Origin: a virus | Lineage: Duplodnaviria > Heunggongvirae > Uroviricota > Caudoviricetes | IMG/VR virus record: IMGVR_UViG_2923307698_000005 | DNA: 16,073 nt | Direction: 5' to 3' (one strand) | Notes under the pieces: generated by a model | What the model saw: the letters and a program-made list of their open reading frames with translations, nothing else | What the model was told of the DNA's origin: nothing | The model's database searches: none | Shown here: positions 1 to 16,073 of the stretch, piece after piece | Layout of the letters: the number at the start of each line of letters is the position of its first letter | Position numbering within the stretch: the first letter of the stretch is position 1 | Made by a program: the position numbers and the translations under genes

Positions 1-1461
1 ATGAAAAAATTACTGCGTCTTTTTTTCCCGCTCTCGCTGCGGGTACGTTTTCTGTTGGCAACGGCAGCGGTAGTACTGGTGCTTTCGCTTGCCTACGGAA
101 TGGTCGCGCTGATCGGTTATAGCGTCAGTTTCGATAAAACTACGTTTCGGCTGTTACGTGGCGAGAGCAATCTGTTCTATACCCTTGCGAAGTGGGAAAA
201 CAATAAGTTGCATGTCGAGTTACCCGAAAATATCGACAAGCAAAGCCCCACCATGACGCTAATTTATGATGAGAACGGGCAGCTTTTATGGGCGCAACGT
301 GACGTGCCCTGGCTGATGAAGATGATCCAGCCTGACTGGCTGAAATCGAATGGTTTTCATGAAATTGAAGCGGATGTTAACGATACCAGCCTCTTGCTGA
401 GTGGAGATCATTCGATACAGCAACAGTTGCAGGAAGTGCGGGAAGATGATGACGACGCGGAGATGACCCACTCGGTGGCGGTAAACGTCTACCCGGCAAC
501 ATCGCGGATGCCAAAATTAACCATTGTGGTGGTGGATACCATTCCGGTGGAGCTAAAAAGTTCCTATATGGTCTGGAGCTGGTTTATCTATGTGCTCTCA
601 GCCAATCTGCTGTTAGTGATCCCGCTGCTGTGGGTCGCCGCCTGGTGGAGTTTACGCCCCATCGAAGCCCTGGCAAAAGAAGTCCGCGAACTGGAAGAAC
701 ATAACCGCGAATTGCTCAATCCAGCCACAACGCGAGAACTGACCAGTCTGGTACGAAACCTGAACCGATTGTTAAAAAGTGAACGCGAACGTTACGACAA
801 ATACCGTACGACGCTCACCGACCTGACCCATAGTCTGAAAACGCCACTGGCGGTGCTGCAAAGTACGCTGCGTTCTCTGCGTAGTGAAAAGATGAGCGTC
901 AGTGATGCTGAGCCGGTAATGCTGGAGCAAATCAGCCGCATTTCACAGCAAATTGGCTACTACCTGCATCGTGCCAGTATGCGCGGCGGGACATTGCTCA
1001 GCCGCGAGCTGCATCCGGTCGCCCCACTGCTGGACAATCTCACCTCAGCGCTGAACAAAGTGTATCAACGCAAAGGGGTCAATATCTCTCTCGATATTTC
1101 GCCAGAGATCAGCTTTGTCGGTGAGCAGAACGATTTTGTCGAGGTGATGGGCAACGTGCTGGATAATGCCTGTAAATATTGCCTCGAGTTTGTCGAAATT
1201 TCTGCAAGGCAAACCGACGAGCATCTCTATATTGTGGTCGAGGATGATGGCCCCGGTATTCCATTAAGCAAGCGAGAGGTCATTTTCGACCGTGGTCAAC
1301 GGGTTGATACTTTACGCCCTGGGCAAGGTGTAGGGCTGGCGGTAGCCCGCGAAATCACCGAGCAATATGAGGGTAAAATCGTCGCCGGAGAGAGCATGCT
1401 GGGCGGTGCGCGGATGGAGGTGATTTTTGGTCGCCAGCATTCTGCGCCGAAAGATGAATAA
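1..1461 (+). CDS. phoQ: Sensor histidine kinase PhoQ, complete (486 aa)
   Basis: Full-length ORF starting at ATG at position 1. The translation has an N-terminal transmembrane segment, a periplasmic sensor region with an acidic patch (EDDDDAEM), a second transmembrane segment, a HAMP-like linker, the phospho-acceptor His box ([10 protein letters not shown]) and ATPase motifs ([20 protein letters not shown]). Recognised from memory as enterobacterial PhoQ; not checked by search. Confidence 0.95.
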
Positions 1462-1580
1462 ATATGTCCTTTTATCACCATATCAAGACAAGCCATTGAT
1501 TTAATTAAATAATCTTCACTGAAAAAAGTGCCAAAAATCGCAAATTGACTACACCATTAACTACACCGTTCGGTGCACCG

Positions 1581-1610
1581 TATGAAACAACGTGGAACAA
1601 ATAGACACAA
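1581..1610 (+). repeat. Site A: three 10-bp-phased direct repeats with an AACAA core (tatgAAACAA cgtgGAACAA atagACACAA)
   Basis: Read directly. Shares the 15-mer AACAACGTGGAACAA with site B (9049-9063). Confidence 0.4.
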
Positions 1611-1923
1611 GAAATATACAGGCGGATCATCTTTCCAGGGGGAAGCGCACCAATTCATGAGGGGCGTTAATGTCTATATGGGGATCCCCACCTACCGGAA
1701 TTTTTTTCCGGTTAAACGTTAATCAGGCTGGTGGGCTTTACCTGTTCGGTAGGTGTTATGATAATCGTAATACCTTTCCCCCAATGGGGTAAAAGCATCA
1801 ACCGTAACGAAAGTCGTTATGGTTGCCACTGATACCCCAAATTTGGGTATCACGAGTAAGCCCCAAAATCTGGGTGTTACTCTTACTACCCAAACTACGG
1901 GTAGTTTCCGTAGTTTCATGGTC

Positions 1924-1943
1924 GAGTTGCAGATCTGCAACTC
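1924..1943. repeat. Perfect 20-bp palindrome GAGTTGCAGATCTGCAACTC
   Basis: Reverse complement is identical to the forward sequence, centred on AGATCT. Confidence 0.9.
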
Positions 1944-2197
1944 CCCCATTAACCACAGGCGAATTTCCGCCTTCGGTCATTCCTTAATCATCTGCGTAAT
2001 CATAATGATTATTCAGCAAGCGCAATTTTGCGCTTTGCTTAAAGTTCAGCGAGTTACCGCGCCGACTTCCTCAAATTGAGGTTTCCGAAAATATCAGCGG
2101 GTTAGCGATTAAGCTGACCATTAATTAAACTGCGAAAATGTCGTAGTTGTGAGGGGTGTAGCCAACCTATTTTTGGGCCGTCGGGAATATCAACCAG

Positions 2198-2479
2198 TTA
2201 CCGCCGCAACCGCTCCGGCTTCTTCCAGTGGTACGTTATTTTCTCCTTCTCCCGATACATCTCCACGCGGCGACGGTAGGCCAGCAACTCAAGAACTCTG
2301 GTTCGTATGTTGCGCATATCCACGCCATTAAGTTCTATACCATCACGGCGCATCACCTCAGCAACAACACGCGCATAGTTTTCGGCTGTCACGCTGTCCG
2401 GCTGCGTGGCCTGTTCGTCAGCCTGCTGGCTGATTCCGGCAACGCGGCGGATTAATCCCGTTATTTCGGCTTCTGTCAT
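2198..2479 (-). CDS. Hypothetical protein (93 aa), last gene of the packaging operon
   Basis: ATG start at 2479 with GAGG upstream; lies 14 bp downstream of the terL stop on the same strand. Basic C-terminus (HWKKPERLRR). No family recognised. Confidence 0.5.
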   Translation of the reverse strand: MTEAEITGLIRRVAGISQQADEQATQPDSVTAENYARVVAEVMRRDGIELNGVDMRNIRTRVLELLAYRRRVEMYREKEKITYHWKKPERLRR

Positions 2480-2492
2480 GCTGCTGACCTCA

Positions 2493-4154
2493 TTACACCC
2501 CGCTAAATTCTTCCAGTTTCTGGCGGTGGCTGTCGCTTATATCAAAAGCAAAATCCTCATGCTCTGCCTGGAATGTACCAAACGCCATCAGCGCCGCCAC
2601 GCTCGGGTCTATCTTGTTCGGTGATTTTTTCTTGTTCGGCTTGATATTGGCGTTCGCGTCACTCTGCATCACGACGTTACTCATCGACCAGGACAACACC
2701 GGATCGCCACGATGCACAATCACCCTGCGGTTAACAAAAACTTCGAACGATTTCGCCGCCGGACTGAATCTGAGGTAGGTTTGCGGGAACGGCTCCACCT
2801 CAAAACCTGCCCCCTGTAATTGCGTTCTGAGATGCGTGGCGTTCCACGTATCAAAGCCCACCAGCCTGATATTAAATTTCTCCGCGTCCTGCATGATGTC
2901 ATCTCTGATCCGGTCGTAATCAATGCAGTCGCCAGGCGTTGTGCGTATCCAGCCTGCTTTAGCCCACTGACGATAGATGGCGCGGTTTTTATTGGCGGGG
3001 TTCTGTAGCTGAAATTCCGGCAGATAGTGACGGGAAACCAGCATAATGGTTTTACCGACCGGAAAGGCATAGCACACGCTGGAAATATCGCTGGTTGATG
3101 ATAAGTCCAGCCCCGCGTAACACTCCTGGCCGTGTAAATCTTCCTCCGTGAACGTTCCGGCACACTCAGCCCATGCGCCGTTACCCATCCACGGGGTAGC
3201 CCCCTGGCACCAGATATTAAATCGCTTTGTCATCATCTCCACCCACTGCGACGGAATACCCCGCGCTTTCTGGATGGTTGAGGCCAGTTTTTCACGATCG
3301 ACGGAAACATCAATATTAGGGTTCGCCTTTATCCACATCGCCGGATCATCAACCTCGTTTTCGTCGTCCAGTTCGTAAATCAGTACAAAAATTGAATCGT
3401 TAACCTCTTCGCCGTCCAGGATCTGGCAGCAATAATCATAGTGCTGCTTACAGGCTGAAACGACGTTGCTGCCTGATGTGGTAATGGCAAATAACAGCCC
3501 TTCGGGACGTGCGCCCATCCCCAGCTCAAGCGCGGAATAAACGCCGTTATCGGGGTGCAAGTGGTATTCGTCCACGATGGAAAGGCTGGGGTTTGTTCCC
3601 TCGATGGTTGCCGCTTTTGCTGCCAGCGGCTTTAACAGGCTGTTGCTTTTCGGGTGTATCACCTTATGCGCCTGAATATTCACCCGCCTGCGTAACGGTC
3701 GGGATAAAAGGCACATCTGACGCGCATCATCAAAGACGATCCGCGCCTGGTCACGGCTCACCGCTGCGGTGTAGATATCCTGCTGACCGTTCTCCATAAT
3801 CAGAAACCAGTTAGCCAGAATCGCGGCGGTCGTTGATTTCGCATTTTTGCGCGGCACTTCGATAAAGGCGCTCGTATATTTGCGCCGTCCGGTGGCCTTA
3901 ACCTTAAAGCCGAGGATGCACGCAAAGGCGAACTGCTGCCACGGCTCCAGCTCAATGGGTCTGCCACGCATCGGCCCTTTTACGTGCGGGCACACCCTGG
4001 AAAAGGCAATAAACCGATCCACAACCTCACGATCGAACGTGTAAAGGGGGCTTTTAAGGTCCGAAAAGTACCGTTTAACGGCCTGTTTCAGCCGTTTACA
4101 GGCCGGAATTTTGCCCGTTTTTACGTCTTCTGCGTACTTATTCCAGGCGGTCAA
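2493..4154 (-). CDS. Terminase large subunit (553 aa)
   Basis: Translation has an ATPase P-loop-like motif (VPRKNAKST), a Walker B-like SIVDEYH, and a C-terminal nuclease-like region, as in HK97-type TerL. The only in-frame start that keeps the conserved N-terminus is TTG at 4154 with AGGA six nt upstream; it overlaps the terS 3' end by 17 nt. Confidence 0.9.
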   Translation of the reverse strand: MTAWNKYAEDVKTGKIPACKRLKQAVKRYFSDLKSPLYTFDREVVDRFIAFSRVCPHVKGPMRGRPIELEPWQQFAFACILGFKVKATGRRKYTSAFIEVPRKNAKSTTAAILANWFLIMENGQQDIYTAAVSRDQARIVFDDARQMCLLSRPLRRRVNIQAHKVIHPKSNSLLKPLAAKAATIEGTNPSLSIVDEYHLHPDNGVYSALELGMGARPEGLLFAITTSGSNVVSACKQHYDYCCQILDGEEVNDSIFVLIYELDDENEVDDPAMWIKANPNIDVSVDREKLASTIQKARGIPSQWVEMMTKRFNIWCQGATPWMGNGAWAECAGTFTEEDLHGQECYAGLDLSSTSDISSVCYAFPVGKTIMLVSRHYLPEFQLQNPANKNRAIYRQWAKAGWIRTTPGDCIDYDRIRDDIMQDAEKFNIRLVGFDTWNATHLRTQLQGAGFEVEPFPQTYLRFSPAAKSFEVFVNRRVIVHRGDPVLSWSMSNVVMQSDANANIKPNKKKSPNKIDPSVAALMAFGTFQAEHEDFAFDISDSHRQKLEEFSGV

Positions 4155-4494
4155 GCTCGTCCTCTTCTTCTGTTTCCGGTGGATTTTTACGGCGGCTTAT
4201 CGGGTCAAAACCGAGCAAGGAGGCCATTTTTATCATCACTCTTTCCGCGTCGGATTTCGCGCTTAATGCGGGGTTTCTGCTCTCTCCGCCCTGACTGTTA
4301 ACAATGCTGAACCCGCGCGCCGCAAGGTCTGCGACGGCTTTCCGGTATATCGAGTAATTGACGCAATACAGTTCCAGATTGCTCCAGTCGGCGGGAGTCA
4401 GGTCACCCCGTTCCGCAAGCTGCCGCGATTTTTCCCGCCACTGCTTCACGGCGATATCATCCAGGTAGGCGGGGGCTTTCGGTGGTCTTGCCAT
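4138..4494 (-). CDS. Terminase small subunit, P27-like (118 aa)
   Basis: ATG at 4494. Sits directly upstream of and overlapping terL. Translation resembles the P27-family small terminase (DLTPADWSNLELYCVNYSIY) with an acidic C-terminal tail. Confidence 0.8.
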   Translation of the reverse strand: MARPPKAPAYLDDIAVKQWREKSRQLAERGDLTPADWSNLELYCVNYSIYRKAVADLAARGFSIVNSQGGESRNPALSAKSDAERVMIKMASLLGFDPISRRKNPPETEEEDELDRLE

Positions 4495-4539
4495 GCTTAT
4501 TTTTTCGCCAGATTATTTTTCAAAAAATTCCCGTGCATA

Positions 4540-4610
4540 AAAATTTGAGGAGGCGGTCGGTGCCCGGCGGGGTCGGGTTTGTCCTGAAAACGCCCCCCAC
4601 CCCGTCATAC
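4540..4610. other. Candidate cos (cohesive-end) packaging site: GC-rich tract between the HNH gene and terS
   Basis: GGAGGCGGTCGGTGCCCGGCGGGGTCGGGTTTGTCC...CGCCCCCCACCCCGTC, 50-110 bp upstream of the terS start. The HNH-cos-terS arrangement is typical of HK97-like cos phages. Positional inference only. Confidence 0.3.
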
Positions 4611-4783
4611 AGCCTCATCAGCGATTGCGGAAACATTCCATAACCTCGCGGTCACGGTCGGTTAATCGCTTCGCTGTGATGCGTTCTGCGCATCCTGACG
4701 CTTTATCTTTATGCCCTGTTTCCTGTGTCTTCCATGCGTCACGCTGCCTTATAAGTCCACGGATAAGGCGGTTTTGTTCCCGC

Positions 4784-5224
4784 TCATTCATCAGCGTCAT
4801 ACATCCAGTTATTGCGGTTAGCGGCCCGTTCTTCCTCTTCACGAAATCCACCTGCGGCACGCTTACTTTTTGTTGCCGGATCAAGCCATTTCGTTTTCTG
4901 GTTATGGCACGCCTGACACAATGGTTGATGGTTCCATTCGGGCCAGAAGAGAACATCATCACCGCCATTAATCGGGATAATGTGATCCACCACCACGGCG
5001 GGCGTATATATCCCCTTCTCAAGGCATCGCACGCATAACGGGTTTTTACTCAGATACATGGCGCGGTATTTGTCCCACTGTCTGGAGTACCCACGCGCGC
5101 GGCGGTGTCCTCGTCTGGCATCCTCTGCACGCCATGCCGCCCGCCTGTGCTCCTCACACTTGCCGGACTTCACGCGCCTGTTACAGCCTGGTTCTGTGCA
5201 TCGTCTTAATGGTTGCCACGGCAT
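4784..5224 (-). CDS. HNH endonuclease, terminase-associated type (146 aa)
   Basis: Cysteine and histidine zinc-finger-like HNH motifs (CVRCLEKG, VDHIIP, NHQPLCQACHNQKT). Lies between the head-tail connector and terS. Confidence 0.85.
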   Translation of the reverse strand: MPWQPLRRCTEPGCNRRVKSGKCEEHRRAAWRAEDARRGHRRARGYSRQWDKYRAMYLSKNPLCVRCLEKGIYTPAVVVDHIIPINGGDDVLFWPEWNHQPLCQACHNQKTKWLDPATKSKRAAGGFREEEERAANRNNWMYDADE

Positions 5225-5520
5225 CAGTACACCCCCACATCACGGTAAGCCGTCCAGAGTGCACCAATCGTCATGGGTACGCGTGTTTTTGCGTTATCCG
5301 CGACAATCTGGCGATTTTCATACAGGTGAGCGATAAACATCATGCAGCCAATCTTTATGGCTGGCGTGAACTCCAGCCCGTCATCAAAGCGCCTGCCTAT
5401 GTGTATCTGGCACGCCTCAAGCGATGCGGCAATGTATCCGCTGATTAACTGGTCTTCCTCGTCGCCATCGATGCGGCAATGGAGTTTCACTTCTTCCAGG
5501 GTGATAAGTTCTTCTGTCAT
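5224..5520 (-). CDS. Head-tail connector protein, gp6-like (98 aa)
   Basis: Size, position after the head closure gene, and translation consistent with the gp6-like connector family. Its ATG overlaps the upstream stop (ATGA). Confidence 0.65.
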   Translation of the reverse strand: MTEELITLEEVKLHCRIDGDEEDQLISGYIAASLEACQIHIGRRFDDGLEFTPAIKIGCMMFIAHLYENRQIVADNAKTRVPMTIGALWTAYRDVGVY

Positions 5521-5855
5521 TTTTCCGCGCCCTCACGACAAAGAATTTCAAGGCGTGTCCTGGCGGCATCCGGCAGCGGCTGCCCGATGATATTCAGTAC
5601 ACGCCCCGCCAGCGGCCCCGTATTGACCTTTATCCGGCTGGTGGCGTTGATGTCCTTCCTGTAGCGTATCCATACCCTTACCGTTCCAGTCGCCAGTTCT
5701 GCACCCGATGAAATGGCCTCCTTGCTGCTGATCATGTTCACGCTTGCCCAGAGTGTGTGACCGTCCACCCACGTTTCGAGTATTTCGCCCGTCATGGCTC
5801 TGGTCTGTTTCAGGGTCTGAATCGTTACCCTGTCACGCAGTCGCCCTATGTTCAT
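5517..5855 (-). CDS. Head closure / head-tail joining protein (112 aa from the ATG at 5855)
   Basis: Translation MNIGRLRDRVTIQ...VRVWIRYRKDI resembles the phage head-tail joining family. The track ORF starts at 5897, but the ATG at 5855 forms an ATGA overlap with the portal stop and has GAGGGA upstream, so 5855 is preferred. Confidence 0.65.
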   Translation of the reverse strand: MNIGRLRDRVTIQTLKQTRAMTGEILETWVDGHTLWASVNMISSKEAISSGAELATGTVRVWIRYRKDINATSRIKVNTGPLAGRVLNIIGQPLPDAARTRLEILCREGAEK

Positions 5856-7063
5856 TCCGGTTTTTCTCCCTCGCTGATTTTTACTTCCTGTTTCCATGCC
5901 TGGCTGAACTCATCACCACCATCACGCGGTGACAGTCCTTCACGTTCGCGGGCTTCGTTCGGACACATAACGCCGGATTTGATGCCGCGCTCATAGGTGG
6001 CAAAGCGTTCGCCAGGTGTGGCCCGTAACAGGTCCGCGCTGTCAAACTCCACCTGATACCGGATACCAGGTACAGGCGAGGCCACCAGCAGGGCGTTTTT
6101 TATCTGCTGCTCAAAGTTCGCCAGCCACGGGCGCATCGTCATGGTGAGAAATGCGCGGCTTGCCTCGCTGAAATTGCTGTAGGTGCTGTTGCTGTATTCC
6201 TGCAAAAAAATCGGCGAGACGTTGAACATTCTGGCGATGTCTTCAATGGTGAAGCGACGGGAGGCCAGCCATTCAGCATCCTGATTACTCATGCCCAGCT
6301 GCTGATAGCTCATACCCCCTTCAAGGATGGGCGTTTTTCCGGCGTTTCTGGCCCCTTTGTAGCGTTCCAGTGCGGCTAATGCCTGTTTGCCCTTCACGCC
6401 GTCCAGCCATTCGCCTGACGTGATAACCCCTGCCGCCATCATGCCATCACGCATCACGCTCGCGCCGTGGCGTTGTTGGGCCAGCCCAAGCCCCAGCGAT
6501 TCGCGGCAGATGGTTACAGGTGAGCGCCCCATAAAACCGTCATCCGTGGAGTAACGAAGGTGGAGAACCTCCCACGGTAAATAGTTGCGGGTGTTTCCGG
6601 TGTAGGCGTCAGTGATGCAGTAGCGCCAGTTATGCTCACCTGTCTGCTCAACGTTCACCGACTGCGGCGGGTAAGGATGCAAAGCGACCGGAAAACCATC
6701 ACGCCCCCACTGAATCACCGCATAAGCATTACCGTTTAACAGGCAGTGGCGGATCATCATTCGCTTAAACTGGTAGGGGGTTTGCCATGCGTTCGGGCGC
6801 TCGTTGAGGATGTGATCGACCGGATGAGAATCAAGCCACTCGCGGGCCTCCTTCCCCTTCTCATTGCGTACCAGGTACAGGTAACACGGCATGGTAGCCA
6901 CCGCCTCAGAGATGACCGTCACGGCGTTCATGACGGCGGGCAGTGATTCCGCTGTCCCCGATGATACGTACTCACCCGCCCCCGTGTTCGATGTGCCAGC
7001 CAGCGCCATAAACTCATCAAGCGTCATGCTGCGCTGCTCTTTTTTTCTTCTGAAAGGCCACAT
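5852..7063 (-). CDS. Portal protein, HK97 family (403 aa)
   Basis: Size, position and translation consistent with HK97-type portals. ATG at 7063 with GGGGG upstream. Confidence 0.85.
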   Translation of the reverse strand: MWPFRRKKEQRSMTLDEFMALAGTSNTGAGEYVSSGTAESLPAVMNAVTVISEAVATMPCYLYLVRNEKGKEAREWLDSHPVDHILNERPNAWQTPYQFKRMMIRHCLLNGNAYAVIQWGRDGFPVALHPYPPQSVNVEQTGEHNWRYCITDAYTGNTRNYLPWEVLHLRYSTDDGFMGRSPVTICRESLGLGLAQQRHGASVMRDGMMAAGVITSGEWLDGVKGKQALAALERYKGARNAGKTPILEGGMSYQQLGMSNQDAEWLASRRFTIEDIARMFNVSPIFLQEYSNSTYSNFSEASRAFLTMTMRPWLANFEQQIKNALLVASPVPGIRYQVEFDSADLLRATPGERFATYERGIKSGVMCPNEAREREGLSPRDGGDEFSQAWKQEVKISEGEKPE

Positions 7064-7064
7064 A

Positions 7065-7637
7065 TCACACCCCCGCTAAATCCGCCCACCAGCGGCGATT
7101 ATCCGCACGCGGCATTTTTTCGGGGTGCTGCTCATACAGGGAACGGCGGGCCAGCTCCACGTCGGAATCAGGGTAAGCCGGTACGGATGTAACGGTAATT
7201 TCGTACAGTTCCGCCACCAGCACGGTGCGCACGCATGGATCTGTTGTGGTATCCCATACATCCTTACGGGAACGAAAGCCAAAGCTCATGCCGGATATAT
7301 CACCTCGTTTAACCAGTTCGATAACGTCGCGCCCTGTACTGGTATCCGGTGGGGTCAGTTCAAAGCGTAACCCTGTTTCGTCCTCTTCCAGTTTCAGCGT
7401 GCCGGAACGGGTGCGCCCCAGTAACATGCTGTGGTCATGCTCATACAGGCCGCGAACGTCATTACCCGCCGCAAGCCATTCAGTAAACGCCCCCCGCTGG
7501 AATTTTTCGTAAAACTCACCCCATAACAGTTCTGAAAGCTTATCCCAGCGAACAATGTAGCCCGTCAGCGTACCGGCTCCGCTGGTGGTGATTTCCGATG
7601 ACCGGATTTCCATACTCTTCATAATTTTTTCACCCAT
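7065..7637 (-). CDS. Prohead maturation protease, HK97 family (190 aa)
   Basis: Lies between the capsid and portal genes; translation consistent with HK97 prohead protease. Start is ambiguous between ATGs at 7637, 7622 and 7613. Confidence 0.8.
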   Translation of the reverse strand: MGEKIMKSMEIRSSEITTSGAGTLTGYIVRWDKLSELLWGEFYEKFQRGAFTEWLAAGNDVRGLYEHDHSMLLGRTRSGTLKLEEDETGLRFELTPPDTSTGRDVIELVKRGDISGMSFGFRSRKDVWDTTTDPCVRTVLVAELYEITVTSVPAYPDSDVELARRSLYEQHPEKMPRADNRRWWADLAGV

Positions 7638-7646
7638 AAAACACTA

Positions 7647-7666
7647 AAGGGGCTTTTAAGCCCCTT
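7647..7666 (-). promoter_or_regulatory. Intergenic stem-loop between the capsid and protease genes (AAGGGGCTT/AAGCCCCTT)
   Basis: Perfect inverted repeat in the 39-bp gap after the capsid stop, followed on the minus strand by UUAGUGUUUU. Consistent with a partial terminator or mRNA-stabilising hairpin that raises capsid expression relative to downstream genes. Confidence 0.35.
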
Positions 7667-7676
7667 CTGTATGCTA

Positions 7677-8834
7677 TTAATCGTCGTCCTGTGGCAGTTC
7701 CAGAATCTTGATCGCGTTCGAATCCACCACGCCACCGCCTAAATATTTCTGCGCGAAAATTTTGATGAAGCCCGGCTCTGTGAGGTTGTCCGGTCTGGTG
7801 CGAACACCTGTTTCGTGATCAACAATGTAGTAACCGCGTTTGAAGTCACCCAGGGCAATAACGTTATCCGGCATAAACTCCAGATATTCGACCGGAAGGC
7901 CCAGCAACGTATCAGGATCACCCGCCTGTAAACGGTCACGCCAGATGTAATCACCGTTCGCGTTCTTCACCTTCTGGAGTTTTGCCGCCGTCGTGGAGTT
8001 AACCACCCAGACCGCGTTTTTGCGGTATTTTTTACGTAATGCAAATTTCAGGTCGATCAGCGGGTCCGCAGATGTCCACGCCAGAGATTCGGAAGGTTTA
8101 ATTACCTGCAACGTACCAAAATCACGCTCTTTGTCGTTCTTCTCTGCACGGGGTACGGATAGAAAGCCTTTTGCTTTTTTGTCACCGTCGCCCACAACCA
8201 GATCGCTTTCTTCGGTTTCCGTGAAGGTGTCGCCAATCTCGCCCGTCAGCCATGAAAGGATGTCCACATCGGAAAAATCCACGATTTCCTGCGTGGTGCG
8301 CGGGTACGCATAGACCGGATACAGCTTAATGCTCACCTCGTTAATCTGCGGGGTGCTGGTCTGTTCGCGTGCCTTACCCTCTTCACCGTGGTTAACGGTC
8401 GCACCGCCAGCGGAAACAAGCTGCTTAAACTCGTTGCTGCTGATTTTCTTCACGGTACAGATGCGGCGCATGGTGGATTCATCCGTCAGCATTCGCATGA
8501 TTTCGGTGTTCAGTTCGGGGATAACGGTATAACCACCATCAGCGGGAACGCCTGTACTTAATGCGCGGGTTTCACCTGTCAGAATGTAGTGACGTAGTTC
8601 GGCGGGGTCAGTGGTCTGGCTGTTTTTGCCTGGTTTACTGCGCTCTTCGTCAGCAACGGCCTCAAGGCGGGAGATGTCTTTATCGAGGGATTCAGCTTTA
8701 GCGCGTAATTCGTCAAATTTTGCGCCCTCAGCATCGTTAAGGCTGCGGTTTTCTTTTTCCGCGTTCTCCAGCATGTCGCGCATCTGATTTTTAATGGCGG
8801 TTTTCTGCTGGCGTAATTCGATTATTCTCGGCAT
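7677..8834 (-). CDS. Major capsid protein, HK97 fold, with N-terminal delta (scaffold) domain (385 aa from the ATG at 8834)
   Basis: N-terminal coiled-coil-like region (IIELRQQKTAIKNQMRDMLENAEKENRSLNDAEGAKFDELRAKAESLDKDISRLEAV) followed by a capsid body. The track ORF extends to a GTG at 8882 with no ribosome-binding site; the ATG at 8834 has AGGA upstream. Confidence 0.85.
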   Translation of the reverse strand: MPRIIELRQQKTAIKNQMRDMLENAEKENRSLNDAEGAKFDELRAKAESLDKDISRLEAVADEERSKPGKNSQTTDPAELRHYILTGETRALSTGVPADGGYTVIPELNTEIMRMLTDESTMRRICTVKKISSNEFKQLVSAGGATVNHGEEGKAREQTSTPQINEVSIKLYPVYAYPRTTQEIVDFSDVDILSWLTGEIGDTFTETEESDLVVGDGDKKAKGFLSVPRAEKNDKERDFGTLQVIKPSESLAWTSADPLIDLKFALRKKYRKNAVWVVNSTTAAKLQKVKNANGDYIWRDRLQAGDPDTLLGLPVEYLEFMPDNVIALGDFKRGYYIVDHETGVRTRPDNLTEPGFIKIFAQKYLGGGVVDSNAIKILELPQDDD

Positions 8835-9044
8835 AAAAAAAGTCCTGAAGTTAAGTAAGGAACTCCAGGACGCGGCAAACACTCAACCGTTTTTCATAAG
8901 GAAATCAGCAATCGCACCGATCGTTTTCCCGCCTGGTAATGAATATTGGCGGGCACATTAACAGGCGGGAAAGTGGCCCCAGCGTCCTGGCACCACGGGC
9001 GAGAATAATCATGATTCAGTTCGGGTAAAATATGCCGATCCGGT

Positions 9045-9080
9045 CAGCGAACAACGTGGAACAACCACGAACAAATAATT
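9045..9080 (+). repeat. Site B: 10-bp-phased GAACAA direct repeats (gcGAACAAC gtgGAACAAC cacGAACAAA) upstream of the capsid operon
   Basis: Read directly. Lies just downstream (minus sense) of the terminator at 9090-9116 and about 200 bp upstream of the capsid start. A candidate promoter (TTGTTC, 16 nt, TATTTT on the minus strand) sits next to it. Confidence 0.4.
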
Positions 9081-9089
9081 TACAAAACA

Positions 9090-9116
9090 TGACAAAAAGC
9101 CGGATTGCTCCGGCTG
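9090..9116 (-). terminator. Rho-independent terminator ending the replication/early operon
   Basis: 7-bp stem AGCCGGA/TCCGGCT with loop TTGC, followed on the minus strand by UUUUUGUCAUGUUUUG. Starts 6 bp after the PerC-like stop. Confidence 0.55.
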
Positions 9117-9121
9117 TGTGA

Positions 9122-9394
9122 TTATCTGTCCTGGTAATTTCGCCATATTTCATCACCAGCACCATCCATACCCATTTCGGCATAAGTGCGATCGACCGCC
9201 TTTTTCAGGTCTCCGTAATTATCCGGCGGCTCCGGTGGCCTCTGTGCCTTCCTGGAACATTCCAGCCGTCGCATCGTGATGTGATGCCGTTCCTTGTCTG
9301 TCTCCACCAGTTGCATGACTTCACCCCATCGCGCCGACGCTCTCCGGTAAAAGCCTTTCGCCTCCAGTTCTTCCGCTATGCGGTCATGTACCAT
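9122..9394 (-). CDS. PerC-family transcriptional regulator-like protein (90 aa from the ATG at 9394)
   Basis: Translation MVHDRIAEELEAKGFYRRASARWGEVM...TDKER...RR..CSR matches my recollection of the PerC/Pch signature. The track start at 9403 is a GTG; the ATG at 9394 is preferred. Confidence 0.55.
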   Translation of the reverse strand: MVHDRIAEELEAKGFYRRASARWGEVMQLVETDKERHHITMRRLECSRKAQRPPEPPDNYGDLKKAVDRTYAEMGMDGAGDEIWRNYQDR

Positions 9395-9406
9395 CGTCCC
9401 CACCCC

Positions 9407-9817
9407 TCAGAACGGAATATCATCACCGTAAGGGTCATCGCCTCCCGCTGGTGGCTGATTACCCTGTGTGCCTGTGGTCTTGCGTCGGCTCCCACCAGGA
9501 CGTGCCGCACGGGCACTGATTACGCTGTCTGCAATAACCTGATAACCCTGCCGCGTTTCCCCGTTCTGTCCGGTCCACTGGCTGACCTGCATCGTGCCGG
9601 ATACGCTGGCAACGTCGCCTTTTTGATGTTTAGCCAGGAAGTCGGCCTGCTTACCAAATGCGATGACCGATAGCCATAACGTCGCCTGTCCATCCTGTGC
9701 CTGGCTGCATGGCAGCGATACCGCCATACGCGCCAGCGTCATCGGTGTACCCTTGCTGGTCTGTTTTACCTGCGGGTCGTCCACCAGCCGCCAGTAAGCT
9801 GCAATTTGTGCTGTCAT
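9407..9817 (-). CDS. Single-stranded DNA-binding protein (136 aa)
   Basis: OB-fold-like core (WLSVIAFGKQADFLAKHQKGDVASVSGTMQVSQWTGQNGETRQGYQV), a glycine/proline/glutamine-rich linker, and a C-terminal DDIPF tail as in bacterial SSB. GAGGTGG ribosome-binding site. Confidence 0.75.
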   Translation of the reverse strand: MTAQIAAYWRLVDDPQVKQTSKGTPMTLARMAVSLPCSQAQDGQATLWLSVIAFGKQADFLAKHQKGDVASVSGTMQVSQWTGQNGETRQGYQVIADSVISARAARPGGSRRKTTGTQGNQPPAGGDDPYGDDIPF

Positions 9818-9826
9818 ATTGCCACC

Positions 9827-10132
9827 TCAGTGAAGCGATCCGGCGTTGTTCTTTTTCATCTCTTCCATCATTTTTTCAGTGAGCATTACGCACTGAAAAC
9901 CCATGTTTTTGATGTCTACGGGCTTCATGCCTTTATCAGTGGATATCACAGGCAGAATATCCTGATACACATCGCGGTCAGGGTAACTAAGCACACAAAG
10001 CGCCCATGATGCCACGGGTGAGGATCCTTCGTCTGTTTCAACCCACCAGCCTGGTGTAGCTGCGCTTATTTGCTGAATCGTGATCCGTCCGTTGTGCTTG
10101 TAAAGTTTTTCACCAAATTTTGGTTCGCTCAT
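9827..10132 (-). CDS. Hypothetical protein (101 aa)
   Basis: ATG with GGAG upstream; ATGA overlap with the upstream gene's stop. No family recognised. Confidence 0.5.
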   Translation of the reverse strand: MSEPKFGEKLYKHNGRITIQQISAATPGWWVETDEGSSPVASWALCVLSYPDRDVYQDILPVISTDKGMKPVDIKNMGFQCVMLTEKMMEEMKKNNAGSLH

Positions 10133-10380
10133 GATTCCAACTCTCCGGTTTTAACGTTGATGGTTGTTACCTGTTCCGCTTCGGCAATCTCCCGTTCTGT
10201 CAGCGTGGCAAAGTTTGCCGCCGCCGTGGTCATGAATGCGCTTATCAGGTCGGGATGTTCCTTCGCGTATCCTTCCCGCGTGTGGCGGTCTATCGTTCTG
10301 ATTGCCACCTTTAAGGTGTGCTCAGTCATGTCTAACGCTTTATATTTTGGCTCTGTTCTGTCTCTGCGTTTTTGGGTCAT
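10129..10380 (-). CDS. Hypothetical protein (83 aa from the ATG at 10380)
   Basis: The track ORF extends to a GTG at 10410 that lies inside the iteron array; the ATG at 10380 is preferred. No family recognised. Confidence 0.45.
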   Translation of the reverse strand: MTQKRRDRTEPKYKALDMTEHTLKVAIRTIDRHTREGYAKEHPDLISAFMTTAAANFATLTEREIAEAEQVTTINVKTGELES

Positions 10381-10384
10381 TTCT

Positions 10385-10585
10385 CGCAACCTCTCACTTT
10401 TTCGCCTCACTTTTTCAAGCGTCTCACTTCGTCGCAGTTGGGATTTTTGGTTTTTCTATGTGTGTGTTTCATAAGTATTTTTTTACCCCTCACTTTTGAG
10501 GATGTATACAGGTCGAAAAGTGAGGGGGAGCGGGCTAATTTTGGCCCTCTTTCTATCCCCCTCGCTTTTGCTCCTCACTTTTATA
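10385..10585. repeat. Iteron-type replication origin: seven copies of CTCACTTTT (one inverted, one CTCGCTTTT variant) flanking an AT-rich spacer
   Basis: Copies at 10393-10401, 10406-10415, 10423-10430, 10489-10497, 10517-10525 (inverted), 10561-10569 (variant) and 10574-10582. The AT-rich core is 10441-10485. Lies immediately 3' of the replication ATPase gene. Confidence 0.6.
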
Positions 10586-11981
10586 GCGGCGCTACATCAT
10601 CCCCATCGATACGAATAACCCCATCTTTTTCCAGCTTGTACAGCCAGCGCCGGAAGTTTTTCATTTCATACCCCAGCTTTTTCATGTCATCACGTAACAT
10701 CTGGATCGTGCACTTGTCGCCGTTCTGTGTGCGTGAACGGATGCACCCCCATAGCGCGGTATGGTTTTCCGTCTTGTTCCCTGCCTCCTCGATGCGCTCC
10801 AGTTCAACAGGAGGGCGCGGATCATCCACCACCACCAGCGACGTGATTAATTCACCGTCAGCGTCGGTAAAAAGCTCCACCACGCGTAAGTCATATGCGG
10901 CTTCTTTGAGTTCCTCCGCGTCCTTCATTTTGGTGCATGAGATAACCAGCGCTTCGCTTCCTGCGTCCTCCCTGCGTATCCGGTATTCAGCATCCAGCGA
11001 AGCACGAAATGCACTGGAACCGCGCGCGCCTTTCGTCTCATCCTTGCCGGAATGGTGAACCACCAGCACCGTGGCCCCTGTGCGTCGTTTCAGTTCGTCA
11101 CAACCACGGATAAACGCCCCCATATCACGGGAATCATTTTCATCATTCCCACCAAAGCAACGCGCCAGCGTATCCAGAATAATCATGCGTACAGGTTTAC
11201 CCGTTTCCCGCTCCACCTGACGGGCAGCGATAACCATTTCATCAACATCAAGCGGGGCAGCCGGAAAGATGGGGCGGTTTACCAGATACAGATTTTTCAC
11301 CTGCTCATCGTGCACAACCTCCCAGGCTTTTACACGACGCGGAACACCTATACCGCCTTCACCAACCACATAGAGAACCGCACCATGTGCAACCCTGCGG
11401 CCTCCCCACTGGCGACCAGTGGCAACATGGCACGCCCACGATCCGGCAAGGAATGATTTATAGGACCCGCTAGCCCCGTATATGCTGCATAGCGATACCG
11501 CCGGAATAATCCCCTTAACCACGTAATCCAGTTGCGTGTCGTATCCGGTAGATCCAACGCTCATCGGTAGCGTGGTTTTTCGCTGGTGGTTTTTTTCTTC
11601 CGCCGGCTCTTTCCCGCGCACCCGTTCCAGGTATTCGCGCCAGTTCTCCCGCATATGGCTGTGCATCCCTTCGGGGTAATAATTCGCATCAGTTACACCC
11701 GCCGCCGCCAGCTTGTGCGCAATGGCATTAATATTTGATGGCCTGATGTGGCCTGCCTTGTACAGCCGGACACAATAGCGCCCCTCGTCGATGATTCTCA
11801 GGTCTGCCAGTTCATCCAGTTGATCATCAGCCAGCACAACGGGAGGCACATTATCGCCAGCCAGTCGCCCGTCCTGTTCCTGCCACTGTTTCGCATGTGC
11901 CCAGGCATCACTACCCGCAAAAATAATGACTTCGGTCATCTTGTCGTAAGGCTGTTTTTTTAAGTTCGGTGCGCTTTTCAT
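10581..11981 (-). CDS. Replication protein: RecA-fold (RepA/DnaB-like) ATPase, probable helicase or primase-helicase of the satellite (466 aa)
   Basis: Walker A GASGSYKS and Walker B-like MIILDT in a RecA-like core. Sits between the accessory ORFs and the iteron origin, as the pri-rep gene does in PICI and P4-like elements. Confidence 0.75.
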   Translation of the reverse strand: MKSAPNLKKQPYDKMTEVIIFAGSDAWAHAKQWQEQDGRLAGDNVPPVVLADDQLDELADLRIIDEGRYCVRLYKAGHIRPSNINAIAHKLAAAGVTDANYYPEGMHSHMRENWREYLERVRGKEPAEEKNHQRKTTLPMSVGSTGYDTQLDYVVKGIIPAVSLCSIYGASGSYKSFLAGSWACHVATGRQWGGRRVAHGAVLYVVGEGGIGVPRRVKAWEVVHDEQVKNLYLVNRPIFPAAPLDVDEMVIAARQVERETGKPVRMIILDTLARCFGGNDENDSRDMGAFIRGCDELKRRTGATVLVVHHSGKDETKGARGSSAFRASLDAEYRIRREDAGSEALVISCTKMKDAEELKEAAYDLRVVELFTDADGELITSLVVVDDPRPPVELERIEEAGNKTENHTALWGCIRSRTQNGDKCTIQMLRDDMKKLGYEMKNFRRWLYKLEKDGVIRIDGDDVAPL

Positions 11982-12277
11982 TTCTTGCCCCTGAATCCGT
12001 TAACCATGGTTTTCAGCTTCTGGATGTTTGCCCGTGCCCTGGCGTTGCTGGTGGGCACGTTATGCGGCGCGGTCTGTACCAGAGAAAAATCACGCCGGAA
12101 CTGATAAACAGGCATCACGCAATCATATTCGTAACCTTCACGGCGGTAGGTTACGCGCCGTTCTTCCACGCCCTTAATCATTACCGTGCCGCCGTACTGG
12201 TCGCGGTAAATATCACCGCGCGTAAATTTAGGGTGAGTGTTGCCACTGGCAGTTAAGCCAGAATATTTAAGTTTCAT
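11978..12277 (-). CDS. Hypothetical protein (99 aa)
   Basis: ATG with GGAGA upstream; its stop overlaps the replication gene start (ATGA). No family recognised. Confidence 0.5.
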   Translation of the reverse strand: MKLKYSGLTASGNTHPKFTRGDIYRDQYGGTVMIKGVEERRVTYRREGYEYDCVMPVYQFRRDFSLVQTAPHNVPTSNARARANIQKLKTMVNGFRGKK

Positions 12278-12282
12278 TATTT

Positions 12283-12516
12283 TTATTCTCCGGTGTGCTG
12301 TTCTTTATATCTGTCGTGCAATAGATCTATTTCTTGCAGTTCCATTATTACAGGCTCAAGAAGCGTTATTAATGCCGTGACAATTCTTGATTTTTGTTTG
12401 TCGCGTTCATTGTCGCCAAGTGTTTCAAGACATATGCGCAATATTTCGTACATACCTTCAGCGTAAGCAAGGGCACTAAATGCGCGGTCTATTGTTTGGT
12501 GGTAAATATCACGCAT
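12283..12516 (-). CDS. Hypothetical protein (77 aa)
   Basis: ATG with GAGGA upstream; coupled to neighbours. No family recognised. Confidence 0.5.
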   Translation of the reverse strand: MRDIYHQTIDRAFSALAYAEGMYEILRICLETLGDNERDKQKSRIVTALITLLEPVIMELQEIDLLHDRYKEQHTGE

Positions 12517-12973
12517 GGCTTACATCCTCAGGAAATTTTCTTCTATAACGCGCCTCTGCCACATATTCCGCATAATCGGCGGCGATATTCAGTACATCAA
12601 GCCCCGTTGATTTATATTCTCTCGTGGAAAGTAAGAAAAAAGCCGCTCTAATAAGTTCTGGCATTGACGAAAGCGCATCAGCCGCATCATCAGGAACGCC
12701 GGAAAATTCCTGTTTCAGGGAATTAAAACGATCATCACGCATAACCCCCCCATTTTCACAATCAGCAATCAGGATAGCTTTGGCCTCATTCAGCGCCGTA
12801 TCAGCACTAAATTGCATGACAGCCAGTGAGTGAGGAACGAAAGCACCGGCATATTCTGTTTCGCTGGTGGCGTGCTTATGTTCCCTGTCCGCGATAACAG
12901 AAATATCAATCAGCGCGTGCATCAGCGTTTTGATGGCTTCGGCGGCTGCGTCCGGTGTGGTTTTATTGTGCAT
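12509..12973 (-). CDS. Hypothetical protein (154 aa)
   Basis: ATG with AGGGGA upstream; overlaps the downstream gene start by 8 nt. No family recognised. Confidence 0.5.
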   Translation of the reverse strand: MHNKTTPDAAAEAIKTLMHALIDISVIADREHKHATSETEYAGAFVPHSLAVMQFSADTALNEAKAILIADCENGGVMRDDRFNSLKQEFSGVPDDAADALSSMPELIRAAFFLLSTREYKSTGLDVLNIAADYAEYVAEARYRRKFPEDVSHA

Positions 12974-13175
12974 AAAGCATCCCCTGAATATTCGTGTTAA
13001 TCATTCCGGCACGTTTTGTGATTTCCTGTAATGATTCCCTTGTGGCGACAATTGCTTCATCTGGTAAGTGGTAATTACACACCACGCGACCTTTATCCAC
13101 ATTGACCAGTAGCTGCCCTGTGAATTTCTCACGAAACTGAATGCGGTTAAGGTCAGTAAGTGACAGATTAATCAT
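12963..13175 (-). CDS. Hypothetical protein (70 aa from the ATG at 13175)
   Basis: AGGAGG six nt upstream of the ATG at 13175; the start overlaps the upstream stop (ATGATTAA). The track's longer ORF to 13217 has no ribosome-binding site. Confidence 0.45.
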   Translation of the reverse strand: MINLSLTDLNRIQFREKFTGQLLVNVDKGRVVCNYHLPDEAIVATRESLQEITKRAGMINTNIQGMLYAQ

Positions 13176-13365
13176 GGCGCACCTCCTGACGAATACGGGC
13201 GGCAAATACAGCAACACAACCGGACGGGCAACGGTTACGCGCTTCGCGTTCCGTCCAGGCGGTTACGTGGATGATTTGAGATTCTCCGGCACTCAGTGCC
13301 AGAAAACGCCACACAAAGGCCGTTTGTGTGTGTACAAGGTGTGGTATATGATTTACGGCAACCAT
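13168..13365 (-). CDS. Hypothetical protein (65 aa from the ATG at 13365), first gene of the minus-strand early operon
   Basis: AGGAG five nt upstream of the ATG at 13365. The track's extension to 13467 would run through operator palindromes and a hairpin. Confidence 0.4.
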   Translation of the reverse strand: MVAVNHIPHLVHTQTAFVWRFLALSAGESQIIHVTAWTEREARNRCPSGCVAVFAARIRQEVRHD

Positions 13366-13445
13366 AACGGCTCCTAGTTTACGTTGTTGGTTAGAAGCCC
13401 CGTTACTGCTCCTACAGTGCGGGGCTTTGCTTTTTGTGTTGATTG

Positions 13446-13491
13446 TGTGTAATGTGTCATTACACATAAATACATTACATGAGGTGTAATT
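13446..13491. promoter_or_regulatory. Paired operator-like inverted repeats in the divergent control region: TGTGTAATG-TGT-CATTACACA (13446-13466) and CATTACA-N5-GTGTAAT (13473-13491)
   Basis: Read directly. Four copies of the TGTAATG/CATTACA half-site between the minus-strand early operon and the plus-strand Arc-like gene, overlapping the Arc-like gene's ribosome-binding site. Confidence 0.45.
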
Positions 13492-13494
13492 AAC

Positions 13495-13674
13495 GTGTCA
13501 ATACACAAAAACGAAAGGCGTGGTAATCCTCCGTTCCAGTTCCGTTTAGATCCTGACTTACGGGAAAAGATGGAAAAGGCACAACAACAGGACGGCGATG
13601 ATTCTCTTGCTGCCTGGATAAAGCGAATAATCCGCAAAGAATTACAGCAACGCGGCATAGAACCCAAAGGATAA
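13495..13674 (+). CDS. Arc-family ribbon-helix-helix DNA-binding protein (59 aa, GTG start)
   Basis: Not in the ORF track (under 60 aa). GTG at 13495 with GAGG ten nt upstream. Translation VSIHKNERRGNPPFQFRLDPDLREKMEKAQQQDGDDSLAAWIKRIIRKELQQRGIEPKG matches the Arc-type pattern: a PPxFxLRL beta-strand followed by two helices. Confidence 0.6.
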   Translation: MSIHKNERRGNPPFQFRLDPDLREKMEKAQQQDGDDSLAAWIKRIIRKELQQRGIEPKG

Positions 13675-13731
13675 AAACTATCAGCGCCGTGGTGTGAGGA
13701 ACTACGGCGCATTTCTTTACAGGAGTAGACA

Positions 13732-13917
13732 ATGAACAACGAAGAATTACGGGAAATCGCATTATCCATACTTGAAAGACAGGTAGAAAAAAAATTAAGA
13801 GAAATGGATGAAATGCCTGACCATGAACAGGAAGCAAGGCCAAAAAGATTTGCCCTTGAGGATTTTCTTAAAAATTGCCCAAGAAAGATGAGATCGTGGC
13901 GTTGTTGTCCGCCCTGA
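13732..13917 (+). CDS. Hypothetical small protein (61 aa), cotranscribed with the Arc-like gene
   Basis: ATG with AGGAG six nt upstream; charged, helical-looking translation; followed by an intrinsic terminator. Confidence 0.5.
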   Translation: MNNEELREIALSILERQVEKKLREMDEMPDHEQEARPKRFALEDFLKNCPRKMRSWRCCPP

Positions 13918-13994
13918 TGACAGATTTGCCAACCAGCCCAAAATGTGGCATCGTTGTCGATGCATAGTGTAATCAACATGTATATCATATTTTT

Positions 13995-14021
13995 GCGACC
14001 ATCATAGGTCGCATTTTTTTT
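13995..14021 (+). terminator. Rho-independent terminator of the plus-strand Arc-like operon
   Basis: Stem GCGACC/GGTCGC with loop ATCATA, followed by ATTTTTTTT. Confidence 0.6.
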
Positions 14022-14074
14022 GCCTGTAATCCGGCAATTGTGGCGCTTCTTCACACAGTTGATATAATTCCAAT

Positions 14075-14145
14075 GCTCATATTTATTTTTTGTGCAGCAG
14101 GTTAATCGTTCACAAAGGCGCTCAGGTAACTGGGCGCTTTTTGTT
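14075..14145 (+). ncRNA. Candidate small RNA, about 70 nt, with its own promoter and terminator
   Basis: Extended -10 promoter TGaTATAAT at 14060-14068, predicted start near 14075, and a strong intrinsic terminator at 14118-14145 (stem GCGCTCAG/CTGGGCGC with one G-U pair, loop GTAA, then TTTTTGTT). No plausible ORF inside. Confidence 0.3.
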
Positions 14146-14291
14146 ATGCCTGAAAAACCCCAATTTTGTTGTTTTTCAGTTTCACCAGGGCGAACGAATC
14201 CCCGCCCACGTTCTGGCGTATATTCAATCTTCATGGTTATAGCTCTGTGTTCAGATGATTGATGTGTGGCGGCTGTGTGCCGCCAGCGTGA

Positions 14292-14480
14292 TTAATGAAC
14301 TGCCTTGCAGCTATCCTTCCAGGCCAGAACCTCGGATAAAGACCAGCCAACGGAACGACCGCCAAGTTTACGACGTGATGGGAATTGTCCGGCCTTTTCC
14401 AGGCGGTAGCGACACGTACGGCTAAGGCCGGTTAGTTTTTTGCATTCTTTTTCACGTATAAACCGATCAGTGCTTAACAC
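14292..14480 (-). CDS. alpA: AlpA-family transcriptional regulator / excisionase-like protein (62 aa, GTG start)
   Basis: Translation LTGLSRTCRYRLEKAGQFPSRRKLGGRSVGWSLSEVLAW matches the AlpA/Xis-type helix-turn-helix pattern. The ORF has no internal ATG; the GTG at 14480 is preceded by AGGGGG. Lies immediately downstream of the integrase gene. Confidence 0.8.
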   Translation of the reverse strand: MLSTDRFIREKECKKLTGLSRTCRYRLEKAGQFPSRRKLGGRSVGWSLSEVLAWKDSCKAVH

Positions 14481-14750
14481 TATTGCCCCCTTTCGTTTCT
14501 TAAAGAGTCATCAGGTGTCTTATTGTGTCGTATTGTTCCCGCTAGAGTGATGAATGGCAAATACTGAGGATGTATGATTTACAGAAAATGAAACAGTAAG
14601 AATAAAATCTTTTAAATTCATGTTAATACAAAGGCATAAAATATTGTTCCATGCCTTTTTTCTCGCTCTTTAAAGAGTGATTCGCTAGTGTATAAAAACC
14701 AGTAACACATTAAAAATCAGCCACTTATAAATCCGTACGCTTTTTCGCCT

Positions 14751-14800
14751 CTTGTTCGTAGTTGTTCCACATTGTTGCTCATTGTTGCACGTTGTATCTG
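14751..14800 (-). repeat. Site C: four to five 10-bp-phased (C/G)AACAA repeats on the minus strand (gtgCAACAAt gagCAACAAt gtgGAACAAc tacGAACAAg)
   Basis: Read directly. The minus-strand string GTGGAACAACtACGAACAA matches site B (GTGGAACAACcACGAACAA) at 18 of 19 positions. Lies 44-93 bp downstream of the integrase stop. Confidence 0.4.
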
Positions 14801-14843
14801 TTCGCATATCCAGTATGCGCATACTGAAAAAACACGAAAAAAA

Positions 14844-16073
14844 TTATTTTCTTCTGGCTACTGGTAGTGCGGTTACGTTTTCATGTGTTCCCGCCAGTAT
14901 CCCTAACCGCTCCATCCACATATCCAGCGCATTGCGTTTAGCATCCAGATAACGGGAATGATTATAAACTCGCTGCATTCCTGGCATCTGGTGGCCTGTA
15001 AGCTGCTCCACGACGTGAGGATCCACGCCTAAATCGTTCAGCATCGTTGTAAAGGTGCGCCGGATGTCATGTAGTGACCAGTGAGGGTGATTTAGCCTCC
15101 TGTGCGCTAATCTGCCGTACTGCGACACGCTTGTTTCCTGTTTCACTTCCCCCAGCAATAAGCCCGTGTGCCTGTTCTGCTCCACCAGCTGCGTGACGAA
15201 CGGCAGTATTGCTTCCGGTATGGGCCGGAATATGGCTACCTTCGTTTTGCTGTGCTCCTTCGGAACAGTCCAGAGCATTTCGGTAAAATCCCACTCGCCG
15301 ATCTCCGATAACCTAAGTTCGACCGTCCGGCATCCGAACACAATCAGGAGGCGGATTAGCGCGATGTAGTAGGGGGAGAATATTTTTTTGTCCAGTGCCT
15401 GCAATAATTCGCCAAGTTCTTTGTTGCTTAAGACACGCTCGCTTATATCCGGTTTTTTCCCAACGTCCGCCACACTCATATCATCAAGAACGTTGCTGAT
15501 TGCATAGCGCCGCTTCCGGCAGAACTTAAGCGCCTGCTTGCATGTCTGTAGCAGGAACCCGGCGGAAACAGGGGCTTGCTTTGCCACCCGATCAAAACAG
15601 GCCAGCCAGTGCCGTAGCTCGCATTTATCCAGCGGCATAGGGCCAATGTGCTGTATTACGTGATTATTTAGCCGCTTTTTCAGTGGGTCATAATCCACAC
15701 GGTTTTCCTTTGCGTACGACTCAAGCCAGTAGGTGAGCGCATCACCAACCGTTACCGGCTTTAACGCTTCCTGTACGGTGTAATTAAGCTCATGACGTGG
15801 ATTTTTCCCCTCTGCCAGCCATGCGCGACACTGGGCGGCTTTTTCCCTGGCTGATTTCAGGCTCAGATCAGGATAATTTCCCAGCTTAATGCGTTCCGGT
15901 GGTGCCCCCCTTCCCGTTCCGGCCCTGTAAGTGAAATACCAGGTTAAAAGGCCACTGGTTGAATGCCTGACGCTCAGGTTTCCACCGTCATTAAGAAAGG
16001 CTGTTTTTTGGGCGGGTGTGCCGTTGATTTTCCTCAGCTGTGTATCGCTCAGTTTGTTAAGTGCTCTGCTCAT
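14844..16073 (-). CDS. Tyrosine site-specific integrase, P4-like (409 aa)
   Basis: Catalytic-domain motifs near the C-terminus (HDIRRTF, GHQMPGMQRVYNHSRY) and an N-terminal DNA-binding region. The ATG is the reverse complement of the last three bases of the window. Confidence 0.93.
   Translation of the reverse strand: MSRALNKLSDTQLRKINGTPAQKTAFLNDGGNLSVRHSTSGLLTWYFTYRAGTGRGAPPERIKLGNYPDLSLKSAREKAAQCRAWLAEGKNPRHELNYTVQEALKPVTVGDALTYWLESYAKENRVDYDPLKKRLNNHVIQHIGPMPLDKCELRHWLACFDRVAKQAPVSAGFLLQTCKQALKFCRKRRYAISNVLDDMSVADVGKKPDISERVLSNKELGELLQALDKKIFSPYYIALIRLLIVFGCRTVELRLSEIGEWDFTEMLWTVPKEHSKTKVAIFRPIPEAILPFVTQLVEQNRHTGLLLGEVKQETSVSQYGRLAHRRLNHPHWSLHDIRRTFTTMLNDLGVDPHVVEQLTGHQMPGMQRVYNHSRYLDAKRNALDMWMERLGILAGTHENVTALPVARRK

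Follow-up and report, generated by a model that had tools for sequence, protein, structure and literature searches.

We analysed a window of 16,073 nucleotides, the whole stretch of DNA considered here, and found directly after E. coli phoQ an island of an estimated ~14.8 kb that is, with high confidence, an intact capsid-forming PICI (cf-PICI) of the EcCIEDL933 lineage that occupies the attB between phoQ and roxA, where phoQ has its 3' end. Its genes follow the order integrase, AlpA, RepA-type helicase with iterons, SSB and PerC, and then a packaging block of major capsid protein, S78 protease, portal, head closure protein, gp6-like connector, HNH endonuclease, TerS and TerL; the int, alpA, rep, head, and packaging genes all lie on the minus strand (Table 1). 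The cf-PICI class was described and experimentally dissected in 2022–2025 (Alqurainy et al., bioRxiv 10.1101/2022.09.08.507074; He et al., bioRxiv 10.1101/2025.02.11.637232). As judged from its sequence, the cf-PICI reading of the island is correct but already known, and the island is ordinary because it is a close relative of the characterised prototype EcCIEDL933 at the same chromosomal site. With the class, a prototype at the same locus, the life cycle, and the capsid structure all published, its importance as a discovery is small. Its value lies in correct annotation: RefSeq gives generic 'phage' names and prophage finders report a small prophage, where the island class is that of a mobile satellite able to carry DNA between strains and species using borrowed tails.

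Gene content and packaging module

Gene-class calls were made with Pfam curated cut-offs, and every class listed in the earlier note (integrase, AlpA, replication ATPase, and the capsid and packaging set) is present and passes them. The cfPICI model of SatelliteFinder has 11 core components and forbids tail and holin components (PMC10085698); searches with Pfam and PHROGs recovered 11 of 11 core components and none of the forbidden ones. The island has the expected size of ~10–17 kb and an att core at its phoQ end, the second core being seen in relatives, and carries a tyrosine integrase at one end with an AlpA-type regulator adjoining it, a replication initiator and origin of its own, island-encoded major capsid, prohead protease, and portal proteins, both PF05521 and PF05135, and HNH, TerS, and TerL (PF01844, PF05119, PF03354 + PF20441). 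No tail, tape-measure, baseplate, holin, or endolysin family was matched by Pfam or PHROGs in the ORFs tested, in agreement with the earlier description of the element as free of tail, baseplate, tape-measure, and lysis genes, and the minus-strand coding density of the island leaves no space for further genes.

Table 1. Annotated features of the window, with positions counted from its first nucleotide
Feature	Position	Strand	Evidence or remark
phoQ, host sensor kinase, intact	1..1461	+	99.9% identical to K-12 phoQ; annotated phoQ in relatives
att core AAATATGTCC, phoQ-side junction	1460..1469	.	10 bp; overlaps phoQ stop codon
Conserved non-coding segment, hairpin-rich	1494..1850	.	most columns invariant among six elements
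Probable integrase arm-type region	1543..1617	.	ATTAACTACACC x2, then GAAACAA/GGAACAA motifs (tandem repeat)
~48-bp unit x3	2042..2203	.	AATATCArCnrGTTAsCG + short hairpin; elements differ in the number of copies
93-aa conserved hypothetical, last gene of packaging operon	2198..2479	-	phrog_1561; 87% identical to EDL933 homologue
Large terminase TerL	2493..4154	-	PF03354 TerL_ATPase + PF20441 TerL_nuclease; 98.6% identical to EcCIEDL933
Small terminase TerS, P27 family	4138..4494	-	PF05119 Terminase_4; 100% identical to EcCIEDL933
Probable cos region, G+C-rich non-coding gap	4495..4617	-	between HNH/small ORF and terS
60-aa conserved small ORF	4618..4800	-	phrog_3173; hypothetical protein in relatives
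HNH endonuclease, packaging cofactor	4784..5224	-	PF01844; 99.3% identical to EcCIEDL933
gp6-like head-tail connector	5224..5520	-	PF05135; 100% identical to EcCIEDL933
Head completion/closure protein (head-tail adaptor in the papers)	5517..5855	-	PF05521; 95% identical to EcCIEDL933
Portal protein	5852..7063	-	PF04860, E = 9e-91; 99.5% identical to EcCIEDL933
HK97-type prohead serine protease S78	7065..7637	-	PF04586; 96.8% identical to EcCIEDL933
Major capsid protein, HK97 fold	7677..8834	-	PF05065; 380/385 (98.7%) identical to PDB 9GYI
Terminator-like hairpin + T-run	8842..8871	-	ends at capsid start codon
PerC-family regulator, accessory gene	9122..9394	-	PF06069, E = 3e-43; 88% identical to EDL933 homologue
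Single-stranded DNA-binding protein SSB	9407..9817	-	PF00436
101-aa hypothetical protein	9827..10132	-	phrog_27268; no EDL933 match
83-aa hypothetical protein	10129..10380	-	phrog_1231
Replication origin, seven iterons of CTCACTTTT type, one inverted	10389..10582	.	flank AT-rich stretch 10440–10485
Replication initiator/helicase, RepA-type (AAA_25)	10581..11981	-	PF13481, E = 2e-43; PHROG helicase + primase families
DUF4222 protein	11978..12277	-	PF13973
Early small genes: 77-aa, 154-aa, ~70-aa proteins + Icd-like (13168–13365)	12283..13365	-	PHROGs
Two short genes: 59-aa Arc-like (13495–13674), 61-aa (13732–13917)	13495..13917	+	
AlpA regulator	14292..14480	-	PF05930, E = 6e-17; 98% identical to EcCIEDL933 AlpA
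int-alpA intergenic control region	14481..14843	.	TTGTTGCACA x3.4, GTGTCGTATT x2.2, GGAACAA motifs
Tyrosine integrase	14844..16073	-	PF13356, PF00589, PF22022; 97% identical to EcCIEDL933 integrase

The window and EcCIEDL933 share 97.1% DNA identity over 2186–9120 and 96.9% over 14094–16073, and the packaging proteins align over their full length with identities of 95–100%, except for the 93-aa hypothetical protein at 87%. The true start of the major capsid protein is the ATG at 8834. Its counterpart in PDB 9GYI forms the 47.5-nm, T=4 capsid of EcCIEDL933 solved by cryo-EM (He et al., bioRxiv 10.1101/2025.02.11.637232), from which it differs by five substitutions, none of them in residues 227–248 (the 'connector loop'). 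The hairpin and T-run at the capsid start codon have a possible regulatory role. The cos site probably lies in the gap upstream of terS: the linear ends of LR881103.1, a 16.5-kb record obtained from virions, fall at a position homologous to ~4581, and HNH-dependent cos phages such as HK97 have the same layout around this region. The hypothetical packaging gene 1792 of the cf-PICI paper could not be mapped onto either small ORF here.

Among 5426 complete E. coli genomes, 406 carry the packaging module, and the tail-less arrangement running from capsid to TerL is also found in Shigella, Citrobacter, Erwinia, and Gilliamella; the module ends in the host genes mug and rpoD at the Citrobacter locus, and no tail or lysis family follows TerL at the Gilliamella locus. 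Homology of the head and terminase genes to HK97-type siphophages (Pfam; PDB matches of portal and capsid) would also be expected of a defective HK97-like prophage that had lost its tail, lysis, and immunity genes and become immobile, but this origin is very unlikely. A tail-less architecture with intact genes recurs in this many genomes and across genera, the capsid-first and terminase-last order comes together with a PICI-type int-alpA-rep module, no remnants of tail, lysis, or immunity genes were found, and the borders are clean att cores by phoQ and roxA. Moreover, the best true-phage homologues of the head closure protein are at most 55% identical, and DNA matches to the module in the phage collection are partial (~65–70% identity), derive mainly from satellite-sized records of 15–16 kb or fragments, and cover at most 56% of its length; no complete tailed phage in that collection carries the whole module. 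The near-identical prototype is experimentally mobile, and helper-dependent, high-frequency transfer in its own small capsids has already been shown.

With classical E. coli PICIs the island has int, alpA, and a replication module in common, and P4-like elements, too, can carry AlpA. The chance that it is a PICI of this classical kind, which forms no capsids, or a P4-like element that reshapes the capsids of its helper is nevertheless negligible, because genes for major capsid protein, protease, portal, adaptor, connector, and TerL all lie on the island itself, a full head module at odds with a P4-like satellite. Portal, adaptor, and connector, all present here, are forbidden in the PICI model of SatelliteFinder (PMC10085698). 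No capsid-remodelling or other P4-type family was matched in Pfam or PHROGs, libraries that are not specific for sid, psu, and delta. The proposal of a capsid-forming, PICI-type satellite with helper tails rather than a degraded prophage is thus borne out by the complete set of cfPICI components and the near-identity to EcCIEDL933, and nothing in the sequence itself speaks against the cf-PICI explanation.

Among the small genes, the early ones match PHROGs of unknown function, apart from the Icd-like protein, which matches a 'transcriptional repressor' PHROG; RefSeq names were taken from the relative L004. Each of the two short plus-strand genes is followed by a terminator-like hairpin, and the pair is ~86% similar to positions 21099–21460 of the relative L001. 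A 286-aa ORF at 13374–14234 overlaps these two genes with their own hairpins and is probably spurious. Ten small proteins gave no PADLOC match to defence systems, and there is thus no evidence for immune cargo.

Insertion site, island ends, and phoQ-side non-coding segments

phoQ is flanking host DNA outside the island. Because the att core takes in the final two bases of the phoQ stop codon, a codon restored by the element, the left boundary is at 1460 and not at 1462. The window ends at the integrase start codon, and the right boundary therefore lies beyond 16073; the earlier placement of the element at 1462–16073 captured the island region, but neither of its exact ends. In four occupied relatives, L001, L003 (EDL933), L004, and L005 (Shigella flexneri), the 10-mer stands on both sides of the element, with the second core 172–181 bp past the integrase and roxA following. 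By comparison with these relatives, the int-side att site of the present island would lie beyond the window, and the flanking direct repeat that the earlier note had predicted is found in all four, with the phoQ-side copy in the window. The empty attB in K-12, the unoccupied junction proposed for comparison, reads AAATATGCCC. In the relatives roxA begins ~250 bp beyond the integrase, so that nothing is hidden past the window; the tail or lysis genes that would have contradicted a satellite are absent there.

In EDL933, EcCIEDL933 is located between roxA and phoQ with the same 10-bp core; we computed its length at 15,461 bp, in agreement with the published 15.4–15.5 kb. Since this phoQ/roxA site also holds EcCIEDL933 and related elements of further E. 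coli strains and of Shigella flexneri, the claim that the phoQ-adjacent site is specific to the present element was wrong, and the novelty it implied does not hold for a published class with a prototype at the same locus. A tRNA scan of the window returned zero tRNA genes, and thus the island is not tRNA-targeting.

The non-coding tail on the phoQ side has two parts. A hairpin-rich segment of ~360 bp, which cf-PICIs integrated elsewhere keep as well, comes before an array of the ~48-bp unit that varies in length (three copies here, at least five in EDL933). One of the six elements sharing the segment is a cf-PICI of O157 strains that is integrated at tqsA. Within the segment, positions 1543–1617 resemble the int-side arm of L001 (23706–23780) with 77% similarity and probably form an integrase arm-type region to which the integrase would bind. 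Changes in the hairpins between element types, as seen by eye, are not complementary, and we therefore make no claim of RNA structure. A search of Rfam at a permissive threshold gave a single chance-level match (14090–14144, E = 0.41, 24 bits against a 50-bit cut-off), and the non-coding stretch 1462–2197 is thus explained by no known RNA family; positions 1470–2197 had zero matches in the phage collection and were therefore not borrowed from the cos or regulatory region of a helper. The tail may serve packaging or regulation, or act through RNA, in a manner so far undescribed. Promoter consensus scans remained at chance level in both regions scanned. The motif GGAACAA occurs eight times against 2.7 expected, a count reached in 2 of 200 shuffles, and clusters in the att arm, between int and alpA, and ahead of the capsid gene; the enrichment is modest and suggestive only, and that of RNRRAACAA was not significant.

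Replication module and proposed life cycle

The iteron origin reported next to the replication ATPase is real: CYTCRCTTTT occurs five times against 0.16 expected, with all copies within 10405–10582, and with degenerate copies included seven iterons form a cluster immediately 3' of the rep stop codon. The motif is CCCACTTTT throughout in L001 and L004, so that all seven iterons have CTCAC here and CCCAC in these relatives, whose Rep proteins diverge from the one here chiefly over the final ~45 aa. This co-variation of iterons and Rep C-terminus argues for selection on a working origin. The specificity class of Rep and iterons may switch by one base, coupled to the last ~45 Rep residues. It is conceivable, though on balance doubtful, that cis-acting features not yet characterised set this copy apart from the prototype, namely its Rep/iteron specificity class and/or a function of the phoQ-side non-coding tail. 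If true, the one-base iteron switch could let two cf-PICIs share a cell without origin competition. Together with the replicon swap, the co-variation is a minor illustration of how replication specificity diversifies while the packaging module stays almost constant.

The differing replication module also bears on whether the island, although intact and able to make heads, is stranded in its present host, neither induced nor mobilised because a compatible helper is missing or the replicon does not respond. Published work on the prototype found no resident prophage of EDL933 acting as helper. We nevertheless regard a stranded island as highly improbable: all genes are full length, the co-variation of iterons and Rep C-terminus among relatives argues for a working origin, and the RepA-type arrangement is common to the closest relatives, with at least 80% of the window covered in 63 complete genomes and a RepA-family helicase annotated in 25 of 25 genomes among the matches listed.

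For this cf-PICI, we infer induction, capsid size, cos position, and tail choice from the published EcCIEDL933 experiments and the near-identity found here. In the prototype, induction depends on alpA, each packaging gene is required, and only the tail genes of the helper are needed (bioRxiv 10.1101/2022.09.08.507074; 10.1101/2025.02.11.637232); tail-less capsids are released, and adaptor and connector set the tail choice. Accordingly modelled, a helper siphophage would switch alpA on, and AlpA and the integrase would recombine the AAATATGTCC cores and so release the island from the chromosome. The RepA-type helicase/initiator would then fire the adjacent iteron origin, assisted by SSB; that replication is helper-triggered is an assumption for this RepA variant, whose module differs from that of the tested prototype. 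The capsid protein, protease, and portal of the island would build small T=4 procapsids, into which HNH, TerS, and TerL would cut and package island DNA at cos, probably between HNH and terS. Connector and head closure proteins would complete the neck, and HK106-type helper tails would complete the DNA-filled, tail-less heads, with lysis likewise depending on the helper.

Comparison with known systems

EcCIEDL933 from E. coli O157:H7 EDL933 shares with the present island the attB, the 10-bp core, the gene order, and the phoQ-side non-coding segment. The two differ in length (~14.8 kb, estimated, against 15.46 kb) and in the replicon, which comprises a 466-aa RepA/AAA_25 protein and CTCACTTTT iterons here but a 710-aa DUF927 protein and 11 copies of TAACCCGCA in the prototype; only the N-terminal ~122 aa of the two Rep proteins are in common (67% identity). 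The island has an extra 101-aa gene and fewer of the ~48-bp units near phoQ, lacks a small gene that the prototype carries between perC and capsid, and differs in its small genes in the DUF4222–alpA interval. The cf-PICIs of RepA type that occupy this site in other E. coli strains, e.g. NZ_AP028094.1 (strain JNE132847) and NZ_CP027462.1 (isolate 07-4299), share the whole architecture including the 154-aa gene, with 95% coverage at 95% identity and a helicase identity of 94%; they differ in the last ~45 aa of Rep and in having CCCACTTTT instead of CTCACTTTT iterons in seven of seven copies, and are mosaic relative to the island in the stretches 1828–2188 and 13400–14090.

Classical E. coli PICIs (EcCICFT073, EcCIED1a) have the int-alpA-rep logic and helper-activated, alpA-dependent induction in common with this group, but lack capsid, portal, connector, and TerL genes and redirect the packaging machinery of the helper, e.g. 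via Rpp. The cos siphophages HK97 and HK106, whose terminase is HNH-dependent, share the HK97-fold capsid, S78 protease, portal, gp6-like connector, and HNH-TerS-TerL with the island, which differs from them in gene order, has low protein identity to them, and is without their tail, lysis, and immunity genes. The capsid of EcCIEDL933 is T=4 without covalent cross-link, in contrast to the T=7 capsid of HK97 type (bioRxiv 10.1101/2025.02.11.637232); the present island, known from its sequence, encodes the nearly identical capsid protein.

Affiliation and gene content

The earlier note had read the element as a capsid-forming PICI-type satellite (cf-PICI) downstream of phoQ. This is supported by the SatelliteFinder cfPICI model (PMC10085698), of which the element has 11 of 11 core components and lacks the tail and holin components that the model forbids, and by near-identity to EcCIEDL933, the prototype cf-PICI of E. 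coli O157:H7 EDL933. DNA identity to EcCIEDL933 is 97.1% over the packaging module (2186-9120) and 96.9% over alpA and int (14094-16073). Packaging proteins are 95-100% identical to those of EcCIEDL933 over their full length, except for a 93-aa hypothetical protein encoded by the last gene of the operon (87%). The capsid protein is identical at 380 of 385 residues to PDB 9GYI, the cryo-EM model of the EcCIEDL933 capsid, which has T=4 symmetry, measures 47.5 nm, and holds a 15.5-kb genome (He et al., bioRxiv 10.1101/2025.02.11.637232).

The minus strand is coding with hardly a break from 2198 to 16073, and the gene inventory of the earlier note was correct in each listed class, as assigned by Pfam at curated thresholds. 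The leftover small ORFs, other than those for an Arc-like protein and an Icd-like protein with matches to 'transcriptional repressor' PHROGs, were affiliated with PHROG families of unknown function; no small ORF matched a tail or lysis family (PHROGs) or a defence family (PADLOC). The longest ORF at 13374-14234 (286 aa, minus strand) is probably not a gene; its amino-acid composition is unusual, and it overlaps a pair of short plus-strand genes (13495-13917), each with its own terminator-like hairpin and one of them encoding the Arc-like protein. In earlier work, the PerC-like genes of EcCIEDL933 and EcCICFT073 were without effect on LEE1 promoter fusions, and a PerC homologue of another PICI represses LEE (PMC11773190).

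Features of the window and stretches compared between elements
Feature	Position	Strand	Basis
PhoQ (host)	1-1461	+	DNA 99.9% identical to E. coli K-12
TerL	2493-4154	-	Pfam
TerS, P27-family	4138-4494	-	Pfam
HNH endonuclease	4784-5224	-	Pfam
gp6-like head-tail connector	5224-5520	-	Pfam
Head completion/closure protein	5517-5855	-	Pfam
Portal	5852-7063	-	Pfam
S78 prohead protease	7065-7637	-	Pfam
Major capsid protein, HK97-family	7677-8834	-	Pfam
PerC-family regulator	9122-9394	-	Pfam
SSB	9407-9817	-	Pfam
AAA_25 (RepA-type) helicase	10581-11981	-	Pfam
DUF4222 protein	11978-12277	-	Pfam
AlpA	14292-14480	-	Pfam
Tyrosine integrase	14844-16073	-	Pfam
Compared Rep/iteron stretches	window 10389-10582 and 10581-10720; L001 16290-16530; L004 12290-12530		

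Insertion site and distinction from a decayed prophage

Homology between the window and E. coli K-12 stops just past AAATATGTCC (1460-1469), a 10-mer overlapping the phoQ stop codon. Four occupied relatives (two E. coli strains, EDL933, and Shigella flexneri) carry one copy of this core at phoQ and another 172-181 bp past the integrase start, the latter followed directly by the K-12 phoQ-roxA spacer (75 bp in K-12, starting TAAATATGCCCATACTTCAC) and then roxA. An empty attB would read GATGAATAAATATG(T/C)CCATACTTCAC. The window ends at the integrase start codon, and the int-side copy of the att direct repeat anticipated by the earlier note, which would lie outside, was placed from the relatives; this gives an element of an estimated ~14.8 kb. 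Genes for tail or lysis past the end of the window, named by the same note as evidence against a satellite, occur in no relative inspected, because only ~250 bp with no other gene separates int from roxA. Its view that site and content are unique to this element was wrong: on the EDL933 chromosome, EcCIEDL933 sits between roxA and phoQ with the same cores at both ends, and the 15,461 bp computed for it fit the published size.

A decayed prophage as the alternative origin was rejected. Of the 5426 complete E. coli genomes searched, 406 carry the packaging module with a coverage of at least 80%. The order capsid-protease-portal-(adaptor)-connector-HNH-TerS-TerL is common to Shigella, Citrobacter, Erwinia, and Gilliamella; downstream of TerL, the Citrobacter locus has a few accessory genes before the host genes mug and rpoD, and the Gilliamella locus has no tail or lysis family. 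No complete tailed phage in the phage collection carries the whole module, which found only partial matches (~65-70% identical), mostly to satellite-sized records of 15-16 kb or short fragments; the head-closure protein shares at most 55% identity with its best homologues from true phages.

The G+C-rich stretch between HNH/small ORF and terS (4495-4617) probably holds the cos site. HNH-dependent cos phages have cos in the corresponding position, between HNH and terS, and the virion-derived record of a related element (LR881103.1, 16.5 kb) has its ends at the homologous position. LR881103.1 is labelled 'Escherichia phage vB_KppS-Ant' and has a cf-PICI architecture; directly after terL comes a 765-aa gene whose annotation is tape measure protein (2036-4333). 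Either this gene is misannotated cargo, or the record is an unusual cf-PICI with one tail-like gene.

Replication origin and non-coding segments

The motif CYTCRCTTTT occurs in five copies, all within 10405-10582 directly 3' of the rep stop codon (0.16 expected in the whole window; 0 of 200 shuffles gave five). With two further, degenerate copies, the origin (10389-10582) comprises seven iterons, one in inverted orientation, that surround an AT-rich stretch. All seven iterons of L001 and L004, E. coli relatives with a RepA-type cf-PICI at the same site, have CCCACTTTT, while those of the window have CTCACTTTT, a one-base change made identically in all copies. Rep is 94% identical between the window and these relatives, with changes concentrated in the last ~45 residues. 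Because the iterons co-vary with the Rep C-terminus, the iteron origin that the earlier note had placed beside rep is confirmed at the sequence level. Such co-variation is the pattern that a working initiator-iteron pair would show, and looks like a coupled switch of origin-initiator specificity between the window element and L001/L004.

Just inside the phoQ-side att lies a hairpin-rich non-coding segment of ~360 bp (1494-1850) that is near-invariant in six elements, including a second cf-PICI of O157:H7 strains, located at tqsA; the segment has no ORF and no match in Rfam or among phages that would account for it. The last gene of the packaging operon is followed by an array of ~48-bp units, each made up of AATATCArCnrGTTAsCG and a short hairpin (2042-2203), with three copies in the window and at least five in the EDL933 locus (L003 34745-35182); the first unit overlaps the stop codon of the 93-aa gene. 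GGAACAA (8 observed vs. 2.7 expected) is a possible binding site of Int or AlpA, with weak statistical support; five copies fall in the att arm (1594), upstream of the capsid operon (9058), and in the int-alpA gap (14533, 14644, 14762). Two terminator-like hairpins with T-runs were observed on the minus strand, one after perC (9098-9115) and one stopping exactly at the capsid start codon (8842-8871). The latter position would fit control of the packaging operon by read-through or antitermination.

Probable life cycle and comparison with EcCIEDL933

We infer the life cycle of the window element from experiments with EcCIEDL933. Induction of the prototype by helper phages HK106 and HK446 is alpA-dependent, its packaging genes are each required for transfer and none for replication, and transfer persists with helper capsid or terminase mutants but fails with tape-measure or major-tail mutants (Alqurainy et al., bioRxiv 10.1101/2022.09.08.507074). 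The prototype releases tail-less capsids already filled with DNA, to which tails from different phages can be added; compatibility is set by adaptor and connector, and EcCIEDL933 takes HK106 tails (He et al., bioRxiv 10.1101/2025.02.11.637232). HK106-type tails are likely partners of the window element, since it shares its connector (100% identity) and its head-closure protein (95% identity) with EcCIEDL933.

The elements differ in their replicons: EcCIEDL933 has a DUF927 protein (L003 24039-26171) followed by 11 copies of TAACCCGCA, whereas the window has the RepA-type protein with CTCACTTTT iterons. The two initiators are related only over the N-terminal ~122 residues (67% identity). A shared N-terminal domain beside unrelated C-terminal parts and iterons indicates domain-level shuffling of satellite initiators; gene flow in the cf-PICI replication module was noted earlier by the SatelliteFinder authors (PMC10085698). 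Compared with EcCIEDL933, the window also has an additional 101-aa gene, lacks a small gene that separates perC from the capsid gene in the prototype, and is mosaic in the small genes that lie between DUF4222 and alpA. This exact mosaic was found in no complete RefSeq E. coli genome (best match 95% coverage, 95% identity); at least 80% of the window is covered in 63 of these genomes, and the closest relatives have the RepA-type arrangement at the same site. The element is a routine member of a family already characterised experimentally and structurally.

Follow-up and report, generated by a model that had tools for sequence, protein, structure and literature searches.

Gene content and integration site of the element

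The window, i.e. the whole stretch of 16,073 nt that was analysed, begins with phoQ (1-1461, + strand), which precedes the element, and stops at the start codon of int; the right arm of the attachment site is therefore located outside of it. With the exception of a small gene of the Arc-like YlcI/YnfO family (13495-13674, + strand), all satellite genes are encoded on the - strand. From right to left these are the gene of a tyrosine integrase with an N-terminal arm-DNA-binding domain (14844-16073; Pfam Arm-DNA-bind_3, 8e-18, and Phage_integrase, 2e-16), alpA for a winged-helix protein of 62 aa (14292-14480; Pfam Phage_AlpA, PF05930, 5.7e-17; PHROG 'excisionase and transcriptional regulator'), small early genes between alpA and the helicase, a RepA-type helicase gene (10581-11981), the SSB and PerC genes to the left of the helicase (PerC at 9122-9403) and, as the leftmost gene block, an HK97-type packaging module comprising capsid, protease, portal, connectors, HNH, TerS and TerL. 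The first gene of the packaging operon encodes the major capsid protein (7677-8834, - strand, ATG at 8834; Pfam Phage_capsid, 1e-61; start as annotated in L001). By this gene set the element is a capsid-forming satellite of the phage-inducible chromosomal island (PICI) type. Besides AlpA no excisionase-like protein is encoded in the window, and the Rfam search of the window returned no known RNAs. The Arc-like gene, running counter to the other element genes, may encode a repressor acting on the early region.

In the relative L001, which is 95% identical, the element sits between phoQ and roxA and is flanked by the 10-mer AAATATGTCC (4460 and 20856). This attL crossover or identity block is found in the window at 1460-1469, directly after the phoQ stop codon. 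The empty site of K-12 reads AAATATGCCC, and its comparison with L001 puts the crossover at AAATATGTCC, of which the second copy in L001 lies approximately 170 bp upstream of int.

For comparative analyses approximately 95 related loci were used, consisting of E. coli satellites at phoQ/roxA, abgR, ilvL and cspD and of 89 IMG/VR contigs. A scan of genome contigs for AlpA had given 3 loci without useful diversity, and IMG/VR and E. coli genomes were used instead.

Just 3′ of the RepA-helicase gene, copies of CCTCACTTTT are present in direct and inverted orientation at a distance of approximately 84 bp (10385-10582). Satellite origins have been reported directly downstream of the RepA-helicase gene, and this repeat set is likely to be the replication origin, distinct from the AACAA arrays described below.

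Arrays of helically phased AACAA units

Units of the AACAA type are arranged in the element as direct repeats with a period of exactly 10 bp, i.e. one helical turn, across 3-7 units. Arrays had been predicted for three places in the window, and they were confirmed at 1584-1613, 9048-9095 and 14739-14798, the only positions in the window at which at least three AACAA units follow each other at 10-bp spacing. Site A (1584-1613, + strand) consists of three (A/C)ACAA units (AACAA at 1586-1590 and 1596-1600, CACAA at 1606-1610). Site B (9048-9095, + strand) has five units, of which three read GAACAA within 9049-9074 (AACAA at 9050, 9060 and 9070), followed by TACAA at 9081 and GACAA at 9091. Site C (14739-14798, - strand) is oriented opposite to sites A and B and comprises five strong units between 14752 and 14796 and one weak unit; on the + strand these appear as TTGTT at 14752, 14762, 14772 and 14782 and TTGTA at 14792 (AACAA on the - strand). 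The 15-mer said to be common to sites A and B, AACAACGTGGAACAA, and the agreement of site B with the reverse complement of site C at 18 of 19 positions were both found to be correct.

When up to one mismatch was allowed, AACAA-N5-AACAA-N5-AACAA gave 5 matches, all of them inside sites A, B and C, at a mean of 0.01 in shuffled sequences; likewise, 5 matches to SAACAA-N4-SAACAA were obtained with 0.01 expected. With a position weight matrix (PWM) trained on relatives, with the window left out, scores of 30-35 bits were obtained for each of sites A, B and C; the maximum in 100 dinucleotide shuffles was 20.6, and no other position in the window exceeded that maximum. The single AACAA is not enriched (41 observed versus 44.8 expected) whereas phased pairs are (6 versus 0.1), in agreement with the earlier view that the phased arrays alone are meaningful.

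All three predicted arrays are thus real, but the total amounts to four strong arrays and a weak one. The fourth strong array belongs to the P arm upstream of int and was located in L001 at 20749-20773, which is just past the right end of the window. The weak proximal array, GGAACAATAC-GACACAATAA-GACACC, is positioned directly upstream of alpA (14510-14539, - strand); its PWM score of 13.2 is above the shuffle median and below the shuffle maximum, and equivalents with 3-4 units are present in L004/EcCICFT073 and in L001.

Site A is identical in L001, L003, L004 and EcCICFT073. An array after the int stop codon was found in all elements with an AlpA of the window type, in 24 distinct versions of 5-7 units each. 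Among the versions of site C the ACAA core is held at frequencies of.95 (A),.81 (C),.95 (A) and.97 (A), and the bases between the units are variable. In the int-alpA spacer of L053 an exact 10-bp duplication (GAGCAACAAT) corresponds to one extra unit of site C with the phase unchanged. Taken at the level of sequence conservation, these patterns indicate selection on phased, base-specific units and not on the spacers. The arrays accompany the element at four different chromosomal sites.

Arms of the attachment site and candidate integrase doublets

The array found in relatives upstream of int and site A together define the two arms of the attachment site. Site A had been taken for a signal of the junction; the comparison of the P and P′ arms in L001 revised this assignment and places it in the P′ arm, approximately 120-150 bp inside the element. 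A module of 75 nt is directly repeated between the P and P′ arms with 77% identity and is built from ACTACACC-N4-ACTACACC, approximately 17 bp and three (A/C)ACAA units. In the P′ arm the doublet ACTACACC-ATTA-ACTACACC, which has a period of 12 bp, is located at 1548-1567 (+ strand). The P arm doublet is found in L001 at 20711-20730 and the P arm was also seen in L102, in both cases beyond the right end of the window. Relative to the att centre, doublet and array occupy -150 to -131 and -114 to -85 in the P arm and +82 to +101 and +118 to +147 in the P′ arm. The arm arrays are co-oriented, with one in each att arm.

In L001 exact copies of ACTACACC are found in the two att arms only. In 10 loci (L083, L092-L100) the N-terminal domain of Int is approximately 55% identical, and the doublet at the same place reads GTGTGGTCAGTTGTGTGGTCAG. 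Sorted by the class of the Int arm domain, GGTGTAGT x2 occurs with NDGGNLSVRHSTSGLLTWYFTYRAG and GTGTGGTCAG x2 with SDGGGLEIKHSKGGKLTWYFRYRTG, a comparison that covers one alternative Int class in 10 loci of one lineage. The TTGTT(C/T)G x3 array beside the doublet is kept in the 10 loci, and the arrays do not differ between the Int classes (A and B). Restricted as they are to the arms, and switching with the Int arm domain, the ACTACACC doublets are good candidates for integrase arm-type sites and are probably recognized by the arm domain of the integrase. Since the doublet tracks the Int class and the TTGTTC array persists in both classes, the arrays themselves do not appear to be Int arm sites. 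Between the core and the motifs of the P′ arm, AATCAATGGCTTG at 1489-1501 (- strand) fits the IHF consensus, WATCAANNNNTTR, and represents a candidate site.

Two further observations concern attachment regions of relatives. In L001 the approximately 80 bp from the strong P arm array to the core (20776-20860) are filled by a run of weak units, (C/A)A(A/C)A, that keep the 10-bp register, which suggests a longer protein filament that would extend to the crossover site. In K-12 CP4-57 (L103) TAGGCCCA occurs twice with a 12-bp period just upstream of intA (approximately 795-830) and may be another doubled arm-type motif of this integrase family.

The region upstream of alpA

Site C starts approximately 45 nt after the int stop codon and approximately 270 nt upstream of alpA. 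A consensus scan yielded a candidate promoter-like site, TTGCCA-17-AACAAT, at 14532-14560 (- strand), of which the -10-like hexamer AACAAT is at the same time the first unit of the proximal array; TTTGCCA and the (A/C)ACAAT unit are kept in relatives with type-1 AlpA. The distance of site C to this best promoter-like site, approximately 230 nt upstream of it, is unusual for a simple activator, and the overlap of the proximal array with the -10-like hexamer is of a kind that normally suggests repression. Like site C, the proximal array runs in the other direction from site B and from the arrays of the arms. Under the more speculative 'AlpA box' proposal given below, oppositely oriented arrays on the two sides of int might pair and thereby couple the excision complex to the alpA promoter.

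The composition of the array upstream of alpA was compared between three types of AlpA. With type-1 AlpA, ACAA x3 is present in 61 of 63 distinct regions; with type-2 AlpA, CGAAC x3 is present in all regions (11/11), in three spacer versions. For type-3 AlpA, two CGAAC/GTTCG units at a distance of 10 bp directly precede the alpA start in 4 of the 5 printed loci and also in L080 as read, the exception among the five being L081 with a CGAAC x3 array; the unit pair is present even where another gene lies between int and alpA. Upstream of alpA, array composition differs by AlpA type with hardly any difference in the Int arm domain, and in the regions compared it follows the AlpA variant. The motifs of type-1 and type-2 AlpA are similar, so that the covariation with AlpA is modest.

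Additional elements were noticed in the same region. A perfect palindrome of 16 bp, CAGTATGCGCATACTG, is located between the int stop codon and site C (14811-14826); it is present in the lineages of the window, L001 and L003 and absent from L004 and EcCICFT073. A hairpin AAAGGCAT-N13-ATGCCTTT with a T run on its + strand side, located between site C and alpA (14630-14658), is kept in type-1 relatives and looks like a terminator of antisense (+) transcription or an attenuator upstream of alpA. In L092-L094, L097 and L080, which have other AlpA variants, alpA is preceded by a terminator-like hairpin, the stem-loop of which carries two CGAAC (or GTTCG) units 10 bp apart.

Site B and the capsid operon

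On the transcribed (-) strand site B reads TTGTTC and lies approximately 210-260 nt upstream of the capsid ATG. Immediately before it, at the end of the early operon after perC, a hairpin with a T run resembles an intrinsic terminator (9098-9115, - strand); equivalents with other sequence are present in L050 and L076. In every capsid-forming relative the transcribed-strand site B, TTTGTTCGTGGTTGTTCCAsGTTGTTC, is kept upstream of the HK97-type capsid gene. In all of these relatives an intrinsic terminator precedes it, including those in which terminator and leader (approximately 200 nt) are unrelated in sequence. Also in L083, a type-2 element, site B is identical. An AT-rich stretch is found 16-18 nt past the last unit of site B, whose position after the terminator is likewise kept. 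A scan of site B for promoter consensus sequences gave no convincing promoter.

In satellites of the EcCICFT073 type the late genes are not preceded by an array, which means that control of late genes by such an array is not general. In L003, an O157 satellite with a different late module, a weaker phased run of ACAA 3′ of perC was observed at 9146-9185 (PWM score 21.5); EcCICFT073 has none there.

The capsid leader itself contains a strong terminator-like hairpin of 11 pairs followed by T7, which ends directly at the capsid ATG at 8834 (8842-8871, - strand). Its 3′ stem includes the sole AGGA of this leader, and the structure could either terminate transcription or sequester the ribosome binding site. 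This hairpin is absent in the L050/L076 lineage.

AlpA as candidate ligand of the arrays

The distribution of the arrays supports the general idea of one-turn-phased sites in outline, as phased units with free spacers were found not only in both att arms but also upstream of alpA and of the capsid operon. Three features typical of a directionality factor are present: direct repeats at one helical turn, their location in the att arms by candidate arm-type sites, and a winged-helix gene of the excisionase type. Xis-type proteins and BldC assemble as head-to-tail oligomers on direct repeats. A single-sequence model of AlpA (pLDDT 78) had the GIsul2 excisionase (8c3t) as its best PDB match, and the next matches of the model were MerR-type domains, RdfS (8dgl), the Xis of mycobacteriophage Pukovnik and BldC; a literature search for the paper belonging to 8c3t found none.

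Published experiments on EcCICFT073 are directly relevant, as this satellite is integrated at phoQ/roxA and shares both Int and AlpA with L004, in which AlpA is 94% identical to that of the window. Arrays are present in EcCICFT073 in the P arm, in the int-alpA spacer (6 units and a proximal run) and in the P′ arm. In the experiments the alpA promoter region was activated in trans by AlpA and the int promoter was unchanged; AlpA alone set off int-dependent excision and replication, and alpA was induced by the helper phage. Since AlpA activates the alpA promoter region, the int-alpA spacer probably contains a site for it, and the only conserved repeats of this spacer are the arrays. Moreover, AlpA must favour excision by a route other than increased transcription of int, and the presence of arrays in the att arms is in line with this. 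In a Vibrio satellite, transcription was unaltered by AlpA. The published roles are in conflict, AlpA having been described as a transcription activator (EcCICFT073), as an excisionase (Vibrio PICMI) and in terms of distinct subfamilies (EcCIMP1). A literature search for a DNA site or binding data of any PICI AlpA found neither.

On the whole, the arrays are probably, if not with great certainty, binding sites of the element's own AlpA. The original prediction had envisaged one protein that polymerises along a face of the DNA and may link excision to the activation of head genes, either a factor of the AlpA/Xis type or the arm domain of the integrase. AlpA is favoured as array composition upstream of alpA follows its variants, if modestly; the integrase is disfavoured as the doublets switch with Int and the arrays stay. 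An integrase reading would hold that the arrays are arm-type sites of its N-terminal domain and that Int controls alpA and the capsid operon through those located outside att. The Arm-DNA-bind_3 domain of Int, the presence of the arrays in both arms in the same orientation and the general build of arm-type sites as tandem direct repeats (lambda P′1-P′3) are in its favour. However, the arm-confined ACTACACC doublets, which switch with the Int class, are the better candidate for this domain, sites B and C, found at gene starts or promoters, are 7.6 and 13.3 kb away from attL, so that the arrays are not confined to att, and the composition upstream of alpA differs by AlpA type while the Int arm domain is nearly constant. 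We consider Int improbable as the ligand.

Another ligand could be the Arc-like repressor or PerC of the element, the inducer of the helper phage or a host regulator of the OmpR/PhoB type, which would read direct repeats approximately 10-11 bp apart. The genes for the Arc-like protein (13495-13674) and PerC (9122-9403) are at hand, and the helper phage induces alpA; furthermore, TorR boxes (CTGTTCATAT) and the PhoP box (TGTTTA-N5-TGTTTA) have TGTT cores in common with the arrays. Yet the arrays are kept in L004, which is devoid of PerC, and in L003, which has no annotated Arc-like gene, unit composition varies with the AlpA type within one host species, and the arrays travel with the element to the four chromosomal sites. 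Boxes of the PhoP/TorR type were rejected as a poor fit in period and invariant positions, since the arrays keep strictly to a 10-bp period and hardly ever deviate at the first T of TTGT. Ligands of this group are therefore regarded as unlikely. Least credible of all, and hardly to be expected, is a function of the arrays as replication iterons, or their being bent DNA without a bound protein, in either case left by the duplication of a single module. DNA can be curved by phased AA dinucleotides, the two arms share the 75-nt module with its 77% identity and site B lies downstream of the replication genes; on the other hand, the helicase-adjacent place is occupied by the separate CCTCACTTTT set (10385-10582), four dispersed sites with two in att arms are unlike an origin, and ACAA cores that are held while the spacers diverge argue for base-specific reading and not for general curvature.

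Proposed mechanism and significance

According to the preferred reading, AlpA, as a protein of the MerR/Xis type, would bind cooperatively and head to tail with one monomer per 10-bp unit. The unit would consist of the core ACAA within the consensus G-R-A-A-C-A-A-Y-G-W, and AlpA would coat one face of the DNA and bend it. In the att arms, beside Int on the ACTACACC doublets and the IHF-like site at 1489-1501, AlpA would serve as directionality factor and give the excisive complex its shape. The known positive autoregulation of alpA would be due to site C and the weak proximal array. At site B, which follows the terminator of the early operon and whose last unit overlaps a weak -35-like TTGTTC, AlpA would switch on the packaging genes. 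With AlpA at the arms, at alpA and at site B, one helper-induced protein would couple excision, self-amplification and capsid production. We infer that AlpA binds the arrays, forms a filament, activates transcription at site B and determines directionality; observed directly are the arrays with their conservation and positions, the covariation of the doublet with Int and that of array composition with the AlpA type. The wider proposal of a portable (G)AACAA 'AlpA box' across a large group of enterobacterial satellites, by which one 62-aa protein would act at four places on excision, self-amplification and, as a direct switch, on the capsid operon, is put forward tentatively and is rather doubtful at this stage.

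AlpA is the master switch of Gram-negative PICIs, and a conserved site in the arms, at alpA and at the capsid operon would make its role directly testable. A portable AlpA box would, if true, settle the dispute over activator versus excisionase, and AlpA arrays would explain how the timing of capsid production is tied to excision in capsid-forming satellites. The AlpA site would also provide a sequence signature for the annotation of satellite att sites and AlpA-controlled promoters. The type of mechanism is well known; new is the candidate AlpA site of Gram-negative satellites, including the site at the capsid operon, which appears to be undescribed.

Comparison with known systems

AlpA of EcCICFT073 and AlpA/Vis of CP4-57 and P4 belong to the same protein family as the AlpA of the window; when CP4-57, the alpA locus of K-12, was searched de novo, no comparable phased array was found. 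For lambda Xis, three winged-helix monomers bind head to tail on X1-X1.5-X2, approximately 30 bp of phased direct repeats by integrase arm sites, and bend the DNA. Its sites differ from the arrays described here in being known from the P arm only, with none known at late promoters, and the motif is unrelated.

AlpA of Pseudomonas aeruginosa has DNA-contact residues up to 142, binds as one molecule per GGGACG between -35 and -10 and loads onto RNA polymerase. It shares with the satellite protein the name and a promoter-reading HTH, whereas satellite AlpA, with its 62 aa, is predicted to be a winged helix only; the Pseudomonas protein has a single site, and the satellite arrays are multi-unit and lie upstream of promoter-like sites. 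An antiterminator model after Pseudomonas AlpA was considered because terminator-like hairpins (8842-8871 and 14630-14658) are located between arrays and genes. It was rejected, as that protein is larger, Q-like and directed to a single GGGACG site, and as the capsid-leader hairpin is not kept in L050/L076.

RdfS of a Mesorhizobium ICE is reported to control excision and transfer of the element (PMC11963761). It is likewise an oligomeric winged-helix excisionase and with 8dgl is among the matches of the AlpA model; it differs in serving a conjugative element without capsid genes and in its motif. In helper-embedded PICIs a doubled motif, tgTGTATTGCantgTGTATTGCa, with a 12-bp period occurs once per att arm, co-oriented and at a fixed distance from the core (PMC10111431); its authors reported the motif as absent in other PICIs and left the ligand open (PMC10111431). 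In its behaviour this doublet resembles ACTACACC x2 and not the AACAA arrays. The ACTACACC doublets add a further group of integrases to those with this 'doubled motif' and suggest that its ligand is the arm domain of the integrase.

Apl of phage 186 and Cox of P2 are small proteins whose sites, direct repeats with a spacing of one helical turn, are found in att as well as in promoters, and each of them couples excision to a transcriptional switch (PMC7498355, PMC3936717). By analogy, AlpA is a candidate for a dual excisionase and regulator acting on att and on promoters. The two phage proteins are of another family and mainly repress the lysogenic promoter, the protein of the window being of PF05930. 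Compared with the Apl and Cox systems, the satellite arrays lie in both att arms, upstream of the autoactivated alpA and upstream of the capsid operon.

Follow-up and report, generated by a model that had tools for sequence, protein, structure and literature searches.

Background

Capsid-forming PICIs (cf-PICIs) are recently recognised and intensively studied phage satellites which have so far been described by their genes only. The papers on them (Alqurainy et al., bioRxiv 10.1101/2022.09.08.507074; He et al., 10.1101/2025.02.11.637232) cover genes only, and the non-coding right end, the cassette described below and the position of cos are unmentioned in both. A search of the literature for literal sequence gave no match.

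An element was classed as a cf-PICI on the basis of int, alpA and pri/rep genes, its own capsid, protease, portal, connector and HNH-TerS-TerL genes, no tail or lysis genes, a length of about 10-15 kb and a dedicated att site. The DNA analysed here, a stretch of 16,073 nucleotides referred to as the window, has these features, as judged from the RefSeq annotation of the near-identical elements L001 and L002, Pfam, the junctions and the empty site; it is an EcCIEDL933-like cf-PICI integrated between phoQ and roxA. The gene order in L001 and L002 is int-alpA-rep-SSB-PerC-capsid-protease-portal-connectors-HNH-TerS-TerL-orf93. Among the genes of the element TerS and HNH gave Pfam matches, including Terminase_4, and TerL is 81% identical to the TerL of LR881103, a virion-derived linear genome of 16.5 kb. 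EcCIEDL933 and the cf-PICIs are like the window in gene order and content, in the absence of tail and lysis genes and in a size of about 15 kb. The non-coding tail of the EcCIEDL933-like elements in O157:H7 genomes is 98.6% identical to that of the window, although the insertion site is different, being tqsA in the O157 strains examined and phoQ/roxA here.

The non-coding right end

The stretch rich in palindromes belongs to the 728-bp tail of the cf-PICI, which is free of genes and has orf93 on one side and the att junction on the other. It belongs to the satellite and is not host intergenic DNA: it is missing from the K-12 empty site, and its DNA recurs in other genomes, at tqsA, clpS/cspD, fis, hpt and thiM and inside a prophage capsid gene. 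The first-pass annotation had put the array at the chromosome-satellite junction; the junction is in fact at 1462-1470, about 220 bp to the left.

The dense array of inverted repeats described in that annotation was confirmed. A repeat search gave 29 inverted pairs within 1462-2200, including 1785-1810/1814-1839, 1830-1840/1842-1852, 1833-1865/1871-1903, 1885-1898/1901-1914 and 1892-1900/1908-1916, and the perfect 20-bp palindrome GAGTTGCAGATCTGCAACTC is present at 1924-1943. The CCCAA..TTGGG theme is found in CCCCAATGGGG (1779-1789), ACCCCAAATTTGGGT (1834-1848), CCCCAAAATCTGGG (1861-1874) and ACCCAAACTACGGGT (1888-1902), and the pattern ACCC-N7-GGGT occurs three times in the window compared to 0.2 expected. 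The density is far above chance. The RNA fold of 1680-1960 has a z score of -8.86 on the + strand and -6.93 on the - strand, and none of 200 shuffled sequences equalled it; among 226 sliding windows of 280 nt its GC-corrected residual ranks first on the + strand and among the top three on the - strand. One sequence quoted in the annotation, CCGGTAGG, is absent, the actual sequence being TTCGGTAGGTG.

Recombination has made the right end a mosaic in which breakpoints are numerous and relic iterons occur, and it consists of three independently inherited modules (A, B and C, counted from the att side), each made of short hairpins. The gene-free tail of a cf-PICI is organised, and not junk.

The att site, module A, cos and the replication origin

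The att core was located, as had been proposed, by comparison of junctions and an empty site, namely the left junction, the right junction of L001 (..TAAATTATGTCC, continuing across the junction into ATACTTC) and the K-12 empty site (..TAAATATGCCCATAC..). It lies outside the stretch 1690-1945 singled out by the annotation. The features from the end of phoQ to the edge of module B are as follows.

1461: end of phoQ.
1462-1469: ATATGTCC, a block of identity resembling an att core, at the junction on the phoQ side; satellite DNA begins at about 1470.
1470-1827: module A, the att-proximal non-coding block, comprising the P'-arm side of attP and a conserved distal part.
1489-1501, - strand: IHF-consensus match AATCAATGGCTTG, 20 bp from the att core.
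1543-1607, + strand: putative integrase arm-type repeats, ACTACACC twice and then ACAACGTGGAACAA, as a direct repeat.
1680-1689: palindrome GGGGATCCCC, its pairs retained in 20-22 of 25 variants.
1689-1755: nested inverted repeat with outer arms CACCTACCG (1689-1697) and CGGTAGGTG (1747-1755).
1695-1700 and 1706-1711: inner hairpin of the nested repeat, CCGGAA/TTCCGG.
1727-1734, + strand: Chi site GCTGGTGG, the exact octamer, inside the conserved block of module A.
1779-1789: small hairpin CCCC-AAT-GGGG, CCCCAATGGGG, partly retained across variants.
1800-1824: 11-bp hairpin AACCGTAACGA-AAG-TCGTTATGGTT, followed on the - strand by GATGCTTTTAC.

Module A can be aligned with many loci at 70-98% identity whichever modules B and C accompany it, and homology breaks precisely at 1826/1827, the border with module B. 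Like the attP arms of tyrosine-integrase elements of the lambda and P4 type, it has arm repeats which recur on the int side and an IHF site 20 bp from the core. The recurring block of about 58 bp is found beside int at the far end of L001 (31342-31399, 83% identity) and L002 (30856-30914, 78% identity), and the IHF consensus WATCARNNNNTTR is matched six times in the window, compared to 1.07 expected. Unlike attP arms, the flagged hairpins only begin about 220 bp from the core, and module B is optional and sits at a variable distance from the core, from 360 to more than 1000 bp. The proposal that 1690-1945 is the recombination region of the element was not borne out, as the core, the IHF-like site and the arm repeats are all further left, module B keeps its distance to the last late gene and not to att, and sister elements at the phoQ site do without it. 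A role for module B as an intasome arm was rejected on similar grounds, the shared repeats being those at 1543-1607.

The long-range pairing reported within module A has real arms, at 1689-1697 and 1747-1755, but the pairing itself is not conserved: 9 of 25 variants break five of the nine outer pairs, and compensatory changes, for which a search had been proposed, were found in none of them. Each of the five pairs of CCCAC (1687-1691) with GTGGG (1731-1735) is retained in 22-25 of the 25 variants, and the block 1693-1745 is almost invariant. The hairpin at 1800-1824 occurs with four loops (AAG, TGT, TGA and AAA), its stem being retained with a constant G.T at 1804/1820.

The Chi octamer occurs 16 times in the window compared to 0.6 expected, and all 16 copies are within the satellite. 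The density in PICIs is 0.7-1.2 per kb, against 0.1-0.4 per kb in the host flanks; these satellites are about five-fold enriched in Chi. If RecBCD enters at the cos end on the terS side, the site at 1727-1734 would be the first Chi that it meets in the correct orientation. It is an exact match to the RecBCD recombination hotspot, but accounts for only 8 bp of the finding.

Both ends of the linear genome LR881103 align at about 4578-4600, between the HNH and terS genes, and cos is placed there. The right end resembles the lambda cos flank (TTTTCCGGTT, ATAATCATTAT) no more than expected by chance (E >= 0.15), and the right ends contain no lambda-type cosN. The element's own AAAGTGAGG iterons are found only beside rep, at 10385-10582 (iterons 10392-10581), which excluded the right end as replication origin; a near-match at 2073-2081 is isolated, and GCGGGTTA occurs once in the window, as a relic.

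Module B

The core of the finding is a cassette of 123 bp, with the following parts.

1826-1948: module B, a conserved four-hairpin cassette ending in the 20-bp palindrome.
1828-1979: insertion/deletion unit of 152 bp, consisting of module B and the hairpin AGGCG-AATTTC-CGCCT (1957-1972).
1830-1852: hairpin c, TGATACCC/GGGTATCA, with a 7-nt loop whose sequence varies freely.
1854-1882: hairpin d, GAGTAA..CCCA/TGGG..TTACTC, seen in minimum-free-energy folds.
1885-1905: hairpin e, ACTACCC/GGGTAGT, mutually exclusive with hairpin f.
1892-1916: hairpin f, AAACTACGG/CCGTAGTTT, mutually exclusive with hairpin e.
1924-1943: perfect 20-bp palindrome GAGTTGCAGATCTGCAACTC, with a central GATC.

The 152-bp unit was defined by alignment with elements which lack module B at the same att site (L031, L051, L067, L005 and L075). 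The region of hairpins e and f (1885-1916) contains a 9-nt direct repeat, GTAGTTTC(C), and a variant with a 9-nt deletion in this region is found in L109, L157 and the L156 type. Exact copies of the palindrome are present in 68 IMG/VR loci; variants have ..GCAAATCTGC.. or ..GCAAATTTGCAATTC, and in L110 the palindrome sub-module is joined to a different left part.

Taken alone, module B has fold z scores of -7.2 (+) and -6.9 (-), ie it is more stable than shuffled sequence on both strands. The L156 type, which is 76% identical, still forms four hairpins on the + strand, with z scores of -4.4 (+) and -1.8 (-), the + strand fold being maintained through G.U pairs. A consensus scan found no promoter-like or terminator-like sites inside module B. 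Intrinsic (Rho-independent) termination was rejected, there being no GC-rich stem with a U-tract; the tails after the hairpins hold at most 3-4 T. A dispersed repeat of the REP, ERIC or MITE kind was also rejected, as the cassette has a median of one copy per genome, is found in PICI right ends and shows no target duplication at 1828/1979.

The annotation had further suggested a cluster of operators for a dimeric regulator, and this was weakened by the L156 type. There dyads 2 and 3 have AGTG and CTGT in place of their GGGT halves while the left halves, CCCCAAAATC and ACCCAAACTAC, are invariant, so dyad symmetry itself is not the conserved feature. In an operator array the half-sites should be conserved together, and they are not.

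Module C and the end of the late operon

Beyond the insertion/deletion unit the right end continues to orf93.

About 1980-2197: module C, an array of repeat units of variable copy number.
2092-2104 and 2188-2200: IHF-consensus matches in or at module C.
2195-2212, - strand: terminator-like hairpin at the orf93 stop codon, the sole terminator-like site in 1400-2600.
2198-2479, - strand: orf93, the last gene of the late (capsid/packaging) operon (phrog_1561, E = 3e-56).

Each unit of module C is built from a short palindrome with an AT centre and, after it, the motif ..ATATCA(R)CNRGTTA, which resembles the IHF consensus; the array was recognised from direct repeats, an inverted pair and multiple offset matches within single loci. 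No Pfam family was found for orf93. It is annotated as a hypothetical protein and follows terL in L001, L002 and L004, and a TerS-like gene in L003.

Occurrence and conservation of module B

Module B was found in 705 of 5426 complete E. coli genomes (about 13%, or one in eight), with a median of one copy and a maximum of six. Every copy whose surroundings were examined is in the right end of a PICI, and the cassette is common to cf-PICIs and classical, EcCICFT073-type PICIs. All 170 copies with an orf93 homologue nearby lie 45-786 bp past it in a single orientation. In L117 and L226, which have no orf93, the cassette follows by about 60 bp a 181-aa ORF which occupies the position of the TerS-like gene. 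This position holds regardless of replication module, packaging module, att site and cargo, and DNA that varies among elements, be it Abi cargo, a second ori cassette, Chi clusters or module A, is always on the att side of module B. Module B keeps a tight distance to the last late gene and not to the att core, which is anywhere between about 360 bp and over 1000 bp away, cargo genes lying in the interval. At least three types of replication module, each with its own iterons, and two packaging types are represented among the carriers, and their integrases form one clade (77-90% identical). The cassette is nevertheless optional: sister elements at the same phoQ site lack it, and orf93 also occurs without it.

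The 36 distinct copies, taken from different flanks, have a mean column identity of 93%. Mean divergence is 4.6% for the module B core, compared to 13% for orf93 and 21% for the third codon positions of orf93, ie the cassette diverges three to five times less than the adjacent gene. The two divergences are correlated (r = 0.55), which argues against a simple recent spread. No fewer than six different left flanks and four right flanks are found around the cassette, which is therefore older than many exchanges. Module B is a cassette without a described function which is constrained more tightly than the neighbouring gene. Scans of viral and metagenome sequence for wider diversity gave only minor variants and the one 76% clade, and a scan of genome contigs gave one locus; pattern matches with other spacings in metagenomes were unrelated to module B.

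Covariation and searches for known RNAs

Hairpin c is the only helix with compensatory changes. The pair 1830/1852 is C-G in 27 copies and U-A in 5, the pair 1834/1848 is A-U in 31 and C-G in 1, and there is one more compensated copy, L246. Double changes were seen in 2 of 33-35 pairs, both in helix c. The covariation score is reached by only 1-5 of 500 shuffles, but the copies are too alike, at 93% mean column identity. The other helices of module B are either invariant or simply broken. Hairpin d is uncompensated: 12 of 36 copies break its terminal pair, and in the L156 type the hairpin has shifted to another register. Outside helix c, broken and wobble pairs are equally common, neither kind favours one strand consistently, and among the variants listed the z scores of the main type show no strand preference. 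The covariation is too thin to prove an RNA fold.

No part of the window matched Rfam 15 at the gathering threshold, and a permissive search of 1400-2300 gave noise only (E = 2.8-7). Searches for tRNA and tmRNA were negative. No 10-mer of module B occurs elsewhere in the element, and there was no significant match in phage genomes which could indicate a complementary partner. Known sRNAs of EHEC were considered and rejected, Esr41 because it is located on SpLE1, and the lambdoid Pas sRNAs because they are present in phage genomes while module B has no phage match. Published sRNA maps of strain Sakai miss the tqsA insertion site, since tqsA is intact in Sakai. The structured non-coding RNA suggested in the annotation is still a possible reading, although the absence of an Rfam match and of a promoter or terminator in module B, with compensation in one helix, leaves it unproven.

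Discussion

The reading which we prefer, tentatively, is that module B is a structured element which marks the boundary where the late operon ends. Together with the neighbouring hairpins it would act in cis at the level of the nucleic acid. The 3' untranslated end of the late transcript, and also antisense transcripts coming from host or cargo genes, would carry a stable stack of stem-loops which could make transcription stop or stall, or shield the 3' end of the RNA; the late operon would in this way be insulated from the variable cargo and att side. The adjoining Chi may shield linear or rolling-circle DNA from RecBCD. The absence of promoter and terminator signals in module B fits a read-through element better than a separate gene. 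Against a pure 3'-end stabiliser or terminator are the near-invariant loops and linkers, which such a role would not need; helices d to g are conserved in their very sequence, as if a specific partner recognised them.

Like REP/BIME sequences, intrinsic or bidirectional terminators and 3'-UTR stabilisers, the array is a run of stable hairpins situated directly behind a long operon, where transcription units converge, and like BIME and RIP elements it is flanked by IHF-like sites. It differs in being single-copy and satellite-specific and not genome-wide, in having no U-tracts and in conserving loops and linkers, for which REPs and terminators have no need. As counterpoints to a boundary role, there is already a terminator-like hairpin at the orf93 stop (2195-2212), module B has no proper U-tract, same-site sisters dispense with it, and covariation is confined to one helix. 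If module B does control the end of the late operon, or meets a helper or host factor, it would give a new handle on the timing and insulation of packaging genes, and on the swapping of cargo beside it. Even if it is inert, a practical map of the att core, arm sites, cos, ori and cargo boundary is available for this family of elements.

The possibility that module B is an undescribed, satellite-specific functional element we regard as rather unlikely. In this reading a factor of the helper phage or host would recognise, by its sequence, a structured RNA or single-stranded DNA in folded form. It would be an optional add-on, used by PICIs of differing packaging and replication types to manipulate the helper or host, and it may be a decoy, a regulator acting in trans, or a signal at which helper-modified RNA polymerase terminates or antiterminates.

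A separate sRNA gene, or an sRNA processed from the 3'-UTR, which acts in trans on host or helper transcripts or proteins and whose target or partner dictates the near-invariant sequence, is likewise possible but unlikely. The sequence of module B is conserved more strongly than the adjacent gene and its fold is very stable, in the L156 type significantly so on the + strand only, through the G.U pairs. By eye, the operon strand of the L003, L110 and L156 types shows a sigma-54-like -24/-12 motif, CTGGTGGGTGAGTTGCA, directly adjoining the palindrome, and in the L003 type the cassette is followed by a GC hairpin and TTACTTATT. The window type, however, does not have that motif and the L105 type has it at the wrong spacing; in the window no site resembling a sigma-70 promoter or a terminator is found in or beside module B, and the flanks which would have to supply promoter and terminator differ among contexts. 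The strand signals conflict, Rfam gave no match even at E <= 10, and there is no complementary partner in the element or in phage genomes. It is established that P4-type satellites use structured immunity RNAs, and homologues of CI/seqA have been reported in the 'Bro' zones of PICIs (PMC10111431). The CI RNA of P4 and the C4 RNAs of P1 and P7 are structured RNAs of satellites and phages in the same broad group; in contrast to them, module B and the regulatory region are at opposite ends of the element, no Rfam C4 match is found anywhere in the window, and the element has no partner like seqA or seqC.

It is less probable that module B is functionless, either a scar of recombination or a hitch-hiker spread recently among E. 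coli PICIs by homologous exchange in a recombination-prone, Chi-rich region. It is optional and confined to close relatives (minor variants and the 76% clade), and it lies in a mosaic right end with breakpoints, relic iterons and a high density of Chi. A scar would not be expected to sit in at least six left and four right flanks and yet diverge three to five times less than the co-inherited orf93, nor to have a strictly fixed position and orientation, nor to compensate the stem of hairpin c while its loop drifts.

Lower still we rate a platform of double-stranded DNA, in which the dyads and the CCCAAA/ACTAC repeats, spaced by about 27 bp, would bind a protein and build a nucleoprotein complex. 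The protein could come from the host, the helper or the PICI, and examples are the arm-binding domain of Int, AlpA, IHF, Fis and orf93 itself. In its favour, the loops are conserved along with the rest of the primary sequence, three ACCC..GGGT dyads recur every 27 bp beside the perfect palindrome, and the palindrome centre changes symmetrically from GATC to AATT in the L156 type; the ACTAC motifs also resemble the arm-type repeat ACTACACC, the integrases belong to one clade, and IHF-consensus sites flank the region. On the other hand, two dyads in the L156 type keep their left halves without the right ones. A distance to the core of 360 to more than 1000 bp with cargo between is unfit for an intasome, and the cassette spans at least three replication-module types and two packaging types, with module B and orf93 each occurring alone.

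A small protein is improbable. Two ORFs cross the region, 1819-2079 (+, 86 aa) and 1719-1949 (-, 76 aa), and neither is supported as a gene, in agreement with the earlier statement that no coding gene explains it. The + strand ORF reads MRNDISSTDT..LGIASKPQNLGVTLTTQTTGSFRSFxVELQICNS.. in other contexts; none of the three sequence types closes its frame within module B, the 9-nt indel does not shift it, the three changes in the L156 palindrome are synonymous, and PGAP or other callers annotate it occasionally. But start, stop and both termini differ among contexts, three frames are open at once, and the antisense frame is equally synonymous. Variable columns fall 14:7:15 by codon position (p = 0.2), with no excess at the third, and module B is more conserved than the non-synonymous positions of orf93. 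There are only 20 sparse protein clusters although the DNA is in 13% of genomes, and no Pfam or PHROG family was matched. A KilA-N relic was considered as well, as the 20-mer, which encodes ELQICNS, is also present in a KilA-N gene of L095; it was rejected, the ORFs of module B giving no Pfam signal even at E <= 10.

Module B is not the att core, cos, the ori or an operator array for a dimeric repressor, and a role of the region as att core, cos or origin, to which its place near the junction, the short likeness to the lambda cos flank and the right-end iteron cassettes bracketed by module B copies in other PICIs might point, is very improbable with att at 1462-1607, cos at about 4578-4600, the iterons at 10385-10582 and same-att elements that lack module B. 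The two-site ori/crr layout of P4 is not reproduced in the window, which has no second cluster of its own iterons, and module B is iteron-free and accompanies three replication-module types. A layout more like that of P4 is seen in L101, L113, L091 and L130, whose right end contains, at a long distance from the ori beside rep, another cluster of iterons (GCGGGTTA) around an AT-rich core.

Right end of the satellite

The genes of the satellite, in the order orf93, TerL, TerS, HNH, connectors, portal, protease, major capsid protein, PerC, SSB, Rep helicase, DUF4222, Icd-like, AlpA-type HTH and integrase, are those of the capsid-forming PICIs (cf-PICIs), of which EcCIEDL933 is the prototype (bioRxiv 10.1101/2022.09.08.507074, 10.1101/2025.02.11.637232). 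E. coli STEC299 has an annotated copy of this element at the phoQ/roxA site too, and O157:H7 strains have one within tqsA.

1-1461, 3' part of phoQ
~1470 to window end, phage satellite, all genes on the - strand
2198-2479 (-), orf93, the last late-operon gene
2493-4154 (-), TerL
14844-16073 (-), integrase

The att core was located by comparing the left junction with the right junction of the related locus L001 and with the empty site of K-12. The identity block ATATGTCC occupies 1462-1469 and the satellite starts at about 1470. An IHF-consensus site lies at 1489-1501. After it comes a 58-bp block (1543-1607) with two ACTACACC repeats, and the block is found again next to int at the far end of the element. 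These repeats are likely to be arm-type sites, and the part next to att resembles an ordinary attP arm in its behaviour. The palindrome-rich stretch that the first-pass annotation placed at the chromosome-satellite junction, as a possible recombination region, starts about 220 bp inside the junction, and a role as recombination region is not supported.

BLAST against 85 orf93-anchored loci resolved the 728-bp non-coding tail into a mosaic of three blocks, present or absent independently; exactly 1828-1979 is missing from phoQ-site sister elements.

1470-1827, module A
1826-1948, module B
~1980-2197, module C

Module C is a series of repeat units, varying in number from element to element, in each of which an AT-centred palindrome precedes an IHF-consensus-like motif. 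In one phoQ-site sister element (L071, 3280-3460) orf93 and the att core are only about 180 bp apart. The core is joined directly to a module C unit and there are no arm-type repeats; the element is probably an immobilised deletion derivative. The right ends of four other loci (L067, L005, L075 and L065) have clusters of GTCAC-type repeats (TGTCACGG, TGTCACTGG, TTGTCACTC, CCGTCACG) beside AT-rich DNA, in what looks like a further iteron-like relic in the same slot.

Inverted repeats and folding

All the inverted repeats first listed are present, including the perfect 20-bp palindrome at 1924-1943. The long-range pairing also exists, with one arm slightly misquoted; the true arms are CACCTACCG (1689-1697) and CGGTAGGTG (1747-1755). 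The predicted fold of 1680-1960 scored z = -8.9 (+ strand) and -6.9 (- strand), and no shuffle equalled either. Among 226 overlapping 280-nt windows its GC-corrected folding energy was the most extreme on the + strand and in the top three on the - strand. The original observation was confirmed, its interpretation in part only. The regions next in structuredness are 13231-13580 (+), the Icd-like/regulatory region, and 8751-9170 (-), upstream of the capsid gene; neither has a match in Rfam.

Within module A, 1693-1745 is almost invariant and holds a CCGGAA/TTCCGG hairpin and a Chi site (1727-1734). In 9 of 25 variants the 1689/1747 long-range pairing is disrupted, with no compensating change; for an alternative, CCCAC/GTGGG (1687-1691/1731-1735), each pair persists in 22-25 of the 25. 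The hairpin at 1800-1824 maintains its stem across four different loops.

Module B folds into four hairpins.

1830-1852, hairpin c
1854-1882, hairpin d
1885-1916, hairpin e or f
1924-1943, hairpin g

Compensatory changes were found at two pairs of hairpin c, whose loop varies freely, and not in the remaining helices, which are nearly invariant or broken; in these, changes are few, and disrupted pairs are about as common as wobbles on either strand. Scans of viral and metagenome data turned up no more than minor variants, too similar to take covariation any further. A diverged B type folds significantly on the + strand only (z = -4.4 versus -1.8), via G.U pairs, which hints at the + strand. Translated on either strand in the same frame, the palindrome gives ELQICNS. 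Probably by coincidence, an identical 20-mer occurs in an unrelated AT-rich prophage, inside a KilA-N domain gene (..VTELQICNSPEE..; L095, 5335-6108), and in Pasteurella phage Pmp14 (13262-13281).

Occurrence and constraint of module B

We regard module B as a non-coding part of a mobile element that is both structured and conserved. Of 5426 complete E. coli genomes 705 have it, usually as one copy, and it is not a dispersed repeat. Its carriers are cf-PICIs and EcCICFT073-like PICIs with only capsid, decoration and TerS-like genes. Between them they occupy seven different insertion sites and have three types of replication module, the iterons of which differ (AAAGTGAGG, GCGGGTTA or TGTTCACC), yet their integrases form one clade, 77-90% identical. 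Wherever a recognisable orf93 is nearby (170 of 170 copies), B is located 45-786 bp past its stop (median 243), in a single orientation; where orf93 is lacking, B follows by about 60 bp a 181-aa ORF in the position of the TerS-like gene. The variable DNA (Abi cargo gene, second origin-like cassette, Chi clusters or module A) is all on the att side of B. L156 (NZ_CP116074.1 3504619-3522727), a helper-embedded PICI within the major capsid gene of a lambdoid prophage, has a TIR-domain gene near int and an Abi-family gene between att and B, which marks the att-side DNA as a cargo (defence) slot.

The mean column identity over 36 distinct copies is 93%. Across 1485 locus pairs the mean divergence was 4.6% for the B core, 13% for adjacent orf93 and 21% for orf93 third codon positions. 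Since B diverges less than orf93 and is missing from some elements, it is optional, yet constrained where present. We found no mention of it in the papers compared on cf-PICIs and E. coli PICIs.

Possible roles of module B

Tentatively, the most likely reading is that B and its neighbouring hairpins are a cis-acting boundary of the late operon, because B is tied to the end of that operon and not to att, rep, cos or cargo, and because it has a fixed orientation, lacks expression signals of its own and lies between convergent transcription units. The late transcript would end in a stable stack of stem-loops, which incoming antisense transcripts would carry as well; the stack would limit read-through or protect the RNA end, and the nearby Chi site would serve DNA protection. 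In position and form B resembles the REP/BIME stem-loop arrays of operon ends, but it is single-copy, satellite-specific and sequence-constrained. The main weakness of the boundary role is that it leaves the conserved loops and linkers unexplained. These point to a specific partner, and so keep alive a small RNA, which is unlikely, and a DNA platform, which is very unlikely. That B is a neutral hitch-hiker is quite unlikely, its low divergence being hard to reconcile with such an origin.

The covariance-model search matched B to no known RNA family, a scan of B found no canonical terminator or promoter, and the P4 CI and P1 C4 immunity RNAs are unrelated. The suggested cluster of operators for a dimeric regulator is probably wrong: two of the three dyads in the 76%-identical variant have only one half left, and that half is invariant. 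Nor is B probably a gene. A + strand frame stays open in every variant, but its start and end are different in each context, gene callers seldom pick it up, it has no family match and substitutions show no third-position excess.

A sigma-54-like -24/-12 motif (CTGGTGGGTGAGTTGCA or CTGGTAGTCGAATTGCA) abuts the palindrome on the operon strand in three related loci (L003 ~14124-14140, L110 5455-5475, L156 ~9110-9126). It overlaps Chi in the L003 and L110 types and a 7-of-8 near-match, GCTGGTAG, in the L156 type; the window's version lacks the motif, and a third flank type has it with the wrong spacing.

Chi sites, cos and origins

The satellite has 16 Chi sites (GCTGGTGG; 7 on +, 9 on -; 1727-15189) against 0.6 expected from shuffles, and the phoQ part of the window none. 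Related PICIs have 0.7-1.2 per kb versus 0.1-0.4 per kb in host flanks (L001, L002, L003, L004, L156), and 7.9 kb of lambdoid late genes have none. The excess suggests protection of linear or rolling-circle DNA from RecBCD. The Chi site of module A and one within terL share an 18-nt extended context, ATCAGGCTGGTGGGCTTT (1722-1739 and 2853-2870), in inverted orientation.

The 16.5-kb linear genome of vB_KppS-Ant (LR881103), from induced particles, encodes a TerL 81% identical and starts 22 bp before terS, its first gene. Its end, GGGGTGGGGGAGGTTTTCAGGAC, aligns to the window at ~4578-4600, between the small ORF after HNH and terS, where GGGGTGGGGGGCGTTTTCAGGAC (-) matches the last 23 nt of LR881103. 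By this alignment ~4578-4600 (-) is the probable cf-PICI cos site, a position not given in the cf-PICI literature compared. Module B was rejected as cos on this ground, its similarities to lambda cos being at chance level. It was also rejected as the origin, which is at 10385-10582, just downstream of the Rep helicase gene, where six or seven AAAGTGAGG iterons, some in each orientation, surround an AT-rich core.

In four loci (L101 940-1500, L113 9550-10090, L091 and L130) a second origin-like cassette lies between two direct copies of B that are about 434 bp apart. It consists of three GCGGGTTA iterons, then AT-rich DNA, then three iterons in inverted orientation. The DUF927-type Rep origin (L002 24606-24912) has GCGGGTTA as its iteron, and the layout recalls the two-site ori/crr arrangement of P4.

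Follow-up and report, generated by a model that had tools for sequence, protein, structure and literature searches.

Capsid-forming PICIs (cf-PICIs) make small heads themselves and steal nothing but the tails, and can thereby cross species boundaries. Their prototype is EcCIEDL933 (Alqurainy et al., 10.1101/2022.09.08.507074; He et al., 10.1101/2025.02.11.637232), for which small heads (a T=4 capsid of 47.5 nm), DNA with cohesive ends, and exclusive packaging of its own DNA have been published. When genes of its packaging module were mutated, each loss abolished transfer, except that of the hypothetical gene 1792, which severely reduced it; the helper was unaffected in every case, and tails were supplied by helper HK106 (10.1101/2022.09.08.507074). 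Proteobacterial cf-PICIs share the conserved order 'capsid-protease-portal-head connectors ... hnh-terS-terL', and in capsid and TerL trees these elements form a clade apart from phages (Alqurainy et al., 10.1101/2022.09.08.507074). Two further clades in Firmicutes use the same strategy and the same gene content, but the operon opens with portal-protease-capsid in one and with hnh-terS-terL in the other, and the authors concluded that they arose independently (10.1101/2022.09.08.507074). Classical Gram-negative PICIs (EcCICFT073) and the satellite P4 resemble the island described here in their P4-type integrase, AlpA/Vis-type regulator, and helper-dependent cycle, but are without the capsid, portal, and terminase set and instead redirect helper proteins via Rpp and Sid/Psu.

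Identity of the island

The window, by which we mean the whole stretch of 16,073 nucleotides analysed here (IMG/VR record IMGVR_UViG_2923307698_000005), very probably carries the packaging operon of a cf-PICI, a mosaic variant of EcCIEDL933 inserted at the same site next to phoQ. Positions 2186-9120 are 97.1% identical in nucleotide sequence to the EcCIEDL933 module, and the encoded proteins are 95-100% identical (capsid 98.7%, protease 96.8%, portal 99.5%, Ad1 100%, HNH 99.3%, TerS 100%, and TerL 98.6%). The capsid matches PDB entry 9gyi, 'Major head protein', with E = 2e-254, and the integrase is 97% identical to its EcCIEDL933 counterpart.

Features listed for cf-PICIs in the methods of He et al. 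2025 (10.1101/2025.02.11.637232) are present: the size falls within ~10-18 kb, an integrase is combined with a regulation module (alpA) and a replication module, and lysis genes are missing, as is a complete tail module. The packaging genes follow the order given for the proteobacterial clade (10.1101/2022.09.08.507074), capsid-protease-portal-connectors and then hnh-terS-terL. The arrangement typical of HNH-dependent cos packaging (HK97 gp74 type), with HNH directly upstream of cos and TerS/TerL, is also found. The island is flanked by phoQ and the integrase and carries alpA, perC, and a replication module consisting of an AAA_25 RepA-type helicase and SSB. All of its coding capacity is accounted for, and neither Pfam nor PHROG matched a tail or lysis family in the ORFs scanned (those on the minus strand from 75 aa upward, essentially all of them). 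Homology to E. coli K-12 (99.86% over positions 1-1469) stops at position 1469 and the integrase start codon lies at the last base of the window, such that at least 14.6 kb of the island lies inside it (right junction at ~1470, integrase start at 16073); by analogy with EDL933, attL would lie ~180 nt beyond the integrase start, outside the window, for a total of ~14.8 kb.

With EcCIEDL933 the island shares the roxA/phoQ insertion site (in E. coli O157:H7 EDL933), gene order, leader, cos region, and TTGTT arrays. It differs in its replication module, which in EcCIEDL933 is a DUF927 primase, in its alpA-proximal accessory genes, in the absence of the 74-aa ORF that EDL933 has between perC and the capsid gene, and in PerC and the last gene, which are only ~87% identical to their counterparts. 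What has been found is a published family, and the gain in annotation is a mosaic EcCIEDL933 variant with another replication module. Given the 95-100% protein identity, small capsids, self-only packaging, and dependence on helper tails are likely to carry over from the prototype. As in the prototype, and at 97% identity presumably here, a helper phage would induce alpA, upon which the island would excise and replicate; its own capsid, protease, portal, and two connectors would form small T=4 heads; its own HNH-TerS-TerL would cut and package island DNA at the cos between HNH and TerS; and tails alone would be taken from the helper siphophage.

Table 1 Features of the island and their positions in the window.
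Feature	Position	Strand	Evidence or sequence
Right attachment junction, core ~AAATATG(T/C)CC, 8 nt past phoQ stop	1459-1472	.	K-12 homology end
Conserved 93-aa gene, operon end, after TerL	2198-2479	-	phrog_1561, 3e-56
Large terminase subunit TerL	2493-4154	-	PF03354 + PF20441
Small terminase subunit TerS, P27 family	4138-4494	-	PF05119, 1e-23
Predicted non-coding packaging (cos) region	4495-4617	-	conserved blocks, GGGGTGGGGGGCGTTTTCAGGAC ... CCGCCTCCTCAAATTTTTATGCACGGGAATTTTTTGAAAAATAA
Conserved 57-aa ORF overlapping HNH stop	4618-4791	-	phrog_3173, 5e-36
HNH endonuclease, packaging machinery	4784-5224	-	PF01844, phrog_144
Head-tail adaptor Ad1, gp6-like ('head-tail connector' in cf-PICI papers)	5224-5520	-	PF05135, phrog_40
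Head-closure Hc1 ('head-tail adaptor' in cf-PICI papers)	5517-5855/5897	-	PF05521, phrog_25
Portal protein	5852-7063	-	PF04860, 9e-91
Prohead serine protease (S78)	7065-7637	-	PF04586, 2.5e-48
GC-rich hairpin + T-rich tail, 39-nt capsid/protease spacer	7647-7666	-	AAGGGGCTTAAAAGCCCCTT then TAGTGTTTT
Major capsid protein, HK97 fold with N-terminal delta domain, 385 aa	7677-8834	-	PF05065, 1e-61
Hairpin + seven T directly 5' of capsid ATG	8842-8871	-	in close relatives
11-bp perfect inverted repeat	8925-8972	-	leader; TTTCCCGCCTG-N26-CAGGCGGGAAA
Conserved leader hairpin, GACG loop	8973-8996	-	leader comparison; GTGGTGCCAG-GACG-CTGGGGCCAC
Candidate weak sigma-70 promoter	9002-9029	-	-35 TTTACC (9024-9029), 16-nt spacer, -10 TATTCT (9002-9007)
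Three TTGTTC repeats, exact 10-bp spacing	9049-9074	-	TTGTT-N5-TTGTT count
Conserved motif, head of packaging-operon control region	9075-9087	-	leader comparison; TTTTGTAAATTAT
Terminator-like hairpin ending perC-like gene	9098-9115	-	AGCCGGA-GCAA-TCCGGCT + TTTTTGT; kept in close relatives L001, L004
perC-like gene, upstream of packaging operon	9122-9403
alpA, PICI activator / Vis-like excisionase family	14292-14480	-	PF05930 6e-17, phrog_2790
Tyrosine integrase, P4-type arm-binding domain	14844-16073	-	PF13356 + PF00589

Gene order of the packaging module

Genes were assigned by Pfam and PHROG scans, and all module genes lie on the minus strand, in the order capsid, protease, portal, head-closure protein, adaptor, HNH, 57-aa ORF, a 123-nt gap (cos), TerS, and TerL. 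All eight packaging genes are intact, with strong Pfam and PHROG scores. These scans bear out the order given in a first-pass annotation, although the range assigned to it there (4138-8834) ends at TerS and leaves out TerL at 2493-4154, and its gene list lacked both the 57-aa ORF (4618-4791) and the 93-aa gene past TerL (2198-2479). The 57-aa ORF, situated between HNH and the non-coding gap and bearing the C-terminal motif RDRExxECFRNR, is labelled hypothetical in EDL933 and in relatives L001 and L002; it is kept by enterobacterial relatives and absent from Pasteurella and Gilliamella. The 93-aa gene, separated from TerL by a 13-nt spacer, also follows TerL in EDL933, L001, and L004. Genes from the protease to the 57-aa ORF abut or overlap one another, as do TerS and TerL, and the block has only two sizeable non-coding gaps, the 39 nt between capsid and protease (hairpin) and the 123 nt before TerS (cos). 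The capsid gene likely starts at the ATG at 8834, its ORF reaching up to a GTG at 8882, and Hc1 likely starts at 5855, the 112-aa form being annotated by RefSeq in EDL933. For the protease, an ATG at 7622 is a possible start.

The unusual order is real, yet it has already been described and experimentally tested for the prototype. It is common to 88 of 88 relatives with a capsid identity of at least 59% (Enterobacterales, Pasteurella, and Gilliamella), and this recurrence shows that it is no annotation accident. As a rearrangement it is only partly real. HK97-like cos phages that carry an HNH packaging factor (HK97 and the helper HK106; ST64B and YeP1) have the same protein families and, as here, a capsid delta domain, no separate scaffold gene, and a GC hairpin after the capsid gene, but their order is TerS-TerL-portal-protease-capsid-Ad1-Hc1, which is not that of the island, followed by tail and lysis genes, and their heads are T=7. 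In these phages HNH-cos-TerS-TerL forms one uninterrupted segment across the genome junction. The first-pass annotation had counted the terminal position of HNH, cos, TerS, and TerL as part of the rearrangement; this portion of the claim falls away because this segment is what the junction of an HK97-like genome normally looks like after circularisation, and it is contiguous anyway in the circular or concatemeric form. The portion that stands is the displaced head block with its reversed internal order (capsid-protease-portal; Hc1-Ad1), the connector order Hc1 then Ad1 being the reverse of that in phages. The linear record of vB_KppS-Ant has TerS as its first gene and ends after HNH.

The gap before TerS is the predicted cos region. 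Conservation of its blocks GGGGTGGGGGGCGTTTTCAGGAC and CCGCCTCCTCAAATTTTTATGCACGGGAATTTTTTGAAAAATAA extends from E. coli as far as Pasteurella and Gilliamella, while the flanking proteins fall to 53-74% identity, and the linear record LR881103 breaks inside this region. Cohesive ends have been reported for cf-PICI DNA.

Relatives and origin of the module

Other proteobacterial cf-PICIs include KpCIDSM30104 and EcCIGN02175, the records vB_KppS-Ant and Pmp7/Pmp8, and further loci in Shigella, Citrobacter, Erwinia, Gilliamella, and Rosenbergiella. They have an identical module order, the post-capsid hairpin, the conserved cos block and, in most, the leader motif; their capsid identity is 59-75%, many have a terminator-like hairpin within the leader and different repeat arrays, and their connector genes are highly divergent, a divergence that has been linked to tail specificity in cf-PICIs (He et al., 10.1101/2025.02.11.637232). 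Among 50,697 phage records, a capsid identity above 41% was found only in satellite-derived or anomalous records. These are vB_KppS-Ant (16.5 kb) and the Pasteurella record Pmp8 (15.3 kb), which share the gene order of the island, a fragment of 3.8 kb from Salmonella, and a Klebsiella record of 106 kb, probably a chimera; a TerL search of phage records adds Pmp7 (10.7 kb). True phages show capsid identities of 29-40% and TerL identities of ~35%, and the nearest ones looked at (ST64B and YeP1) are ordered TerS-TerL-portal-protease-capsid-Ad1-Hc1.

The first-pass annotation had proposed that the order marks an assembly-gene lineage of satellites rather than a recent capture from a helper, a view that these searches and the published trees support and that is not new. 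Both comparisons it suggested point the same way: in synteny, the 88 relatives share one order and the nearest true phages are canonical, and the published capsid and TerL trees separate the clades (10.1101/2022.09.08.507074). That the head module was instead taken recently from a helper with the same order, which would make the order the mark of a phage lineage, is very improbable. The few 'phage' records with this order (vB_KppS-Ant, Pmp7/Pmp8, and the 106-kb Klebsiella record) could be read in its favour, but the former are of satellite size (10.7-16.5 kb) with an integrase and primase and no tail module, and the last looks chimeric. Identities to true phages do not exceed 40% for the capsid and ~35% for TerL, the order in ST64B and YeP1 is canonical, the conserved leader is absent from every other phage record, and the published trees keep the clades apart (10.1101/2022.09.08.507074).

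We give similarly little credence to a decaying HK97-like ('cryptic') prophage whose tail and lysis genes were lost and whose order was scrambled by decay. The head genes do belong to HK97-type families, RefSeq labels them simply as phage genes, and relative L001 has an IS1 insertion within the module. However, none of the module ORFs here is broken and their coupling is tight, over 80 loci from three bacterial orders repeat this order at a size of 14-17 kb, int, alpA, and rep genes of PICI type are found, and the 97%-identical prototype is experimentally functional, this reading having already been refuted for it. Least probable of all is a domesticated head module resembling a gene transfer agent, which would serve the host rather than a selfish satellite. 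Among solved capsids, those of the Rhodobacter capsulatus GTA come next after 9gyi (E = 4e-47), and small heads would also fit, but the element encodes an integrase, replication genes, and a sequence-specific terminase of its own and carries its own cos region, packaging by the prototype is restricted to its own DNA, and related elements occupy different chromosomal sites (tqsA in L001, phoQ here), as mobile elements do.

Control region and post-capsid hairpin

As the first-pass annotation had noted, the capsid gene stands behind its own terminator and control region: the hairpin at 9098-9115 separates the perC-like gene from a ~260-nt leader. The leader motif TTTTGTAAATTAT (up to two mismatches) occurs in 60 of 81 distinct leaders of relatives, nearly always 215-258 nt upstream of the capsid ATG and at ~120 nt in five. 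The window contains six TTGTT-N5-TTGTT matches against 0.08 expected; besides the leader, the attR arm (1586-1600) and the int-alpA spacer (14752-14786) carry them, and the same four-site pattern also appears in EcCIEDL933 and close relatives. The TTGTTC array is a candidate binding site of an island regulator, possibly AlpA, by analogy with Xis/Vis/Cox-type proteins only; in more distant subfamilies no co-variation of array sequence between leader and int region was visible.

With 8 of 12 consensus positions matched, the candidate promoter falls short of the threshold used in a generic scan, which missed it. Its pattern TTTAC[ACT]-N16-TAnnnT is found in 34 of 81 distinct leaders (with N18 in one), exactly 33 nt before the conserved leader hairpin wherever both are detected. 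It predicts a transcript start at ~8995, in place of the operon start at ~9040 put forward earlier. The hairpin itself, GTGG..GACG..CCAC, is present in 54 of 81 distinct leaders, mostly as GTGGCACTCAGACGTGAGCCGCCAC; the inner stem of the window type differs from this form with pairing kept, and no Rfam family was matched. In the literature searched we found no description of the conserved leader or of the phased TTGTT repeats.

The hairpin after the capsid gene had been proposed to let capsid transcripts accumulate above the rest. It exists, and a GC hairpin with a T tract lies ~4-16 nt from the capsid stop in 54 of 58 distinct relatives, with freely varying loops; in the window the T tract is interrupted (TTTAGTGTTTT). 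Its presence is not confined to the new order: a GC hairpin directly follows the capsid gene in ST64B, YeP1, and a Rhodovulum genomic locus, all of canonical order, which indicates that it was inherited and is no adaptation to the new order. We regard it as a candidate partial terminator or 3' stabiliser. If it acts as an attenuator, as its sequence suggests, capsid mRNA would exceed that of every downstream gene, and such an excess would suit a head that needs ~240 copies of the capsid protein and 12 of the portal.

The leader cassette, the TTGTT arrays, and the inherited hairpin could together explain the timing and balance of head production. Judging from sequence, a weak activator-dependent promoter would drive the operon from ~8995, behind the terminator and beside a phased TTGTTC array of a type also seen upstream of alpA and in each att arm. 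Tentatively, and with more doubt than confidence, we suggest that cf-PICI packaging operons have in common a dedicated late-control cassette (TTTTGTAAATTAT box, 10-bp-phased array, weak promoter, and near-invariant GACG-loop hairpin at the transcript start). In EcCIEDL933-type islands, where the array recurs at the att arms and alpA, one Vis/Xis-like protein, probably AlpA, might then couple excision, its own expression, and capsid production, and with the capsid gene placed first its inherited hairpin would become a stoichiometry switch for the whole head module.

The fold of 8825-9125, which spans the leader and its inverted repeat, has z = -5.1 against shuffles. The 3' arm of the hairpin at 8842-8871 holds the sole Shine-Dalgarno-like AGGA, and in other subfamilies its place is taken by a different hairpin.

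Gene content and identity of the island

All credible genes from ~1470 to the end of the window lie on the minus strand (see table). The island occupies the same junction as EcCIEDL933, the prototype capsid-forming phage-inducible chromosomal island (cf-PICI), which sits between roxA and phoQ in E. coli EDL933 (Alqurainy et al., 10.1101/2022.09.08.507074), and window positions 2186-9120 share 97.1% DNA identity with its packaging module. Protein identities to EcCIEDL933 are 98.7% for the capsid, 96.8% for the protease, 99.5% for the portal, 95.2% for the head-closure protein Hc1, 100% for the head-tail adaptor Ad1, 99.3% for HNH, and 100% and 98.6% for the small and large terminase subunits (TerS and TerL). 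PDB entry 9gyi ("Major head protein", 385 aa) matches the window capsid with E = 2e-254, in line with the published EcCIEDL933 capsid structure (T=4, resolved at 3.24 Å; He et al. 2025, 10.1101/2025.02.11.637232). Among solved capsids in the PDB sequence search, the gene transfer agent of Rhodobacter capsulatus supplied the next-closest (6tb9/6tba, E = 4e-47), and HK97 gp5 was undetected in that search at E <= 1e-3.

Features of the island and adjoining phoQ in the window
Feature	Coordinates	Strand	Remarks
phoQ	1-1461	+	99.86% identity to E. coli K-12 across 1-1469
TTGTT array, attR arm	1586-1600	-	
Conserved 93-aa gene, last of block	2479-2198	-	
TerL	4154-2493	-	
TerS	4494-4138	-	
Non-coding gap, 123 nt (cos region)	4495-4617	-	
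Conserved 57-aa ORF	4791-4618	-	phrog_3173
HNH	5224-4784	-	
Adaptor Ad1	5520-5224	-	
Head closure Hc1	5855-5517	-	
Portal	7063-5852	-	
Prohead protease	7637-7065	-	
Hairpin AAGGGGCTTAAAAGCCCCTT, then TAGTGTTTT	7647-7666	-	occupies 39-nt capsid/protease spacer
Major capsid	8834-7677	-	
Hairpin plus seven T	8871-8842	-	contains the sole AGGA before the capsid ATG
11-bp perfect inverted repeat	8972-8925	-	
GACG-loop hairpin	8996-8973	-	54/81 distinct leaders, mostly GTGGCACTCAGACGTGAGCCGCCAC (near-invariant)
Sub-consensus promoter candidate TTTACC-16 nt-TATTCT	9029-9002	-	similar element in 34/81 leaders
Three TTGTTC repeats, exact 10-bp spacing (TTGTT array, capsid leader)	9049-9074	-	
Motif TTTTGTAAATTAT	9075-9087	-	60/81 distinct leaders
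Terminator-like hairpin after perC-like gene	9098-9115	-	
PerC-family gene	9403-9122	-	PF06069, 3e-43
SSB	9817-9407	-	
RepA-type AAA_25 helicase	11981-10581	-	
Several small genes, function unassigned	between alpA and RepA-type helicase	-	
alpA	14480-14292	-	
TTGTT array, int-alpA spacer	14752-14786	+	
Integrase	16073-14844	-	

The integrase and packaging module are EcCIEDL933-like (97%), and positions 9828-14290 were compared with the EDL933 island region (L099). The replication module differs: the window carries a RepA-type helicase that it shares, at 100% identity, with a tqsA-integrated E. coli island (L001), whereas EDL933 has a DUF927 primase. No complete E. coli genome in our collection matched the whole island above ~97%. 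Judged by its sequence, this combination makes the element a mosaic variant of a known one, a new copy of a satellite already characterised by experiment. A 286-aa ORF after alpA (13374-14234) matched no family, in keeping with the variable region that He et al. describe. The PerC-family activator gene lies directly 5' of the capsid operon; for PerC homologues carried by PICIs, an action on the LEE pathogenicity island has been reported (PMC6092414, PMC11773190). A repeat search of the junction region (1462-2200) returned nothing of note.

In the published work on EcCIEDL933, mutating each packaging-module gene abolished island transfer, with the exception of hypothetical gene 1792, the loss of which caused a severe drop, and helper transfer was unchanged by these mutations. 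Small heads formed without helper head genes, and of the helper's genes those for the tail were the only ones needed. The conserved 57-aa ORF of the window, which overlaps the HNH stop, finishes just before cos and carries the C-terminal motif RDRExxECFRNR, might correspond to gene 1792; it is found in enterobacterial cf-PICIs and is absent from those of Pasteurella and Gilliamella.

Head-gene order among relatives and phages

The first-pass annotation had read the head module as capsid, protease, portal, connectors, HNH, cos, TerS and TerL, which is correct per the gene assignments in the direction of transcription, but the span given for it, 4138-8834, covers the head genes to TerS and leaves TerL outside. 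It also overlooked the 57-aa ORF, the last gene of the block and the reversal of the connector pair relative to phages. As an independent check of the lineage claim, we gathered capsid homologues at 95 loci, drawn from reference genomes, IMG/VR and annotated records. All 88 loci at or above 59% capsid identity, which include E. coli, Shigella, Citrobacter, Erwinia, Rosenbergiella, Gilliamella and Pasteurella, were consistent with the order of the window, and the phage order occurred in none of them. Among these loci 56 were complete, 17 had an Hc1 too divergent for detection and 2 were without both connectors, the remainder being truncated contigs and one linear record (L002; LR881103, vB_KppS-Ant) permuted so as to start at TerS.

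Across 50,697 phage records, capsid matches above 41% came only from satellite-derived or anomalous records, namely vB_KppS-Ant (16.5 kb), Pasteurella Pmp8 (15.3 kb), a Salmonella fragment (3.8 kb) and a Klebsiella record (106 kb); a TerL search of the same records additionally gave Pmp7 (10.7 kb). The two satellite-sized records inspected had the window's order, with int plus primase present. True phages showed capsid identities of 29-40% and TerL identities of ~35%, and their genes run TerS-TerL-portal-protease-capsid-Ad1-Hc1 followed by tail genes. The earlier suggestion of a separate satellite lineage of assembly genes is therefore supported by the gap between at least 59% identity within the clade and at most 40% to phages, together with published capsid and TerL trees, which took in 113 and 420 phage homologues and placed cf-PICIs in clades apart from phages, with three independent origins (10.1101/2022.09.08.507074). 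A helper-phage clade with the same synteny would contradict this reading, and none was found in the loci and phage records. Observation and interpretation were both published in 2022-2023, the exact module order of proteobacterial cf-PICIs being already stated in print (10.1101/2022.09.08.507074), and the capsid structure was added in 2025. The regulatory features alone (capsid hairpin, control region and cos blocks) had no prior description that we found, and their roles are what we infer here.

The order is rearranged only in part. Since HNH-cos-TerS-TerL is contiguous in the circular or concatemeric form of phages, this segment represents no rearrangement, and what has changed is the place and internal order of the head block. 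The related element vB_KppS-Ant agrees with this contiguity, its linear record being opened between HNH and TerS. This block lies 5' of HNH in the window rather than 3' of TerL as in phages; equivalently, int-rep stands in place of tail-lysis, and accessory genes and the att site follow TerL. Within the block, the phage order portal-protease-capsid has become capsid-protease-portal with the strand unchanged, and Ad1-Hc1 has become Hc1-Ad1. Such a rearrangement is beyond the reach of simple inversions, which fits a long separate history.

The position of cos between HNH and TerS is well supported as a predicted cut region. The gap contains two blocks, GGGGTGGGGG(A/G)GGTTTTCAGGAC and CCGCC(T/C)CCTCAAATTTTTAYGCAC..ATTTTTTGAAAATAA, whose conservation reaches from E. 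coli to Pasteurella and Gilliamella, a range over which the identity of the adjoining HNH and TerS proteins drops to 53-74%. The linear vB_KppS-Ant record, which starts 22 nt before TerS and stops just past the small ORF following HNH, breaks within the conserved cos block, and cohesive ends have been reported for cf-PICI DNA (2025). We rejected the ends of LR881103 themselves as the cos ends: ~75 nt present in close relatives are missing, so they are not exact termini.

Among the GenBank "phage" records LR881103.1, OR544138/OR544139 and PQ569648.1, several are in fact cf-PICI genomes of 10.7-16.5 kb. In LR881103.1, a 765-aa gene after TerL annotated as "tape measure protein" is probably a misannotated accessory gene. 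A cf-PICI module occupies 90-103 kb of the 106-kb Klebsiella "phage" record, possibly a chimeric assembly. Two Bartonella MAG contigs (L012, L014) show a third order, portal-capsid-HNH-...-TerS-TerL, around a capsid homologue of 30% identity, and may represent a GTA-like or satellite-like element.

Putative control elements flanking the capsid gene

The short hairpin noted earlier directly after the capsid gene is present and kept among relatives: a GC-rich hairpin with a T-rich tract, starting 4-16 nt past the capsid stop, occurs in 54 of 58 distinct sequences. GGGGC/GCCCC makes up a nearly invariant stem core, the loops vary freely (TTAAAA, TTCG, GGTG, TATAT, ACAGC and others), and some stems are altered on both sides (GGAGGC/GCCTCC, or the longer GGGCGTTCCTG/CAGGAGCGCTC). 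We considered whether this hairpin arose as an adaptation to the rearranged layout and rejected this, because relatives with the canonical order also have one straight after the capsid gene, namely the phages ST64B and YeP1 and a locus in a Rhodovulum genome; the hairpin thus travels with the capsid gene. In canonical phages it marks the boundary between the head genes and those for neck and tail, whereas in the window all module genes but the capsid sit beyond it. Partial termination or 3' stabilisation at this site would raise capsid mRNA above that of the protease, portal and terminase, an excess we infer from sequence features.

Upstream, the region 5' of the capsid ATG (the leader) holds a conserved late-operon cassette made up of a box, a promoter-like element and a hairpin. 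The TTTTGTAAATTAT box lies 215-258 nt from the ATG in nearly all carriers and at ~120 nt in five, and the promoter-like element (TTTACN-16-TAnnnT) starts exactly 33 nt 5' of the GACG hairpin wherever both were detected. A generic sigma-70 scan of the leader returned no minus-strand promoter, and we regard this element as a sub-threshold candidate, with positional conservation as its sole basis. At gathering thresholds Rfam gave no match anywhere in the window, and permissive E-values brought up none in the leader. The conserved leader elements had no match in other phage records, and a full-text search of a paper library for their sequences yielded no relevant paper. The hairpin nearest the capsid gene stops 8 nt before the ATG, with the only Shine-Dalgarno-like AGGA sequestered within it, and could serve as a terminator, attenuator or translational gate at the operon's first gene. 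Other cf-PICI subfamilies have a different hairpin at this position.

Phased TTGTT arrays and AlpA as a possible binder

TTGTT-N5-TTGTT matches the window six times against 0.08 expected, all of the matches falling in the capsid leader, the int-alpA spacer or the attR arm. In EDL933, 6/6 matches in the 50 kb searched fall within the island (L099 positions 30240, 31626-31650, 37883-37907 and 45478), in the attL arm, int-alpA spacer, capsid leader and attR arm and nowhere else, and close relatives show the same pattern. This confinement suggests that one Vis/Xis-like binder, possibly AlpA, may couple excision with late gene expression. Xis, Vis and Cox proteins bind phased direct repeats. AlpA, published as activating its own promoter as well as PICI genes, is a relative of Vis, the excisionase of P4; by analogy, AlpA is the likely candidate for binding the TTGTT arrays. 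In a crude covariation test of the leader array against a second copy elsewhere in the island, EcCIEDL933-type islands scored 22-23/30 and shuffled controls at most 20; in more distant subfamilies the leader array did not exceed shuffled controls. In vB_KppS-Ant a TTCAT array lies 5' of the regulator gene, and the leader is without a strict match. The covariation thus supports the idea of a shared regulon for the EcCIEDL933-type subfamily alone.

Follow-up and report, generated by a model that had tools for sequence, protein, structure and literature searches.

Conserved DNA between the HNH and small-terminase genes of an EcCIEDL933-type satellite is the probable location of its cos site

The cos site of the EcCIEDL933-like capsid-forming PICI (cf-PICI) described here very probably lies in the 123 nt of non-coding DNA at positions 4495–4617, directly upstream of the small-terminase gene terS, and we place the cut within about 4533–4556 with slightly better than even confidence (positions are those of the window, the whole 16,073-nt stretch of DNA analysed). 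An initial annotation had proposed a cos site in the 289-nt gap between the HNH gene and terS (4495–4783), placed as in HK97. The type of element, the conservation of the non-coding DNA and a break in a particle-derived Klebsiella record all support that placement, and the boundaries of the two flanking genes (4784–5224 and 4138–4494) are confirmed.

What exceeds chance in this region is conservation, not composition. The same annotation had pointed to a GC-rich tract at 4540–4610 set in AT-rich surroundings. The tract is present, with 63% GC overall and 72% in its 4547–4607 portion compared with 51% for the whole window, but it is not exceptional, as 3.7% of the 71-nt windows equal or exceed it, spread over 30 separate places; we therefore dropped GC composition as a signal for cos. 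The AT-rich surroundings are confined to 4495–4539 (31% GC, within the lowest 2.5% of 45-nt windows), whereas 4611–4783 has 53% GC. Nor does GC-richness mark the conserved part, as the middle of the tract (4563–4592) is the least conserved portion of the region and the best-conserved core extends into the AT-rich segment that had been taken as background. Finally, the gap is intergenic only in part, with 4495–4617 being non-coding and 4618–4791/4800 coding for protein.

The window is a segment of E. coli chromosome in which the first 1461 nt encode PhoQ and the remainder is a mobile element with all of its genes on the minus strand (Table 1). Its sequence is nearly that of EcCIEDL933, and it has the organization by which EcCIEDL933-type cf-PICIs are defined. 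Pfam matches on the minus strand run from 8882 down to 2493 in the order capsid, protease, portal, adaptor and connector, followed by hnh–terS–terL, and an integrase, an AAA_25 protein, an SSB and a PerC-like protein make up the integrase and regulation/replication modules. The element covers ~14 kb of the window and continues past its end, compared with a cf-PICI size of about 10–18 kb, and tail and lysis genes are missing from the window's list of open reading frames (ORFs). Of 5426 complete E. coli genomes, 488 contain the 501 nt around the HNH–terS gap, chromosomally in every case, and in 150 of them identity is 99% or higher, O157:H7 and O55:H7 strains included. The PerC family, represented here at 9122–9403, has been connected with control of the LEE pathogenicity island of attaching-effacing E. 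coli.

Table 1. Genes of the element and sequence blocks of the HNH–terS region, in window coordinates.
Feature	Position	Strand	Remarks
93-aa ORF directly downstream of terL	2198–2479	−	full-length PHROG 1561 match (function unknown)
terL, HK97-type large terminase	2493–4154	−	PF03354 + PF20441
terS, P27-family small terminase	4138–4494	−	PF05119, E 1e-23; phrog_83
Variable AT-rich leader before terS ATG	4495–4512	−	mean pairwise identity 0.53 (34 TerS-selected representatives)
Predicted TerS-binding (cosB-like) part, TGCACGG-GAA-TTTTTT-GAAAAATAA	4513–4537	−	conservation and HK97 analogy
GAAAATAA	4513–4521	−	in most copies
T6–7 tract	4522–4527	−	invariant or nearly so
Three variable bases	4528–4530	−	
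YGCACGG	4531–4537	−	GCACGG invariant or nearly so
A/T junction AAATTTTTA	4538–4546	−	pairwise identity 0.97; centre of predicted cleavage zone (about 4533–4556)
C-rich block CACCGACCGCCTCCTC	4547–4562	−	ACC invariant, CCT 0.98, block mean 0.78
Variable spacer	4563–4592	−	about 30 nt, mean pairwise identity 0.53; only GAC-AAA kept
Conserved G-run GGGGTGGGGGG	4593–4603	−	G positions 0.98–1.0 identical; candidate upstream cos element
Small conserved gene (PHROG 3173)	4618–4800	−	57 aa (ATG 4791) or 60 aa (ATG 4800)
HNH endonuclease (gp74-like packaging accessory nuclease)	4784–5224	−	PF01844; phrog_144
Head–tail connector	5224–5520	−	Pfam
Head closure	5517–5897	−	Pfam
Portal	5852–7063	−	Pfam
Prohead protease	7065–7637	−	Pfam
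Major capsid	7677–8882	−	Pfam
PerC-like activator	9122–9403	−	PF06069, E 3e-43
DUF4222; AAA_25 replication protein; SSB		−	
Integrase	14844–16073	−	

The two characterized elements EcCIEDL933 and KpCIDSM30104 (Alqurainy et al. 2022/23; He et al. 2025) are of the same type and share the module order capsid, protease, portal, connectors, HNH, terS and terL. For EcCIEDL933, induction by a helper phage and mobilisation using helper tails have been shown experimentally, and each gene of the packaging module, including those for HNH, TerS and TerL, is needed for transfer of the satellite and none for transfer of the helper (bioRxiv 10.1101/2022.09.08.507074). KpCIDSM30104 DNA forms concatemers via cohesive cos ends (He et al.; 10.1101/2025.02.11.637232). 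In the published accounts of these two elements that we examined, we found neither a nucleotide-level description of cos nor a role for the small gene. The element, its packaging genes and its packaging at cos are already on record, and specialists would look for cos between hnh and terS. New here are the nucleotide-level architecture of the site, its extreme conservation across bacterial orders, a narrower cut zone drawn from a public assembly and the presence of a conserved gene in the ‘gap’.

An alignment of 48 representatives with <90% mutual identity defines the blocks listed in Table 1, and the same succession of G-run, spacer, C-block, AAATTTTTAYGCACGG and T-tract is found upstream of terS in 80 TerS-selected loci from many genera. 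A subset of 34 representatives was found via the TerS protein, making its selection independent of the DNA motif. Among these 34, the mean pairwise identity of the core is 0.87, compared with 0.80, 0.84 and 0.48 for the first, second and third codon positions of terS in the same loci, and this non-coding DNA is therefore more constrained than the adjacent coding sequence. Conservation peaks in the G-run (0.98–1.0), the T-tract (0.99) and AATTTTTA (0.97), and AAATTTTTAYGCACGG-N3-T6 forms a nearly invariant core at 4522–4546. The leader that follows carries an AGGAAA Shine–Dalgarno-like element in most relatives. Relatives occur in Enterobacterales, Pasteurellales (Pasteurella Pmp8, Avibacterium), Orbales (Gilliamella, Frischella) and Aeromonas. 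The motif AAATTTTTAYGCACGGNANTTTTTT is present once in the window, with 0 occurrences expected from 200 shuffles, and each of 120 IMG/VR stretches, most of them from contigs of satellite size, contains it exactly once; among INPHARED phages, the region is absent apart from three satellite-derived records. We also searched IMG/VR, with spanning and one-sided patterns, for contigs that end at cos, a search in which locus boundaries differ from contig ends; the contigs found by look-up to encode TerS were only long chromosomal ones.

The 8–10 nt that follow the T-tract (4513–4521 in the window) are of three types, GAAAATAA, ..GCAG and AGAAAGTA, which follow TerS clades. TerS identity is 0.83 within and 0.72 between these types, a pattern that could reflect co-evolution of TerS and its site and is confounded by phylogeny. 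In Xenorhabdus hominickii, the G-run has grown to five tandem GGGGTA units, a potential G-quadruplex motif, with the other parts of the site unchanged.

A particle-derived record narrows the position of the cut. LR881103.1 (vB_KppS-Ant; 16,548 nt, linear) was assembled from lysate DNA of K. pneumoniae DSM 30104 by Nextera XT sequencing and SPAdes (PMC8006926). It begins 22 nt before terS and finishes 10 nt past the G-run. Across 1400 + 1800 nt, its ends are 100% identical to the prophage in ATCC 13883, which is the same K. pneumoniae type strain. The prophage contains 69 nt that are absent from the record, GAACACGAGGGCGCCAGGCACCACCCGCCCCCTCAAA|TTTTTTCGCACGGTGATTTTTTTGAAAATAAA, comprising 37 + 32 nt around AAA|TTT. 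Packaging at cos loses no DNA, and these 69 nt must therefore be in particles yet missing from the assembly. Because transposase libraries drop the last tens of bases of linear DNA, the virion ends should fall within the 69-nt segment, which corresponds to about 4512–4580 in the window. If the drop-out was roughly symmetric, the Klebsiella virion ends would map near 4538–4546, an indirect placement that depends on this loss at the assembly ends. The probability that a random break would fall in the intergenic region is about 0.008. In a second particle-derived record, PQ569648.1 (Klebsiella phage P12620-1), a terminal satellite unit extends from terS codon 2 to 2 nt before the small-gene stop and thus is bounded by the same intergenic region, less precisely than in LR881103.1.

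vB_KppS-Ant, reported as a novel filamentous ssDNA phage, is the cf-PICI of DSM 30104/ATCC 13883 (100% over 3200 nt) and carries capsid, portal, HNH, terS and terL genes. The 106.5-kb ‘complete genome’ of PQ569648.1 is a chimeric assembly in which the last ~15.7 kb (90.6–106.5 kb) are a cf-PICI unit joined at terS codon 2 to unrelated sequence.

We propose the following model for packaging, drawn largely from HK97. The P27-family TerS would bind the GCACGG-N3-T6-7 element (4513–4537) just upstream of terS and position the HK97-type TerL, with the gp74-like HNH nuclease assisting. Staggered nicks could then be introduced within about 4533–4556, on or beside the AAATTTTTA junction and the C-rich block that abuts it, probably leaving a short 3′ cohesive end, as in HK97. 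From the cut end, packaging would take in terS and terL first, continue round the element and stop at the next cos. The G-run at 4593–4603 may serve as an upstream or termination element, with a cosQ-like role being speculative. Neither TerS nor its site is related to its counterpart in HK106 and HK97, and packaging of the satellite and of its helper would therefore be mutually exclusive.

In HK97 and in the satellite, the gene order is HNH (gp74 in HK97), a small ORF, cos (a predicted one in the satellite), terS and terL. HK97 is cut 49 nt upstream of the ATG of its terS (gp1), and the first T of the window's junction (4543) likewise lies 49 nt upstream of terS. A G-run precedes the cut in HK97/HK106 (G9–10) and the predicted cut in the satellite, at similar distances (about 42 nt compared with about 47 nt); a C-rich block (GACCGCC...) abuts an A3/T3–5 junction in HK97 and in the satellite; and both have a T6–7 tract 17–24 nt downstream, which in the satellite is ~7 nt nearer the predicted cut than in HK97. 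The ends of HK97, with a 10-nt 3′ overhang, are known experimentally, whereas those of the satellite are predicted. As for the proteins, a gp74-like HNH gene lies beside terS and an HK97-type terL in the window, with 27% identity between the satellite TerL and the HK106/HK97-type TerL over about 500 aa (E 1e-46) and 41% identity between the satellite HNH protein and the gp74-like HNH protein of HK106 over 81 aa (E 5e-19).

Recognition appears to be different. The satellite TerS has no similarity to HK97/HK106 TerS (E 2.4), and HK97 gp1 has no Pfam match, in contrast to the PF05119 (P27) match of the satellite protein. HK97 TerS binds +15 to +29 downstream of the cut, at a G plus A-tract (PMC11331095). 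This site (CTAACCCGATTTTTT) is absent from the satellite region, where the resemblance is limited to a G/C plus T-tract. HK97 GACCGCCGCCAAA, which ends at the HK97 cut, resembles the satellite C-rich block, with an alignment that is not significant, and the best local alignment, of GACCGCCTCCTCAAATTTT with GACCGCCGC--CAAAGTTT spanning the HK97 cut, has p=0.22. We therefore rejected homology of the site to HK97/HK106 cos and retain the likeness as architectural resemblance only. The cos region of HK106, the helper of EcCIEDL933, is essentially identical to that of HK97. Given the insignificant similarity of the region to this helper site and the unrelated TerS proteins, the suggestion in the initial annotation that the satellite's cos differs from its helper's is supported. 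On our reading, the nuclease side of the satellite system would operate as in HK97, with DNA recognized by another subunit at another site, and the HK97 binding-site analogy may fail because the satellite TerS belongs to another family. A separate TerS and site would keep satellite and helper packaging apart, as the initial annotation proposed and consistent with the genetics of EcCIEDL933.

Other cos systems share parts of this logic. In lambda, cosQ–cosN–cosB has the same tripartite organization, in which a nicking site lies between an upstream element and a downstream region bound by TerS, beside the terminase genes. However, lambda has 12-nt 5′ overhangs, uses gpNu1 and IHF, lacks an HNH partner and has no sequence relationship to the satellite site; no IHF consensus is found in the HNH–terS gap. 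SaPIbov5-type cos SaPIs and P4 are likewise satellites packaged by cos, and the staphylococcal helpers also need an HNH protein. These satellites copy the helper cos and use the helper terminase, whereas the satellite in the window has its own TerS, TerL and HNH proteins and a predicted cos of its own that is distinct.

Conservation by itself would fit cos or another protein-binding site, and several other functions merit consideration. The blocks could, for example, form a transcriptional or RNA element, either an internal promoter for terS–terL or a terminator/attenuator in which the G-run pairs with the C-run ahead of a U5 tract. The G-run and C-rich block are in fact partly complementary and are followed by AAATTTTT; RNAalifold joins them by 7 pairs, and they are paired in the minimum-free-energy structures of four of five relatives. 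The consensus fold, however, reaches only −1.9 kcal/mol with essentially no covariation (a term of −0.22), single sequences fold with z of −0.9 to +1.0 relative to shuffles, and the G- and C-runs are unpaired in the window itself. The loop would exceed 30 nt, with AAA between stem and U-tract. No promoter or terminator is predicted on the coding strand, no Rfam family matches, and the spacer (4563–4592) contains no convincing hairpin (mean fold z −0.27). With a weak consensus fold and z about 0, we rejected a conserved RNA or single-stranded DNA structure or terminator; lack of a structural signal places the constraint on primary sequence, as expected for protein–DNA recognition. A transcriptional or RNA element would also leave the break in the particle assembly unexplained, and we regard it as very unlikely. 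Headful packaging from a pac site, recognized in the conserved region without being cut at a fixed position, is compatible with the occurrence of P27-family TerS proteins in diverse phages. It is highly improbable, given that an HK97-type TerL with a gp74-like HNH protein is a hallmark of HNH-dependent cos systems (Kala 2014, as cited in PMC11331095), that cf-PICI DNA has been reported with cohesive ends (10.1101/2025.02.11.637232) and that the vB_KppS-Ant assembly is linear, with unique ends flanking one site and no circular permutation.

A cut elsewhere in the gap has a stronger claim than either of these but is still unlikely in our estimate. The AAATTTTTA/GCACGG core would then be a TerS-binding site only, with cleavage occurring in the G-run, the spacer or the 3′ end of the small gene. 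The G-run is as well conserved as the core, DNA at the 3′ end of the small gene is also well conserved, and drop-out at the ends of the vB_KppS-Ant assembly could have been asymmetric. Nevertheless, the right end of that assembly contains the G-run and the next 10 nt, which puts the cut downstream of window position 4581, and the left end starts ~22 nt before terS, leaving about 4512–4580 as the range for cleavage.

The small gene within the gap, which had been listed as a possible 60-aa ORF at 4618–4800 without a convincing ribosome-binding site, does overlap the 3′ end of the HNH gene by 17 nt, as described, but turns out to be a conserved gene that probably begins at ATG 4791. Its 57-aa product matches PHROG 3173 (function unknown) over the full length (1–57 of 57, E 5e-36), and a Klebsiella homologue matches the same family with E 2e-27. 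PGAP annotates 4618–4800 as hypothetical protein WP_000174068.1, with a 61-aa version in copies that are 85% identical. Proteins of this family share an N-terminal M(N/T)E(Q/K)(E/D)..L..(G/S)L motif, and their C-terminal RDRE(L/V)(M/R)ECFRNR hardly varies. Conservation is lowest at third codon positions (0.56, compared with 0.70 and 0.73), and the median dN/dS is about 0.32 over 604 informative pairs. By these sequence signatures, 4618–4791/4800 is a real protein-coding gene. ATG 4791 overlaps the HNH stop within the string ATGAATGA, which is also present in Klebsiella, and such stop/start overlap, typical of translational coupling, would account for the weak Shine–Dalgarno sequence.

At loci retrieved with the TerS protein in IMG/VR and in a single genome for each species, together with annotated E. 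coli and phage records, HNH–terS distances are bimodal, at 115–176 nt and 248–338 nt, with three larger outliers. Of the 110 loci with a gap of 200–400 nt, 106 have an intact small ORF that accounts for the additional length, and its end always lies 119–135 nt before terS, except in a few copies that are truncated or divergent. About 17 genera carry it, among them Escherichia, Klebsiella, Enterobacter, Kosakonia, Kluyvera, Pluralibacter, Phytobacter, Pantoea, Erwinia, Rahnella, Serratia, Proteus, Providencia and Xenorhabdus. It is absent from most Xenorhabdus/Photorhabdus copies and from Pasteurella, Gilliamella, Frischella, Aeromonas and Citrobacter copies. Overall, about half of related satellites have the gene, and its lack in many relatives marks it as accessory. 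In three E. coli IMG/VR prophage contigs, a premature stop leaves 44 aa and removes the conserved RDRE..CFRNR end, which fits a dispensable or accessory role.

In an AlphaFold2 model of the small protein (pLDDT 77, pTM 0.36), a disordered basic linker joins a long N-terminal helix to a short C-terminal one, an arrangement too simple for structural comparison to be informative. This small basic helical protein is probably an accessory factor, and a role in packaging is speculative. In EcCIEDL933, loss of ‘hypothetical gene 1792’ of the packaging module severely reduces transfer without abolishing it (bioRxiv 10.1101/2022.09.08.507074). That gene may correspond to the small ORF at 4618–4800 or to the 93-aa ORF at 2198–2479, which has no Pfam match; a search of the protein cluster members for EDL933 locus tags that could be matched to ‘hypothetical gene 1792’ found none.

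More broadly, the G-run, C-block, AAATTTTTAYGCACGG and T-tract might constitute one nearly invariant packaging signal across satellites of at least four Gammaproteobacteria orders, with interchangeable terminases, and the PHROG 3173 protein might be a lineage-specific cos-binding or terminase-specificity cofactor, perhaps ‘hypothetical gene 1792’ itself. We consider this extended proposal doubtful. If it were true, any such satellite, or a plasmid carrying about 120 bp of the site, would be packaged by the terminase of any other.

cf-PICIs are recently recognized and very widespread satellites that make their own capsids, borrow tails and move across species. The system rests on the satellite terminase picking satellite DNA over helper DNA, and a map of cos, with its conserved blocks, a cut zone of ~25 nt and a TerS family unlike that of the helper, makes this choice testable. 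Such a map is also useful for engineering satellite-based DNA delivery, and it overturns nothing. Moreover, the site provides a compact DNA signature for finding satellites of this kind and immobilized relics, such as a copy in Shigella flexneri SFBU1023. In that strain, a 98-nt deletion between short CCCCGCC direct repeats (homologous to about 4475–4572) has taken out the C-rich block and the conserved core together with the first six codons of terS. Lacking the presumed cos and the terS start, this copy is probably immobilized, judging from its sequence. Records of a 108-aa TerS variant come from 55 Shigella/E. coli contigs.

What the first reader, a model, noticed from the sequence alone, without database searches (positions are those of the whole stretch)
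9122..9394. PerC-like regulator carried by a satellite sitting next to the phoPQ virulence regulon
The last gene of the early operon resembles PerC/Pch-family activators, which in pathogenic E. coli are prophage-borne and drive expression of the LEE pathogenicity island. Here the gene sits on a satellite inserted directly after phoQ. It could act on the satellite's own late operon (the GAACAA array lies just downstream) or on host genes.
Basis: partly seen in the sequence, partly recalled or inferred. Interest (0 to 1): 0.5.

Follow-up and report, generated by a model that had tools for sequence, protein, structure and literature searches.

The report
PchE-type PerC regulator on a capsid-forming satellite
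The gene is a genuine PerC-family regulator, the known pchE gene of a capsid-forming phage satellite that inserts next to phoQ, and the nearby GAACAA repeats most likely belong to the satellite's AlpA regulator rather than to PerC.

Summary
Window 9122-9394 (- strand) encodes a 90-aa protein that matches Pfam PerC over its full length (E=3e-43).

It is the positional orthologue of pchE (ECs_1588) of E. coli O157:H7 Sakai, with 88% identity. In Sakai, pchE lies on "prophage Sp7" between roxA and phoQ. By position, size and gene content this corresponds to the published cf-PICI EcCIEDL933.

The exact protein occurs in thousands of assemblies, always in the order ssb, PerC, capsid operon. PICI-borne PerC homologues are already described, and PchE has been tested. 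It has little effect on LEE. When over-expressed it represses csgD/curli and induces flhDC/flagella.

Comparative evidence does not support this:
- The same 10-bp-phased xAACAA arrays also sit in the att arm(s) and upstream of alpA.
- The capsid array is retained in four related cf-PICIs that have no PerC gene.
- PerC-bearing PICIs with other AlpA types lack such arrays.

The AlphaFold model is a TPR/MIT-like helical bundle, with no HTH protein among the listed matches. AlpA, an excisionase-type autoactivator, is the likelier array binder.

Verdict: already known, with low to moderate interest.

The parts
9122..9394 (-). PerC-family CDS of 90 aa, orthologue of pchE (an alternative GTG start lies at 9403)
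   Evidence: Pfam PF06069 E=3e-43, full length. 88% identical to Sakai ECs_1588 PchE. 43% identical to PchA. dN/dS 0.28.
9407..9817 (-). ssb gene directly upstream. Its stop lies 13 nt before the PerC ATG, so the two are in the same transcript.
   Evidence: Pfam SSB E=1.9e-15. In Sakai, 5'-RACE places the pchE transcript start upstream of ECs1586, giving a polycistronic ECs1586-ssb-pchE RNA (PMC7369912).
9088..9115 (-). Intrinsic terminator: hairpin AGCCGGAGCAATCCGGCT followed by TTTTGTCATG. It closes the early/replication-zone transcript.
   Evidence: The hairpin is conserved in all relatives, and is duplicated around the extra gene ECs_1589 in Sakai.
9049..9085 (-). Late-promoter array. On the - strand it reads TTGTAAAT (9085-9078), then TTGTTC three times at exact 10-bp spacing (9074-9049).
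   Evidence: The phased pattern has 6 matches in the window against 0.10 expected. It is conserved in 19 of 21 PerC+ and 4 of 5 PerC- relatives.
9027..9032 (-). Putative -10 hexamer TATTTT, 16 nt after the last TTGTTC box. The -35 is weak, which suggests an activator-dependent promoter. This is an inference.
   Evidence: Read from the sequence. The consensus scan found no sigma-70 promoter here.
7677..8834 (-). Major capsid gene, the first gene of the packaging (late) operon. It lies behind a leader of about 190 nt (counted from the putative -10), which ends in a terminator-like hairpin at 8871-8842.
14752..14787 (-). Second phased array, [G/C]AACAA four times at 10-bp spacing, between the int stop and the alpA start. 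Its orientation relative to the downstream gene is opposite to that of the capsid array.
   Evidence: It is present in about 70% of loci with window-type AlpA, whether or not PerC is present.
14292..14480 (-). alpA, an excisionase-type regulator and the candidate binder of the xAACAA arrays.
   Evidence: Pfam Phage_AlpA E=5.7e-17. PHROG annotation 'excisionase and transcriptional regulator'. [quoted passage not shown]
1462..1610 (+). phoQ-side att arm. It contains the core ATATGTCC (1462-1469), ACTACACC twice (1548-1567), and AAACAA/GAACAA/ACACAA at 10-bp spacing (1585-1610).
   Evidence: The int-side arm in L002 has the same layout.
10385..10582 (.). ori-like iterons (CCTCACTTTT in both orientations) between the helicase gene and the next gene. 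This region corresponds to where the pchE transcript starts in Sakai.
   Evidence: PMC7369912.

Best explanation
The gene is an allele of pchE, the 'group 3' PerC homologue. It is carried by an EcCIEDL933-type capsid-forming phage-inducible chromosomal island (cf-PICI) integrated at the phoQ-roxA att site.

Shown:
- It is transcribed as the last cistron of the replication-zone transcript (small orfs, ssb, PerC) and is closed by an intrinsic terminator.

Inferred:
- The protein is a small all-helical, TPR/MIT-like protein with no recognisable DNA-reading fold.
- It acts in trans as a modulator of other regulators or of H-NS-type nucleoprotein complexes, as shown for PchA.
- In the orthologue this changes host programmes (csgD/curli down, flhDC/flagella up) rather than activating LEE.
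- It is a variable cargo or regulatory gene of the post-replication slot of Gram-negative PICIs, not the activator of the capsid operon.
- The phased TTGTTC/GAACAA boxes in front of the capsid gene are more likely sites for AlpA. AlpA is the satellite's excisionase-type master activator, and similar boxes flank the att core and precede alpA itself.
For: Identity:
- Pfam PerC E=3e-43.
- Positional orthology with Sakai ECs_1588 pchE on Sp7, between roxA and phoQ, at 88% identity.
- PGAP names it a PerC family transcriptional regulator.
- The exact protein is indexed in 2434 blocks of the collection. In all six places shown the order is ssb or its position, PerC, then capsid, at the phoQ-roxA and pntB-side sites; the thiM-rcnR element carries a 99.5% identical DNA module.

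Published function of the orthologue and family:
- PMC6265319 and PMC7369912.
- PICI PerC homologues are noted in PMC6092414 and PMC11773190.
- PchA acts as an H-NS anti-silencer (PMC4764244).

Fold:

Synteny:
- PerC is the last gene after primase and ssb/ProQ in the E. coli, Salmonella and Klebsiella/Raoultella-group PICIs examined.

The array is not tied to PerC:
- The arrays also lie in att arms and upstream of alpA.
- L192, L218, L219 and L220 keep TTGTTC x3 before the capsid gene but have no PerC ORF.
- PerC+ PICIs with other AlpA types lack the arrays.
- 79 of 80 cf-PICIs of another capsid clade lack PerC yet keep TTTGTAAAT plus phased TGT boxes.
- alpA over-expression is used to drive EcCIEDL933 reproduction for purification of its particles (bioRxiv 10.1101/2025.02.11.637232).
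Against: - The PchE phenotypes come mostly from plasmid over-expression.
- The anti-silencing mechanism was shown for PchA, which is only 43% identical, and not for PchE.
- The invariant position of PerC at the boundary between the replication zone and the late zone hints at a life-cycle role that nobody has tested.
- PerC could be supplied in trans by another element in the genomes whose cf-PICI lacks it.
- No binding experiment exists for either AlpA or PerC on the arrays.
- A TPR-like model does not exclude DNA binding; PchA gives ChIP signals on AT-rich DNA.
Confidence: 0.6

Rival explanations
1. One reading: the PerC-like protein is the satellite's late activator. It would bind the GAACAA/TTGTTC array just downstream of its own terminator and switch on the capsid/packaging operon.
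For: - The gene lies immediately upstream of the array and the late operon.
- The late promoter has a poor -35, so it needs an activator.
- In the first IMG/VR sample, the TTGTTC array was seen only in PerC+ lineages.
Against: - Four cf-PICIs with window-type AlpA keep the identical array and have no PerC.
- The same boxes occur in att arms and upstream of alpA, which is the distribution expected for an excisionase.
- PerC+ classical PICIs have no such arrays.
- No DNA-reading fold appears in the model.
- Known Pch binding regions are very AT-rich, whereas this promoter region is about 50% GC.
Confidence: 0.08
2. The protein is a virulence regulator of the PchABC/PerC type that activates LEE1 (ler) in a LEE-positive host.
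For: - Same Pfam family, 43% identical to PchA.
- Over-expression of pchE raised ler a little more than 2-fold in one study (PMC7369912).
Against: - The literature on the orthologue reports that groups 2 and 3 (pchD, pchE) are not required for ler/espA expression and have little effect on LEE (PMC6265319).
- The EcCIEDL933 and EcCICFT073 PerC-like genes had no effect on LEE1-lacZ (PMC11773190 citing Porter 2005).
- Another PICI PerC-like protein represses LEE1.
- The exact protein is spread over thousands of E. coli assemblies and sits at several att sites. The pathotypes and LEE status of those hosts were not examined.
Confidence: 0.07
3. The protein serves the satellite life cycle in another way. 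It could counter-silence the element's AT-rich regulatory region, or bind and neutralise a helper-phage or host regulator, as an ANR-like anti-activator would.
For: - Conserved terminal position in the early block of the PICIs examined from three enterobacterial groups.
- Weak ANR similarity, NF033650 E=9e-4, and some family members are named ANR by NCBI.
- TPR-like protein-binding fold.
- The lowest-GC part of the element is the int-alpA region, at 0.39.
Against: - PerC is dispensable in many cf-PICIs and is replaced by or combined with a ProQ/FinO-like gene.
- The ANR score is below the curated cut-off (19 against 32 bits).
- pchE expression in O157 falls, rather than rises, on SOS/prophage induction (PMC6265319).
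Confidence: 0.2
4. The gene is a decaying, functionless remnant.
For: - The C-terminus is variable, with alternative 82-aa alleles.
- Frameshifted copies exist (P0039, P0033).
Against: - dN/dS is 0.28.
- The exact sequence is conserved in thousands of assemblies.
- A transcript is documented for the orthologue, and its deletion gives a phenotype.
Confidence: 0.03

Closest known systems
PchE (ECs_1588 / group 3 PerC homologue) of E. coli O157:H7, on prophage-like element Sp7, which by position, size and gene content corresponds to cf-PICI EcCIEDL933
   Same: - Same chromosomal site (roxA-phoQ) and same neighbours (ssb upstream, capsid operon downstream).
- Same length of 90 aa, 88% identity.
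- Same terminator and TTGTTC array.
   Different: - 11 amino-acid differences.
- The window lacks the 74-aa gene ECs_1589, which in Sakai sits between pchE and the array, flanked by a duplicated terminator hairpin.
- The window's replication module is a RepA-type helicase rather than the DUF927 primase.
PchA/B/C of EHEC and PerC of EPEC (LEE1 activators, H-NS anti-silencers)
   Same: - Pfam PerC over the full length; both score about 147-149 bits.
- Conserved LExxG(L/F)(Y/W)RRAAxRW motif, a Cys, and MG(I/L).
- Carried by a mobile element.
   Different: - Only 43% identical to PchA.
- PchA is a cargo gene of a lambdoid prophage, next to lysis genes, and not part of a satellite's early block.
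- The orthologue PchE does not share the LEE-activating function.
EcCIMP1_025, the PerC-family gene of PICI EcCIMP1
   Same: A PICI-borne PerC-family protein. The paper also notes the ANR resemblance.
   Different: - About 40% identity to the EcCIEDL933 protein, according to the paper.
- It represses LEE1-lux in Citrobacter rodentium.
- It is carried on a classical PICI, not a capsid-forming one.
ANR family (Aar-type AraC negative regulators)
   Same: Small helical proteins. There is weak similarity over residues 9-55, and some PerC-family clusters carry the ANR name.
   Different: The score of 19 bits is below the curated cut-off of 32, so membership is not met. No AraC-type partner is encoded nearby.
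Excisionase-type regulators with phased direct-repeat sites (lambda Xis, P2 Cox, P4 Vis; recalled from established knowledge, not tested here), as a model for AlpA and the xAACAA arrays
   Same: Arrays of short direct repeats at one helical turn, located in the att arms and at promoters. AlpA is of this protein type and activates its own promoter.
   Different: No binding data exist for PICI AlpA. The capsid-promoter array would make AlpA the direct late activator as well, which has not been published in the papers I could read.

Membership tests
PerC/Pch family (Pfam PF06069) | Profile match above the curated gathering score over the whole domain | tested here: met
   E=3e-43, 146.5 bits against 22.6, profile positions 1-89 of 90. 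PchA scores 149.3 bits under the same test.
PerC/Pch family (Pfam PF06069) | Conserved family residues: N-terminal LExxG(L/F)(Y/W)RRAAxRW, a central Cys, and C-terminal MG(I/L) | tested here: met
   Alignments A4 and A5. R17 and A19 are invariant in both; E11, Y16, R18, W23 and G75 are invariant in A5; C46 is nearly invariant. All are present in the window protein.
PerC/Pch family (Pfam PF06069) | Encoded on a horizontally transferred element | tested here: met
   The gene lies on a 14.6-kb satellite bounded by the att core ATATGTCC.
PerC/Pch family, functional sense (LEE1/ler activator) | Activates the LEE1 promoter | not testable with these tools
   The literature on the 88%-identical orthologue PchE reports little or no effect (PMC6265319; PMC11773190 citing Porter 2005).
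PerC/Pch family, functional sense (H-NS anti-silencer) | Relieves H-NS/StpA/Hha silencing at AT-rich targets | not testable with these tools
   Shown only for PchA (PMC4764244).
ANR family (NCBIfam NF033650) | Profile match above the curated cut-off | tested here: not met
   19 bits against a cut-off of 32, E=9e-4, residues 9-55.
Capsid-forming PICI (cf-PICI, EcCIEDL933 type), the carrier element | int, alpA and a replication gene, plus own capsid, protease, portal, connectors, HNH, TerS and TerL; no tail or lysis genes; about 15 kb; a dedicated att site | tested here: met
   ORFs and Pfam results. Annotation of relatives. att site. Definition taken from bioRxiv 10.1101/2022.09.08.507074.
   - The array is present without PerC in L192, L218, L219 and L220.
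- Of loci with window-type AlpA and a capsid gene, 4 of 5 PerC- and 19 of 21 PerC+ carry the exact array.
- PerC+ PICIs L145-L153 have no array.

The most novel reading that the evidence does not exclude
The PerC-like protein is not mere cargo but a conserved life-cycle module of Gram-negative PICIs. It would be made at the end of the early transcript and would remodel H-NS-type silencing, or titrate a host or helper regulator, so that AlpA-driven late and accessory genes can fire. In doing so it would also reprogramme host motility and adhesion at the moment of satellite induction.
Probability: 0.15. Interest if true: 0.5.

Novelty: already known. Interest (0 to 1): 0.22.

Why it matters
The gene itself adds nothing new. 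PchE and PICI-borne PerC homologues are in the literature and in routine annotation.

What the check does add is a clearer division of labour inside this satellite:
- The phased xAACAA boxes at the att arm(s), at the alpA promoter and at the capsid-operon promoter point to AlpA as excisionase, autoactivator and direct late activator in one.
- This leaves PerC as a trans-acting modulator of host or silenced genes.

Both points are directly testable, and they matter for anyone engineering cf-PICIs or interpreting pch genes in EHEC.

Tried and rejected
- My first reading of the IMG/VR sample was that the TTGTTC array occurs only in PerC+ lineages. I abandoned it after sampling by AlpA similarity, which produced PerC-less elements with the same array.
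- I considered the array as lambda CII-type TTGN-N6 repeats, a PhoP box (TGTTTA-N5, 11-bp period) or a CpxR box. The spacing and sequence do not fit, and nothing else supports these, so the position next to phoPQ is best read as an att-site coincidence.
- I considered Int arm-type sites. The neighbouring ACTACACC repeats change to CTGACCACAC in the element with a different integrase, while the xAACAA boxes stay. The former are therefore the better Int-arm candidates.
- The sequence search of the PDB found nothing.
- Porter et al. 2005 (PMC543544) is not held. Its result is cited only through papers that quote it.
- I could not identify the exact source genome of the window. The best complete E. 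coli genomes are about 95% identical over 95% of the window.

Full report
**1. Observation.**
The window has an intact - strand ORF at 9122..9403.
- The protein matches Pfam PerC (PF06069) at E=3e-43, 146.5 bits against a gathering score of 22.6, covering profile positions 1-89 of 90.
- It matches PHROG 994 at E=3e-46, and several PHROGs labelled transcriptional activator more weakly.
- NCBIfam gives only a sub-threshold ANR hit, 19 against 32 bits.
- dN/dS against the Sakai orthologue is 0.28.

**2. Anatomy of the surroundings.**
phoQ occupies 1-1461. All of the following lie on the - strand:
- int (16073-14844) and alpA (14480-14292).
- Small orfs, a DUF4222 gene and a RepA/AAA_25 helicase (11981-10581).
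- An iteron-rich, ori-like spacer (10385-10582), followed by two small orfs.
- ssb (9817-9407), then the PerC gene.
- An intrinsic terminator (9115-9098 plus a T run).
- The capsid, protease, portal, head-closure, connector, HNH, terS and terL genes, and a last small orf.

There are no tail or lysis genes. Comparison with the empty K-12 site shows insertion at the core ATATGTCC, immediately after the phoQ stop codon, in the 75-bp phoQ-roxA spacer. This is the architecture of a capsid-forming phage-inducible chromosomal island (cf-PICI) as defined in bioRxiv 10.1101/2022.09.08.507074.

**3. Identity.**
In E. coli O157:H7 Sakai the same site carries "prophage Sp7; untypable", 15.5 kb. The gene between ssb (ECs_1587) and the head gene is annotated pchE, ECs_1588.
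- The window protein is 88% identical to PchE over its full length and 43% identical to PchA, ECs_1091.
- Sakai has an extra 74-aa gene (ECs_1589) between pchE and the array, bracketed by a duplicated copy of the terminator hairpin. The window and some O157 relatives lack it.
- The exact window protein is indexed in 2434 blocks of the assembly collection. In all six places shown the order is ssb or its position, PerC, then capsid, at the phoQ-roxA and pntB-side sites.
- The thiM-rcnR element carries a 99.5% identical DNA module.
- 1077 of 5426 complete E. coli genomes match the ssb-PerC-capsid junction.

**4. What is already published.**
- PICIs of E. coli are known to carry PerC alleles (PMC6092414).
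- A PICI PerC-like gene, EcCIMP1_025, represses LEE1. That paper states that the EcCIEDL933 and EcCICFT073 PerC-like genes had no effect on LEE1 fusions, and it notes the ANR resemblance (PMC11773190).
- pchE is the "group 3" perC homologue. It has little effect on LEE, strongly represses csgD/curli when over-expressed, shows a mild curli phenotype on deletion, and falls on SOS induction (PMC6265319).
- pchE induces flhDC/fliC and motility. Its 5' end maps upstream of ECs1586, so pchE is the last cistron of an ECs1586-ssb-pchE RNA (PMC7369912).
- PchA relieves H-NS/StpA/Hha silencing and occupies very AT-rich DNA (PMC4764244).
- The cf-PICI papers do not mention PerC or pchE at all. They report that alpA is required for induction, and they use an alpA-over-expressing strain to drive EcCIEDL933 reproduction for particle purification.

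**5. Family and context.**
An exhaustive HMMER search of 1.84 billion representatives gave only 96 hits at E<=1e-3. A profile search gave 265 at E<=1e-5, and those with a source name are all from Enterobacterales; a few are named ANR by NCBI. tblastn finds N-terminal PerC-like domains in Stx phages, SfII/SfIV/SfV, Klebsiella phages and many plasmids.

In the E. coli, Salmonella and Klebsiella/Raoultella-group PICIs examined, the gene is always the last one after primase and ssb and/or a ProQ/FinO-like gene, often overlapping its predecessor. It is not universal:
- 79 of 80 cf-PICIs of a second capsid clade have no PerC-family ORF, even when searched with a broad HMM.
- Some close relatives carry a ProQ/FinO-domain gene in its place.

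**6. Fold.**

**7. Test of the idea that PerC acts on the GAACAA array.**
The three GAACAA boxes (9049, 9059, 9069) are not an isolated feature. The pattern AACAA-N5-AACAA-N5-AACAA, allowing up to 2 mismatches, has 6 matches at three places in the window against 0.10 expected:
- The capsid promoter.
- Four boxes on the opposite strand between int and alpA (14752-14787).
- The phoQ-side att arm (1586-1610).

The int-side att arm, which lies outside the window, has them too in the close relative L002.

In a thiM-rcnR cf-PICI with a different integrase but a 69%-identical AlpA, both att arms carry GAACAA/GAACAA/AAACAA. The neighbouring repeat changes there from ACTACACC to CTGACCACAC, so that repeat follows the integrase.

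I then sampled elements by AlpA similarity (87-97% identity):
- Of 26 loci that include a capsid gene, 21 have PerC. Of these, 19 have the exact array and 2 have one mismatch.
- The other 5 have no PerC. Of these, 4 have the exact array (L192, L218, L219, L220) and 1 is degenerate.
- The alpA-proximal array is equally frequent with PerC (22 of 31) and without it (13 of 19).
- Conversely, the PerC+ PICIs L145, L148 and L151, representing the places returned and carrying other AlpA types, have no such arrays.

So the boxes track AlpA and the att arms, not PerC. This inference rests on three points:
- Phased direct repeats in att arms and at promoters are the classic signature of Xis/Cox/Vis-type excisionase-regulators. 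This is established knowledge and was not tested here.
- AlpA is of that protein type.
- AlpA is known to activate its own promoter.

One caveat remains: PerC could be supplied in trans in the PerC-less cases.

**8. Most likely mechanism.**
- Shown: the gene is a PchE orthologue, the last cistron of the replication-zone transcript, closed by a terminator, and under purifying selection.
- Inferred: it acts in trans on host or silenced loci through protein or nucleoprotein interactions, as described for PchA and as seen phenotypically for PchE. It is an exchangeable cargo or regulatory gene of the post-replication slot. The capsid operon starts from an activator-dependent promoter, with TTGTTC as a poor -35 and 16 nt to TATTTT at 9032-9027. 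AlpA most likely serves that promoter.

The position next to phoPQ reflects the att site only. A PhoP-box reading fails on spacing.

**9. Verdict.**
The functional hallmark of the family, LEE1 activation, is reported to be absent in the orthologue. The finding is already known, both as annotation and in the literature. Its one new hypothesis, PerC as late activator through the array, is disfavoured. Interest is low to moderate. The by-product, candidate AlpA boxes linking excision, autoactivation and late expression, is the more useful lead.

Noticed in passing
window 1586-1610 (+), 9049-9074 (+), 14752-14787 (-); L002 19443-19477; L001 2085-2110 and 17615-17640: Ten-bp-phased xAACAA boxes occur in both att arms, upstream of alpA and at the capsid-operon promoter. 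They track the AlpA type rather than PerC. They are candidate AlpA (excisionase/activator) sites that would tie together excision, autoactivation and late expression.
   Followed up: yes
window 1548-1567; L002 4549-4568 and 19407-19426; L001 2044-2067 and 17574-17597: A doubled 8-10-nt repeat lies next to the xAACAA boxes in each att arm. It reads ACTACACC x2 here and CTGACCACAC x2 in the element with a different integrase. It co-varies with Int and looks like arm-type Int sites.
   Followed up: partly
window 9078-9085 (- strand TTGTAAAT); loci L046-L143 upstream of the capsid gene: TTTGTAAAT(T/A) followed by phased TGT-containing boxes and a hairpin with a T run is conserved upstream of the capsid gene across diverged, PerC-less cf-PICIs. 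A promoter followed at once by terminator-like hairpins would fit an antitermination-type control.
   Followed up: partly
L003 32170-32394 (Sakai ECs_1589); L047 3013-3273; L052 3457-3717; L192 6721-6966; absent from the window between 9098 and 9122: A 74-86-aa protein with no Pfam match sits just before the packaging operon in many cf-PICIs. It is missing here. In Sakai it is bracketed by two copies of the terminator hairpin, which suggests gain or loss by recombination between them.
   Followed up: partly
L192 6200-6727; L145 7480-8004; L148 7520-8014: A ProQ/FinO-domain protein (Pfam E=4e-25) either replaces PerC or precedes it in the same post-ssb slot of PICIs. This slot appears to collect small post-transcriptional or global regulators.
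   Followed up: partly
window 8842-8871 (-): An 11-bp-stem hairpin followed by TTTTTTT ends at the capsid start codon and contains the only AGGA upstream of it. It could be a leader terminator or a structure that masks the ribosome-binding site. The leader, counted from the putative -10, is about 190 nt long and highly conserved.
   Followed up: no
window 10385-10582: CCTCACTTTT iterons in both orientations, with direct copies about 84 bp apart, lie between the helicase gene and the next orf. This is a PICI-type ori, and by homology it is the region where the pchE transcript starts in Sakai.
   Followed up: partly
window 1462-1469 versus L144 2242-2316 (K-12): Integration separates phoQ from the GTTAAGCATCC...GGATGCTTAAC inverted repeat, which in K-12 lies between the convergent phoQ and roxA genes. 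phoPQ transcripts may therefore read into the satellite's att arm, antisense to its last genes.
   Followed up: no
window 1833-1903 and 2046-2204; L001 2346-2657: The non-coding stretch between the att arm and the last small orf holds a 33-nt imperfect inverted repeat. In relatives it also holds up to four tandem 54-nt repeats containing CCTCAAATTGAGG. Their function is unknown; they could be a cos or pac region.
   Followed up: no
L145 8001-8288 and 12051-12353: One E. coli PICI region carries two different PerC-family genes about 4 kb apart.
   Followed up: no

Follow-up and report, generated by a model that had tools for sequence, protein, structure and literature searches.

A predicted iteron replication origin 3' of a RepA-family helicase gene in an Escherichia coli cf-PICI-like satellite, and covariation of its repeats with one helicase residue

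The gap between a satellite replication gene (rep) and its 83-aa neighbour (10381–10583) in the 16,073-nt stretch of viral DNA analysed here (the window) is, judged by comparison with related loci, very probably the Rep-binding vegetative replication origin of a cf-PICI-like satellite. An origin bound by its own initiator had been proposed in the initial annotation, and this proposal agrees with conservation of the repeats, with covariation of the Rep C-terminal domain, with exchange of rep and the gap as a cassette, and with the published layout of PICI origins. Across related loci, one residue of the helicase appears to choose the DNA repeat that is recognised.

The satellite and its repeat array

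The window carries an E. coli satellite inserted between roxA and phoQ (Table 1). Outside positions 10383–11834 it is 93–97% identical to Sp7 of E. coli O157:H7 strain Sakai, which occupies the same roxA–phoQ site. A supplement of PMC6092414 lists Sp7 as the same 15.5-kb element as in O157:H7 EDL933, the strain that gave its name to EcCIEDL933, the prototype of capsid-forming PICIs (10.1101/2022.09.08.507074). The near-identity to the Sakai Sp7/EDL933 element therefore identifies the window as a cf-PICI-like phage satellite. An AlpA-like HTH protein and the PerC-family protein are the regulators present, and the rep-ori region is found at a coverage of at least 80% in 587 of 5,426 complete E. 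coli genomes.

A shorter island of ~10 kb at the same site in E. coli O157:H7 NE 1092-2 (L001, 6388–16824) carries a rep-ori module 99.7% identical to that of the window, together with a different packaging set (small terminase, head decoration protein and major capsid protein, with no portal or large terminase annotated), so the replication module moves between satellite types. Separately, the PerC-family gene of the window is the counterpart of pchE in Sakai Sp7; PICI PerC/Pch proteins are reported to activate or repress the LEE pathogenicity island (PMC6092414, PMC11773190).

Table 1. Features of the window, with iterons numbered from the rep stop codon
Feature	Position	Strand	Basis or remark
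phoQ, 3' part	1–1461	+	start of the window; all that follows belongs to a mobile element with its genes on the minus strand
HK97-type capsid, protease, portal and large terminase genes	satellite part of the window	-	
PerC-family regulator gene	9122–9403	-	
SSB gene	9407–9817	-	two genes downstream of the origin gap
101-aa gene	between the 83-aa and SSB genes	-	
83-aa gene	10129–10380	-	phrog_1231, function unassigned; start at ATG 10380
Whole putative origin, rep stop codon to ATG of the 83-aa gene	10381–10583	-	repeats, conservation, lost as a unit with rep in Sakai Sp7
Iteron 7, direct, exact; AAAAGTGAGAGG on the rep strand, 3' GAGAGG Shine-Dalgarno-like	10393–10401	-	sequence only
Iteron 6, direct, exact; includes GTG 10408–10410 of the spurious ORF extension	10406–10414	-	
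Iteron 5, CGAAGTGAG, direct, two mismatches	10423–10431	-	in register with the +151 copy of relatives
AT-rich spacer, candidate DNA-unwinding element, GC 0.24	10441–10485	.	class-dependent presence in relatives
Iteron 4, direct, right dyad arm	10489–10497	-	exact copy; dyad with iteron 3
Central palindrome TGTATACA between the dyad arms	10503–10510	.	GTATACA invariant in alignment with four E. coli relatives
Iteron 3, sole inverted copy, left dyad arm on the rep strand	10516–10524	+	inverted copy at +41 to +58 in nearly every related locus
Iteron 2, AAAAGCGAG, direct, one mismatch	10561–10569	-	matches the +13 copy of relatives
Iteron 1, AAAAGTGAG (rep strand), direct, exact	10574–10582	-	overlaps rep TAA 10581–10583; +1 copy in relatives of most classes
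Codons of the C-terminal winged-helix domain, residues 400–466	10584–10784	-	
Codon of Asn442, which caps the N-terminus of the presumed recognition helix and covaries with the iteron base (TG-A-G)	10656–10658	-	covariation, structure model
rep, 466 aa, RepA-family (AAA_25, RecA-fold) helicase with N-terminal and C-terminal winged-helix domains, proposed initiator	10581–11981	-	Pfam, 1g8y, RefSeq 'helicase RepA family protein'
DUF4222 gene	11978–12277	-	
Integrase gene	14844–16073	-	followed by several small genes

The intergenic gap of ~200 bp between rep and the 83-aa gene (10381–10580) is filled by repeats. The 9-mer CTCACTTTT occurs five times in exact form, on the plus strand at 10393, 10406, 10489 and 10574 and on the minus strand at 10516–10524, and degenerate copies are present as CTCGCTTTT at 10561 (one mismatch) and CTCACTTCG at 10423 (two mismatches). 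All seven copies of the initial annotation, six direct and one inverted, are found in the gap, and its placement of the array immediately 3' of the replication ATPase gene is borne out by the first iteron, which overlaps the rep stop codon. Two details were amended: the single substituted copy corresponds to that at 10561 but the copy at 10423 is also degenerate, and the N19 given for the inverted pair measures 18 nt.

Read on the rep strand from the stop codon, direct copies at +0 and +13 are followed by the inverted copy at +56, a direct copy at +85, an AT-rich stretch at ~+95 to +140, direct copies at +151, +168 and +181, and the ATG at +201, with the last iteron 12 nt from the ATG at 10380. 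The AT-rich stretch (10441–10485) has a GC content of 0.24 compared to 0.51 for the window, and lies within an iteron-free gap of ~57 bp that is flanked by four iterons at 10489–10582 and three at 10393–10431. The only inverted copy sits on the same side of this stretch as its partner, and the dyad that they form adjoins the stretch rather than spanning it.

The exact 9-mer is absent from the remainder of the 16-kb window and two occurrences of the 7-mer AGTGAGG in the other 15.7 kb are approximately at chance level; the scan of the window with these two strings found no second iteron cluster. Clustering of copies of one 9-mer within 200 nt was also evaluated in 300 dinucleotide-preserving shuffles of the window, in which the largest cluster comprised two copies in 275 shuffles, three in 22, and four in 3, and five copies were reached in 0 of 300. 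The repeat array is real and lies beyond chance.

Covariation of iterons with Rep residue 442

Rep matches a single Pfam domain, AAA_25 (PF13481; E = 2.4e-43), and aligns with the structure of RSF1010 RepA (1g8y) over residues 150–321 (E = 0.005). Modelled alone, the C-terminal domain forms a confident winged helix, closest to Orc/Cdc6 winged-helix domains, in which residue 442 caps the third predicted helix. The third helix is the recognition-helix position in winged-helix DNA-binding domains. A fold search with the full-length Rep model, in which the helicase core is partly poorly modelled (pTM 0.44), returned noise only, and a tblastn search against phages matched the helicase core and not the C-terminal domain, with the exception of a Salmonella contig filed among phages.

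In four E. coli relatives with 77–91% DNA identity, the gap has the same length and an iteron occupies each position seen in the window, and the sequence between iterons has partly diverged. Nearly all of their iterons read CCCACTTTT rather than CTCACTTTT (CCCAC versus CTCAC), a concerted change of the kind expected if the sites are bound by a single protein that co-evolves with them. Divergence between the Rep proteins of these relatives and that of the window falls mostly in the last 66 residues; for L002, identity is 96% in the N-terminal domain, 98% in the helicase core and 81% in the C-terminal domain. Within the motif EMK-N-FRRW, Asn442 of the window is replaced by His in 4/4 of the E. 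coli relatives.

Scanning one genome per bacterial species yielded 80 loci encoding relatives with 49–72% identity, distributed across Xenorhabdus, Pectobacterium, Serratia, Morganella, Erwinia, Pantoea, Kosakonia, Enterobacter and other Enterobacterales genera, with one locus outside Enterobacterales in an Oceanospirillaceae metagenome-assembled genome. Motifs were sought de novo, with no prior pattern, in the 245 nt surrounding every rep stop codon, and one emerged for each class of the residue aligned with 442: (i) in the N class (K-N-F), AAGTGAGGA, with a TGAG-type sequence (GTGAG or ATGAG) as the top motif in 29 of 30 loci; (ii) in the H class (K-H-F), AAGTGGGGA, with a TGGG-type top motif in all 15 loci; (iii) in the K class (K-K-F), AAGTGGGGGA, in most of 29 loci and ambiguous in a few; (iv) in the S class (K-S-F), AAGTGCGGCA, in 8 of 8 loci; and (v) in the G class (K-G-F), AA[AG]TGCGC at P0114 and P0119, close to the S class. 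Asn is found with GTGAG, His or Lys with GTGGG, and Ser or Gly with GTGCG. The number of iterons, which the initial annotation had taken as a point on which its proposal would stand or fall, is conserved along with their positions in diverged relatives, and the positions are kept in ~80 related loci.

A prospective check was made on proteins picked, before their DNA was seen, from a protein search that gave 2,425 database homologues: P0038 (K-N-M) carries AAAAGTGAG, as predicted, and P0114 and P0119, which represent the new K-G-F class, carry TGCG-type iterons. On a neighbour-joining tree of helicase cores delimited by positional slicing, the class of residue 442 undergoes at least 13 state changes, with a residue–iteron link across 79 loci. 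Core identity across classes reaches 98% (H/N), 96% (H/S) and 93% (G/S), and within a class falls to as low as 49%. These repeated switches, together with the near-identical cores across classes, argue that the residue–iteron link is not a by-product of whole-gene ancestry. Asn pairing with adenine, and His or Lys pairing with guanine, match the preferences usually seen between amino acids and bases. The proposed residue–base contact is a correlation, and the classes are also distinguished by other positions of the C-terminal domain.

The same association between Rep and its repeats is apparent in Sakai Sp7 (L086, 5256–7601), in which the segment equivalent to window positions 10383–11834, that is rep and the gap, is swapped for an unrelated helicase and different repeats: a 710-aa DUF927 + HTH_56 (Cch-like) protein is encoded there, and the 370-bp gap after its gene contains TAACCCGCA 11 times. 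Homology between the window and Sp7 breaks off at 11835, in the 5' part of rep, and begins again at 10382, two bases ahead of the 83-aa start codon. The DUF4222, 83-aa, SSB and PerC genes are the same in both elements; because these flanking genes are unchanged while the repeats differ, none of them reads the repeats, and only Rep tracks them. Satellites that are otherwise near-identical have thus exchanged rep and the gap as a single cassette.

Residues 1–125 of Rep (11627–11981) form a confidently modelled alpha/beta domain that matches part of the phage 'DNA primase' family phrog_864. The corresponding N-terminal coding DNA is 78–83% identical to the start of the unrelated Sp7 replication gene. 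That two different helicases share this module suggests that both act with the same partner, possibly the product of the adjacent DUF4222 gene or a host factor.

Architecture of the putative origin and competing explanations

The single inverted copy and its direct neighbour at 10489 belong to an exact inverted pair, CCCCTCACTTTT-N18-AAAAGTGAGGGG, with arms at 10486–10497 and 10516–10527 and the whole dyad spanning 10486–10527. A dyad with 5-nt cores (CxCAC ... GTGxG) was found in 77 of 81 non-redundant loci, with a core spacing of N24 in 68 of these 81 loci and N26 in 8, including the window. The dyad centre is always TA-rich, with TGTATACA in the window and TGTATATA or CATATATAC elsewhere, and a TGTATA(C/T)A or CATATATAC element occupies the centre in all five specificity classes. 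The plan is also common to all classes, comprising two direct copies at the stop codon, the inverted pair, and then direct copies. The AT-rich spacer is less constant: N-class, K-class and E. coli H-class loci have it (minimum GC over 40 nt of 0.10–0.28), but the S and G classes and several other H-class loci do not (0.33–0.50). The 45-bp AT-rich spacer around which the initial annotation had arranged the copies is present in the window, but is not the conserved heart of the array; as the classic model requires such a spacer, its absence from several related origins leaves the melting site uncertain. Since the dyad is near-constant while the spacer is missing in several relatives, the inverted iteron pair around TGTATACA, rather than the AT-rich spacer, is regarded on comparative grounds as the putative origin core. 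Relatives without the spacer (L038, L050, L081, L085, L032 and similar loci) share CTGAAACCC(G/T)C directly after the dyad, at ~+90 to +110 from the rep stop codon.

In the mechanism that we propose, Rep would be a self-loading initiator-helicase combining a RecA-fold RepA-type motor with a C-terminal winged helix. The winged-helix domain would read the 9–12-bp iterons, (C)CCTCACTTTT, or AAAAGTGAGG on the rep strand, with Asn442 presumably contacting the A of TG-A-G. Rep protomers may bind the divergent pair around the central palindrome and the direct iterons on both sides, and two Rep rings could assemble on the dyad in opposite orientation. Melting would follow at the TA-rich centre of the dyad, in the neighbouring 45-bp AT-rich spacer, or in both, and Rep hexamers might load onto the single strands with no separate loader, as has been shown for SaPI Reps (PMC9371898). 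The satellite SSB would then cover the strands, and host priming and polymerase functions would finish initiation. We advance only tentatively, as possible though short of probable, a reading in which origin specificity is set largely by the single N-cap residue (N reading A, H or K reading G, and S or G going with C, at the position after TG) and the core origin is a fixed-geometry divergent pair hosting two self-loading RecA-fold hexamers.

The window Rep has no primase domain recognisable with Pfam, a point that speaks against the origin model, and priming in the E. coli element probably relies on the host. Relatives in Pectobacterium, Xenorhabdus, Serratia and Morganella (L058, L007 and others) carry the helicase and winged-helix unit fused to a Zn-ribbon + Toprim primase. 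This primase shares 42% identity with its counterpart in P4 alpha (E = 1e-56), and the helicase and DNA-binding parts of these relatives are unrelated to P4 alpha.

The downstream boundary of the array was also clarified. The GTG at 10410 that would extend the 83-aa ORF sits within an iteron, and the extension is closed by in-frame stop codons in L002–L004; together with the homology boundary with Sp7 at 10382 and the 252-nt form of the gene annotated by RefSeq, this upholds the earlier view that the extension is spurious and that ATG 10380 is the true start. For the 83-aa gene, no Shine-Dalgarno-like sequence is seen other than that of iteron 7, 9 nt ahead of the ATG, such that origin and translation signals overlap, and in H-class relatives a purine-rich iteron occupies the same Shine-Dalgarno-like role. 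The plus-strand ORFs at 10070–10474, 10302–10499 and 10372–11058 are antisense to conserved genes or repeats. Two Rfam matches fell far below gathering scores, neither of them meaningful, and a DnaA-box scan gave no box in 10381–10583 and no excess in the window.

The overlap of the last iteron with the likely Shine-Dalgarno sequence of the 83-aa gene could also be taken to indicate that the array is mainly transcriptional in function, as a terminator or attenuator hairpin or as an operator for control of the downstream operon by Rep or some other regulator. The rep-strand RNA can indeed form a hairpin from the 10561 and 10516 copies, followed by ACUUUUCG (dG of -41.8 kcal/mol, z of -3.3). However, the U-tract comprises 4 residues, the terminator scan gave only a match on the plus strand (the wrong strand) and was blank on the coding strand, and the sigma-70 promoter scan of 10000–11000 found no promoter-like site. 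Such a hairpin would, moreover, require two copies rather than seven at conserved positions, and the AlpA-like HTH, PerC and flanking genes, being unchanged in Sp7 despite wholly different repeats, are not readers of the array. We therefore judge a mainly transcriptional function to be very unlikely, although a transcriptional or translational role on the 83-aa gene could coexist with origin function.

Also very unlikely, in our assessment, is an array that serves as a Rep-binding cis-acting helper comparable to crr of P4, with opening and initiation elsewhere in the island. There is precedent in P4, where the 8-bp repeat cluster 3' of alpha is annotated as crr and the origin lies ~4.5 kb away, but the window is without a second iteron cluster, and the region 3' of rep in PICIs is itself the origin (PMC6092414). 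The probability that the array is a chance or neutral low-complexity feature is close to negligible: the T-richness of the strand, and nothing more, points in this direction, whereas the shuffles failed to reproduce five copies and the iteron positions are conserved across genera while their sequence shifts in concert. A Rep-binding origin is the explanation that we retain as very probable.

Relation to known replicons

The closest parallels by layout are the PICIs and SaPIs. According to PMC6092414, Gram-negative PICIs carry two iteron sets around an AT-rich region 3' of rep, the rep-ori of EcCICFT073 drives plasmid replication and deletion of its ori abolishes replication, and four Pri-Rep alleles are mentioned for E. 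coli PICIs. In SaPIs, the C-terminal winged helix of Rep binds iterons that are opposite in orientation across the AT-rich region (PMC9371898). The window shares with SaPIbov1, SaPI1 and the EcCICFT073 pri-rep-ori (i) an origin 3' of the initiator-helicase gene, with iterons on both sides of an AT-rich stretch; (ii) a C-terminal winged helix setting specificity, which is predicted here and suggested by covariation; and (iii) a module located within a satellite with int, an AlpA-like regulator and packaging genes (PMC6092414, PMC9371898). The systems nevertheless differ in several respects. The iteron consensus is 9–12 bp in the window compared to 5–6 bp in SaPIs, and the iterons are mostly direct with a single inverted copy, with an AT-rich spacer that is not universal among relatives of the window Rep. 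The motor of the window Rep is of the RecA-fold RepA/AAA_25 type (SF4-like), whereas that of SaPI Rep is SF3/MCM-like and that of Sp7 is DUF927/Cch-type; in the Pfam comparison, the window Rep matched AAA_25 only, with no match to the SaPI Rep/Cch family core (DUF927). EcCICFT073 carries a pri-rep gene, and the likeness to the window described here is one of layout.

P4 alpha is likewise a satellite-encoded multifunctional initiator with a C-terminal domain that binds 8-bp repeats, a cluster of which lies directly 3' of the gene. However, BLASTP of the window Rep against P4 alpha gave no significant similarity (E = 0.38), the P4 alpha helicase is D5_N/DUF5906/Pox_D5 rather than AAA_25, and the P4 sites are split into ori and crr whereas those of the window form one cluster. 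The helicase core of Rep is distantly homologous to the hexameric helicase RepA (AAA_25) of the IncQ plasmid RSF1010, and the RSF1010 origin similarly consists of iterons and an AT-rich segment. RSF1010 divides these tasks, with 20-bp iterons recognised by RepC, a protein distinct from the helicase, and priming by RepB'; the window Rep combines helicase and DNA-binding domain in one polypeptide, and the window iterons measure 9–12 bp. Rep_3 plasmids (pPS10, R6K, RK2, F) resemble the window in having direct repeats bound by their own winged-helix initiator beside an AT-rich unwinding element (PMC4980987). Their initiators, however, are not helicases and recruit host DnaA and DnaB, their iterons are 17–22 bp, and Pfam identified no Rep_3 domain in the window Rep. 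Outside bacteria, SV40 large T and papillomavirus E1 are initiator-helicases that act on inverted short repeats with fixed spacing and an easily melted centre, with an AT-rich tract adjacent. This likeness is a functional analogy only: these are eukaryotic systems whose SF3 AAA+ proteins bind the origin through a different fold and have no homology to Rep. By analogy, the layout suggests two hexamers assembling in opposite orientation.

That PICIs have an iteron origin 3' of rep is known in general from published work, and the value of the present analysis lies in detail; the window allele itself may already be drawn in Fig. 2a of PMC6092414. Searching the literature for the iteron strings gave hits to unrelated primer sequences only, the supplements of PMC6092414 contain no iteron sequences, and an origin is not discussed in the cf-PICI paper (10.1101/2022.09.08.507074) or the EcCIMP1 paper. 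Relative to the searchable literature, three elements appear to be new: an initiator of RepA/AAA_25 type in place of an SF3 or Cch-type one, one residue of the recognition helix that tracks an iteron base, and a fixed-geometry dyad as the universal core.

These details supply origin coordinates for a common E. coli satellite replicon, and point to satellites at one chromosomal site swapping initiator and origin as a cassette, even across unrelated helicase families. With a one-residue rule, the parallel replication of several satellites within a single cell could be explained, and orthogonal replicons might be built. If the rule is true, it would amount to a simple re-programmable code through which co-resident satellites keep orthogonal replicons, and the window Rep would belong to a class of self-loading SF4-like initiator helicases for which our literature searches found no biochemical study.

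Apart from the replication module, the window is rich in the Chi sequence GCTGGTGG, with 16 sites at 1727–15189 (7 on the plus and 9 on the minus strand), of which 14 lie within the satellite. This count of 16 per 16 kb compares to 0.6 expected and a maximum of 4 in dinucleotide shuffles, and the density is several-fold greater than the E. coli genome average. The Chi excess may shield linear or concatemeric satellite DNA from RecBCD.

Follow-up and report, generated by a model that had tools for sequence, protein, structure and literature searches.

The five-gene block

The window analysed here is a stretch of 16,073 nucleotides of viral DNA (IMG/VR record IMGVR_UViG_2923307698_000005), with phoQ at 1-1461; an island takes up the roughly 14.6 kb between phoQ and the end of the window. 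Between the control region of this island and its replication gene, where an earlier note on this DNA had placed them, lie five small ORFs on the minus strand, whose coordinates and lengths (65, 70, 154, 77 and 99 aa) were confirmed; each starts with ATG and is free of internal stops. The features that matter to the argument are these:

14844-16073: integrase gene (gene list and domain scan)
14292-14480: AlpA gene (PF05930, 61.8 bits)
13472-13501, minus strand: predicted sigma-70 promoter, TTGACA-18 nt-TAATGT, read by eye from the sequence
13366-13466, minus strand: leader (5' UTR), with a palindrome, then a GC-rich hairpin, then an AGGAG ribosome-binding site
13168-13365, minus strand: ORF1, 65 aa, Icd-like (Icd/Kil family), first gene of the operon
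12963-13175, minus strand: ORF2, 70 aa, variable cassette gene, family E, phrog_340
12509-12973, minus strand: ORF3, 154 aa, in-frame fusion of two genes of about 77 aa
12743-12973, minus strand: N-terminal half of ORF3, residues 1-77, family BN, phrog_5146
12745-12751, minus strand: poly-G tract (G7) joining the halves of ORF3, from the junction alignment
12509-12742, minus strand: C-terminal half of ORF3, residues 78-154, with its own ATG at 12742, family BC, phrog_24341
12283-12516, minus strand: ORF4, 77 aa, family C, phrog_2196
11978-12277, minus strand: ORF5, 99 aa, RgdR ortholog, DUF4222
10581-11981, minus strand: replication gene, 466 aa, RepA-like AAA_25 helicase
9122-9403: gene for a PerC/PchE-type LEE regulator

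The genes are packed head to tail, an arrangement that fits the co-expression claimed for them. Overlapping stop and start codons, claimed throughout, are present at ORF1/ORF2 (8 nt), ORF2/ORF3 (11 nt), ORF3/ORF4 (8 nt) and between the stop of ORF5 and the start of the replication gene (4 nt, ATGA), but ORF4 and ORF5 are separated by a gap of 5 nt. The claim of a ribosome-binding site for every gene likewise holds in part: the Shine-Dalgarno sequences of ORF1 (AGGAG) and ORF2 (AGGAGGT) are strong, each with a spacer of 5 nt, and those of ORF4 (GAGG) and ORF5 (GGAG) are 4-nt cores, but ORF3, in common with the replication gene, offers at this position only a G-rich run (GGGGA, AGGGG) and no canonical Shine-Dalgarno sequence. 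No conserved terminator was found between ORF2 and the replication gene.

That the five are real genes is well supported. In E. coli O157:H7 strain PV15-279, where the block is 98.8% identical, PGAP annotated these five CDS too; each ORF matches a PHROG family; among 5426 complete E. coli genomes, 1462 match the block in part; and conserved homologs of constant length number in the hundreds. Measured against diverged alleles, dN/dS lies between 0.2 and 0.55 for each ORF, the mark of purifying selection, which together with the tight packing argues that all five are genes. None of the five proteins has a relative of solved structure in the PDB by sequence, and the DNA of the block found no match in phage genomes.

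The island beside phoQ

The window also carries an SSB gene and a set of head and packaging genes (capsid, protease, portal, connector, HNH, TerS and TerL), and no tail genes appear in its ORF list or Pfam scan. By its gene content the element is a capsid-forming PICI (cf-PICI) inserted beside phoQ. Helper-phage- and AlpA-dependent induction, and transfer in the element's own small capsids with helper tails, have been described for EcCIEDL933 only (10.1101/2022.09.08.507074).

The prophage-like element Sp7 of E. coli Sakai (ECs1577-ECs1582) occupies the same phoQ-roxA site and is also capsid-forming. From its matching site, size and gene content, we infer that Sp7, O-island 51/CP-933C and EcCIEDL933, the prototype cf-PICI, are equivalent elements. 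Its gene order is that of the window: int, alpA, a divergent small regulator region, an Icd-like gene and small ORFs, followed by an ORF4-family gene, rgdR, the replication gene, SSB, PerC/PchE and the head and packaging genes, so that ORF1, the ORF4 family and RgdR are common to the two islands. They differ in the middle of the block, where the place of ORF2 and ORF3 is taken in Sp7 by ECs1578 and ECs1579 (families G and F), in the ORF4-family member (ECs1580, only 25% identical to ORF4) and in the replication protein, a 710-aa DUF927 type in Sp7 and a RepA-like helicase in the window. The block of the window is 98.8% identical to that of a different, shorter island that other O157:H7 strains carry at this site.

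Promoter, leader and upstream region

The promoter predicted for the operon was not among the output of the consensus promoter scan. Its -10 element overlaps one of three clustered TGTAATG half-sites; the window holds five copies of TGTAATG where about two are expected, and three of the five fall within 13448-13479. The leader contains a perfect 9-bp palindrome (13446-13466, TGTGTAATG-aca-CATTACACA), which is likely an operator, and a GC-rich hairpin at about 13396-13428. RNA of 13340-13470 folds with -34.2 kcal/mol (z = -3.3 compared with shuffles). AlpA activates genes downstream of alpA in related islands, and alpA is needed for induction of EcCICFT073 and EcCIEDL933 (PMC6092414; 10.1101/2022.09.08.507074).

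The window has no Rfam match at gathering score, and 13100-14900 has no match to a C4-type antisense RNA up to E = 10. Since no C4- or CI-type RNA was found upstream, leader-ORF control in the style of P1 and P4 is not reproduced here. A terminator-like hairpin at 13310-13330, considered as an attenuator inside ORF1, was rejected: it is kept only among near-identical alleles and is absent from diverged Icd-like genes, from P1 icd and from P4 kil. Rejected too, on evidence from codon periodicity, was a 286-aa minus-strand ORF (13374-14234) as a real 'Eta-like' N-terminus. It displays third-codon-position bias only where it overlaps a plus-strand ribbon-helix-helix (RHH) gene, and there is no periodicity in 13918-14234. 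The 'Icd-like' pseudogene annotated by PGAP, a long ORF upstream of ORF1, is most likely a shadow of that plus-strand gene.

ORF1 and the Icd/Kil family

The earlier note saw no motif that it could place in any of the five proteins. This still describes ORF2, ORF3 and ORF4, but ORF1 and ORF5 fall into named families (NF033153 and PF13973); the remote-homology searches and structure predictions that it had proposed yielded an Icd-like ORF1, a barrel model for the DUF4222 protein ORF5 and a low-confidence model for ORF3.

ORF1 matches the Icd-like family of NCBIfam (NF033153) with 64.8 bits (cut-off 25, E = 5e-18) and is identical to Sakai ECs1577 at 61 of 65 residues. It aligns with Icd of phage P1 at 36.5% identity over 52 aa (P1 residues 8-56), an alignment that takes in the whole of the FtsZ-binding core of P1 Icd, residues 12-51 (PMC11897509), with the motifs F[IV]WRF and TExEAR in common. 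Among phage genomes it found a single match, a 16.5-kb record labelled 'induced prophage'. By these alignments ORF1 belongs to the Icd/Kil family and is related to the FtsZ binder Icd of P1 and to Kil of P4. Homology would have it most likely bind FtsZ and stop cell division when the island is induced; because its identity to P1 Icd is only 36%, FtsZ binding is to be taken as an assumption.

The resemblance to P1 extends to gene arrangement. Icd is encoded in the immI operon of P1 (c4-icd-ant) and shares with ORF1 its small size and the motif F-[IV]-W-R-F...A-x-T-E-x-E-A-R...P-x-G...F-x-A-R, which lies across the FtsZ-binding core (PMC11897509). Again like ORF1, icd opens its operon and is coupled in translation to the gene that follows, through an ATGA overlap with ant1 as against the 8 nt of ORF1/ORF2, and it is annotated as required for ant expression. 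By analogy with icd-ant, and with kil of P4, translation of ORF1 may license expression of the genes downstream. Unlike in immI, however, no antirepressor is found among the genes downstream of ORF1, and no C4 antisense RNA was detected upstream of it with Rfam.

The left operon of satellite P4 (eta/kil - epsilon - orf151 - cnr - alpha) is a second relative. As in the window, an AlpA/Vis-type gene lies upstream (45% identity), the first ORF carries an Icd-like domain (NF033153, 73.9 bits), and a string of small ORFs leads into a primase/helicase gene. An internal start at Met74 of the first P4 ORF would give a Kil-sized product of 65 aa, the length of ORF1. Kil of P4 is reportedly 65 aa long, and its translation is said to prevent Rho-dependent termination. 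Some related PICIs keep a remnant of the Ash family upstream of the Icd-like gene, as is seen in P4 Eta. The likeness has its bounds: unlike in P4, no CI RNA was found upstream of the window operon, the replication proteins of the two differ, and homologs of P4 epsilon and Cnr (DUF5375) were not found among the window proteins at significant BLASTP similarity. RgdR residues 19-68 bear a weak likeness to residues 6-53 of P4 orf151 (hhalign probability 16%, E = 0.0016), and Pfam does not place orf151 in DUF4222.

A fixed frame around a variable middle

Gene order was compared across nine annotated E. coli loci and 58 related IMG/VR loci. In all nine of the former and 58/58 of the latter an Icd-like gene comes first and the ORF4 family and RgdR come last. 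Genes of the middle (ORF2, the halves of ORF3 and others) come and go.

ORF2 matches phrog_340 only, with no match in Pfam, NCBIfam, PADLOC or the PDB, and none in phage genomes by tblastn. It is present in 17 of the 58 related loci, at two different positions, and in other loci its place is taken by families F and G and by additional copies of the Icd-like gene.

ORF3 is of another kind. Its two halves are separate genes in most relatives (BN of about 74-80 aa, BC of 73-77 aa), for example in L002, L004, L008 and L009, and its C-terminal half is 98.7-100% identical to the stand-alone 77-aa genes in L004 and L008. The 154-aa ORF3 represents a single allelic state of a pair of neighbouring genes of about 77 aa that meet across a hypervariable poly-G tract. 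With G7 or G10 the two are fused, with G8 or G11 they are separate, overlapping genes, and G9 puts them in the third frame; in the window and related loci the tract is G7 in 15 cases, G8 in 19, G9 in 13, G10 in two and G11 in one. For the internal start, the ATG at 12742, the G7 tract doubles as a G-rich ribosome-binding site. At E < 1e-3 an exhaustive HMMER search with ORF3 returned no more than 50 cluster representatives, and many of these were frameshift fragments. The AlphaFold model of ORF3, all-helical with a pLDDT of 52.9, is of too low confidence to be used in searching for similar folds.

Of the block's genes, only ORF2 and, less markedly, the two parts of ORF3 behave as variable cassettes; they are probably exchangeable cassettes of small helical proteins. 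The idea that the small middle genes form a paralogous array was rejected, as hhalign probabilities among BN, BC, C, E, F and G were below 3%.

ORF4, RgdR and the replication gene

The ORF4 family, directly upstream of RgdR in 58/58 loci, has 516 homologs, all labelled hypothetical and all from E. coli where the organism is named. Against its closest alleles ORF4 has a dN/dS of about 1.3, a figure with few substitutions behind it.

ORF5 matches Pfam PF13973 (DUF4222) over residues 16-68 with 85.7 bits (gathering score 27) and is identical at 80 of 99 residues (81%) to RgdR, ECs1581 (Flockhart et al. 2012, PMC3378721), which is likewise a 99-aa DUF4222 protein with a basic C-terminus, encoded immediately upstream of its island's replication gene. 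The 19 substitutions lie mostly in the N- and C-terminal tails and include A10 for D and R45 for H, H45R being the sole difference within the core, residues 20-68. ORF5 keeps R20-G21-D22 and K35, and both the RGD motif (20-22) and K35 matter for the activity of RgdR (PMC3378721). Judged by its sequence, ORF5 is an ortholog of RgdR.

RgdR is an activator of LEE1 and type III secretion and a repressor of motility, as shown for ECs1581 and for C1493 of CFT073, which is active at 83% identity, and it contributes to ruminant colonisation (PMC3378721). It binds DNA non-specifically. All E. coli PICIs that were analysed reportedly encode rgdR (PMC6092414), and a scan of genome contigs with RgdR gave two loci only, from Shigella and E. 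albertii. The protein is basic, and its model is a barrel plus a helix, SH3/Tudor-like, and resembles only generic small barrels of this type among PDB folds (Z <= 6.5), which points to no specific partner; in BFVD it resembles only uncharacterised small phage proteins (DUF1653, DUF4222).

The overlap between rgdR and the replication gene is 4 nt in all surveyed loci. The replication protein of the window matches AAA_25 (PF13481, 148.5 bits), and its N-terminal domain of about 125 aa is common to all the replication-protein types of these islands, the N-terminal 103-163 aa being 41-82% identical across RepA, primase, DUF927 and DUF5906 types. The strict linkage could for this reason reflect a mere recombination unit that reaches into the shared N-terminal domain, rather than a functional partnership.

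Discussion

The block at 11978-13365 belongs to an E. coli phage satellite of a known kind and makes up the front, promoter-proximal part of its replication operon. The explanation that we consider probable takes the five ORFs as the promoter-proximal early-operon genes of a cf-PICI adjacent to phoQ. Transcription would run from the sigma-70-like promoter at 13501-13472 through ORF1 to ORF5 into the replication helicase gene, and translation would pass from gene to gene through stop and start codons that overlap or abut. This explanation is built on the observed gene structure, family membership, synteny and conservation, and would extend to a role in replication for ORF4 and RgdR. The primary part of RgdR in the island would probably be to assist early transcription or replication as an accessory factor, and its effects on virulence would be a by-product of low-level expression. 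The possibility had been raised that all five are conserved core proteins with known housekeeping roles in satellite replication; they proved not to be so.

A more specialised arrangement is conceivable but unlikely: the Icd-like leader ORF, the ORF4 family and RgdR might together be a dedicated replication control module equipped with a poly-G switch. The operon would then be gated through translation of the Icd-like ORF, the targets of ORF4 and of the SH3/Tudor-like RgdR would be the Rep N-terminal domain or RNA polymerase, and the virulence effects of RgdR would be spill-over. The poly-G tract, from G7 to G11, could act by slippage to switch the middle cassettes among fused, coupled and uncoupled expression.

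Alternatively, RgdR and perhaps its neighbours may be 'moron' regulators directed at the host's virulence and motility and mainly not for the satellite cycle. The published effects of RgdR on LEE1 and type III secretion, motility and ruminant colonisation speak for this, as does the presence of a PerC/PchE-type LEE regulator on the same island, and uninduced cells secrete less once rgdR alone has been deleted (PMC3378721), a phenotype that, arising without island induction, indicates some expression independent of the induced operon. However, homologs of RgdR are also found where there is no LEE, in uropathogenic, meningitis-associated and commensal strains (PMC3378721), the eponymous R20 varies in the family (R, H, P, N or I) while the barrel core is invariant, and rgdR is always translationally fused to rep inside a helper-induced operon, which would be unusual for a moron. 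We regard a mainly host-directed role as quite unlikely.

The earlier note had proposed that in satellites the slot between regulator and replication gene is commonly taken up by functions in helper interference or against phages. The block, or ORF2 and the halves of ORF3 at the least, would then encode proteins that bind those of helper or competitor phages. The patchy distribution of ORF2 and its replacement elsewhere fit such a cassette, as do the absence of the block's genes from bona fide phage genomes, the elevated dN/dS of ORF4 against its closest alleles (on few substitutions) and the interference of classical E. coli PICIs with their helpers, the genes for which were not fully identified in 2018 (PMC6092414). 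Nevertheless, a comparison of the five proteins and of neighbouring ones with the models of PADLOC-DB gave 0 families at E up to 0.1, and proteins of 60-154 aa with no enzymatic domain do not resemble known defence systems. ORF1, ORF4 and ORF5 hold fixed positions in 58/58 loci and so appear core-like rather than hotspot-like, and the mapped defence hotspot of P4-like satellites sits outside the left operon, between psu and int (PMC9122126). Moreover, EcCIEDL933 does not interfere with its helpers, whose titres and plaques are not reduced (10.1101/2022.09.08.507074). The block bears no sign of anti-phage defence, these comparisons do not support the proposal, and we consider it very unlikely to be right. 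With a published RgdR and a member of the Icd/Kil family in it, the block is largely ordinary.

Finally, the view that any of the small ORFs is just an open frame in a leader region is almost certainly wrong: the lack of a canonical Shine-Dalgarno sequence before ORF3 and the replication gene, the shift in the frame of ORF3 with poly-G length and its low-confidence model might suggest as much, but every ORF has dN/dS below 0.6 against diverged alleles, hundreds of conserved homologs of constant length, a PHROG family and a PGAP call, and both halves of ORF3 exist elsewhere as intact stand-alone genes.

The element family, E. coli PICIs and cf-PICIs, is already described, and as a discovery the finding adds little. 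It does correct annotation, in that ORF3 is a poly-G-dependent fusion and the PGAP 'Icd-like' pseudogene most likely an RHH-gene shadow, and it provides a gene map in which a fixed frame (Icd-like gene, ORF4 family, RgdR and Rep N-terminal domain) surrounds a variable cassette. This map can guide the choice of which small genes to delete first in studying how replication starts in Gram-negative PICIs. The most conserved member of the block, RgdR, is a published EHEC virulence regulator, and the map raises the possibility that its virulence phenotype may be secondary to a role in the satellite cycle.

Identity of the island and its early operon

The block of five minus-strand genes that lies directly upstream of the replication gene is, we are nearly certain, the early operon of a PICI, with genes encoding an Icd-like protein (ORF1) and RgdR (ORF5). 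The element itself is a capsid-forming PICI. Besides phoQ, it carries head and packaging genes (TerL, TerS, HNH, connector, head-completion, portal, protease and capsid) as well as PerC, SSB, a RepA-like AAA_25 helicase, AlpA and integrase, and neither the ORF list nor a Pfam scan of the window gave any tail gene. This content fits the published description of the capsid-forming PICIs, whose prototype is EcCIEDL933 (10.1101/2022.09.08.507074). A capsid-forming island also occupies the phoQ-roxA site of E. coli O157 Sakai, where it is annotated as prophage Sp7, and on the basis of site, size and gene content that island is taken to be equivalent to O-island 51/CP-933C.

Features of the block and its surroundings (coordinates, strand, description)
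1-1461, phoQ
10581-11981, -, replication gene (rep), RepA-like AAA_25 helicase
11600-11981, -, shared Rep N-terminal domain, Rep residues 1 to about 125
11978-12277, -, ORF5 (99 aa); junction with the replication gene a 4-nt overlap (ATGA)
12283-12516, -, ORF4 (77 aa); junction with ORF5 a 5-nt gap, no overlap
12509-12973, -, ORF3 (154 aa); junction with ORF4 an 8-nt overlap
12963-13175, -, ORF2 (70 aa); junction with ORF3 an 11-nt overlap
13168-13365, -, ORF1 (65 aa); junction with ORF2 an 8-nt overlap
13501-13472, -, predicted promoter, TTGACA-18 nt-TAATGT
13495-13674, +, ribbon-helix-helix ORF (59 aa), divergent from the five-ORF operon

All five ORFs begin with ATG, lack internal stops and have the lengths that the earlier note had claimed. 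Its statement that their stop and start codons overlap is true of the first three junctions but not of ORF4/ORF5, and the ribosome-binding sites that it had seen before all five are present, in varying strength, before four: AGGAG before ORF1 and AGGAGGT before ORF2, both with a 5-nt spacer, and 4-nt cores before ORF4 (GAGG) and ORF5 (GGAG). ORF3 and the replication gene have G-rich runs only. The same five CDS were called by PGAP in O157:H7 strain PV15-279, part of the block is matched in 1462 of 5426 complete E. coli genomes, and a PHROG family could be assigned to every one of the five. Measured against diverged alleles, dN/dS is 0.2-0.55 (against its two closest alleles ORF4 gives about 1.3, a figure with very few substitutions behind it). 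Judged from their sequences, the five are real genes.

The element is a mosaic. At more than about 95-96% identity, the whole window is found in no complete E. coli genome of the collection. Across the five ORFs it is 98.8% identical to a shorter island that PV15-279 shares with many other O157:H7 genomes, but in the control region immediately before them (13366-13748) identity to the PV15-279 island falls to 72%, placing a breakpoint at about 13366, at the start of ORF1.

The Icd-like protein and RgdR

According to the earlier note, none of the five proteins showed a motif that could be placed, but two of them do. ORF1 scores 64.8 bits with the model NF033153 (Icd-like), for which the cut-off is 25. 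It is 36.5% identical to P1 Icd over 52 aa, in an alignment that covers Icd residues 12-51, through which Icd binds FtsZ and blocks division (PMC11897509). In P4, the left operon opens with an ORF (P4 positions 8168-8584, -) that consists of Phage_ASH and an Icd-like domain and is still recorded as "cI gene product / transcriptional repressor". Translation from its Met74 would yield a product of 65 aa, the size of P4 Kil. ORF1 also matches PHROGs 1743 and 6196, whose label, "transcriptional repressor", probably stems from the outdated annotation of this P4 ORF.

ORF5 matches DUF4222 (85.7 bits) and, by sequence, is the ortholog of RgdR (ECs1581 in Sakai), with 80 of 99 residues identical. It keeps the RGD motif (20-22) and K35, and its sole difference from ECs1581 within the core (20-68) is H45R. 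Across the DUF4222 family alignment, G21-D22 and the barrel core never vary, in contrast to R20 of "RGD". RgdR is an activator of LEE1 and type III secretion and a repressor of motility that binds DNA non-specifically (PMC3378721), and it has been reported in all E. coli PICIs analysed (PMC6092414). The AlphaFold model (mean pLDDT 68; 77-86 in the core) predicts a small beta-barrel of five strands followed by a basic C-terminal helix. Several of the model's fold matches bind RNA polymerase, with scores generic for the small-barrel fold.

A promoter-like site (12344-12372, -; TTAATA-17 nt-AATAAT with a TG extension) is found 67-95 nt ahead of the rgdR start codon, within ORF4. The published phenotype of an rgdR deletion implies that the gene is expressed in uninduced cells (PMC3378721), and this predicted site might account for that expression.

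Elsewhere on the island, a gene for a PerC-family (PchE-like) regulator (9122-9403, -) lies downstream of SSB and is potentially a second LEE regulator. Two further small overlapping ORFs (9827-10132 and 10129-10410, -; 101 and 93 aa) lie between rep and SSB.

A fixed frame with a variable middle

Clustering of the small genes in nine annotated E. coli loci revealed a fixed frame, with an Icd-like gene at the front and the ORF4 family and RgdR at the end. Between these ends the content varies: the ORF2 family, both ORF3 halves, a second Icd-like protein or members of two further families (F and G) may be found there. The order in Sakai is ECs1577 (Icd-like), ECs1578, ECs1579, ECs1580 (ORF4 family), ECs1581 (RgdR) and ECs1582. 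All 58 of the IMG/VR loci that extend far enough upstream have this fixed frame too, and the ORF2 family occurs in 17 of them, in two different positions.

The 4-nt overlap between RgdR and the replication gene is constant, whether the latter is of the RepA-like helicase, primase/DUF5906 or DUF927 type. Because all these replication proteins begin with a common N-terminal domain (about 125-160 aa; 41-82% identity) before they diverge, the conserved unit is ORF4 family, RgdR and Rep N-terminal domain, and modules are therefore exchanged within the replication gene rather than at its beginning.

ORF2, ORF3 and ORF4 match only PHROGs without known function, and searches of Pfam, NCBIfam, PADLOC and PDB gave no relatives for them. 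Every homolog carries the label "hypothetical" or "prophage protein", and the named sources are nearly all E. coli. For ORF3, an exhaustive search gave only 50 cluster representatives, and its AlphaFold model is all-helical, predicted at low confidence (pLDDT 52.9).

Comparison with its relatives indicates that ORF3 is a fusion of two genes. In most relatives each half is a gene of its own, about 75-80 aa long, and the two overlap in ATGCGTGA; in the window, a run of seven G's (12745-12751, -) puts them in a single frame. The downstream half still has an ATG of its own (12742), for which the G run provides the ribosome-binding site.

Length of the poly-G tract in the window and related loci
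G7, 15 loci, fused
G8, 19 loci, separate genes
G9, 13 loci, upstream gene continues in third frame
G10, 2 loci, fused
G11, 1 locus, separate genes

The tract, which varies from G7 to G11 in closely related islands, may be a slippage-prone contingency sequence. Part of the variation may be sequencing error; G7, G8 and G11 tracts are all present in complete genomes. A database protein of 78 aa (P0131) is chimeric, its first ~51 residues resembling the C-terminal half of ORF3 and its last ~27 resembling ORF4, which points to a deletion that fused two neighbouring genes in frame.

The control region

The region upstream of ORF1 falls outside the coordinates of the original observation. Three TGTAATG half-sites lie within 13448-13479, compared to about 2 expected across the 16-kb window, and they overlap the -10 hexamer of the predicted promoter and the early transcribed region. 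Two of the three belong to a perfect 9-bp palindrome in the operon leader. The GTG start of the ribbon-helix-helix ORF adjoins the operon's -35 hexamer. This ORF has two weak matches, one to YlcI/YnfO (20 bits, short of the cut-off of 30) and one to an Arc-like repressor PHROG, and PGAP annotates it in several relatives. It could be the repressor of the five-ORF operon, a possibility worth noting because Gram-negative PICIs are not known to have a master repressor.

An ORF of 286 aa on the minus strand (13374-14234) is most likely a shadow, as it shows third-position bias only where it overlaps the plus-strand ribbon-helix-helix gene; 13918-14234 shows no periodicity. Part of the corresponding stretch is annotated by PGAP as "Icd-like protein, pseudogene" in two genomes, O157:H7 PV15-279 and E. 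coli strain 5132; in O157:H7 FRIK804 and Sakai (ECs1576) the equivalent is a hypothetical protein of 247 aa.

The operon leader also contains, on the plus strand, a strong terminator-like hairpin and T-run (13396-13436; GAAGCCCCG...CGGGGCTTTGCTTTTTG), just beyond the antisense of the ORF1 start. Perhaps it ends an antisense transcript, or it could insulate the promoter of the ribbon-helix-helix gene. A search upstream of the hairpin found no plus-strand promoter.

Function of the operon

The block forms the front of the early operon, which is probably induced by helper or AlpA. ORF1 may block cell division, and its translation may gate the operon, while ORF4 and RgdR would play an accessory role in replication or transcription. 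The anti-phage function that had been suggested for this slot is without positive support, as defence models (PADLOC) match none of the five proteins; such a role is possible for the variable middle genes only.

Both the element family and its gene order are in the literature, as is RgdR, and the Icd-like family is already curated. To these, the present analysis adds three minor points: the map of a fixed frame with a variable middle, the fusion at the poly-G tract and a connection to P4 kil.

What the first reader, a model, noticed from the sequence alone, without database searches (positions are those of the whole stretch)
13366..14021. Divergent control region with four operator half-sites and an oppositely oriented Arc-like gene pair
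Almost every element gene is on the minus strand. The exceptions are a 59-aa Arc-type ribbon-helix-helix protein (GTG start, missed by the ORF track) and a 61-aa partner, transcribed on the plus strand and ended by a clean terminator. Between this pair and the first gene of the early operon lie two inverted-repeat operators built from the same half-site (TGTGTAATG/CATTACACA), overlapping the Arc-like gene's ribosome-binding site. This resembles a repressor and operator switch controlling the early operon. PICIs of Gram-negative bacteria are usually described as being activated through AlpA rather than held by a dedicated repressor, so a repressor-based switch would be notable. The alternative is that the pair is an RHH-antitoxin and small-toxin addiction module.
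Basis: partly seen in the sequence, partly recalled or inferred. Interest (0 to 1): 0.65.

Follow-up and report, generated by a model that had tools for sequence, protein, structure and literature searches.

The report
Arc-like repressor switch in PICI satellites
A small Arc/Mnt-type DNA-binding protein gene, its own palindromic binding sites and a likely antisense RNA sit on top of the promoter of the early (replication) operon of this E. coli phage satellite, and the same module is present but undescribed in the two laboratory prototype Gram-negative PICIs, so it is a strong candidate for the "missing" repressor of these elements.

Summary
The window is an E. coli capsid-forming PICI. ORF 13495-13674 (+, GTG) is a real, widely conserved 59-aa Arc/Mnt-like ribbon-helix-helix protein.

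It lies head-to-head with the first early gene, an Icd-like gene at 13168-13365 (-). Comparison of 41-49 related loci from many genera gives four results:
- A minus-strand promoter (TTGACA over RHH codons 1-3, TAnnnT 17-18 bp away) is conserved in 40-41 of 41 loci.
- A palindrome, ATGTGTCATTACACAT (13452-13467), recurs over the start codon. It is replaced by different repeats wherever the RHH beta-strand differs.
- A plus-strand promoter, stem-loop and terminator would make a ~78-nt RNA antisense to the Icd-like ribosome-binding site.
- A long minus-strand reading frame stays open through the whole region, as with P4 eta/kil.

The same module occurs in EcCICFT073 and EcCIEDL933. The 61-aa "partner" belongs to an Escherichia-only family and is not a conserved partner, so the toxin-antitoxin reading is unlikely.

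Most likely this is an immunity-type repressor/operator plus antisense-RNA switch, which AlpA-driven read-through may bypass. No binding or expression has been tested. Interest is moderate to high.

The parts
13168..13365 (-). First early gene, a 65-aa Icd-like protein. Its ribosome-binding site AGGAG is at 13371-13375.
   Evidence: NCBIfam phage_ICD_like E=6e-18. PGAP annotation of the 100% identical E110019 locus. PHROG hits.
13347..13352 (+). -10 hexamer TATGAT of the candidate antisense promoter, lying inside codons 5-7 of the Icd-like gene.
   Evidence: A TAnnnT hexamer lies 40-42 nt upstream of the terminator stem in 35 of 41 loci, although the N-terminal codons of the first early gene differ. 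EcCICFT073 has TGgTATGAT at this position.
13359..13436 (+). Candidate ~78-nt cis-antisense RNA. Stem-loop 1 (13360-13392) carries the anti-Shine-Dalgarno CUCCU in its loop. It is followed by the terminator stem 13394-13428 and a U-tract. The RNA is complementary to the start codon and ribosome-binding site of the Icd-like gene.
   Evidence: MFE -30.5 kcal/mol, z=-4.1. 11 of 14 terminator pairs covary, with many G.U pairs on the + strand only. For the whole structure 89.7% of cells are paired against 82.0% in shuffles, and 17 pairs change on both sides. The 5' end is inferred from the -10 hexamer and was not mapped.
13427..13455 (+). Candidate promoter of the RHH gene: -35 TTGCTT (13427-32), 17 bp spacer, -10 TAATGT (13450-55). 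The inferred start is near 13462.
   Evidence: A TTGnnn/TAnnnT pair with the -10 ending 35-39 nt before the start codon recurs in allele classes A, A2, B and C. Consensus match only.
13452..13467 (.). Operator O1, ATGTGTCATTACACAT. It overlaps the RHH -10 and both inferred transcription starts.
   Evidence: Nearly invariant non-coding block across 31 loci from Escherichia to Gilliamella and Frischella. It is the only exact match in the window.
13472..13501 (-). Early-operon promoter: -35 TTGACA (13501-13496, over RHH codons 1-3), 18 bp spacer, -10 TAATGT (13477-13472). The inferred start is near 13465.
   Evidence: TTGACA is present in 40 of 41 loci and TAnnnT at 17-18 bp in 41 of 41, across all allele classes.
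13493..13508 (.). Operator-like copy O2, ACGTGTCAATACACAA. It overlaps the GTG start codon and the -35 of the early promoter.
   Evidence: Direct repeat of O1 at 41 bp spacing, 86% identical (family D3). Two mismatches to the O1 consensus. Partly confounded by coding.
13495..13674 (+). 59-aa Arc/Mnt-like ribbon-helix-helix protein with a GTG start. PGAP names close relatives 'YlcI/YnfO family protein'.
   Evidence: 117 homologue clusters. Conserved synteny in 58 loci. PHROG Arc-like repressor E=2.5e-6. AF2 helices 20-33 and 38-52; Foldseek hits almost all RHH, none significant. pN/pS 0.11 in this frame.
13684..13710 (+). GC-rich hairpin between the two plus-strand ORFs, terminator-like with a weak T-run. 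It lies inside a short segment (13668-13747) shared by otherwise different elements.
13732..13917 (+). 61-aa ORF, a divergent member of an Escherichia/Shigella-restricted small-protein family. Function unknown.
   Evidence: AF2 pTM 0.34. No Pfam, NCBIfam, PADLOC or PHROG hit for this member.
13994..14021 (+). Intrinsic terminator (7-bp stem, T8) that ends plus-strand transcription before alpA.
13374..14234 (-). Long minus-strand ORF of 286 codons. The stop-to-stop frame runs 13374-14294, in frame with the alpA stop codon. It contains the RHH gene, the operators and the 61-aa ORF in antisense.
   Evidence: This frame is open for a median of 861 nt in 49 loci, against 84 and 120 nt for the other two minus frames. 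PGAP annotates it as a 247-aa protein in EcCIEDL933. Substitutions show no third-position excess. No family hit.
14292..14480 (-). alpA, the published activator of Gram-negative PICIs. It lies upstream of the long ORF on the same strand.
   Evidence: Pfam Phage_AlpA E=6e-17. Literature.

Best explanation
The region is the maintenance (immunity-type) control module of a Gram-negative phage-inducible chromosomal island.

Step 1: repressor. The 59-aa Arc/Mnt-like RHH protein is made from a promoter whose -10 lies in a palindromic operator, O1 at 13452-13467. It most likely binds O1 and a second copy, O2, over its own start codon. O1 covers the inferred start sites of two face-to-face promoters. 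O2 covers the -35 (TTGACA) of the early-operon promoter. Binding would therefore shut off the Icd-like/replication operon and autoregulate the repressor.

Step 2: antisense RNA. A ~78-nt cis-antisense RNA (about 13359-13436) presents an anti-Shine-Dalgarno loop. It would pair with the ribosome-binding site and start codon of the Icd-like gene. It would thereby block translation of any leaky early transcript. In phages P1 and P4, blocking translation of the first gene exposes the transcript to termination.

Step 3: induction. Helper phage raises AlpA. Transcription from the alpA promoter would then run through the long open minus-strand frame into the early genes. This bypasses the repressed internal promoter, and convergent transcription would interfere with RHH expression.

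Shown by sequence comparison: the gene, fold class, promoters, operator-allele co-variation, RNA structure and open frame. Inferred: binding, repression, RNA expression and the bypass.
For: The gene is real and syntenic.
- There are 117 homologue clusters.
- In 58 loci from Enterobacterales and Orbales the order is int, alpA, a variable slot, RHH (opposite strand), then Icd-like/DUF4222/RepA.
- pN/pS is 0.11 in the RHH frame and 0.25 in the antisense frame.

The fold class is RHH.
- PHROG Arc-like repressor, E=2.5e-6.
- In-register hhalign to Mnt (E=8e-4) and Arc.
- The AF2 model shows two helices, and its Foldseek hits are almost all RHH proteins, though all have E above 1.

The promoters are conserved.
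- TTGACA is found in 40 of 41 loci, with TAnnnT at 17-18 bp in 41 of 41.
- The RHH promoter candidate keeps its position across allele classes.

The operators track the protein.
- The O1 core is nearly invariant in class A.
- Alleles with a different N-terminal beta-strand carry different repeated palindromes at equivalent positions. Examples are TTGTAATTACAA x2, GGTGACCAC x2, AGGTGTGGCCCAC x2, TGTGCGCACA x3 and GTGTTGAACAC x3.

The antisense RNA is supported.

The open frame is supported. The P4 eta/kil precedent is described in PMC10111431.

AlpA is required and sufficient for induction, and no repressor is known (PMC6092414; cf-PICI preprint).

The module is present in EcCICFT073 and EcCIEDL933.
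Against: - No experiment of any kind supports binding, repression or existence of the RNA.
- Promoters are consensus matches. The -10 hexamers are weak (TAATGT, 3 of 6) and the early-promoter spacer is 18 bp.
- O2 and the -35 lie in coding sequence, so part of their conservation could be coding.
- Foldseek E-values are all above 1, hhalign probabilities are 12-25%, and the NCBIfam YlcI/YnfO hit is below its cut-off (20 bits against 30).
- The AF2 monomer does not form the beta-strand.
- Published data show alpA is needed for induction and do not require a repressor. The RHH could have another target.
- The long frame is closed (under 250 nt) in 13 of 49 loci, so a translation-dependent bypass cannot be universal.
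Confidence: 0.6

Rival explanations
1. Replication or copy-number feedback rather than quiescence. The RHH protein and the antisense RNA would act like CopG and RNAII of plasmid pMV158. They would throttle the rep-containing early operon after induction, or in a plasmid-like state, and would not hold the integrated island silent.
For: The controlled operon encodes DUF4222, a RepA-family helicase and SSB. The pairing of an RHH repressor with an antisense RNA against a translation-initiation region matches that plasmid system (my own knowledge of pMV158). Uncontrolled EcCICFT073 replication harms the host.
Against: The antisense RNA targets the Icd-like gene, not the rep gene itself. The repressor gene is followed by a variable 'moron-like' slot, as expected of genes expressed in the quiescent state. 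The biochemistry is the same as in the main explanation and only the timing differs.
Confidence: 0.15
2. The RHH protein regulates only itself and the downstream accessory slot, or it targets helper-phage DNA (interference or sensing). Its overlap with the early promoter would then be incidental.
For: The slot between the RHH gene and alpA varies from 0.3 to 2.4 kb and carries different small ORFs. These include a lipoprotein-like peptide in four loci. PICIs are known to interfere with their helpers.
Against: The early-promoter -35 is superimposed on RHH codons 1-3 in 40 of 41 loci. Operators flank both inferred starts in every allele class. Such fixed geometry is hard to explain without cross-regulation. 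The RHH family is almost absent from true phage genomes, with only 4 tblastn hits.
Confidence: 0.15
3. Type II toxin-antitoxin addiction module, with the RHH protein as antitoxin and the 61-aa product as a small toxin.
For: The gene order, RHH first and a small ORF second, resembles RHH-antitoxin operons. There is a weak NCBIfam VapB-antitoxin hit (E=0.012). RHH antitoxins appear among the Foldseek hits. A related small ORF follows different RHH alleles in E. coli PICIs.
Against: - The 61-aa family is confined to Escherichia and Shigella.
- No conserved plus-strand partner exists in other genera.
- No toxin or defence family matches the ORF.
- The genes are 57 nt apart with a hairpin between them, and they recombine independently.
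- The RHH protein ends 7 residues after helix B, so it has no toxin-binding tail.
- The AF2 model of the 61-aa product has no compact fold.
Confidence: 0.06
4. The long minus-strand ORF is the real gene, and the 59-aa ORF is only its antisense shadow.
For: The minus frame is open in most loci. PGAP annotates it in EcCIEDL933 and as a pseudogene in O145 strains. The two frames share wobble positions.
Against: Purifying selection is stronger in the RHH frame. The RHH ORF has a ribosome-binding site, a conserved start and a recognisable RHH profile and fold. The long ORF's product is Cys/Ser/Arg/Leu-rich with no family hit. Where it does not overlap the RHH gene, substitutions show no third-position excess.
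Confidence: 0.04

Closest known systems
Phage P22 immI region: Arc and Mnt RHH repressors, Pant/Pmnt promoters and sar antisense RNA
   Same: Both have small Arc/Mnt-type RHH repressors with palindromic operators placed within closely spaced opposing promoters. Both add a cis-antisense RNA against a translation-initiation region. The 59-aa protein aligns in register with Arc and Mnt and matches the PHROG Arc-like repressor family.
   Different: The target here is a satellite's Icd-like/replication operon, not an antirepressor. Only one RHH gene is present in most elements. Sequence identity to Arc and Mnt is low (20-29%). The P22 details rest on my own knowledge.
Satellite phage P4 immunity region: vis (alpA homologue), eta, PLE, CI RNA and kil
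   Same: Both have an alpA-type gene followed by a long ORF that contains an internal early promoter. In most relatives that ORF ends in frame with a ~65-aa first early gene. Both use an RNA-based block of that gene. P4 eta translation lets upstream-promoter transcripts read through (PMC10111431).
   Different: No C4/CI or IsrK RNA is detectable here. The RNA is a cis-antisense transcript from the opposite strand, and a protein repressor gene is embedded antisense in the long ORF. The Icd-like protein gave only one phage-collection hit, not P4. In this window the long ORF stops 8 nt before the Icd-like ATG rather than being in frame.
Phage P1 immI: c4 antisense RNA, icd and ant
   Same: In both, an Icd-type small first gene has translation controlled by an RNA, and this gates expression of the downstream genes.
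   Different: P1 c4 is encoded on the same strand and processed from the same transcript. No RHH repressor is involved. P1 details are my own knowledge.
Plasmid pMV158: CopG (RHH) plus antisense RNAII
   Same: Both show dual negative control of a replication operon, by a ~45-60-aa RHH repressor at the promoter and by an antisense RNA over a translation-initiation region. CopG is among the Foldseek hits.
   Different: The pMV158 copG gene is co-transcribed with rep. Here the RHH gene is divergent and antisense to a long ORF. The element is an integrated satellite induced through AlpA.
SaPI Stl / Gram-positive PICI Rpr master repressors
   Same: Both are a divergently transcribed repressor gene next to the island's excision/replication operon. 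That arrangement is the defining regulatory layout of Gram-positive PICIs.
   Different: Stl and Rpr are larger helix-turn-helix proteins that helper-phage proteins inactivate by binding. The RHH protein here has no obvious sensor domain, and induction is known to go through AlpA.

Membership tests
Arc/MetJ (ribbon-helix-helix) DNA-binding superfamily | Significant profile match to an RHH family | tested here: met
   PHROG phrog_228 'Arc-like repressor' E=2.5e-6, residues 6-57. There are weaker hits to NCBIfam YlcI_YnfO_N (20 bits, cut-off 30) and to VapB. No Pfam hit.
Arc/MetJ (ribbon-helix-helix) DNA-binding superfamily | Beta-strand, helix A, helix B topology, with a G-x-S/T/N turn before helix B | tested here: inconclusive
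   The AF2 monomer gives helices 20-33 and 38-52 (pLDDT about 90) and an extended N-terminus of low confidence. The strand would form only in the dimer. D33-G34-D35 are invariant and S37 nearly invariant before helix B. Foldseek hits are almost all RHH proteins, but all have E above 1.
Arc/MetJ (ribbon-helix-helix) DNA-binding superfamily | Dimer binds palindromic or tandem operator sites through the N-terminal strand | not testable with these tools
   Indirect support only. Alleles that differ in the N-terminal strand (PPFQFRL, KQIALRV, KQIAFRV, QYQIRLA and others) carry different repeated palindromes at the same positions.
Type II toxin-antitoxin module with RHH antitoxin | Conserved cognate toxin gene immediately downstream | tested here: not met
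   The 61-aa family is restricted to Escherichia and Shigella. No conserved plus-strand partner is found in 47 loci of other genera. The modules recombine independently.
Type II toxin-antitoxin module with RHH antitoxin | Partner belongs to a known toxin family, and the antitoxin has a C-terminal toxin-binding extension | tested here: not met
   The 61-aa ORF has no Pfam, NCBIfam, PADLOC or PHROG hit. The RHH protein ends 7 residues after helix B.
P4/P1-type RNA immunity (Rfam C4, IsrK) | Match to the C4 or IsrK covariance models upstream of the Icd/Kil-like gene | tested here: not met
   No Rfam hit at gathering score in the whole window, and no C4 or IsrK hit at E up to 10 in 13000-14900.
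P4 eta/kil-type nested ORF organisation | A long ORF that starts upstream of the internal early promoter and ends with (or abuts) the small first early gene | tested here: met
   The stop-free minus frame has a median length of 861 nt in 49 loci, and in about 30 of them it runs in frame into the Icd-like gene. In this window it ends 8 nt before the Icd-like ATG. Homology to P4 eta was not established.
Gram-negative PICI / capsid-forming PICI | int, alpA and replication genes, plus (for cf-PICI) capsid, protease, portal, connectors, HNH and terminase, at a PICI attachment site | tested here: met
   Annotation of E. coli E110019, whose 13366-14030 segment is 100% identical to the window, shows the element between phoQ and roxA. 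Pfam AlpA and DUF4222 hits. The site and layout match EcCIEDL933 and EcCICFT073.

The most novel reading that the evidence does not exclude
Gram-negative PICIs, including the prototypes EcCICFT073 and EcCIEDL933, carry an undescribed heteroimmune system. It consists of an Arc-like RHH repressor in at least eight operator specificities and a structured cis-antisense RNA against the Icd-like gene. Both are embedded antisense in a P4 eta-like ORF. AlpA would induce the island not by removing the repressor but by driving translated read-through transcription across it. This would explain why no 'global repressor' was found, and it would define immunity groups among PICIs.
Probability: 0.35. Interest if true: 0.8.

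Novelty: new variant of a known kind. Interest (0 to 1): 0.66.

Why it matters
The field describes Gram-negative PICIs as switched on by AlpA. [quoted passage not shown]

A conserved repressor/operator module would make that question directly testable, because it sits in elements that already have genetic systems (EcCICFT073 and EcCIEDL933). The candidate antisense RNA adds a second testable layer.

Four consequences would follow:
- It would predict immunity or incompatibility groups among co-resident islands.
- It would link PICI regulation mechanistically to P4 and P1 immunity.
- It would correct genome annotations that place a long hypothetical protein over the region.
- It would explain how these islands, which spread virulence and defence genes, stay silent.

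Part of the region matches 978 of 5,426 complete E. coli genomes.

Tried and rejected
- **Rfam scans** of the window at gathering score, and of 13000-14900 at E up to 10, found no C4, IsrK or other credible family. The few weak hits are generic terminator hairpins.
- **Pfam** gave nothing for either small ORF or for the long ORF. **PADLOC** gave nothing.
- **A profile search against PDB sequences** gave only chance-level hits, such as NsrR at E=0.23.
- **The first homologue search for the 61-aa ORF** found only 2 clusters. I first took the ORF for a spurious or shadow ORF. Comparison with EcCICFT073, EcCIEDL933 and others then showed a real but Escherichia-restricted family.
- **The AF2 model of the 61-aa ORF** was too weak (pTM 0.34) to justify a fold search.
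- **The first attempt to fetch loci** with a broad alignment failed for lack of a conserved stretch. A narrower alignment worked.
- **A strict search for terminators after the RHH gene** in relatives found them in only 14 of 47 loci, so I make no claim of a conserved terminator there.
- **RNAalifold** did not predict stem-loop 1 of the antisense RNA by itself. The stem-loop was supported only when I tested it explicitly.
- **Forti et al. 1999** on P4 eta/kil could not be read. P4 details come from PMC10111431 and from my own knowledge.
- **The idea that the hairpin at 13394-13428 acts in the minus-strand leader** is disfavoured. Its wobble pairs are G.U on the plus strand and would be A.C mismatches on the minus strand.
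Full report
**Context**

The window matches E. coli chromosomes. Bases 13366-14030 are 100% identical to E. coli E110019 and to one other strain. In E110019 the element lies between phoQ and roxA. It encodes integrase, AlpA, Icd-like proteins, DUF4222, a RepA-family helicase, SSB and PerC. It also encodes a full head and packaging set: major capsid, prohead protease, portal, head closure, connector, HNH and both terminase subunits. It is therefore a capsid-forming PICI of the EcCIEDL933 type (preprint 10.1101/2022.09.08.507074). In the window int is at 14844-16073 (-) and alpA at 14292-14480 (-; Pfam Phage_AlpA, E=6e-17). The first early gene is a 65-aa Icd-like gene at 13168-13365 (-).

**Check of the observation**

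Both plus-strand ORFs exist: 13495-13674 with a GTG start (59 aa) and 13732-13917 (61 aa). The stem-plus-T8 terminator at 13994-14021 is found by the scan. TGTGTAATG-TGT-CATTACACA (13445-13465) is a perfect palindrome. ATTACA (13474-79) and TGTAAT (13485-90) form a second inverted repeat over the GAGG ribosome-binding site. Four TGTAAT/ATTACA hexamers fall within 43 bp. The whole window holds 14 on both strands, against 7.7 expected. The cluster is not chance.

**The 59-aa ORF is a real Arc/Mnt-like gene**

- It has 117 homologue clusters in Enterobacterales, Orbales and Pasteurellaceae, mostly 59 aa and 75-97% identical.
- PGAP names close relatives 'YlcI/YnfO family protein'. The window protein itself scores below that model's cut-off (20 bits against 30), and Pfam has no hit.
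- It matches PHROG phrog_228 'Arc-like repressor' at E=2.5e-6.
- hhalign places PPFQFRLD on the DNA-reading strand of Mnt (PHFNFRMP) and Arc (PQFNLRWP), and DGDDS on their G-R-S turn.
- AF2 predicts helices 20-33 and 38-52 at pLDDT about 90, with an unstructured N-terminus, as expected for an RHH monomer.
- The Foldseek PDB hits are almost all RHH proteins (NikR, pCXC100 ParB, TacA, CopA, VapB, Arc, ParG, CopG, PutA, AmrZ). All have E above 1 because the protein is so small.
- pN/pS over 18 sequences is 0.11 in this frame and 0.25 in the overlapping antisense frame.
- The family is almost absent from true phage genomes. There were 4 tblastn hits; the best is a 15-kb record and two others are 2-3-kb records.

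**Synteny**

In 58 loci fetched from one genome per species, the RHH gene always lies opposite to a leftward operon. Where identifiable, that operon starts with an Icd-like gene and continues with DUF4222 and RepA or primase. AlpA and integrase lie 0.3-2.4 kb beyond the RHH gene on the other side.

**Promoters inferred from comparison**

On the minus strand, TTGACA overlaps RHH codons 1-3 (xTG TCA A..) in 40 of 41 loci. A TAnnnT hexamer follows at 17-18 bp in 41 of 41 loci, across allele classes whose intervening sequence differs. About 5% per locus would be expected by chance. Ser has six codons but TCA is kept, so the constraint acts on the DNA. In the window this gives -35 at 13501-13496, -10 TAATGT at 13477-13472 and a start near 13465.

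On the plus strand, a TTGnnn hexamer at the end of the upstream terminator is followed at 17-18 bp by a TAnnnT hexamer. That hexamer ends 35-39 nt before the start codon, and the pair recurs in classes A, A2, B and C. In the window this is TTGCTT 13427-32 and TAATGT 13450-55, with a start near 13462.

The two promoters therefore face each other with nearly coincident starts, so polymerase binding at one should exclude the other. These are consensus-plus-conservation inferences, not mapped starts.

**Operators**

In 31 class-A loci the non-coding block GTAATGTGTCAyyACACAT is nearly invariant from Escherichia to Gilliamella and Frischella. Its symmetric core is ATGTGT-N4-ACACAT (13452-13467), the only exact match in the window. 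A second copy, ACGTGTCAATACACAA (13493-13508), lies 41 bp away over the start codon and the early -35.

L007, L012 and L018 change both arms without keeping them complementary. Its arms coincide with the early -10 and with the RHH ribosome-binding site.

The RHH family splits into alleles. They share the C-terminal half (WIKRIIRKELQQRG) but differ in the N-terminal strand: PPFQFRL, QPFQLRL, KQIALRV, KQIAFRV, QYQIRLA and PPYQMRL. More distant E. coli alleles also occur. Each allele has its own repeated palindromes in the same places:

| Allele or element | Repeated motif |
|---|---|
| Class D | TTGTAATTACAA x2, one abutting the ATG |
| Class B | CAAGTGTcatACACTTG-type |
| EcCIEDL933 | GGTGACCAC x2 |
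| EcCICFT073 | AGGTGTGGCCCAC x2 |
| L005 | TGTGCGCACA x3 |
| L004 | GTGTTGAACAC x3 |

This protein-site co-variation is the best available evidence that the RHH protein binds these repeats. It implies several immunity specificities. Some loci carry two RHH genes of different alleles in tandem.

A GC-rich hairpin and T-run lie on the plus strand at 13394-13436, between the Icd-like start and the operators.
- Across 41 loci, 11 of its 14 pairs show compensatory changes.
- Wobble pairs are G.U on the plus strand (for example 14 and 8 U.G at two positions). They would be A.C mismatches on the minus strand. The hairpin is therefore a plus-strand terminator.
- A TAnnnT hexamer lies 40-42 nt upstream of the stem in 35 of 41 loci. 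It often carries an extended TGn. It falls inside the first codons of early genes whose N-terminal peptides differ, for example MVAVNHI, MAELQHT, MADANSN and MANRYDS. In the window it is TATGAT at 13347-52.
- The implied transcript (about 13359-13436, roughly 78 nt) is antisense to the Icd-like start codon (13363-65) and ribosome-binding site (13371-75).
- It folds at -30.5 kcal/mol (z=-4.1) into a first stem-loop with CUCCU in the loop, followed by the terminator.
- On the alignment the full structure is 89.7% paired, against 82.0% in shuffles and 37-50% when slid. Seventeen pairs change on both sides. RNAalifold alone found only the terminator.
- The same module is present in EcCICFT073 with an extended -10, TGgTATGAT, and in EcCIEDL933.
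- No Rfam family matches it, and C4 and IsrK are absent.

**A long open frame on the minus strand**

ORF 13374-14234 (-) has 286 codons. Its stop-to-stop frame begins at the alpA stop codon. It contains the 61-aa ORF, the RHH gene, the operators and the hairpin in antisense. The frame shares wobble positions with the RHH gene.

In 49 loci this frame is stop-free for a median of 861 nt (maximum 1797). The other two minus frames manage 84 and 120 nt. In about 30 loci it runs in frame into the Icd-like gene. In the window it stops 8 nt before that gene's ATG.

PGAP annotates it as a 247-aa hypothetical protein in EcCIEDL933 and as an Icd-like pseudogene in O145 strains. Its product has an odd composition and no family hit. 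Where it does not overlap the RHH gene, substitutions are spread 5:6:4, 4:8:4, 5:8:3 and 4:7:2 over codon positions. The frame is thus kept open without visible protein-level constraint.

This mirrors P4, where kil is nested at the end of eta, eta spans the internal promoter and the immunity RNA, and eta translation lets upstream-promoter transcripts read through (PMC10111431; details of Forti et al. 1999 from my own knowledge). The frame is closed in 13 of 49 loci.

**The 61-aa ORF**

A first search found almost nothing. EcCICFT073, EcCIEDL933, O145 strains and Shigella nevertheless carry a 57-67-aa ORF after their different RHH alleles. It shares the core EHESERFAPCAFALEqFLKEY, and the window ORF is a divergent member (36-40% identity, E about 1e-4).

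A profile search found 70 clusters, nearly all named ones from Escherichia or Shigella. No counterpart exists in the other genera, where the slot holds other small ORFs. One is a lipoprotein-like 47-mer found in four loci.

The window ORF has no toxin, defence or Pfam hit, and the AF2 model has no compact fold. With the 57-nt gap, the intervening hairpin and independent recombination, a toxin-antitoxin pair is unlikely.

**Literature**

Fillol-Salom et al. [quoted passage not shown] They show AlpA is an activator that is required and sufficient for EcCICFT073 induction. The cf-PICI paper shows alpA is required for EcCIEDL933. Mageeney et al. 2023 describe an integration zone, a Bro/immunity-RNA zone, a replication zone and a late zone, with 'unidirectional' genes and C4/IsrK RNAs in some PICIs. 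Searches for YlcI/YnfO, for ribbon-helix-helix or Arc-like together with PICI or satellite, and for antisense RNA with PICI found no description of this module. The library is incomplete, so prior description elsewhere cannot be excluded.

**Most likely mechanism**

Shown by comparison: an Arc-like protein gene, allele-specific repeats, two overlapping opposed promoters, a structured antisense transcript unit and a maintained long frame.

Inferred:
- The RHH protein binds O1 and O2, represses the early promoter and autoregulates.
- The antisense RNA blocks Icd-like translation, and by polarity blocks the replication genes.
- AlpA-driven transcription from upstream, translated through the long frame, bypasses both controls and interferes with RHH expression.

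**Verdict**

The repressor-switch reading is well supported by comparative evidence but untested. The 'pair' and toxin-antitoxin ideas are weak. The region holds two further conserved features that make it more interesting than first described.

Noticed in passing
window 13374-14234 (-); stop-to-stop 13374-14294: A 286-codon minus-strand ORF, antisense to the RHH gene, the operators and the 61-aa ORF, starts in frame with the alpA stop codon. The equivalent frame is open for a median of 861 nt in 49 related loci and usually runs in frame into the Icd-like gene, as with P4 eta/kil. PGAP calls it a 247-aa protein in EcCIEDL933. Its sequence shows no protein-level constraint.
   Followed up: partly
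window about 13347-13436 (+): A conserved -10 hexamer, an anti-Shine-Dalgarno stem-loop and an intrinsic terminator predict a ~78-nt RNA antisense to the translation start of the Icd-like gene. It matches no Rfam family.
   Followed up: yes
L004 2693-3554; L025 3769-4168; L032 3760-4159; L049 4001-4453: Some islands carry two RHH genes of different alleles in tandem. L004 also carries a second copy of the upstream terminator and control region. This would amount to double immunity.
   Followed up: no
L008, L012, L022 and L043, starting 4 nt after the RHH stop codon (locus position 4184): A 47-53-aa lipoprotein-like ORF (MKKIIILAAVLIVAAFLLKSC...) directly follows the RHH gene in four genera and two allele classes. 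It may be a cargo gene co-expressed with the repressor.
   Followed up: no
window 14107-14145 (+) and 14090-14262 (+): A second strong plus-strand terminator-like hairpin (GGCGCTCAGGTAACTGGGCGC followed by T-rich sequence) lies just downstream of alpA's 3' end. Two overlapping plus-strand ORFs here are conserved in EcCIEDL933, O145 and Shigella elements. It could be a bidirectional terminator or a small RNA.
   Followed up: no
window 13668-13747: An 80-bp segment with a GC-rich hairpin is shared by elements whose flanking RHH alleles and downstream ORFs differ. It occurs twice in L004. It looks like a module boundary or recombination joint.
   Followed up: partly
window 13168-13365 (-): The Icd-like protein matches PHROG families annotated 'transcriptional repressor' (phrog_1743, phrog_6196). 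It also matches the C-terminal end (positions 127-185 of 188) of phrog_29966, consistent with long-ORF forms of the gene.
   Followed up: no
L002 (E. coli E110019), locus 9748-10319 and 12974-14380: In E. coli E110019, which matches the window closely only from about 13185 onward, PGAP marks the prohead protease as frameshifted and the RepA-family helicase as carrying an internal stop. The window has a 466-aa RepA ORF that looks intact.
   Followed up: no

Follow-up and report, generated by a model that had tools for sequence, protein, structure and literature searches.

The satellite island and the genes around alpA

The window analysed here, that is, the whole stretch of 16,073 nucleotides from the virus IMGVR_UViG_2923307698_000005, is a capsid-forming Gram-negative PICI satellite of the same type as the island of E. 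coli E110019 and EcCIEDL933. Its positions 13300-14900 (1.6 kb) are 99.9% identical to the E110019 island, which lies between phoQ and roxA and is annotated with int, alpA, an Icd-like gene, a replication module, a PerC-type regulator and its own capsid, portal and terminase. The island carries its own packaging genes without tail or lysis genes, measures ~15 kb and occupies a specific chromosomal site, as is characteristic of capsid-forming PICIs, and EcCIEDL933 (OI-51 of EDL933) has the same layout and the same phoQ-roxA site. We note that the E110019 copy of the satellite may be defective, judging from RefSeq, which records its prohead protease as frameshifted and its RepA-type helicase as having an internal stop (L001, 8814-9385 and 12040-13446).

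The genes and predicted elements around alpA are collected in Table 1. Besides its PHROG match, the Arc-like gene has an NCBIfam YlcI_YnfO_N match that falls below that family's cutoff. Beyond the Icd-like gene, which is the first recognisable gene downstream of the connector ORF described below, the remainder of the island lies on the minus strand.

Table 1. Genes and predicted elements of the alpA region, with positions counted in the window.
Feature	Position	Strand	Basis
int	14844-16073	-	island annotation
alpA, PICI activator, upstream on the target strand	14292-14480	-	Pfam Phage_AlpA, E = 5.7e-17
Connector ORF, predicted antisense target, 286 codons	14234 to 13374	-	ORF scan and relatives
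Predicted small RNA, ~68-71 nt	14075-14145	+	deduced from the spacing of promoter and terminator
Intrinsic terminator: stem 14118-14125 / 14130-14137, loop GTAA, U-run 14138-14145	14118-14145	+	fold prediction
Core GCAGyrGGyTAwyyGTTCAsAAAGG, 25 nt, predicted single-stranded	14093-14117	+	conserved in all classes
Variable 5' domain, weak U-rich stem-loop in the window	14075-14092	+	differs among classes A, B and C
Extended -10, TGaTATAAT (TGATATAAT)	14060-14068	+	sequence signal
t1, which ends the Arc-like operon ahead of the small-RNA promoter	13994-14021	+	terminator scan
Second small ORF after the Arc-like gene	13732-13917	+	
Arc-like / YlcI-YnfO ribbon-helix-helix gene	13495-13674	+	PHROG Arc-like repressor, E = 2.5e-6
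Icd-like gene	13168-13365	-	NCBIfam phage_ICD_like, E = 1.4e-17

Several further elements were seen in the intergenic regions. Between the Icd-like and Arc-like genes, a near-perfect palindrome (TTGTGTGTAATG-tgt-CATTACACATAA) occupies 13443-13469, and TGTAAT/ATTACA repeats continue from it up to 13498; the palindrome is likely the operator of a divergent control region. A motif found by eye, TTAAAGAGT(C/G)AT, is repeated at 14497-14511 and 14666-14681, on either side of the presumed alpA promoter region, and is a possible binding site for AlpA autoactivation. The spacer between int and alpA (14632-14662) contains a conserved hairpin, AAAGGCAT...ATGCCTTTTTT (14632-14656), with U-rich sequence on both sides and a stem that covaries (GCGTAAAA/TTTTACGC in other islands); this spacer hairpin is probably a bidirectional terminator that ends int. 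The same spacer was considered as the site of a third plus-strand RNA unit and was not called an RNA gene, the upstream TATGAT not being conserved.

The promoter-terminator unit facing alpA

The earlier note had proposed, immediately after the Arc-like operon, a small plus-strand RNA bounded by an extended -10 promoter and an intrinsic terminator, and both signals lie where it placed them. The promoter motif deserves caution. TGNTATAAT occurs once in the window, both strands counted, and since 0.47 extended -10 elements are expected by chance and 77 of 200 shuffled sequences contain at least one, the motif by itself is not significant. A usable -35 is absent in the window, where TTGTGG at 14038-14043 would give a 19-nt spacer. 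It is the comparative evidence, and not the motif alone, that raises the observation above chance level.

The transcript is predicted to start at G14075, the seventh nucleotide after the -10, and to end within the U-run at 14138-14145. Its 5' domain is the part that differs among relatives: class B (the classes are defined below) has 12 additional transcribed nucleotides, and a consistent structure or covariation of this domain across the classes was sought and not found. Common to all classes are the sequence GCAGyrGGyTAwyyGTTCAsAAAGGCG, the hairpin and the T-run. The core is conserved despite an overlapping minus-strand frame without amino-acid constraint, and it is a candidate pairing or Hfq-contact region; a terminator hairpin with a U-tail beside a conserved stretch of 25 nt that is predicted to be unpaired is also the layout of Hfq-dependent sRNAs. 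No conserved plus-strand ORF lies between promoter and terminator. A 10-codon ATG ORF at 14073 was considered as a small peptide and rejected, its ATG being CTG in relatives.

The terminator hairpin is formed by GCGCTCAG, GTAA and CTGGGCGC at 14118-14137, followed by TTTTTGTT at 14138-14145, and A-U pairs could lengthen its stem outward from 14112. The 77-nt stretch 14074-14150 has a predicted folding energy of -25 kcal/mol (z = -3.7), a value equalled by none of 200 shuffles. Two versions of the stem occur among relatives, GCGCTCCG/CGGGGCGC and GCGGCTCC/GGGGCCGC, which differ by a coordinated extra G-C pair while keeping the same overall length. The second stem pair is A-U in the type of the window and C-G elsewhere, both sides having changed; one variant turns a C-G pair into U-G, and another loses the loop-closing pair. 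Every version of the hairpin contains a U·G pair, and because this pair would become a C·A mismatch in a minus-strand RNA, the hairpin is predicted to be better formed in the plus-strand transcript, the strand that also has the U-run. From the hairpin, the U-run and the compensatory changes, the unit would thus yield a short transcript with an intrinsic terminator of the sar and OOP type. As to covariation, which the earlier note had named as a check, compensatory stem changes are present, but formal covariation is thin, with just one pair showing a classical double change. RNAalifold gave only a weak consensus on the ungapped alignment, because the two stem versions differ in register and are mixed there.

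As a separate observation, a simple terminator scan did not report the hairpin at 14118-14145 in either of two runs, while RNAfold predicts it strongly; by eye, it fits the rule of the scan, with 8 pairs, a 4-nt loop and 7 T in the next 8 positions.

The comparison set consisted of 135 fetched loci with 47 unique variants of the module. A 251-nt query centred on the unit splits into two independently conserved segments whose overlap is exactly the hairpin, and the right border of the left segment (14007-14145) is the last base of the U-run. Between divergent islands this segment is the best conserved part of the region, with 86-88% identity; the alpA region reaches 75-76%, and the short aligned pieces left of the module 80-85%. 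The 5' sequences fall into three classes: class A, with the TGATATAAT promoter, includes the window and CFT073; class B, with TTGCCC-17-TATCAT and the longer transcribed leader, includes the O157 strains (EDL933 among them) and Shigella; class C, with TTCACT-17-TATAAT, comprises the islands with an intact antirepressor gene. A TAnnnT hexamer is found at the equivalent site in 46 of the 47 unique variants (TATAAT in 24, TATCAT in 19, TAAAAT in 2, and TACAAT and TATAAC in 1 each), 39-51 nt upstream of the invariant core in classes A, B and C. Across the upstream half of the 16 unique sequences of class A, no invariant block is longer than TGATATAA. A lack of conservation of promoter and terminator in related elements, which the earlier note had named as grounds for refutation, is not what is seen: the -10, the spacing and the hairpin are kept in three divergent classes over the 135 loci. 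A palindrome in the class A promoter, GTGGCGcttCGCCAC, was considered as an operator and discarded, one half of it being free to vary.

The classes differ in what precedes the module. In class A, t1 is a hairpin (13994-14013) followed by T8, reported by the simple terminator scan and supported by a compensatory change in relatives (GCGACC/GGTCGC versus GCCACC/GGTGGC). The two stacked plus-strand terminators that the earlier note described are therefore present in the window, but not in class B, which is without t1 and in which only the module hairpin ends the Arc-like operon. Class C has the hairpin ~10-15 nt past the stop codon of ant, the antirepressor gene on the opposite strand. These arrangements bring forward a rival explanation, namely that the RNA is functionless as a product: the hairpin would be a terminator between convergent genes, shielding alpA and int from transcription of the Arc-like operon and ending ant, and the promoter would be a polymerase roadblock acting by transcriptional interference, or else a tolerated by-product. 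The position of the hairpin in classes B and C is what this reading would expect, a comparable bidirectional hairpin follows int, and formal covariation is limited; in class B, part of the hairpin's conservation does have another explanation, because the hairpin is the only terminator of the Arc-like operon there. It accounts less well for class A, in which the covarying t1 already ends that operon ~100 nt upstream, so that a second terminator needs a transcript of its own. The -10 is, moreover, the most conserved upstream block across classes that otherwise do not align, the core from promoter to hairpin is invariant, and the hairpin, through its U·G asymmetry, is weaker on the strand that carries ant. 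The class A arrangement, with two covarying terminators 100 nt apart and a conserved -10 between them, points to a second transcription unit and is otherwise hard to explain, and we regard a functionless RNA as unlikely.

The placement of the module is nearly fixed. The earlier note saw a discrete plus-strand unit that follows the terminator of the Arc-like operon and converges on alpA, and this description holds well beyond the window: alpA is next to the module on the opposite strand in 125 of 135 loci (median distance from the core, 187 nt), an Arc-like gene lies upstream on the same strand in 127, and an Icd-like gene occupies the opposite strand in 129. Intact copies of ant separate alpA from the module in 46 of the 135; islands differ in in-frame deletions or truncations of ant, each of which ends at the U-run of the module and leaves the module intact. 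In the window, where ant is deleted, the codons that follow ATG 14234 (MKIEYTPERGRGFVRP) correspond to the N-terminus of an antA/antB (BRO-N) antirepressor (14186-14240 in the window; compare L006 1749-2549 and L011 2571-3371).

A 111-nt query matched 483 of 5,426 complete E. coli genomes, CFT073 among them, and the model islands EcCICFT073 and EcCIEDL933 both carry the unit. The predicted RNA would map to ~3008201-3008270 on the plus strand in CFT073 (NZ_CP158446.1); in EDL933 (NZ_CP008957.1) it would be ~85 nt long and run on the minus strand from ~1682340 to ~1682258. A pattern scan of IMG/VR returned at least 120 matching stretches, and nearly all of the matches listed have the module. A strict-pattern scan of one genome per species found it solely in S. 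flexneri and E. ruysiae, plus one chance match; every carrier found belongs to Escherichia or Shigella, and diversity is limited to that extent. Taken on these comparisons, the module is probably a genuine small-RNA gene that has gone unannotated.

The connector frame on the minus strand

The earlier note had seen no ORF between promoter and terminator. That statement applies to the plus strand; on the minus strand a 286-codon ORF (14234 to 13374) runs through the whole unit. This connector ORF begins at the former start codon of ant/BRO-N (ATG 14234), reads through the putative small-RNA gene and both terminators, continues antisense to the Arc-like genes, and in the window ends at a TAG (13376-13374) inside the Shine-Dalgarno sequence AGGAG of the Icd-like gene. 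In all 15 annotated loci first examined, the minus-strand frame through the hairpin is free of stops over 166-530 codons, while the other five frames contain 2-31 stops over the same span. Across the 135 loci the connector ORF has a median of 371 codons and ranges from 166 to 606, frames that run off a contig end being left out of that range. It is continuous with the Icd-like domain in 89 loci, and in the others it ends a few nucleotides before the Icd-like start.

A real minus-strand protein, such as the 247-aa hypothetical protein annotated in EDL933, could in principle explain the conservation and leave promoter and terminator as accidents. The frame is indeed open in every locus, and PGAP sometimes calls a CDS in it. 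Yet variable sites are spread evenly over the three codon positions (17/22/18 in class A, 32/36/32 in class C), the translation is rich in Cys, Ser and Arg, as is typical of an antisense frame, and a family match was sought for the middle part and found nowhere outside the Icd-like end and the ant remnants. Coding constraint, besides, cannot explain the compensatory stem changes or the U·G pair, and we consider this explanation very unlikely. Because variable sites are even over codon positions, it seems that the absence of stops is selected and the amino-acid sequence is not; translation of the connector transcript, in other words, appears to matter, while the sequence of the resulting protein does not. 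This suggests that the read-through transcript must be translated, most simply in order to escape Rho. Indel lengths along the connector ORF, examined for multiples of three, were obscured by the many spurious 1-nt gaps that local alignment introduces into such divergent, mosaic sequence.

The start of the connector takes three forms. In 41 loci it is an ATG after GGAGG that overlaps the stop of an intact ant; in ~60 loci, the window included, a deleted or truncated ant, fused in frame, supplies the start codon; and the third form, an ATG only 21-24 nt away from the hairpin centre, is found in 23 loci. The 3' end of the predicted RNA would pair ~5-22 nt from the connector start codon in 64 of the 135 loci, 41 of which have the start with the GGAGG Shine-Dalgarno overlapping the ant stop. 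In the window and ~60 other loci it would pair 85-240 nt inside the ORF (over codons 29-53 in the window), which is too far for a direct block of initiation.

Three further observations concern this strand. The connector ORF overlaps the Arc-like genes antisense, in the frame in which wobble positions coincide. PGAP calls for the region are inconsistent among RefSeq records: in EDL933 (L141, NZ_CP008957.1, 1682169-1682912) the 247-aa hypothetical protein is placed on the alpA strand and the Arc-like genes are omitted, while elsewhere there are pseudo "Icd-like" or "BRO-N" fragments, plus-strand Arc-like genes in other genomes, and N-terminally extended Icd-like proteins that overlap the Arc-like gene. 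Finally, a second plus-strand unit of similar design lies at 13342-13437. It has an extended -10-like element inside the first Icd-like codons (TGgTATATGAT in the window; TGgTATGAT, TGgTATAAT or TGaTATGAT in relatives) and a covarying hairpin at 13398-13425 with a T-rich tail (stems GCCCCG/CGGGGC, GCCCGG/CCGGGT or GCCCTGC/GCGGGGC), and it would be antisense to the start codon and Shine-Dalgarno sequence of the Icd-like gene (13363-13376). Such a unit might encode an antisense RNA of its own or form the leader of the Arc-like operon.

Possible antisense control of alpA read-through

The helper phage switches on AlpA, an activator that is needed both for expression of the gene downstream of alpA and for induction (PMC6092414). 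Gram-negative PICIs are not known to have a repressor, and their founding paper left it unclear whether a global one exists (PMC6092414). How these islands are silenced, and how AlpA reaches beyond the ~1-kb gap that follows alpA, are the questions on which the unit bears: placed in that gap are a conserved and easily mutable RNA gene, an Arc-like repressor gene and an open frame.

We tentatively suggest that the RNA acts as a cis-antisense brake on alpA read-through, of the kind represented by P22 sar and lambda OOP, a reading that is the best supported of those considered but in which our confidence falls slightly short of even. Control of the alpA transcript, one of the two roles that the earlier note had envisaged, is plausible because the RNA is by construction fully complementary to read-through from alpA, and the putative promoter lies, as in sar and OOP, opposite the target operon and belongs to the unit itself. 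A sigma-70 promoter, with the extended -10 seen in the window, would fire towards alpA and give a ~70-nt RNA that ends at the conserved terminator. This RNA would be perfectly complementary to the minus-strand transcript leaving alpA, or alpA-ant, which must cross a connector ORF of ~0.9-1.6 kb on its way to the Icd-like gene and to the genes for replication and packaging. While the island is silent, leaky read-through from alpA would be damped by this RNA together with its convergent promoter: pairing near the connector start could lead to RNase III cleavage and/or loss of translation, and then to Rho-dependent termination or transcriptional interference. When the helper phage turns alpA on, strong minus-strand transcription would override the small-RNA promoter. 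In the 64 loci where the duplex would end close to the connector start, it should be near enough to affect initiation; in the window, where it would lie further inside the frame, cleavage or interference would have to act. Production of the RNA, its action in cis and each step past pairing are inferences.

A broader version of this idea is also conceivable, in which PICI induction is gated by translation-dependent read-through of the 166-606-codon connector and antisense RNAs switch that read-through off. Translating ribosomes would protect the transcript against Rho and against the terminator hairpins that it crosses, and only the openness of the frame would be selected. The Arc-like repressor operon and two plus-strand units with extended -10 elements would be embedded antisense in the connector ORF, one of them the RNA near the connector start and the other lying over the start region of the Icd-like gene (13342-13437). 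We consider such gating rather doubtful.

For pure cis pairing the invariant single-stranded core is superfluous, which hints at a role in trans or at contact with a protein. The RNA might accordingly be a trans-acting, Hfq-dependent sRNA whose core or class-specific 5' domain pairs with mRNAs or sRNAs of the host or the helper phage, its place beside alpA being incidental. The model for this reading is provided by AgvB and AsxR of EHEC, prophage anti-sRNAs that are encoded behind PR' in lambdoid prophages and act as sponges for core small RNAs (PMC4104026). The layout matches that of AgvB and AsxR, with a 5' part that varies, a 3' part that is conserved and a U-tailed terminator (PMC4104026), 25 single-stranded nucleotides are kept invariant without coding constraint, the gene is retained whatever the fate of ant, and several generic small-RNA models align with it end to end below threshold. 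These sub-threshold Rfam matches (sau-6072, SpF41, STnc50 and STnc40) reflect only a generic hairpin-plus-terminator shape; no Rfam family matched anywhere in the window at its gathering score, and the single AgvB match (E = 7.2, chance level) lies elsewhere on the minus strand, with none for AgvB or AsxR at the feature. Nor did targets emerge within the island: no complementary site of at least 11 nt occurs elsewhere in it, and a search for target boxes in the window and 10 relatives gave only scattered, chance-level matches of 9-10 nt, none of which recurs at an mRNA start region. Pairing with the start of the Arc-like mRNA, which matches at 11 of 13 positions in the window, is no better than in shuffles and is absent in 14 other loci. 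A duplexfold scan of the whole window for pairing sites was uninformative. In 125 of 135 loci the unit keeps its position and orientation with respect to alpA, which is not something that a free-standing trans regulator needs, and we judge a purely trans-acting sRNA to be improbable.

Earlier descriptions of the unit were also sought. The PICI papers, the Pas and EcOnc catalogues and the O-island review make no mention of it: the EcOnc small-RNA list has no entry for the island, and the O-island review lists no small RNA for OI-51. A literature search with the core sequence found no paper, and the portions of the EDL933 start-site and RNA-seq supplements that were available have no entry near the predicted coordinates. 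The Pas sRNAs were considered and set aside, as they are located in lambdoid prophages or in structural-gene operons that also occur in phage genomes, and the present region has no match in the phage collection. The Hfq-CRAC table for Sakai has no SpLE2 entry; Sakai may lack the island altogether, because OI-51 is limited to clade 9 and three clade 5 strains (PMC8565820).

If the cis-antisense brake is real, it would give a testable mechanism of silencing, and of a threshold, for a family of satellites that roughly one-tenth to one-quarter of complete E. coli genomes carry. Should the model prove wrong, many pathogenic strains still carry in this unit a small-RNA candidate that has not been annotated. 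Reporters, induction assays and transfer assays exist for both EcCICFT073 and EcCIEDL933, which carry it.

The candidate can finally be set beside the known systems that it recalls. Like AgvB and AsxR, it would be a short mobile-element RNA that converges on a neighbouring gene and whose 3' part is conserved while its 5' part varies; unlike them, it has no Rfam match at the feature, and its setting is not a lambdoid PR'.

The C4 RNA of P1 and P7 and the CI RNA of P4 are processed from a sense leader and act on separate complementary boxes, in the logic of c4, icd and ant. The earlier note had drawn its analogy from P4, and in that reading the RNA would bind nascent transcripts of the island or the helper phage and cause premature termination. 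The surroundings are those of a satellite: alpA and an Icd-like gene are present, as in the P1 immI region, and the expected outcome, blocked read-through into icd, would be similar: here too an RNA would guard an icd-type gene, and the proposed block to translation of an upstream frame would stop transcription before the downstream genes. The candidate, unlike C4 and CI, would be cis-antisense and lies not in an operon leader but on the opposite strand, with a putative promoter of its own; no C4, CI or IsrK model matches around the feature even at E<=10, and the island is without repeated target boxes. The analogy with P4 immunity does not hold on these grounds, and we give an RNA immunity of this type almost no weight.

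Lambda OOP RNA, 77 nt long, is constitutive and convergent, ends near the 3' end of cII at its own terminator and forms an RNase III-sensitive duplex; it overlaps the end of the cII coding sequence and lowers cII. In class C loci, the position of our candidate relative to ant is very similar. The difference is that its duplex would fall after the ant stop, on a transcript that runs into the next frame.

P22 sar RNA belongs to the immI region with arc, ant and mnt; it is ~69 nt long, has its own promoter, is antisense to the ant operon, acts by pairing with its transcript, competes with the convergent promoter and covers the ribosome-binding site of ant, upstream of that gene. Our candidate has no sequence similarity to sar, its element is a PICI and not a phage, and it lies downstream of ant, over early codons of the connector. 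As with sar, nonetheless, what is found is a small antisense unit with its own putative promoter, set beside an Arc-like gene and an ant/BRO-N gene.
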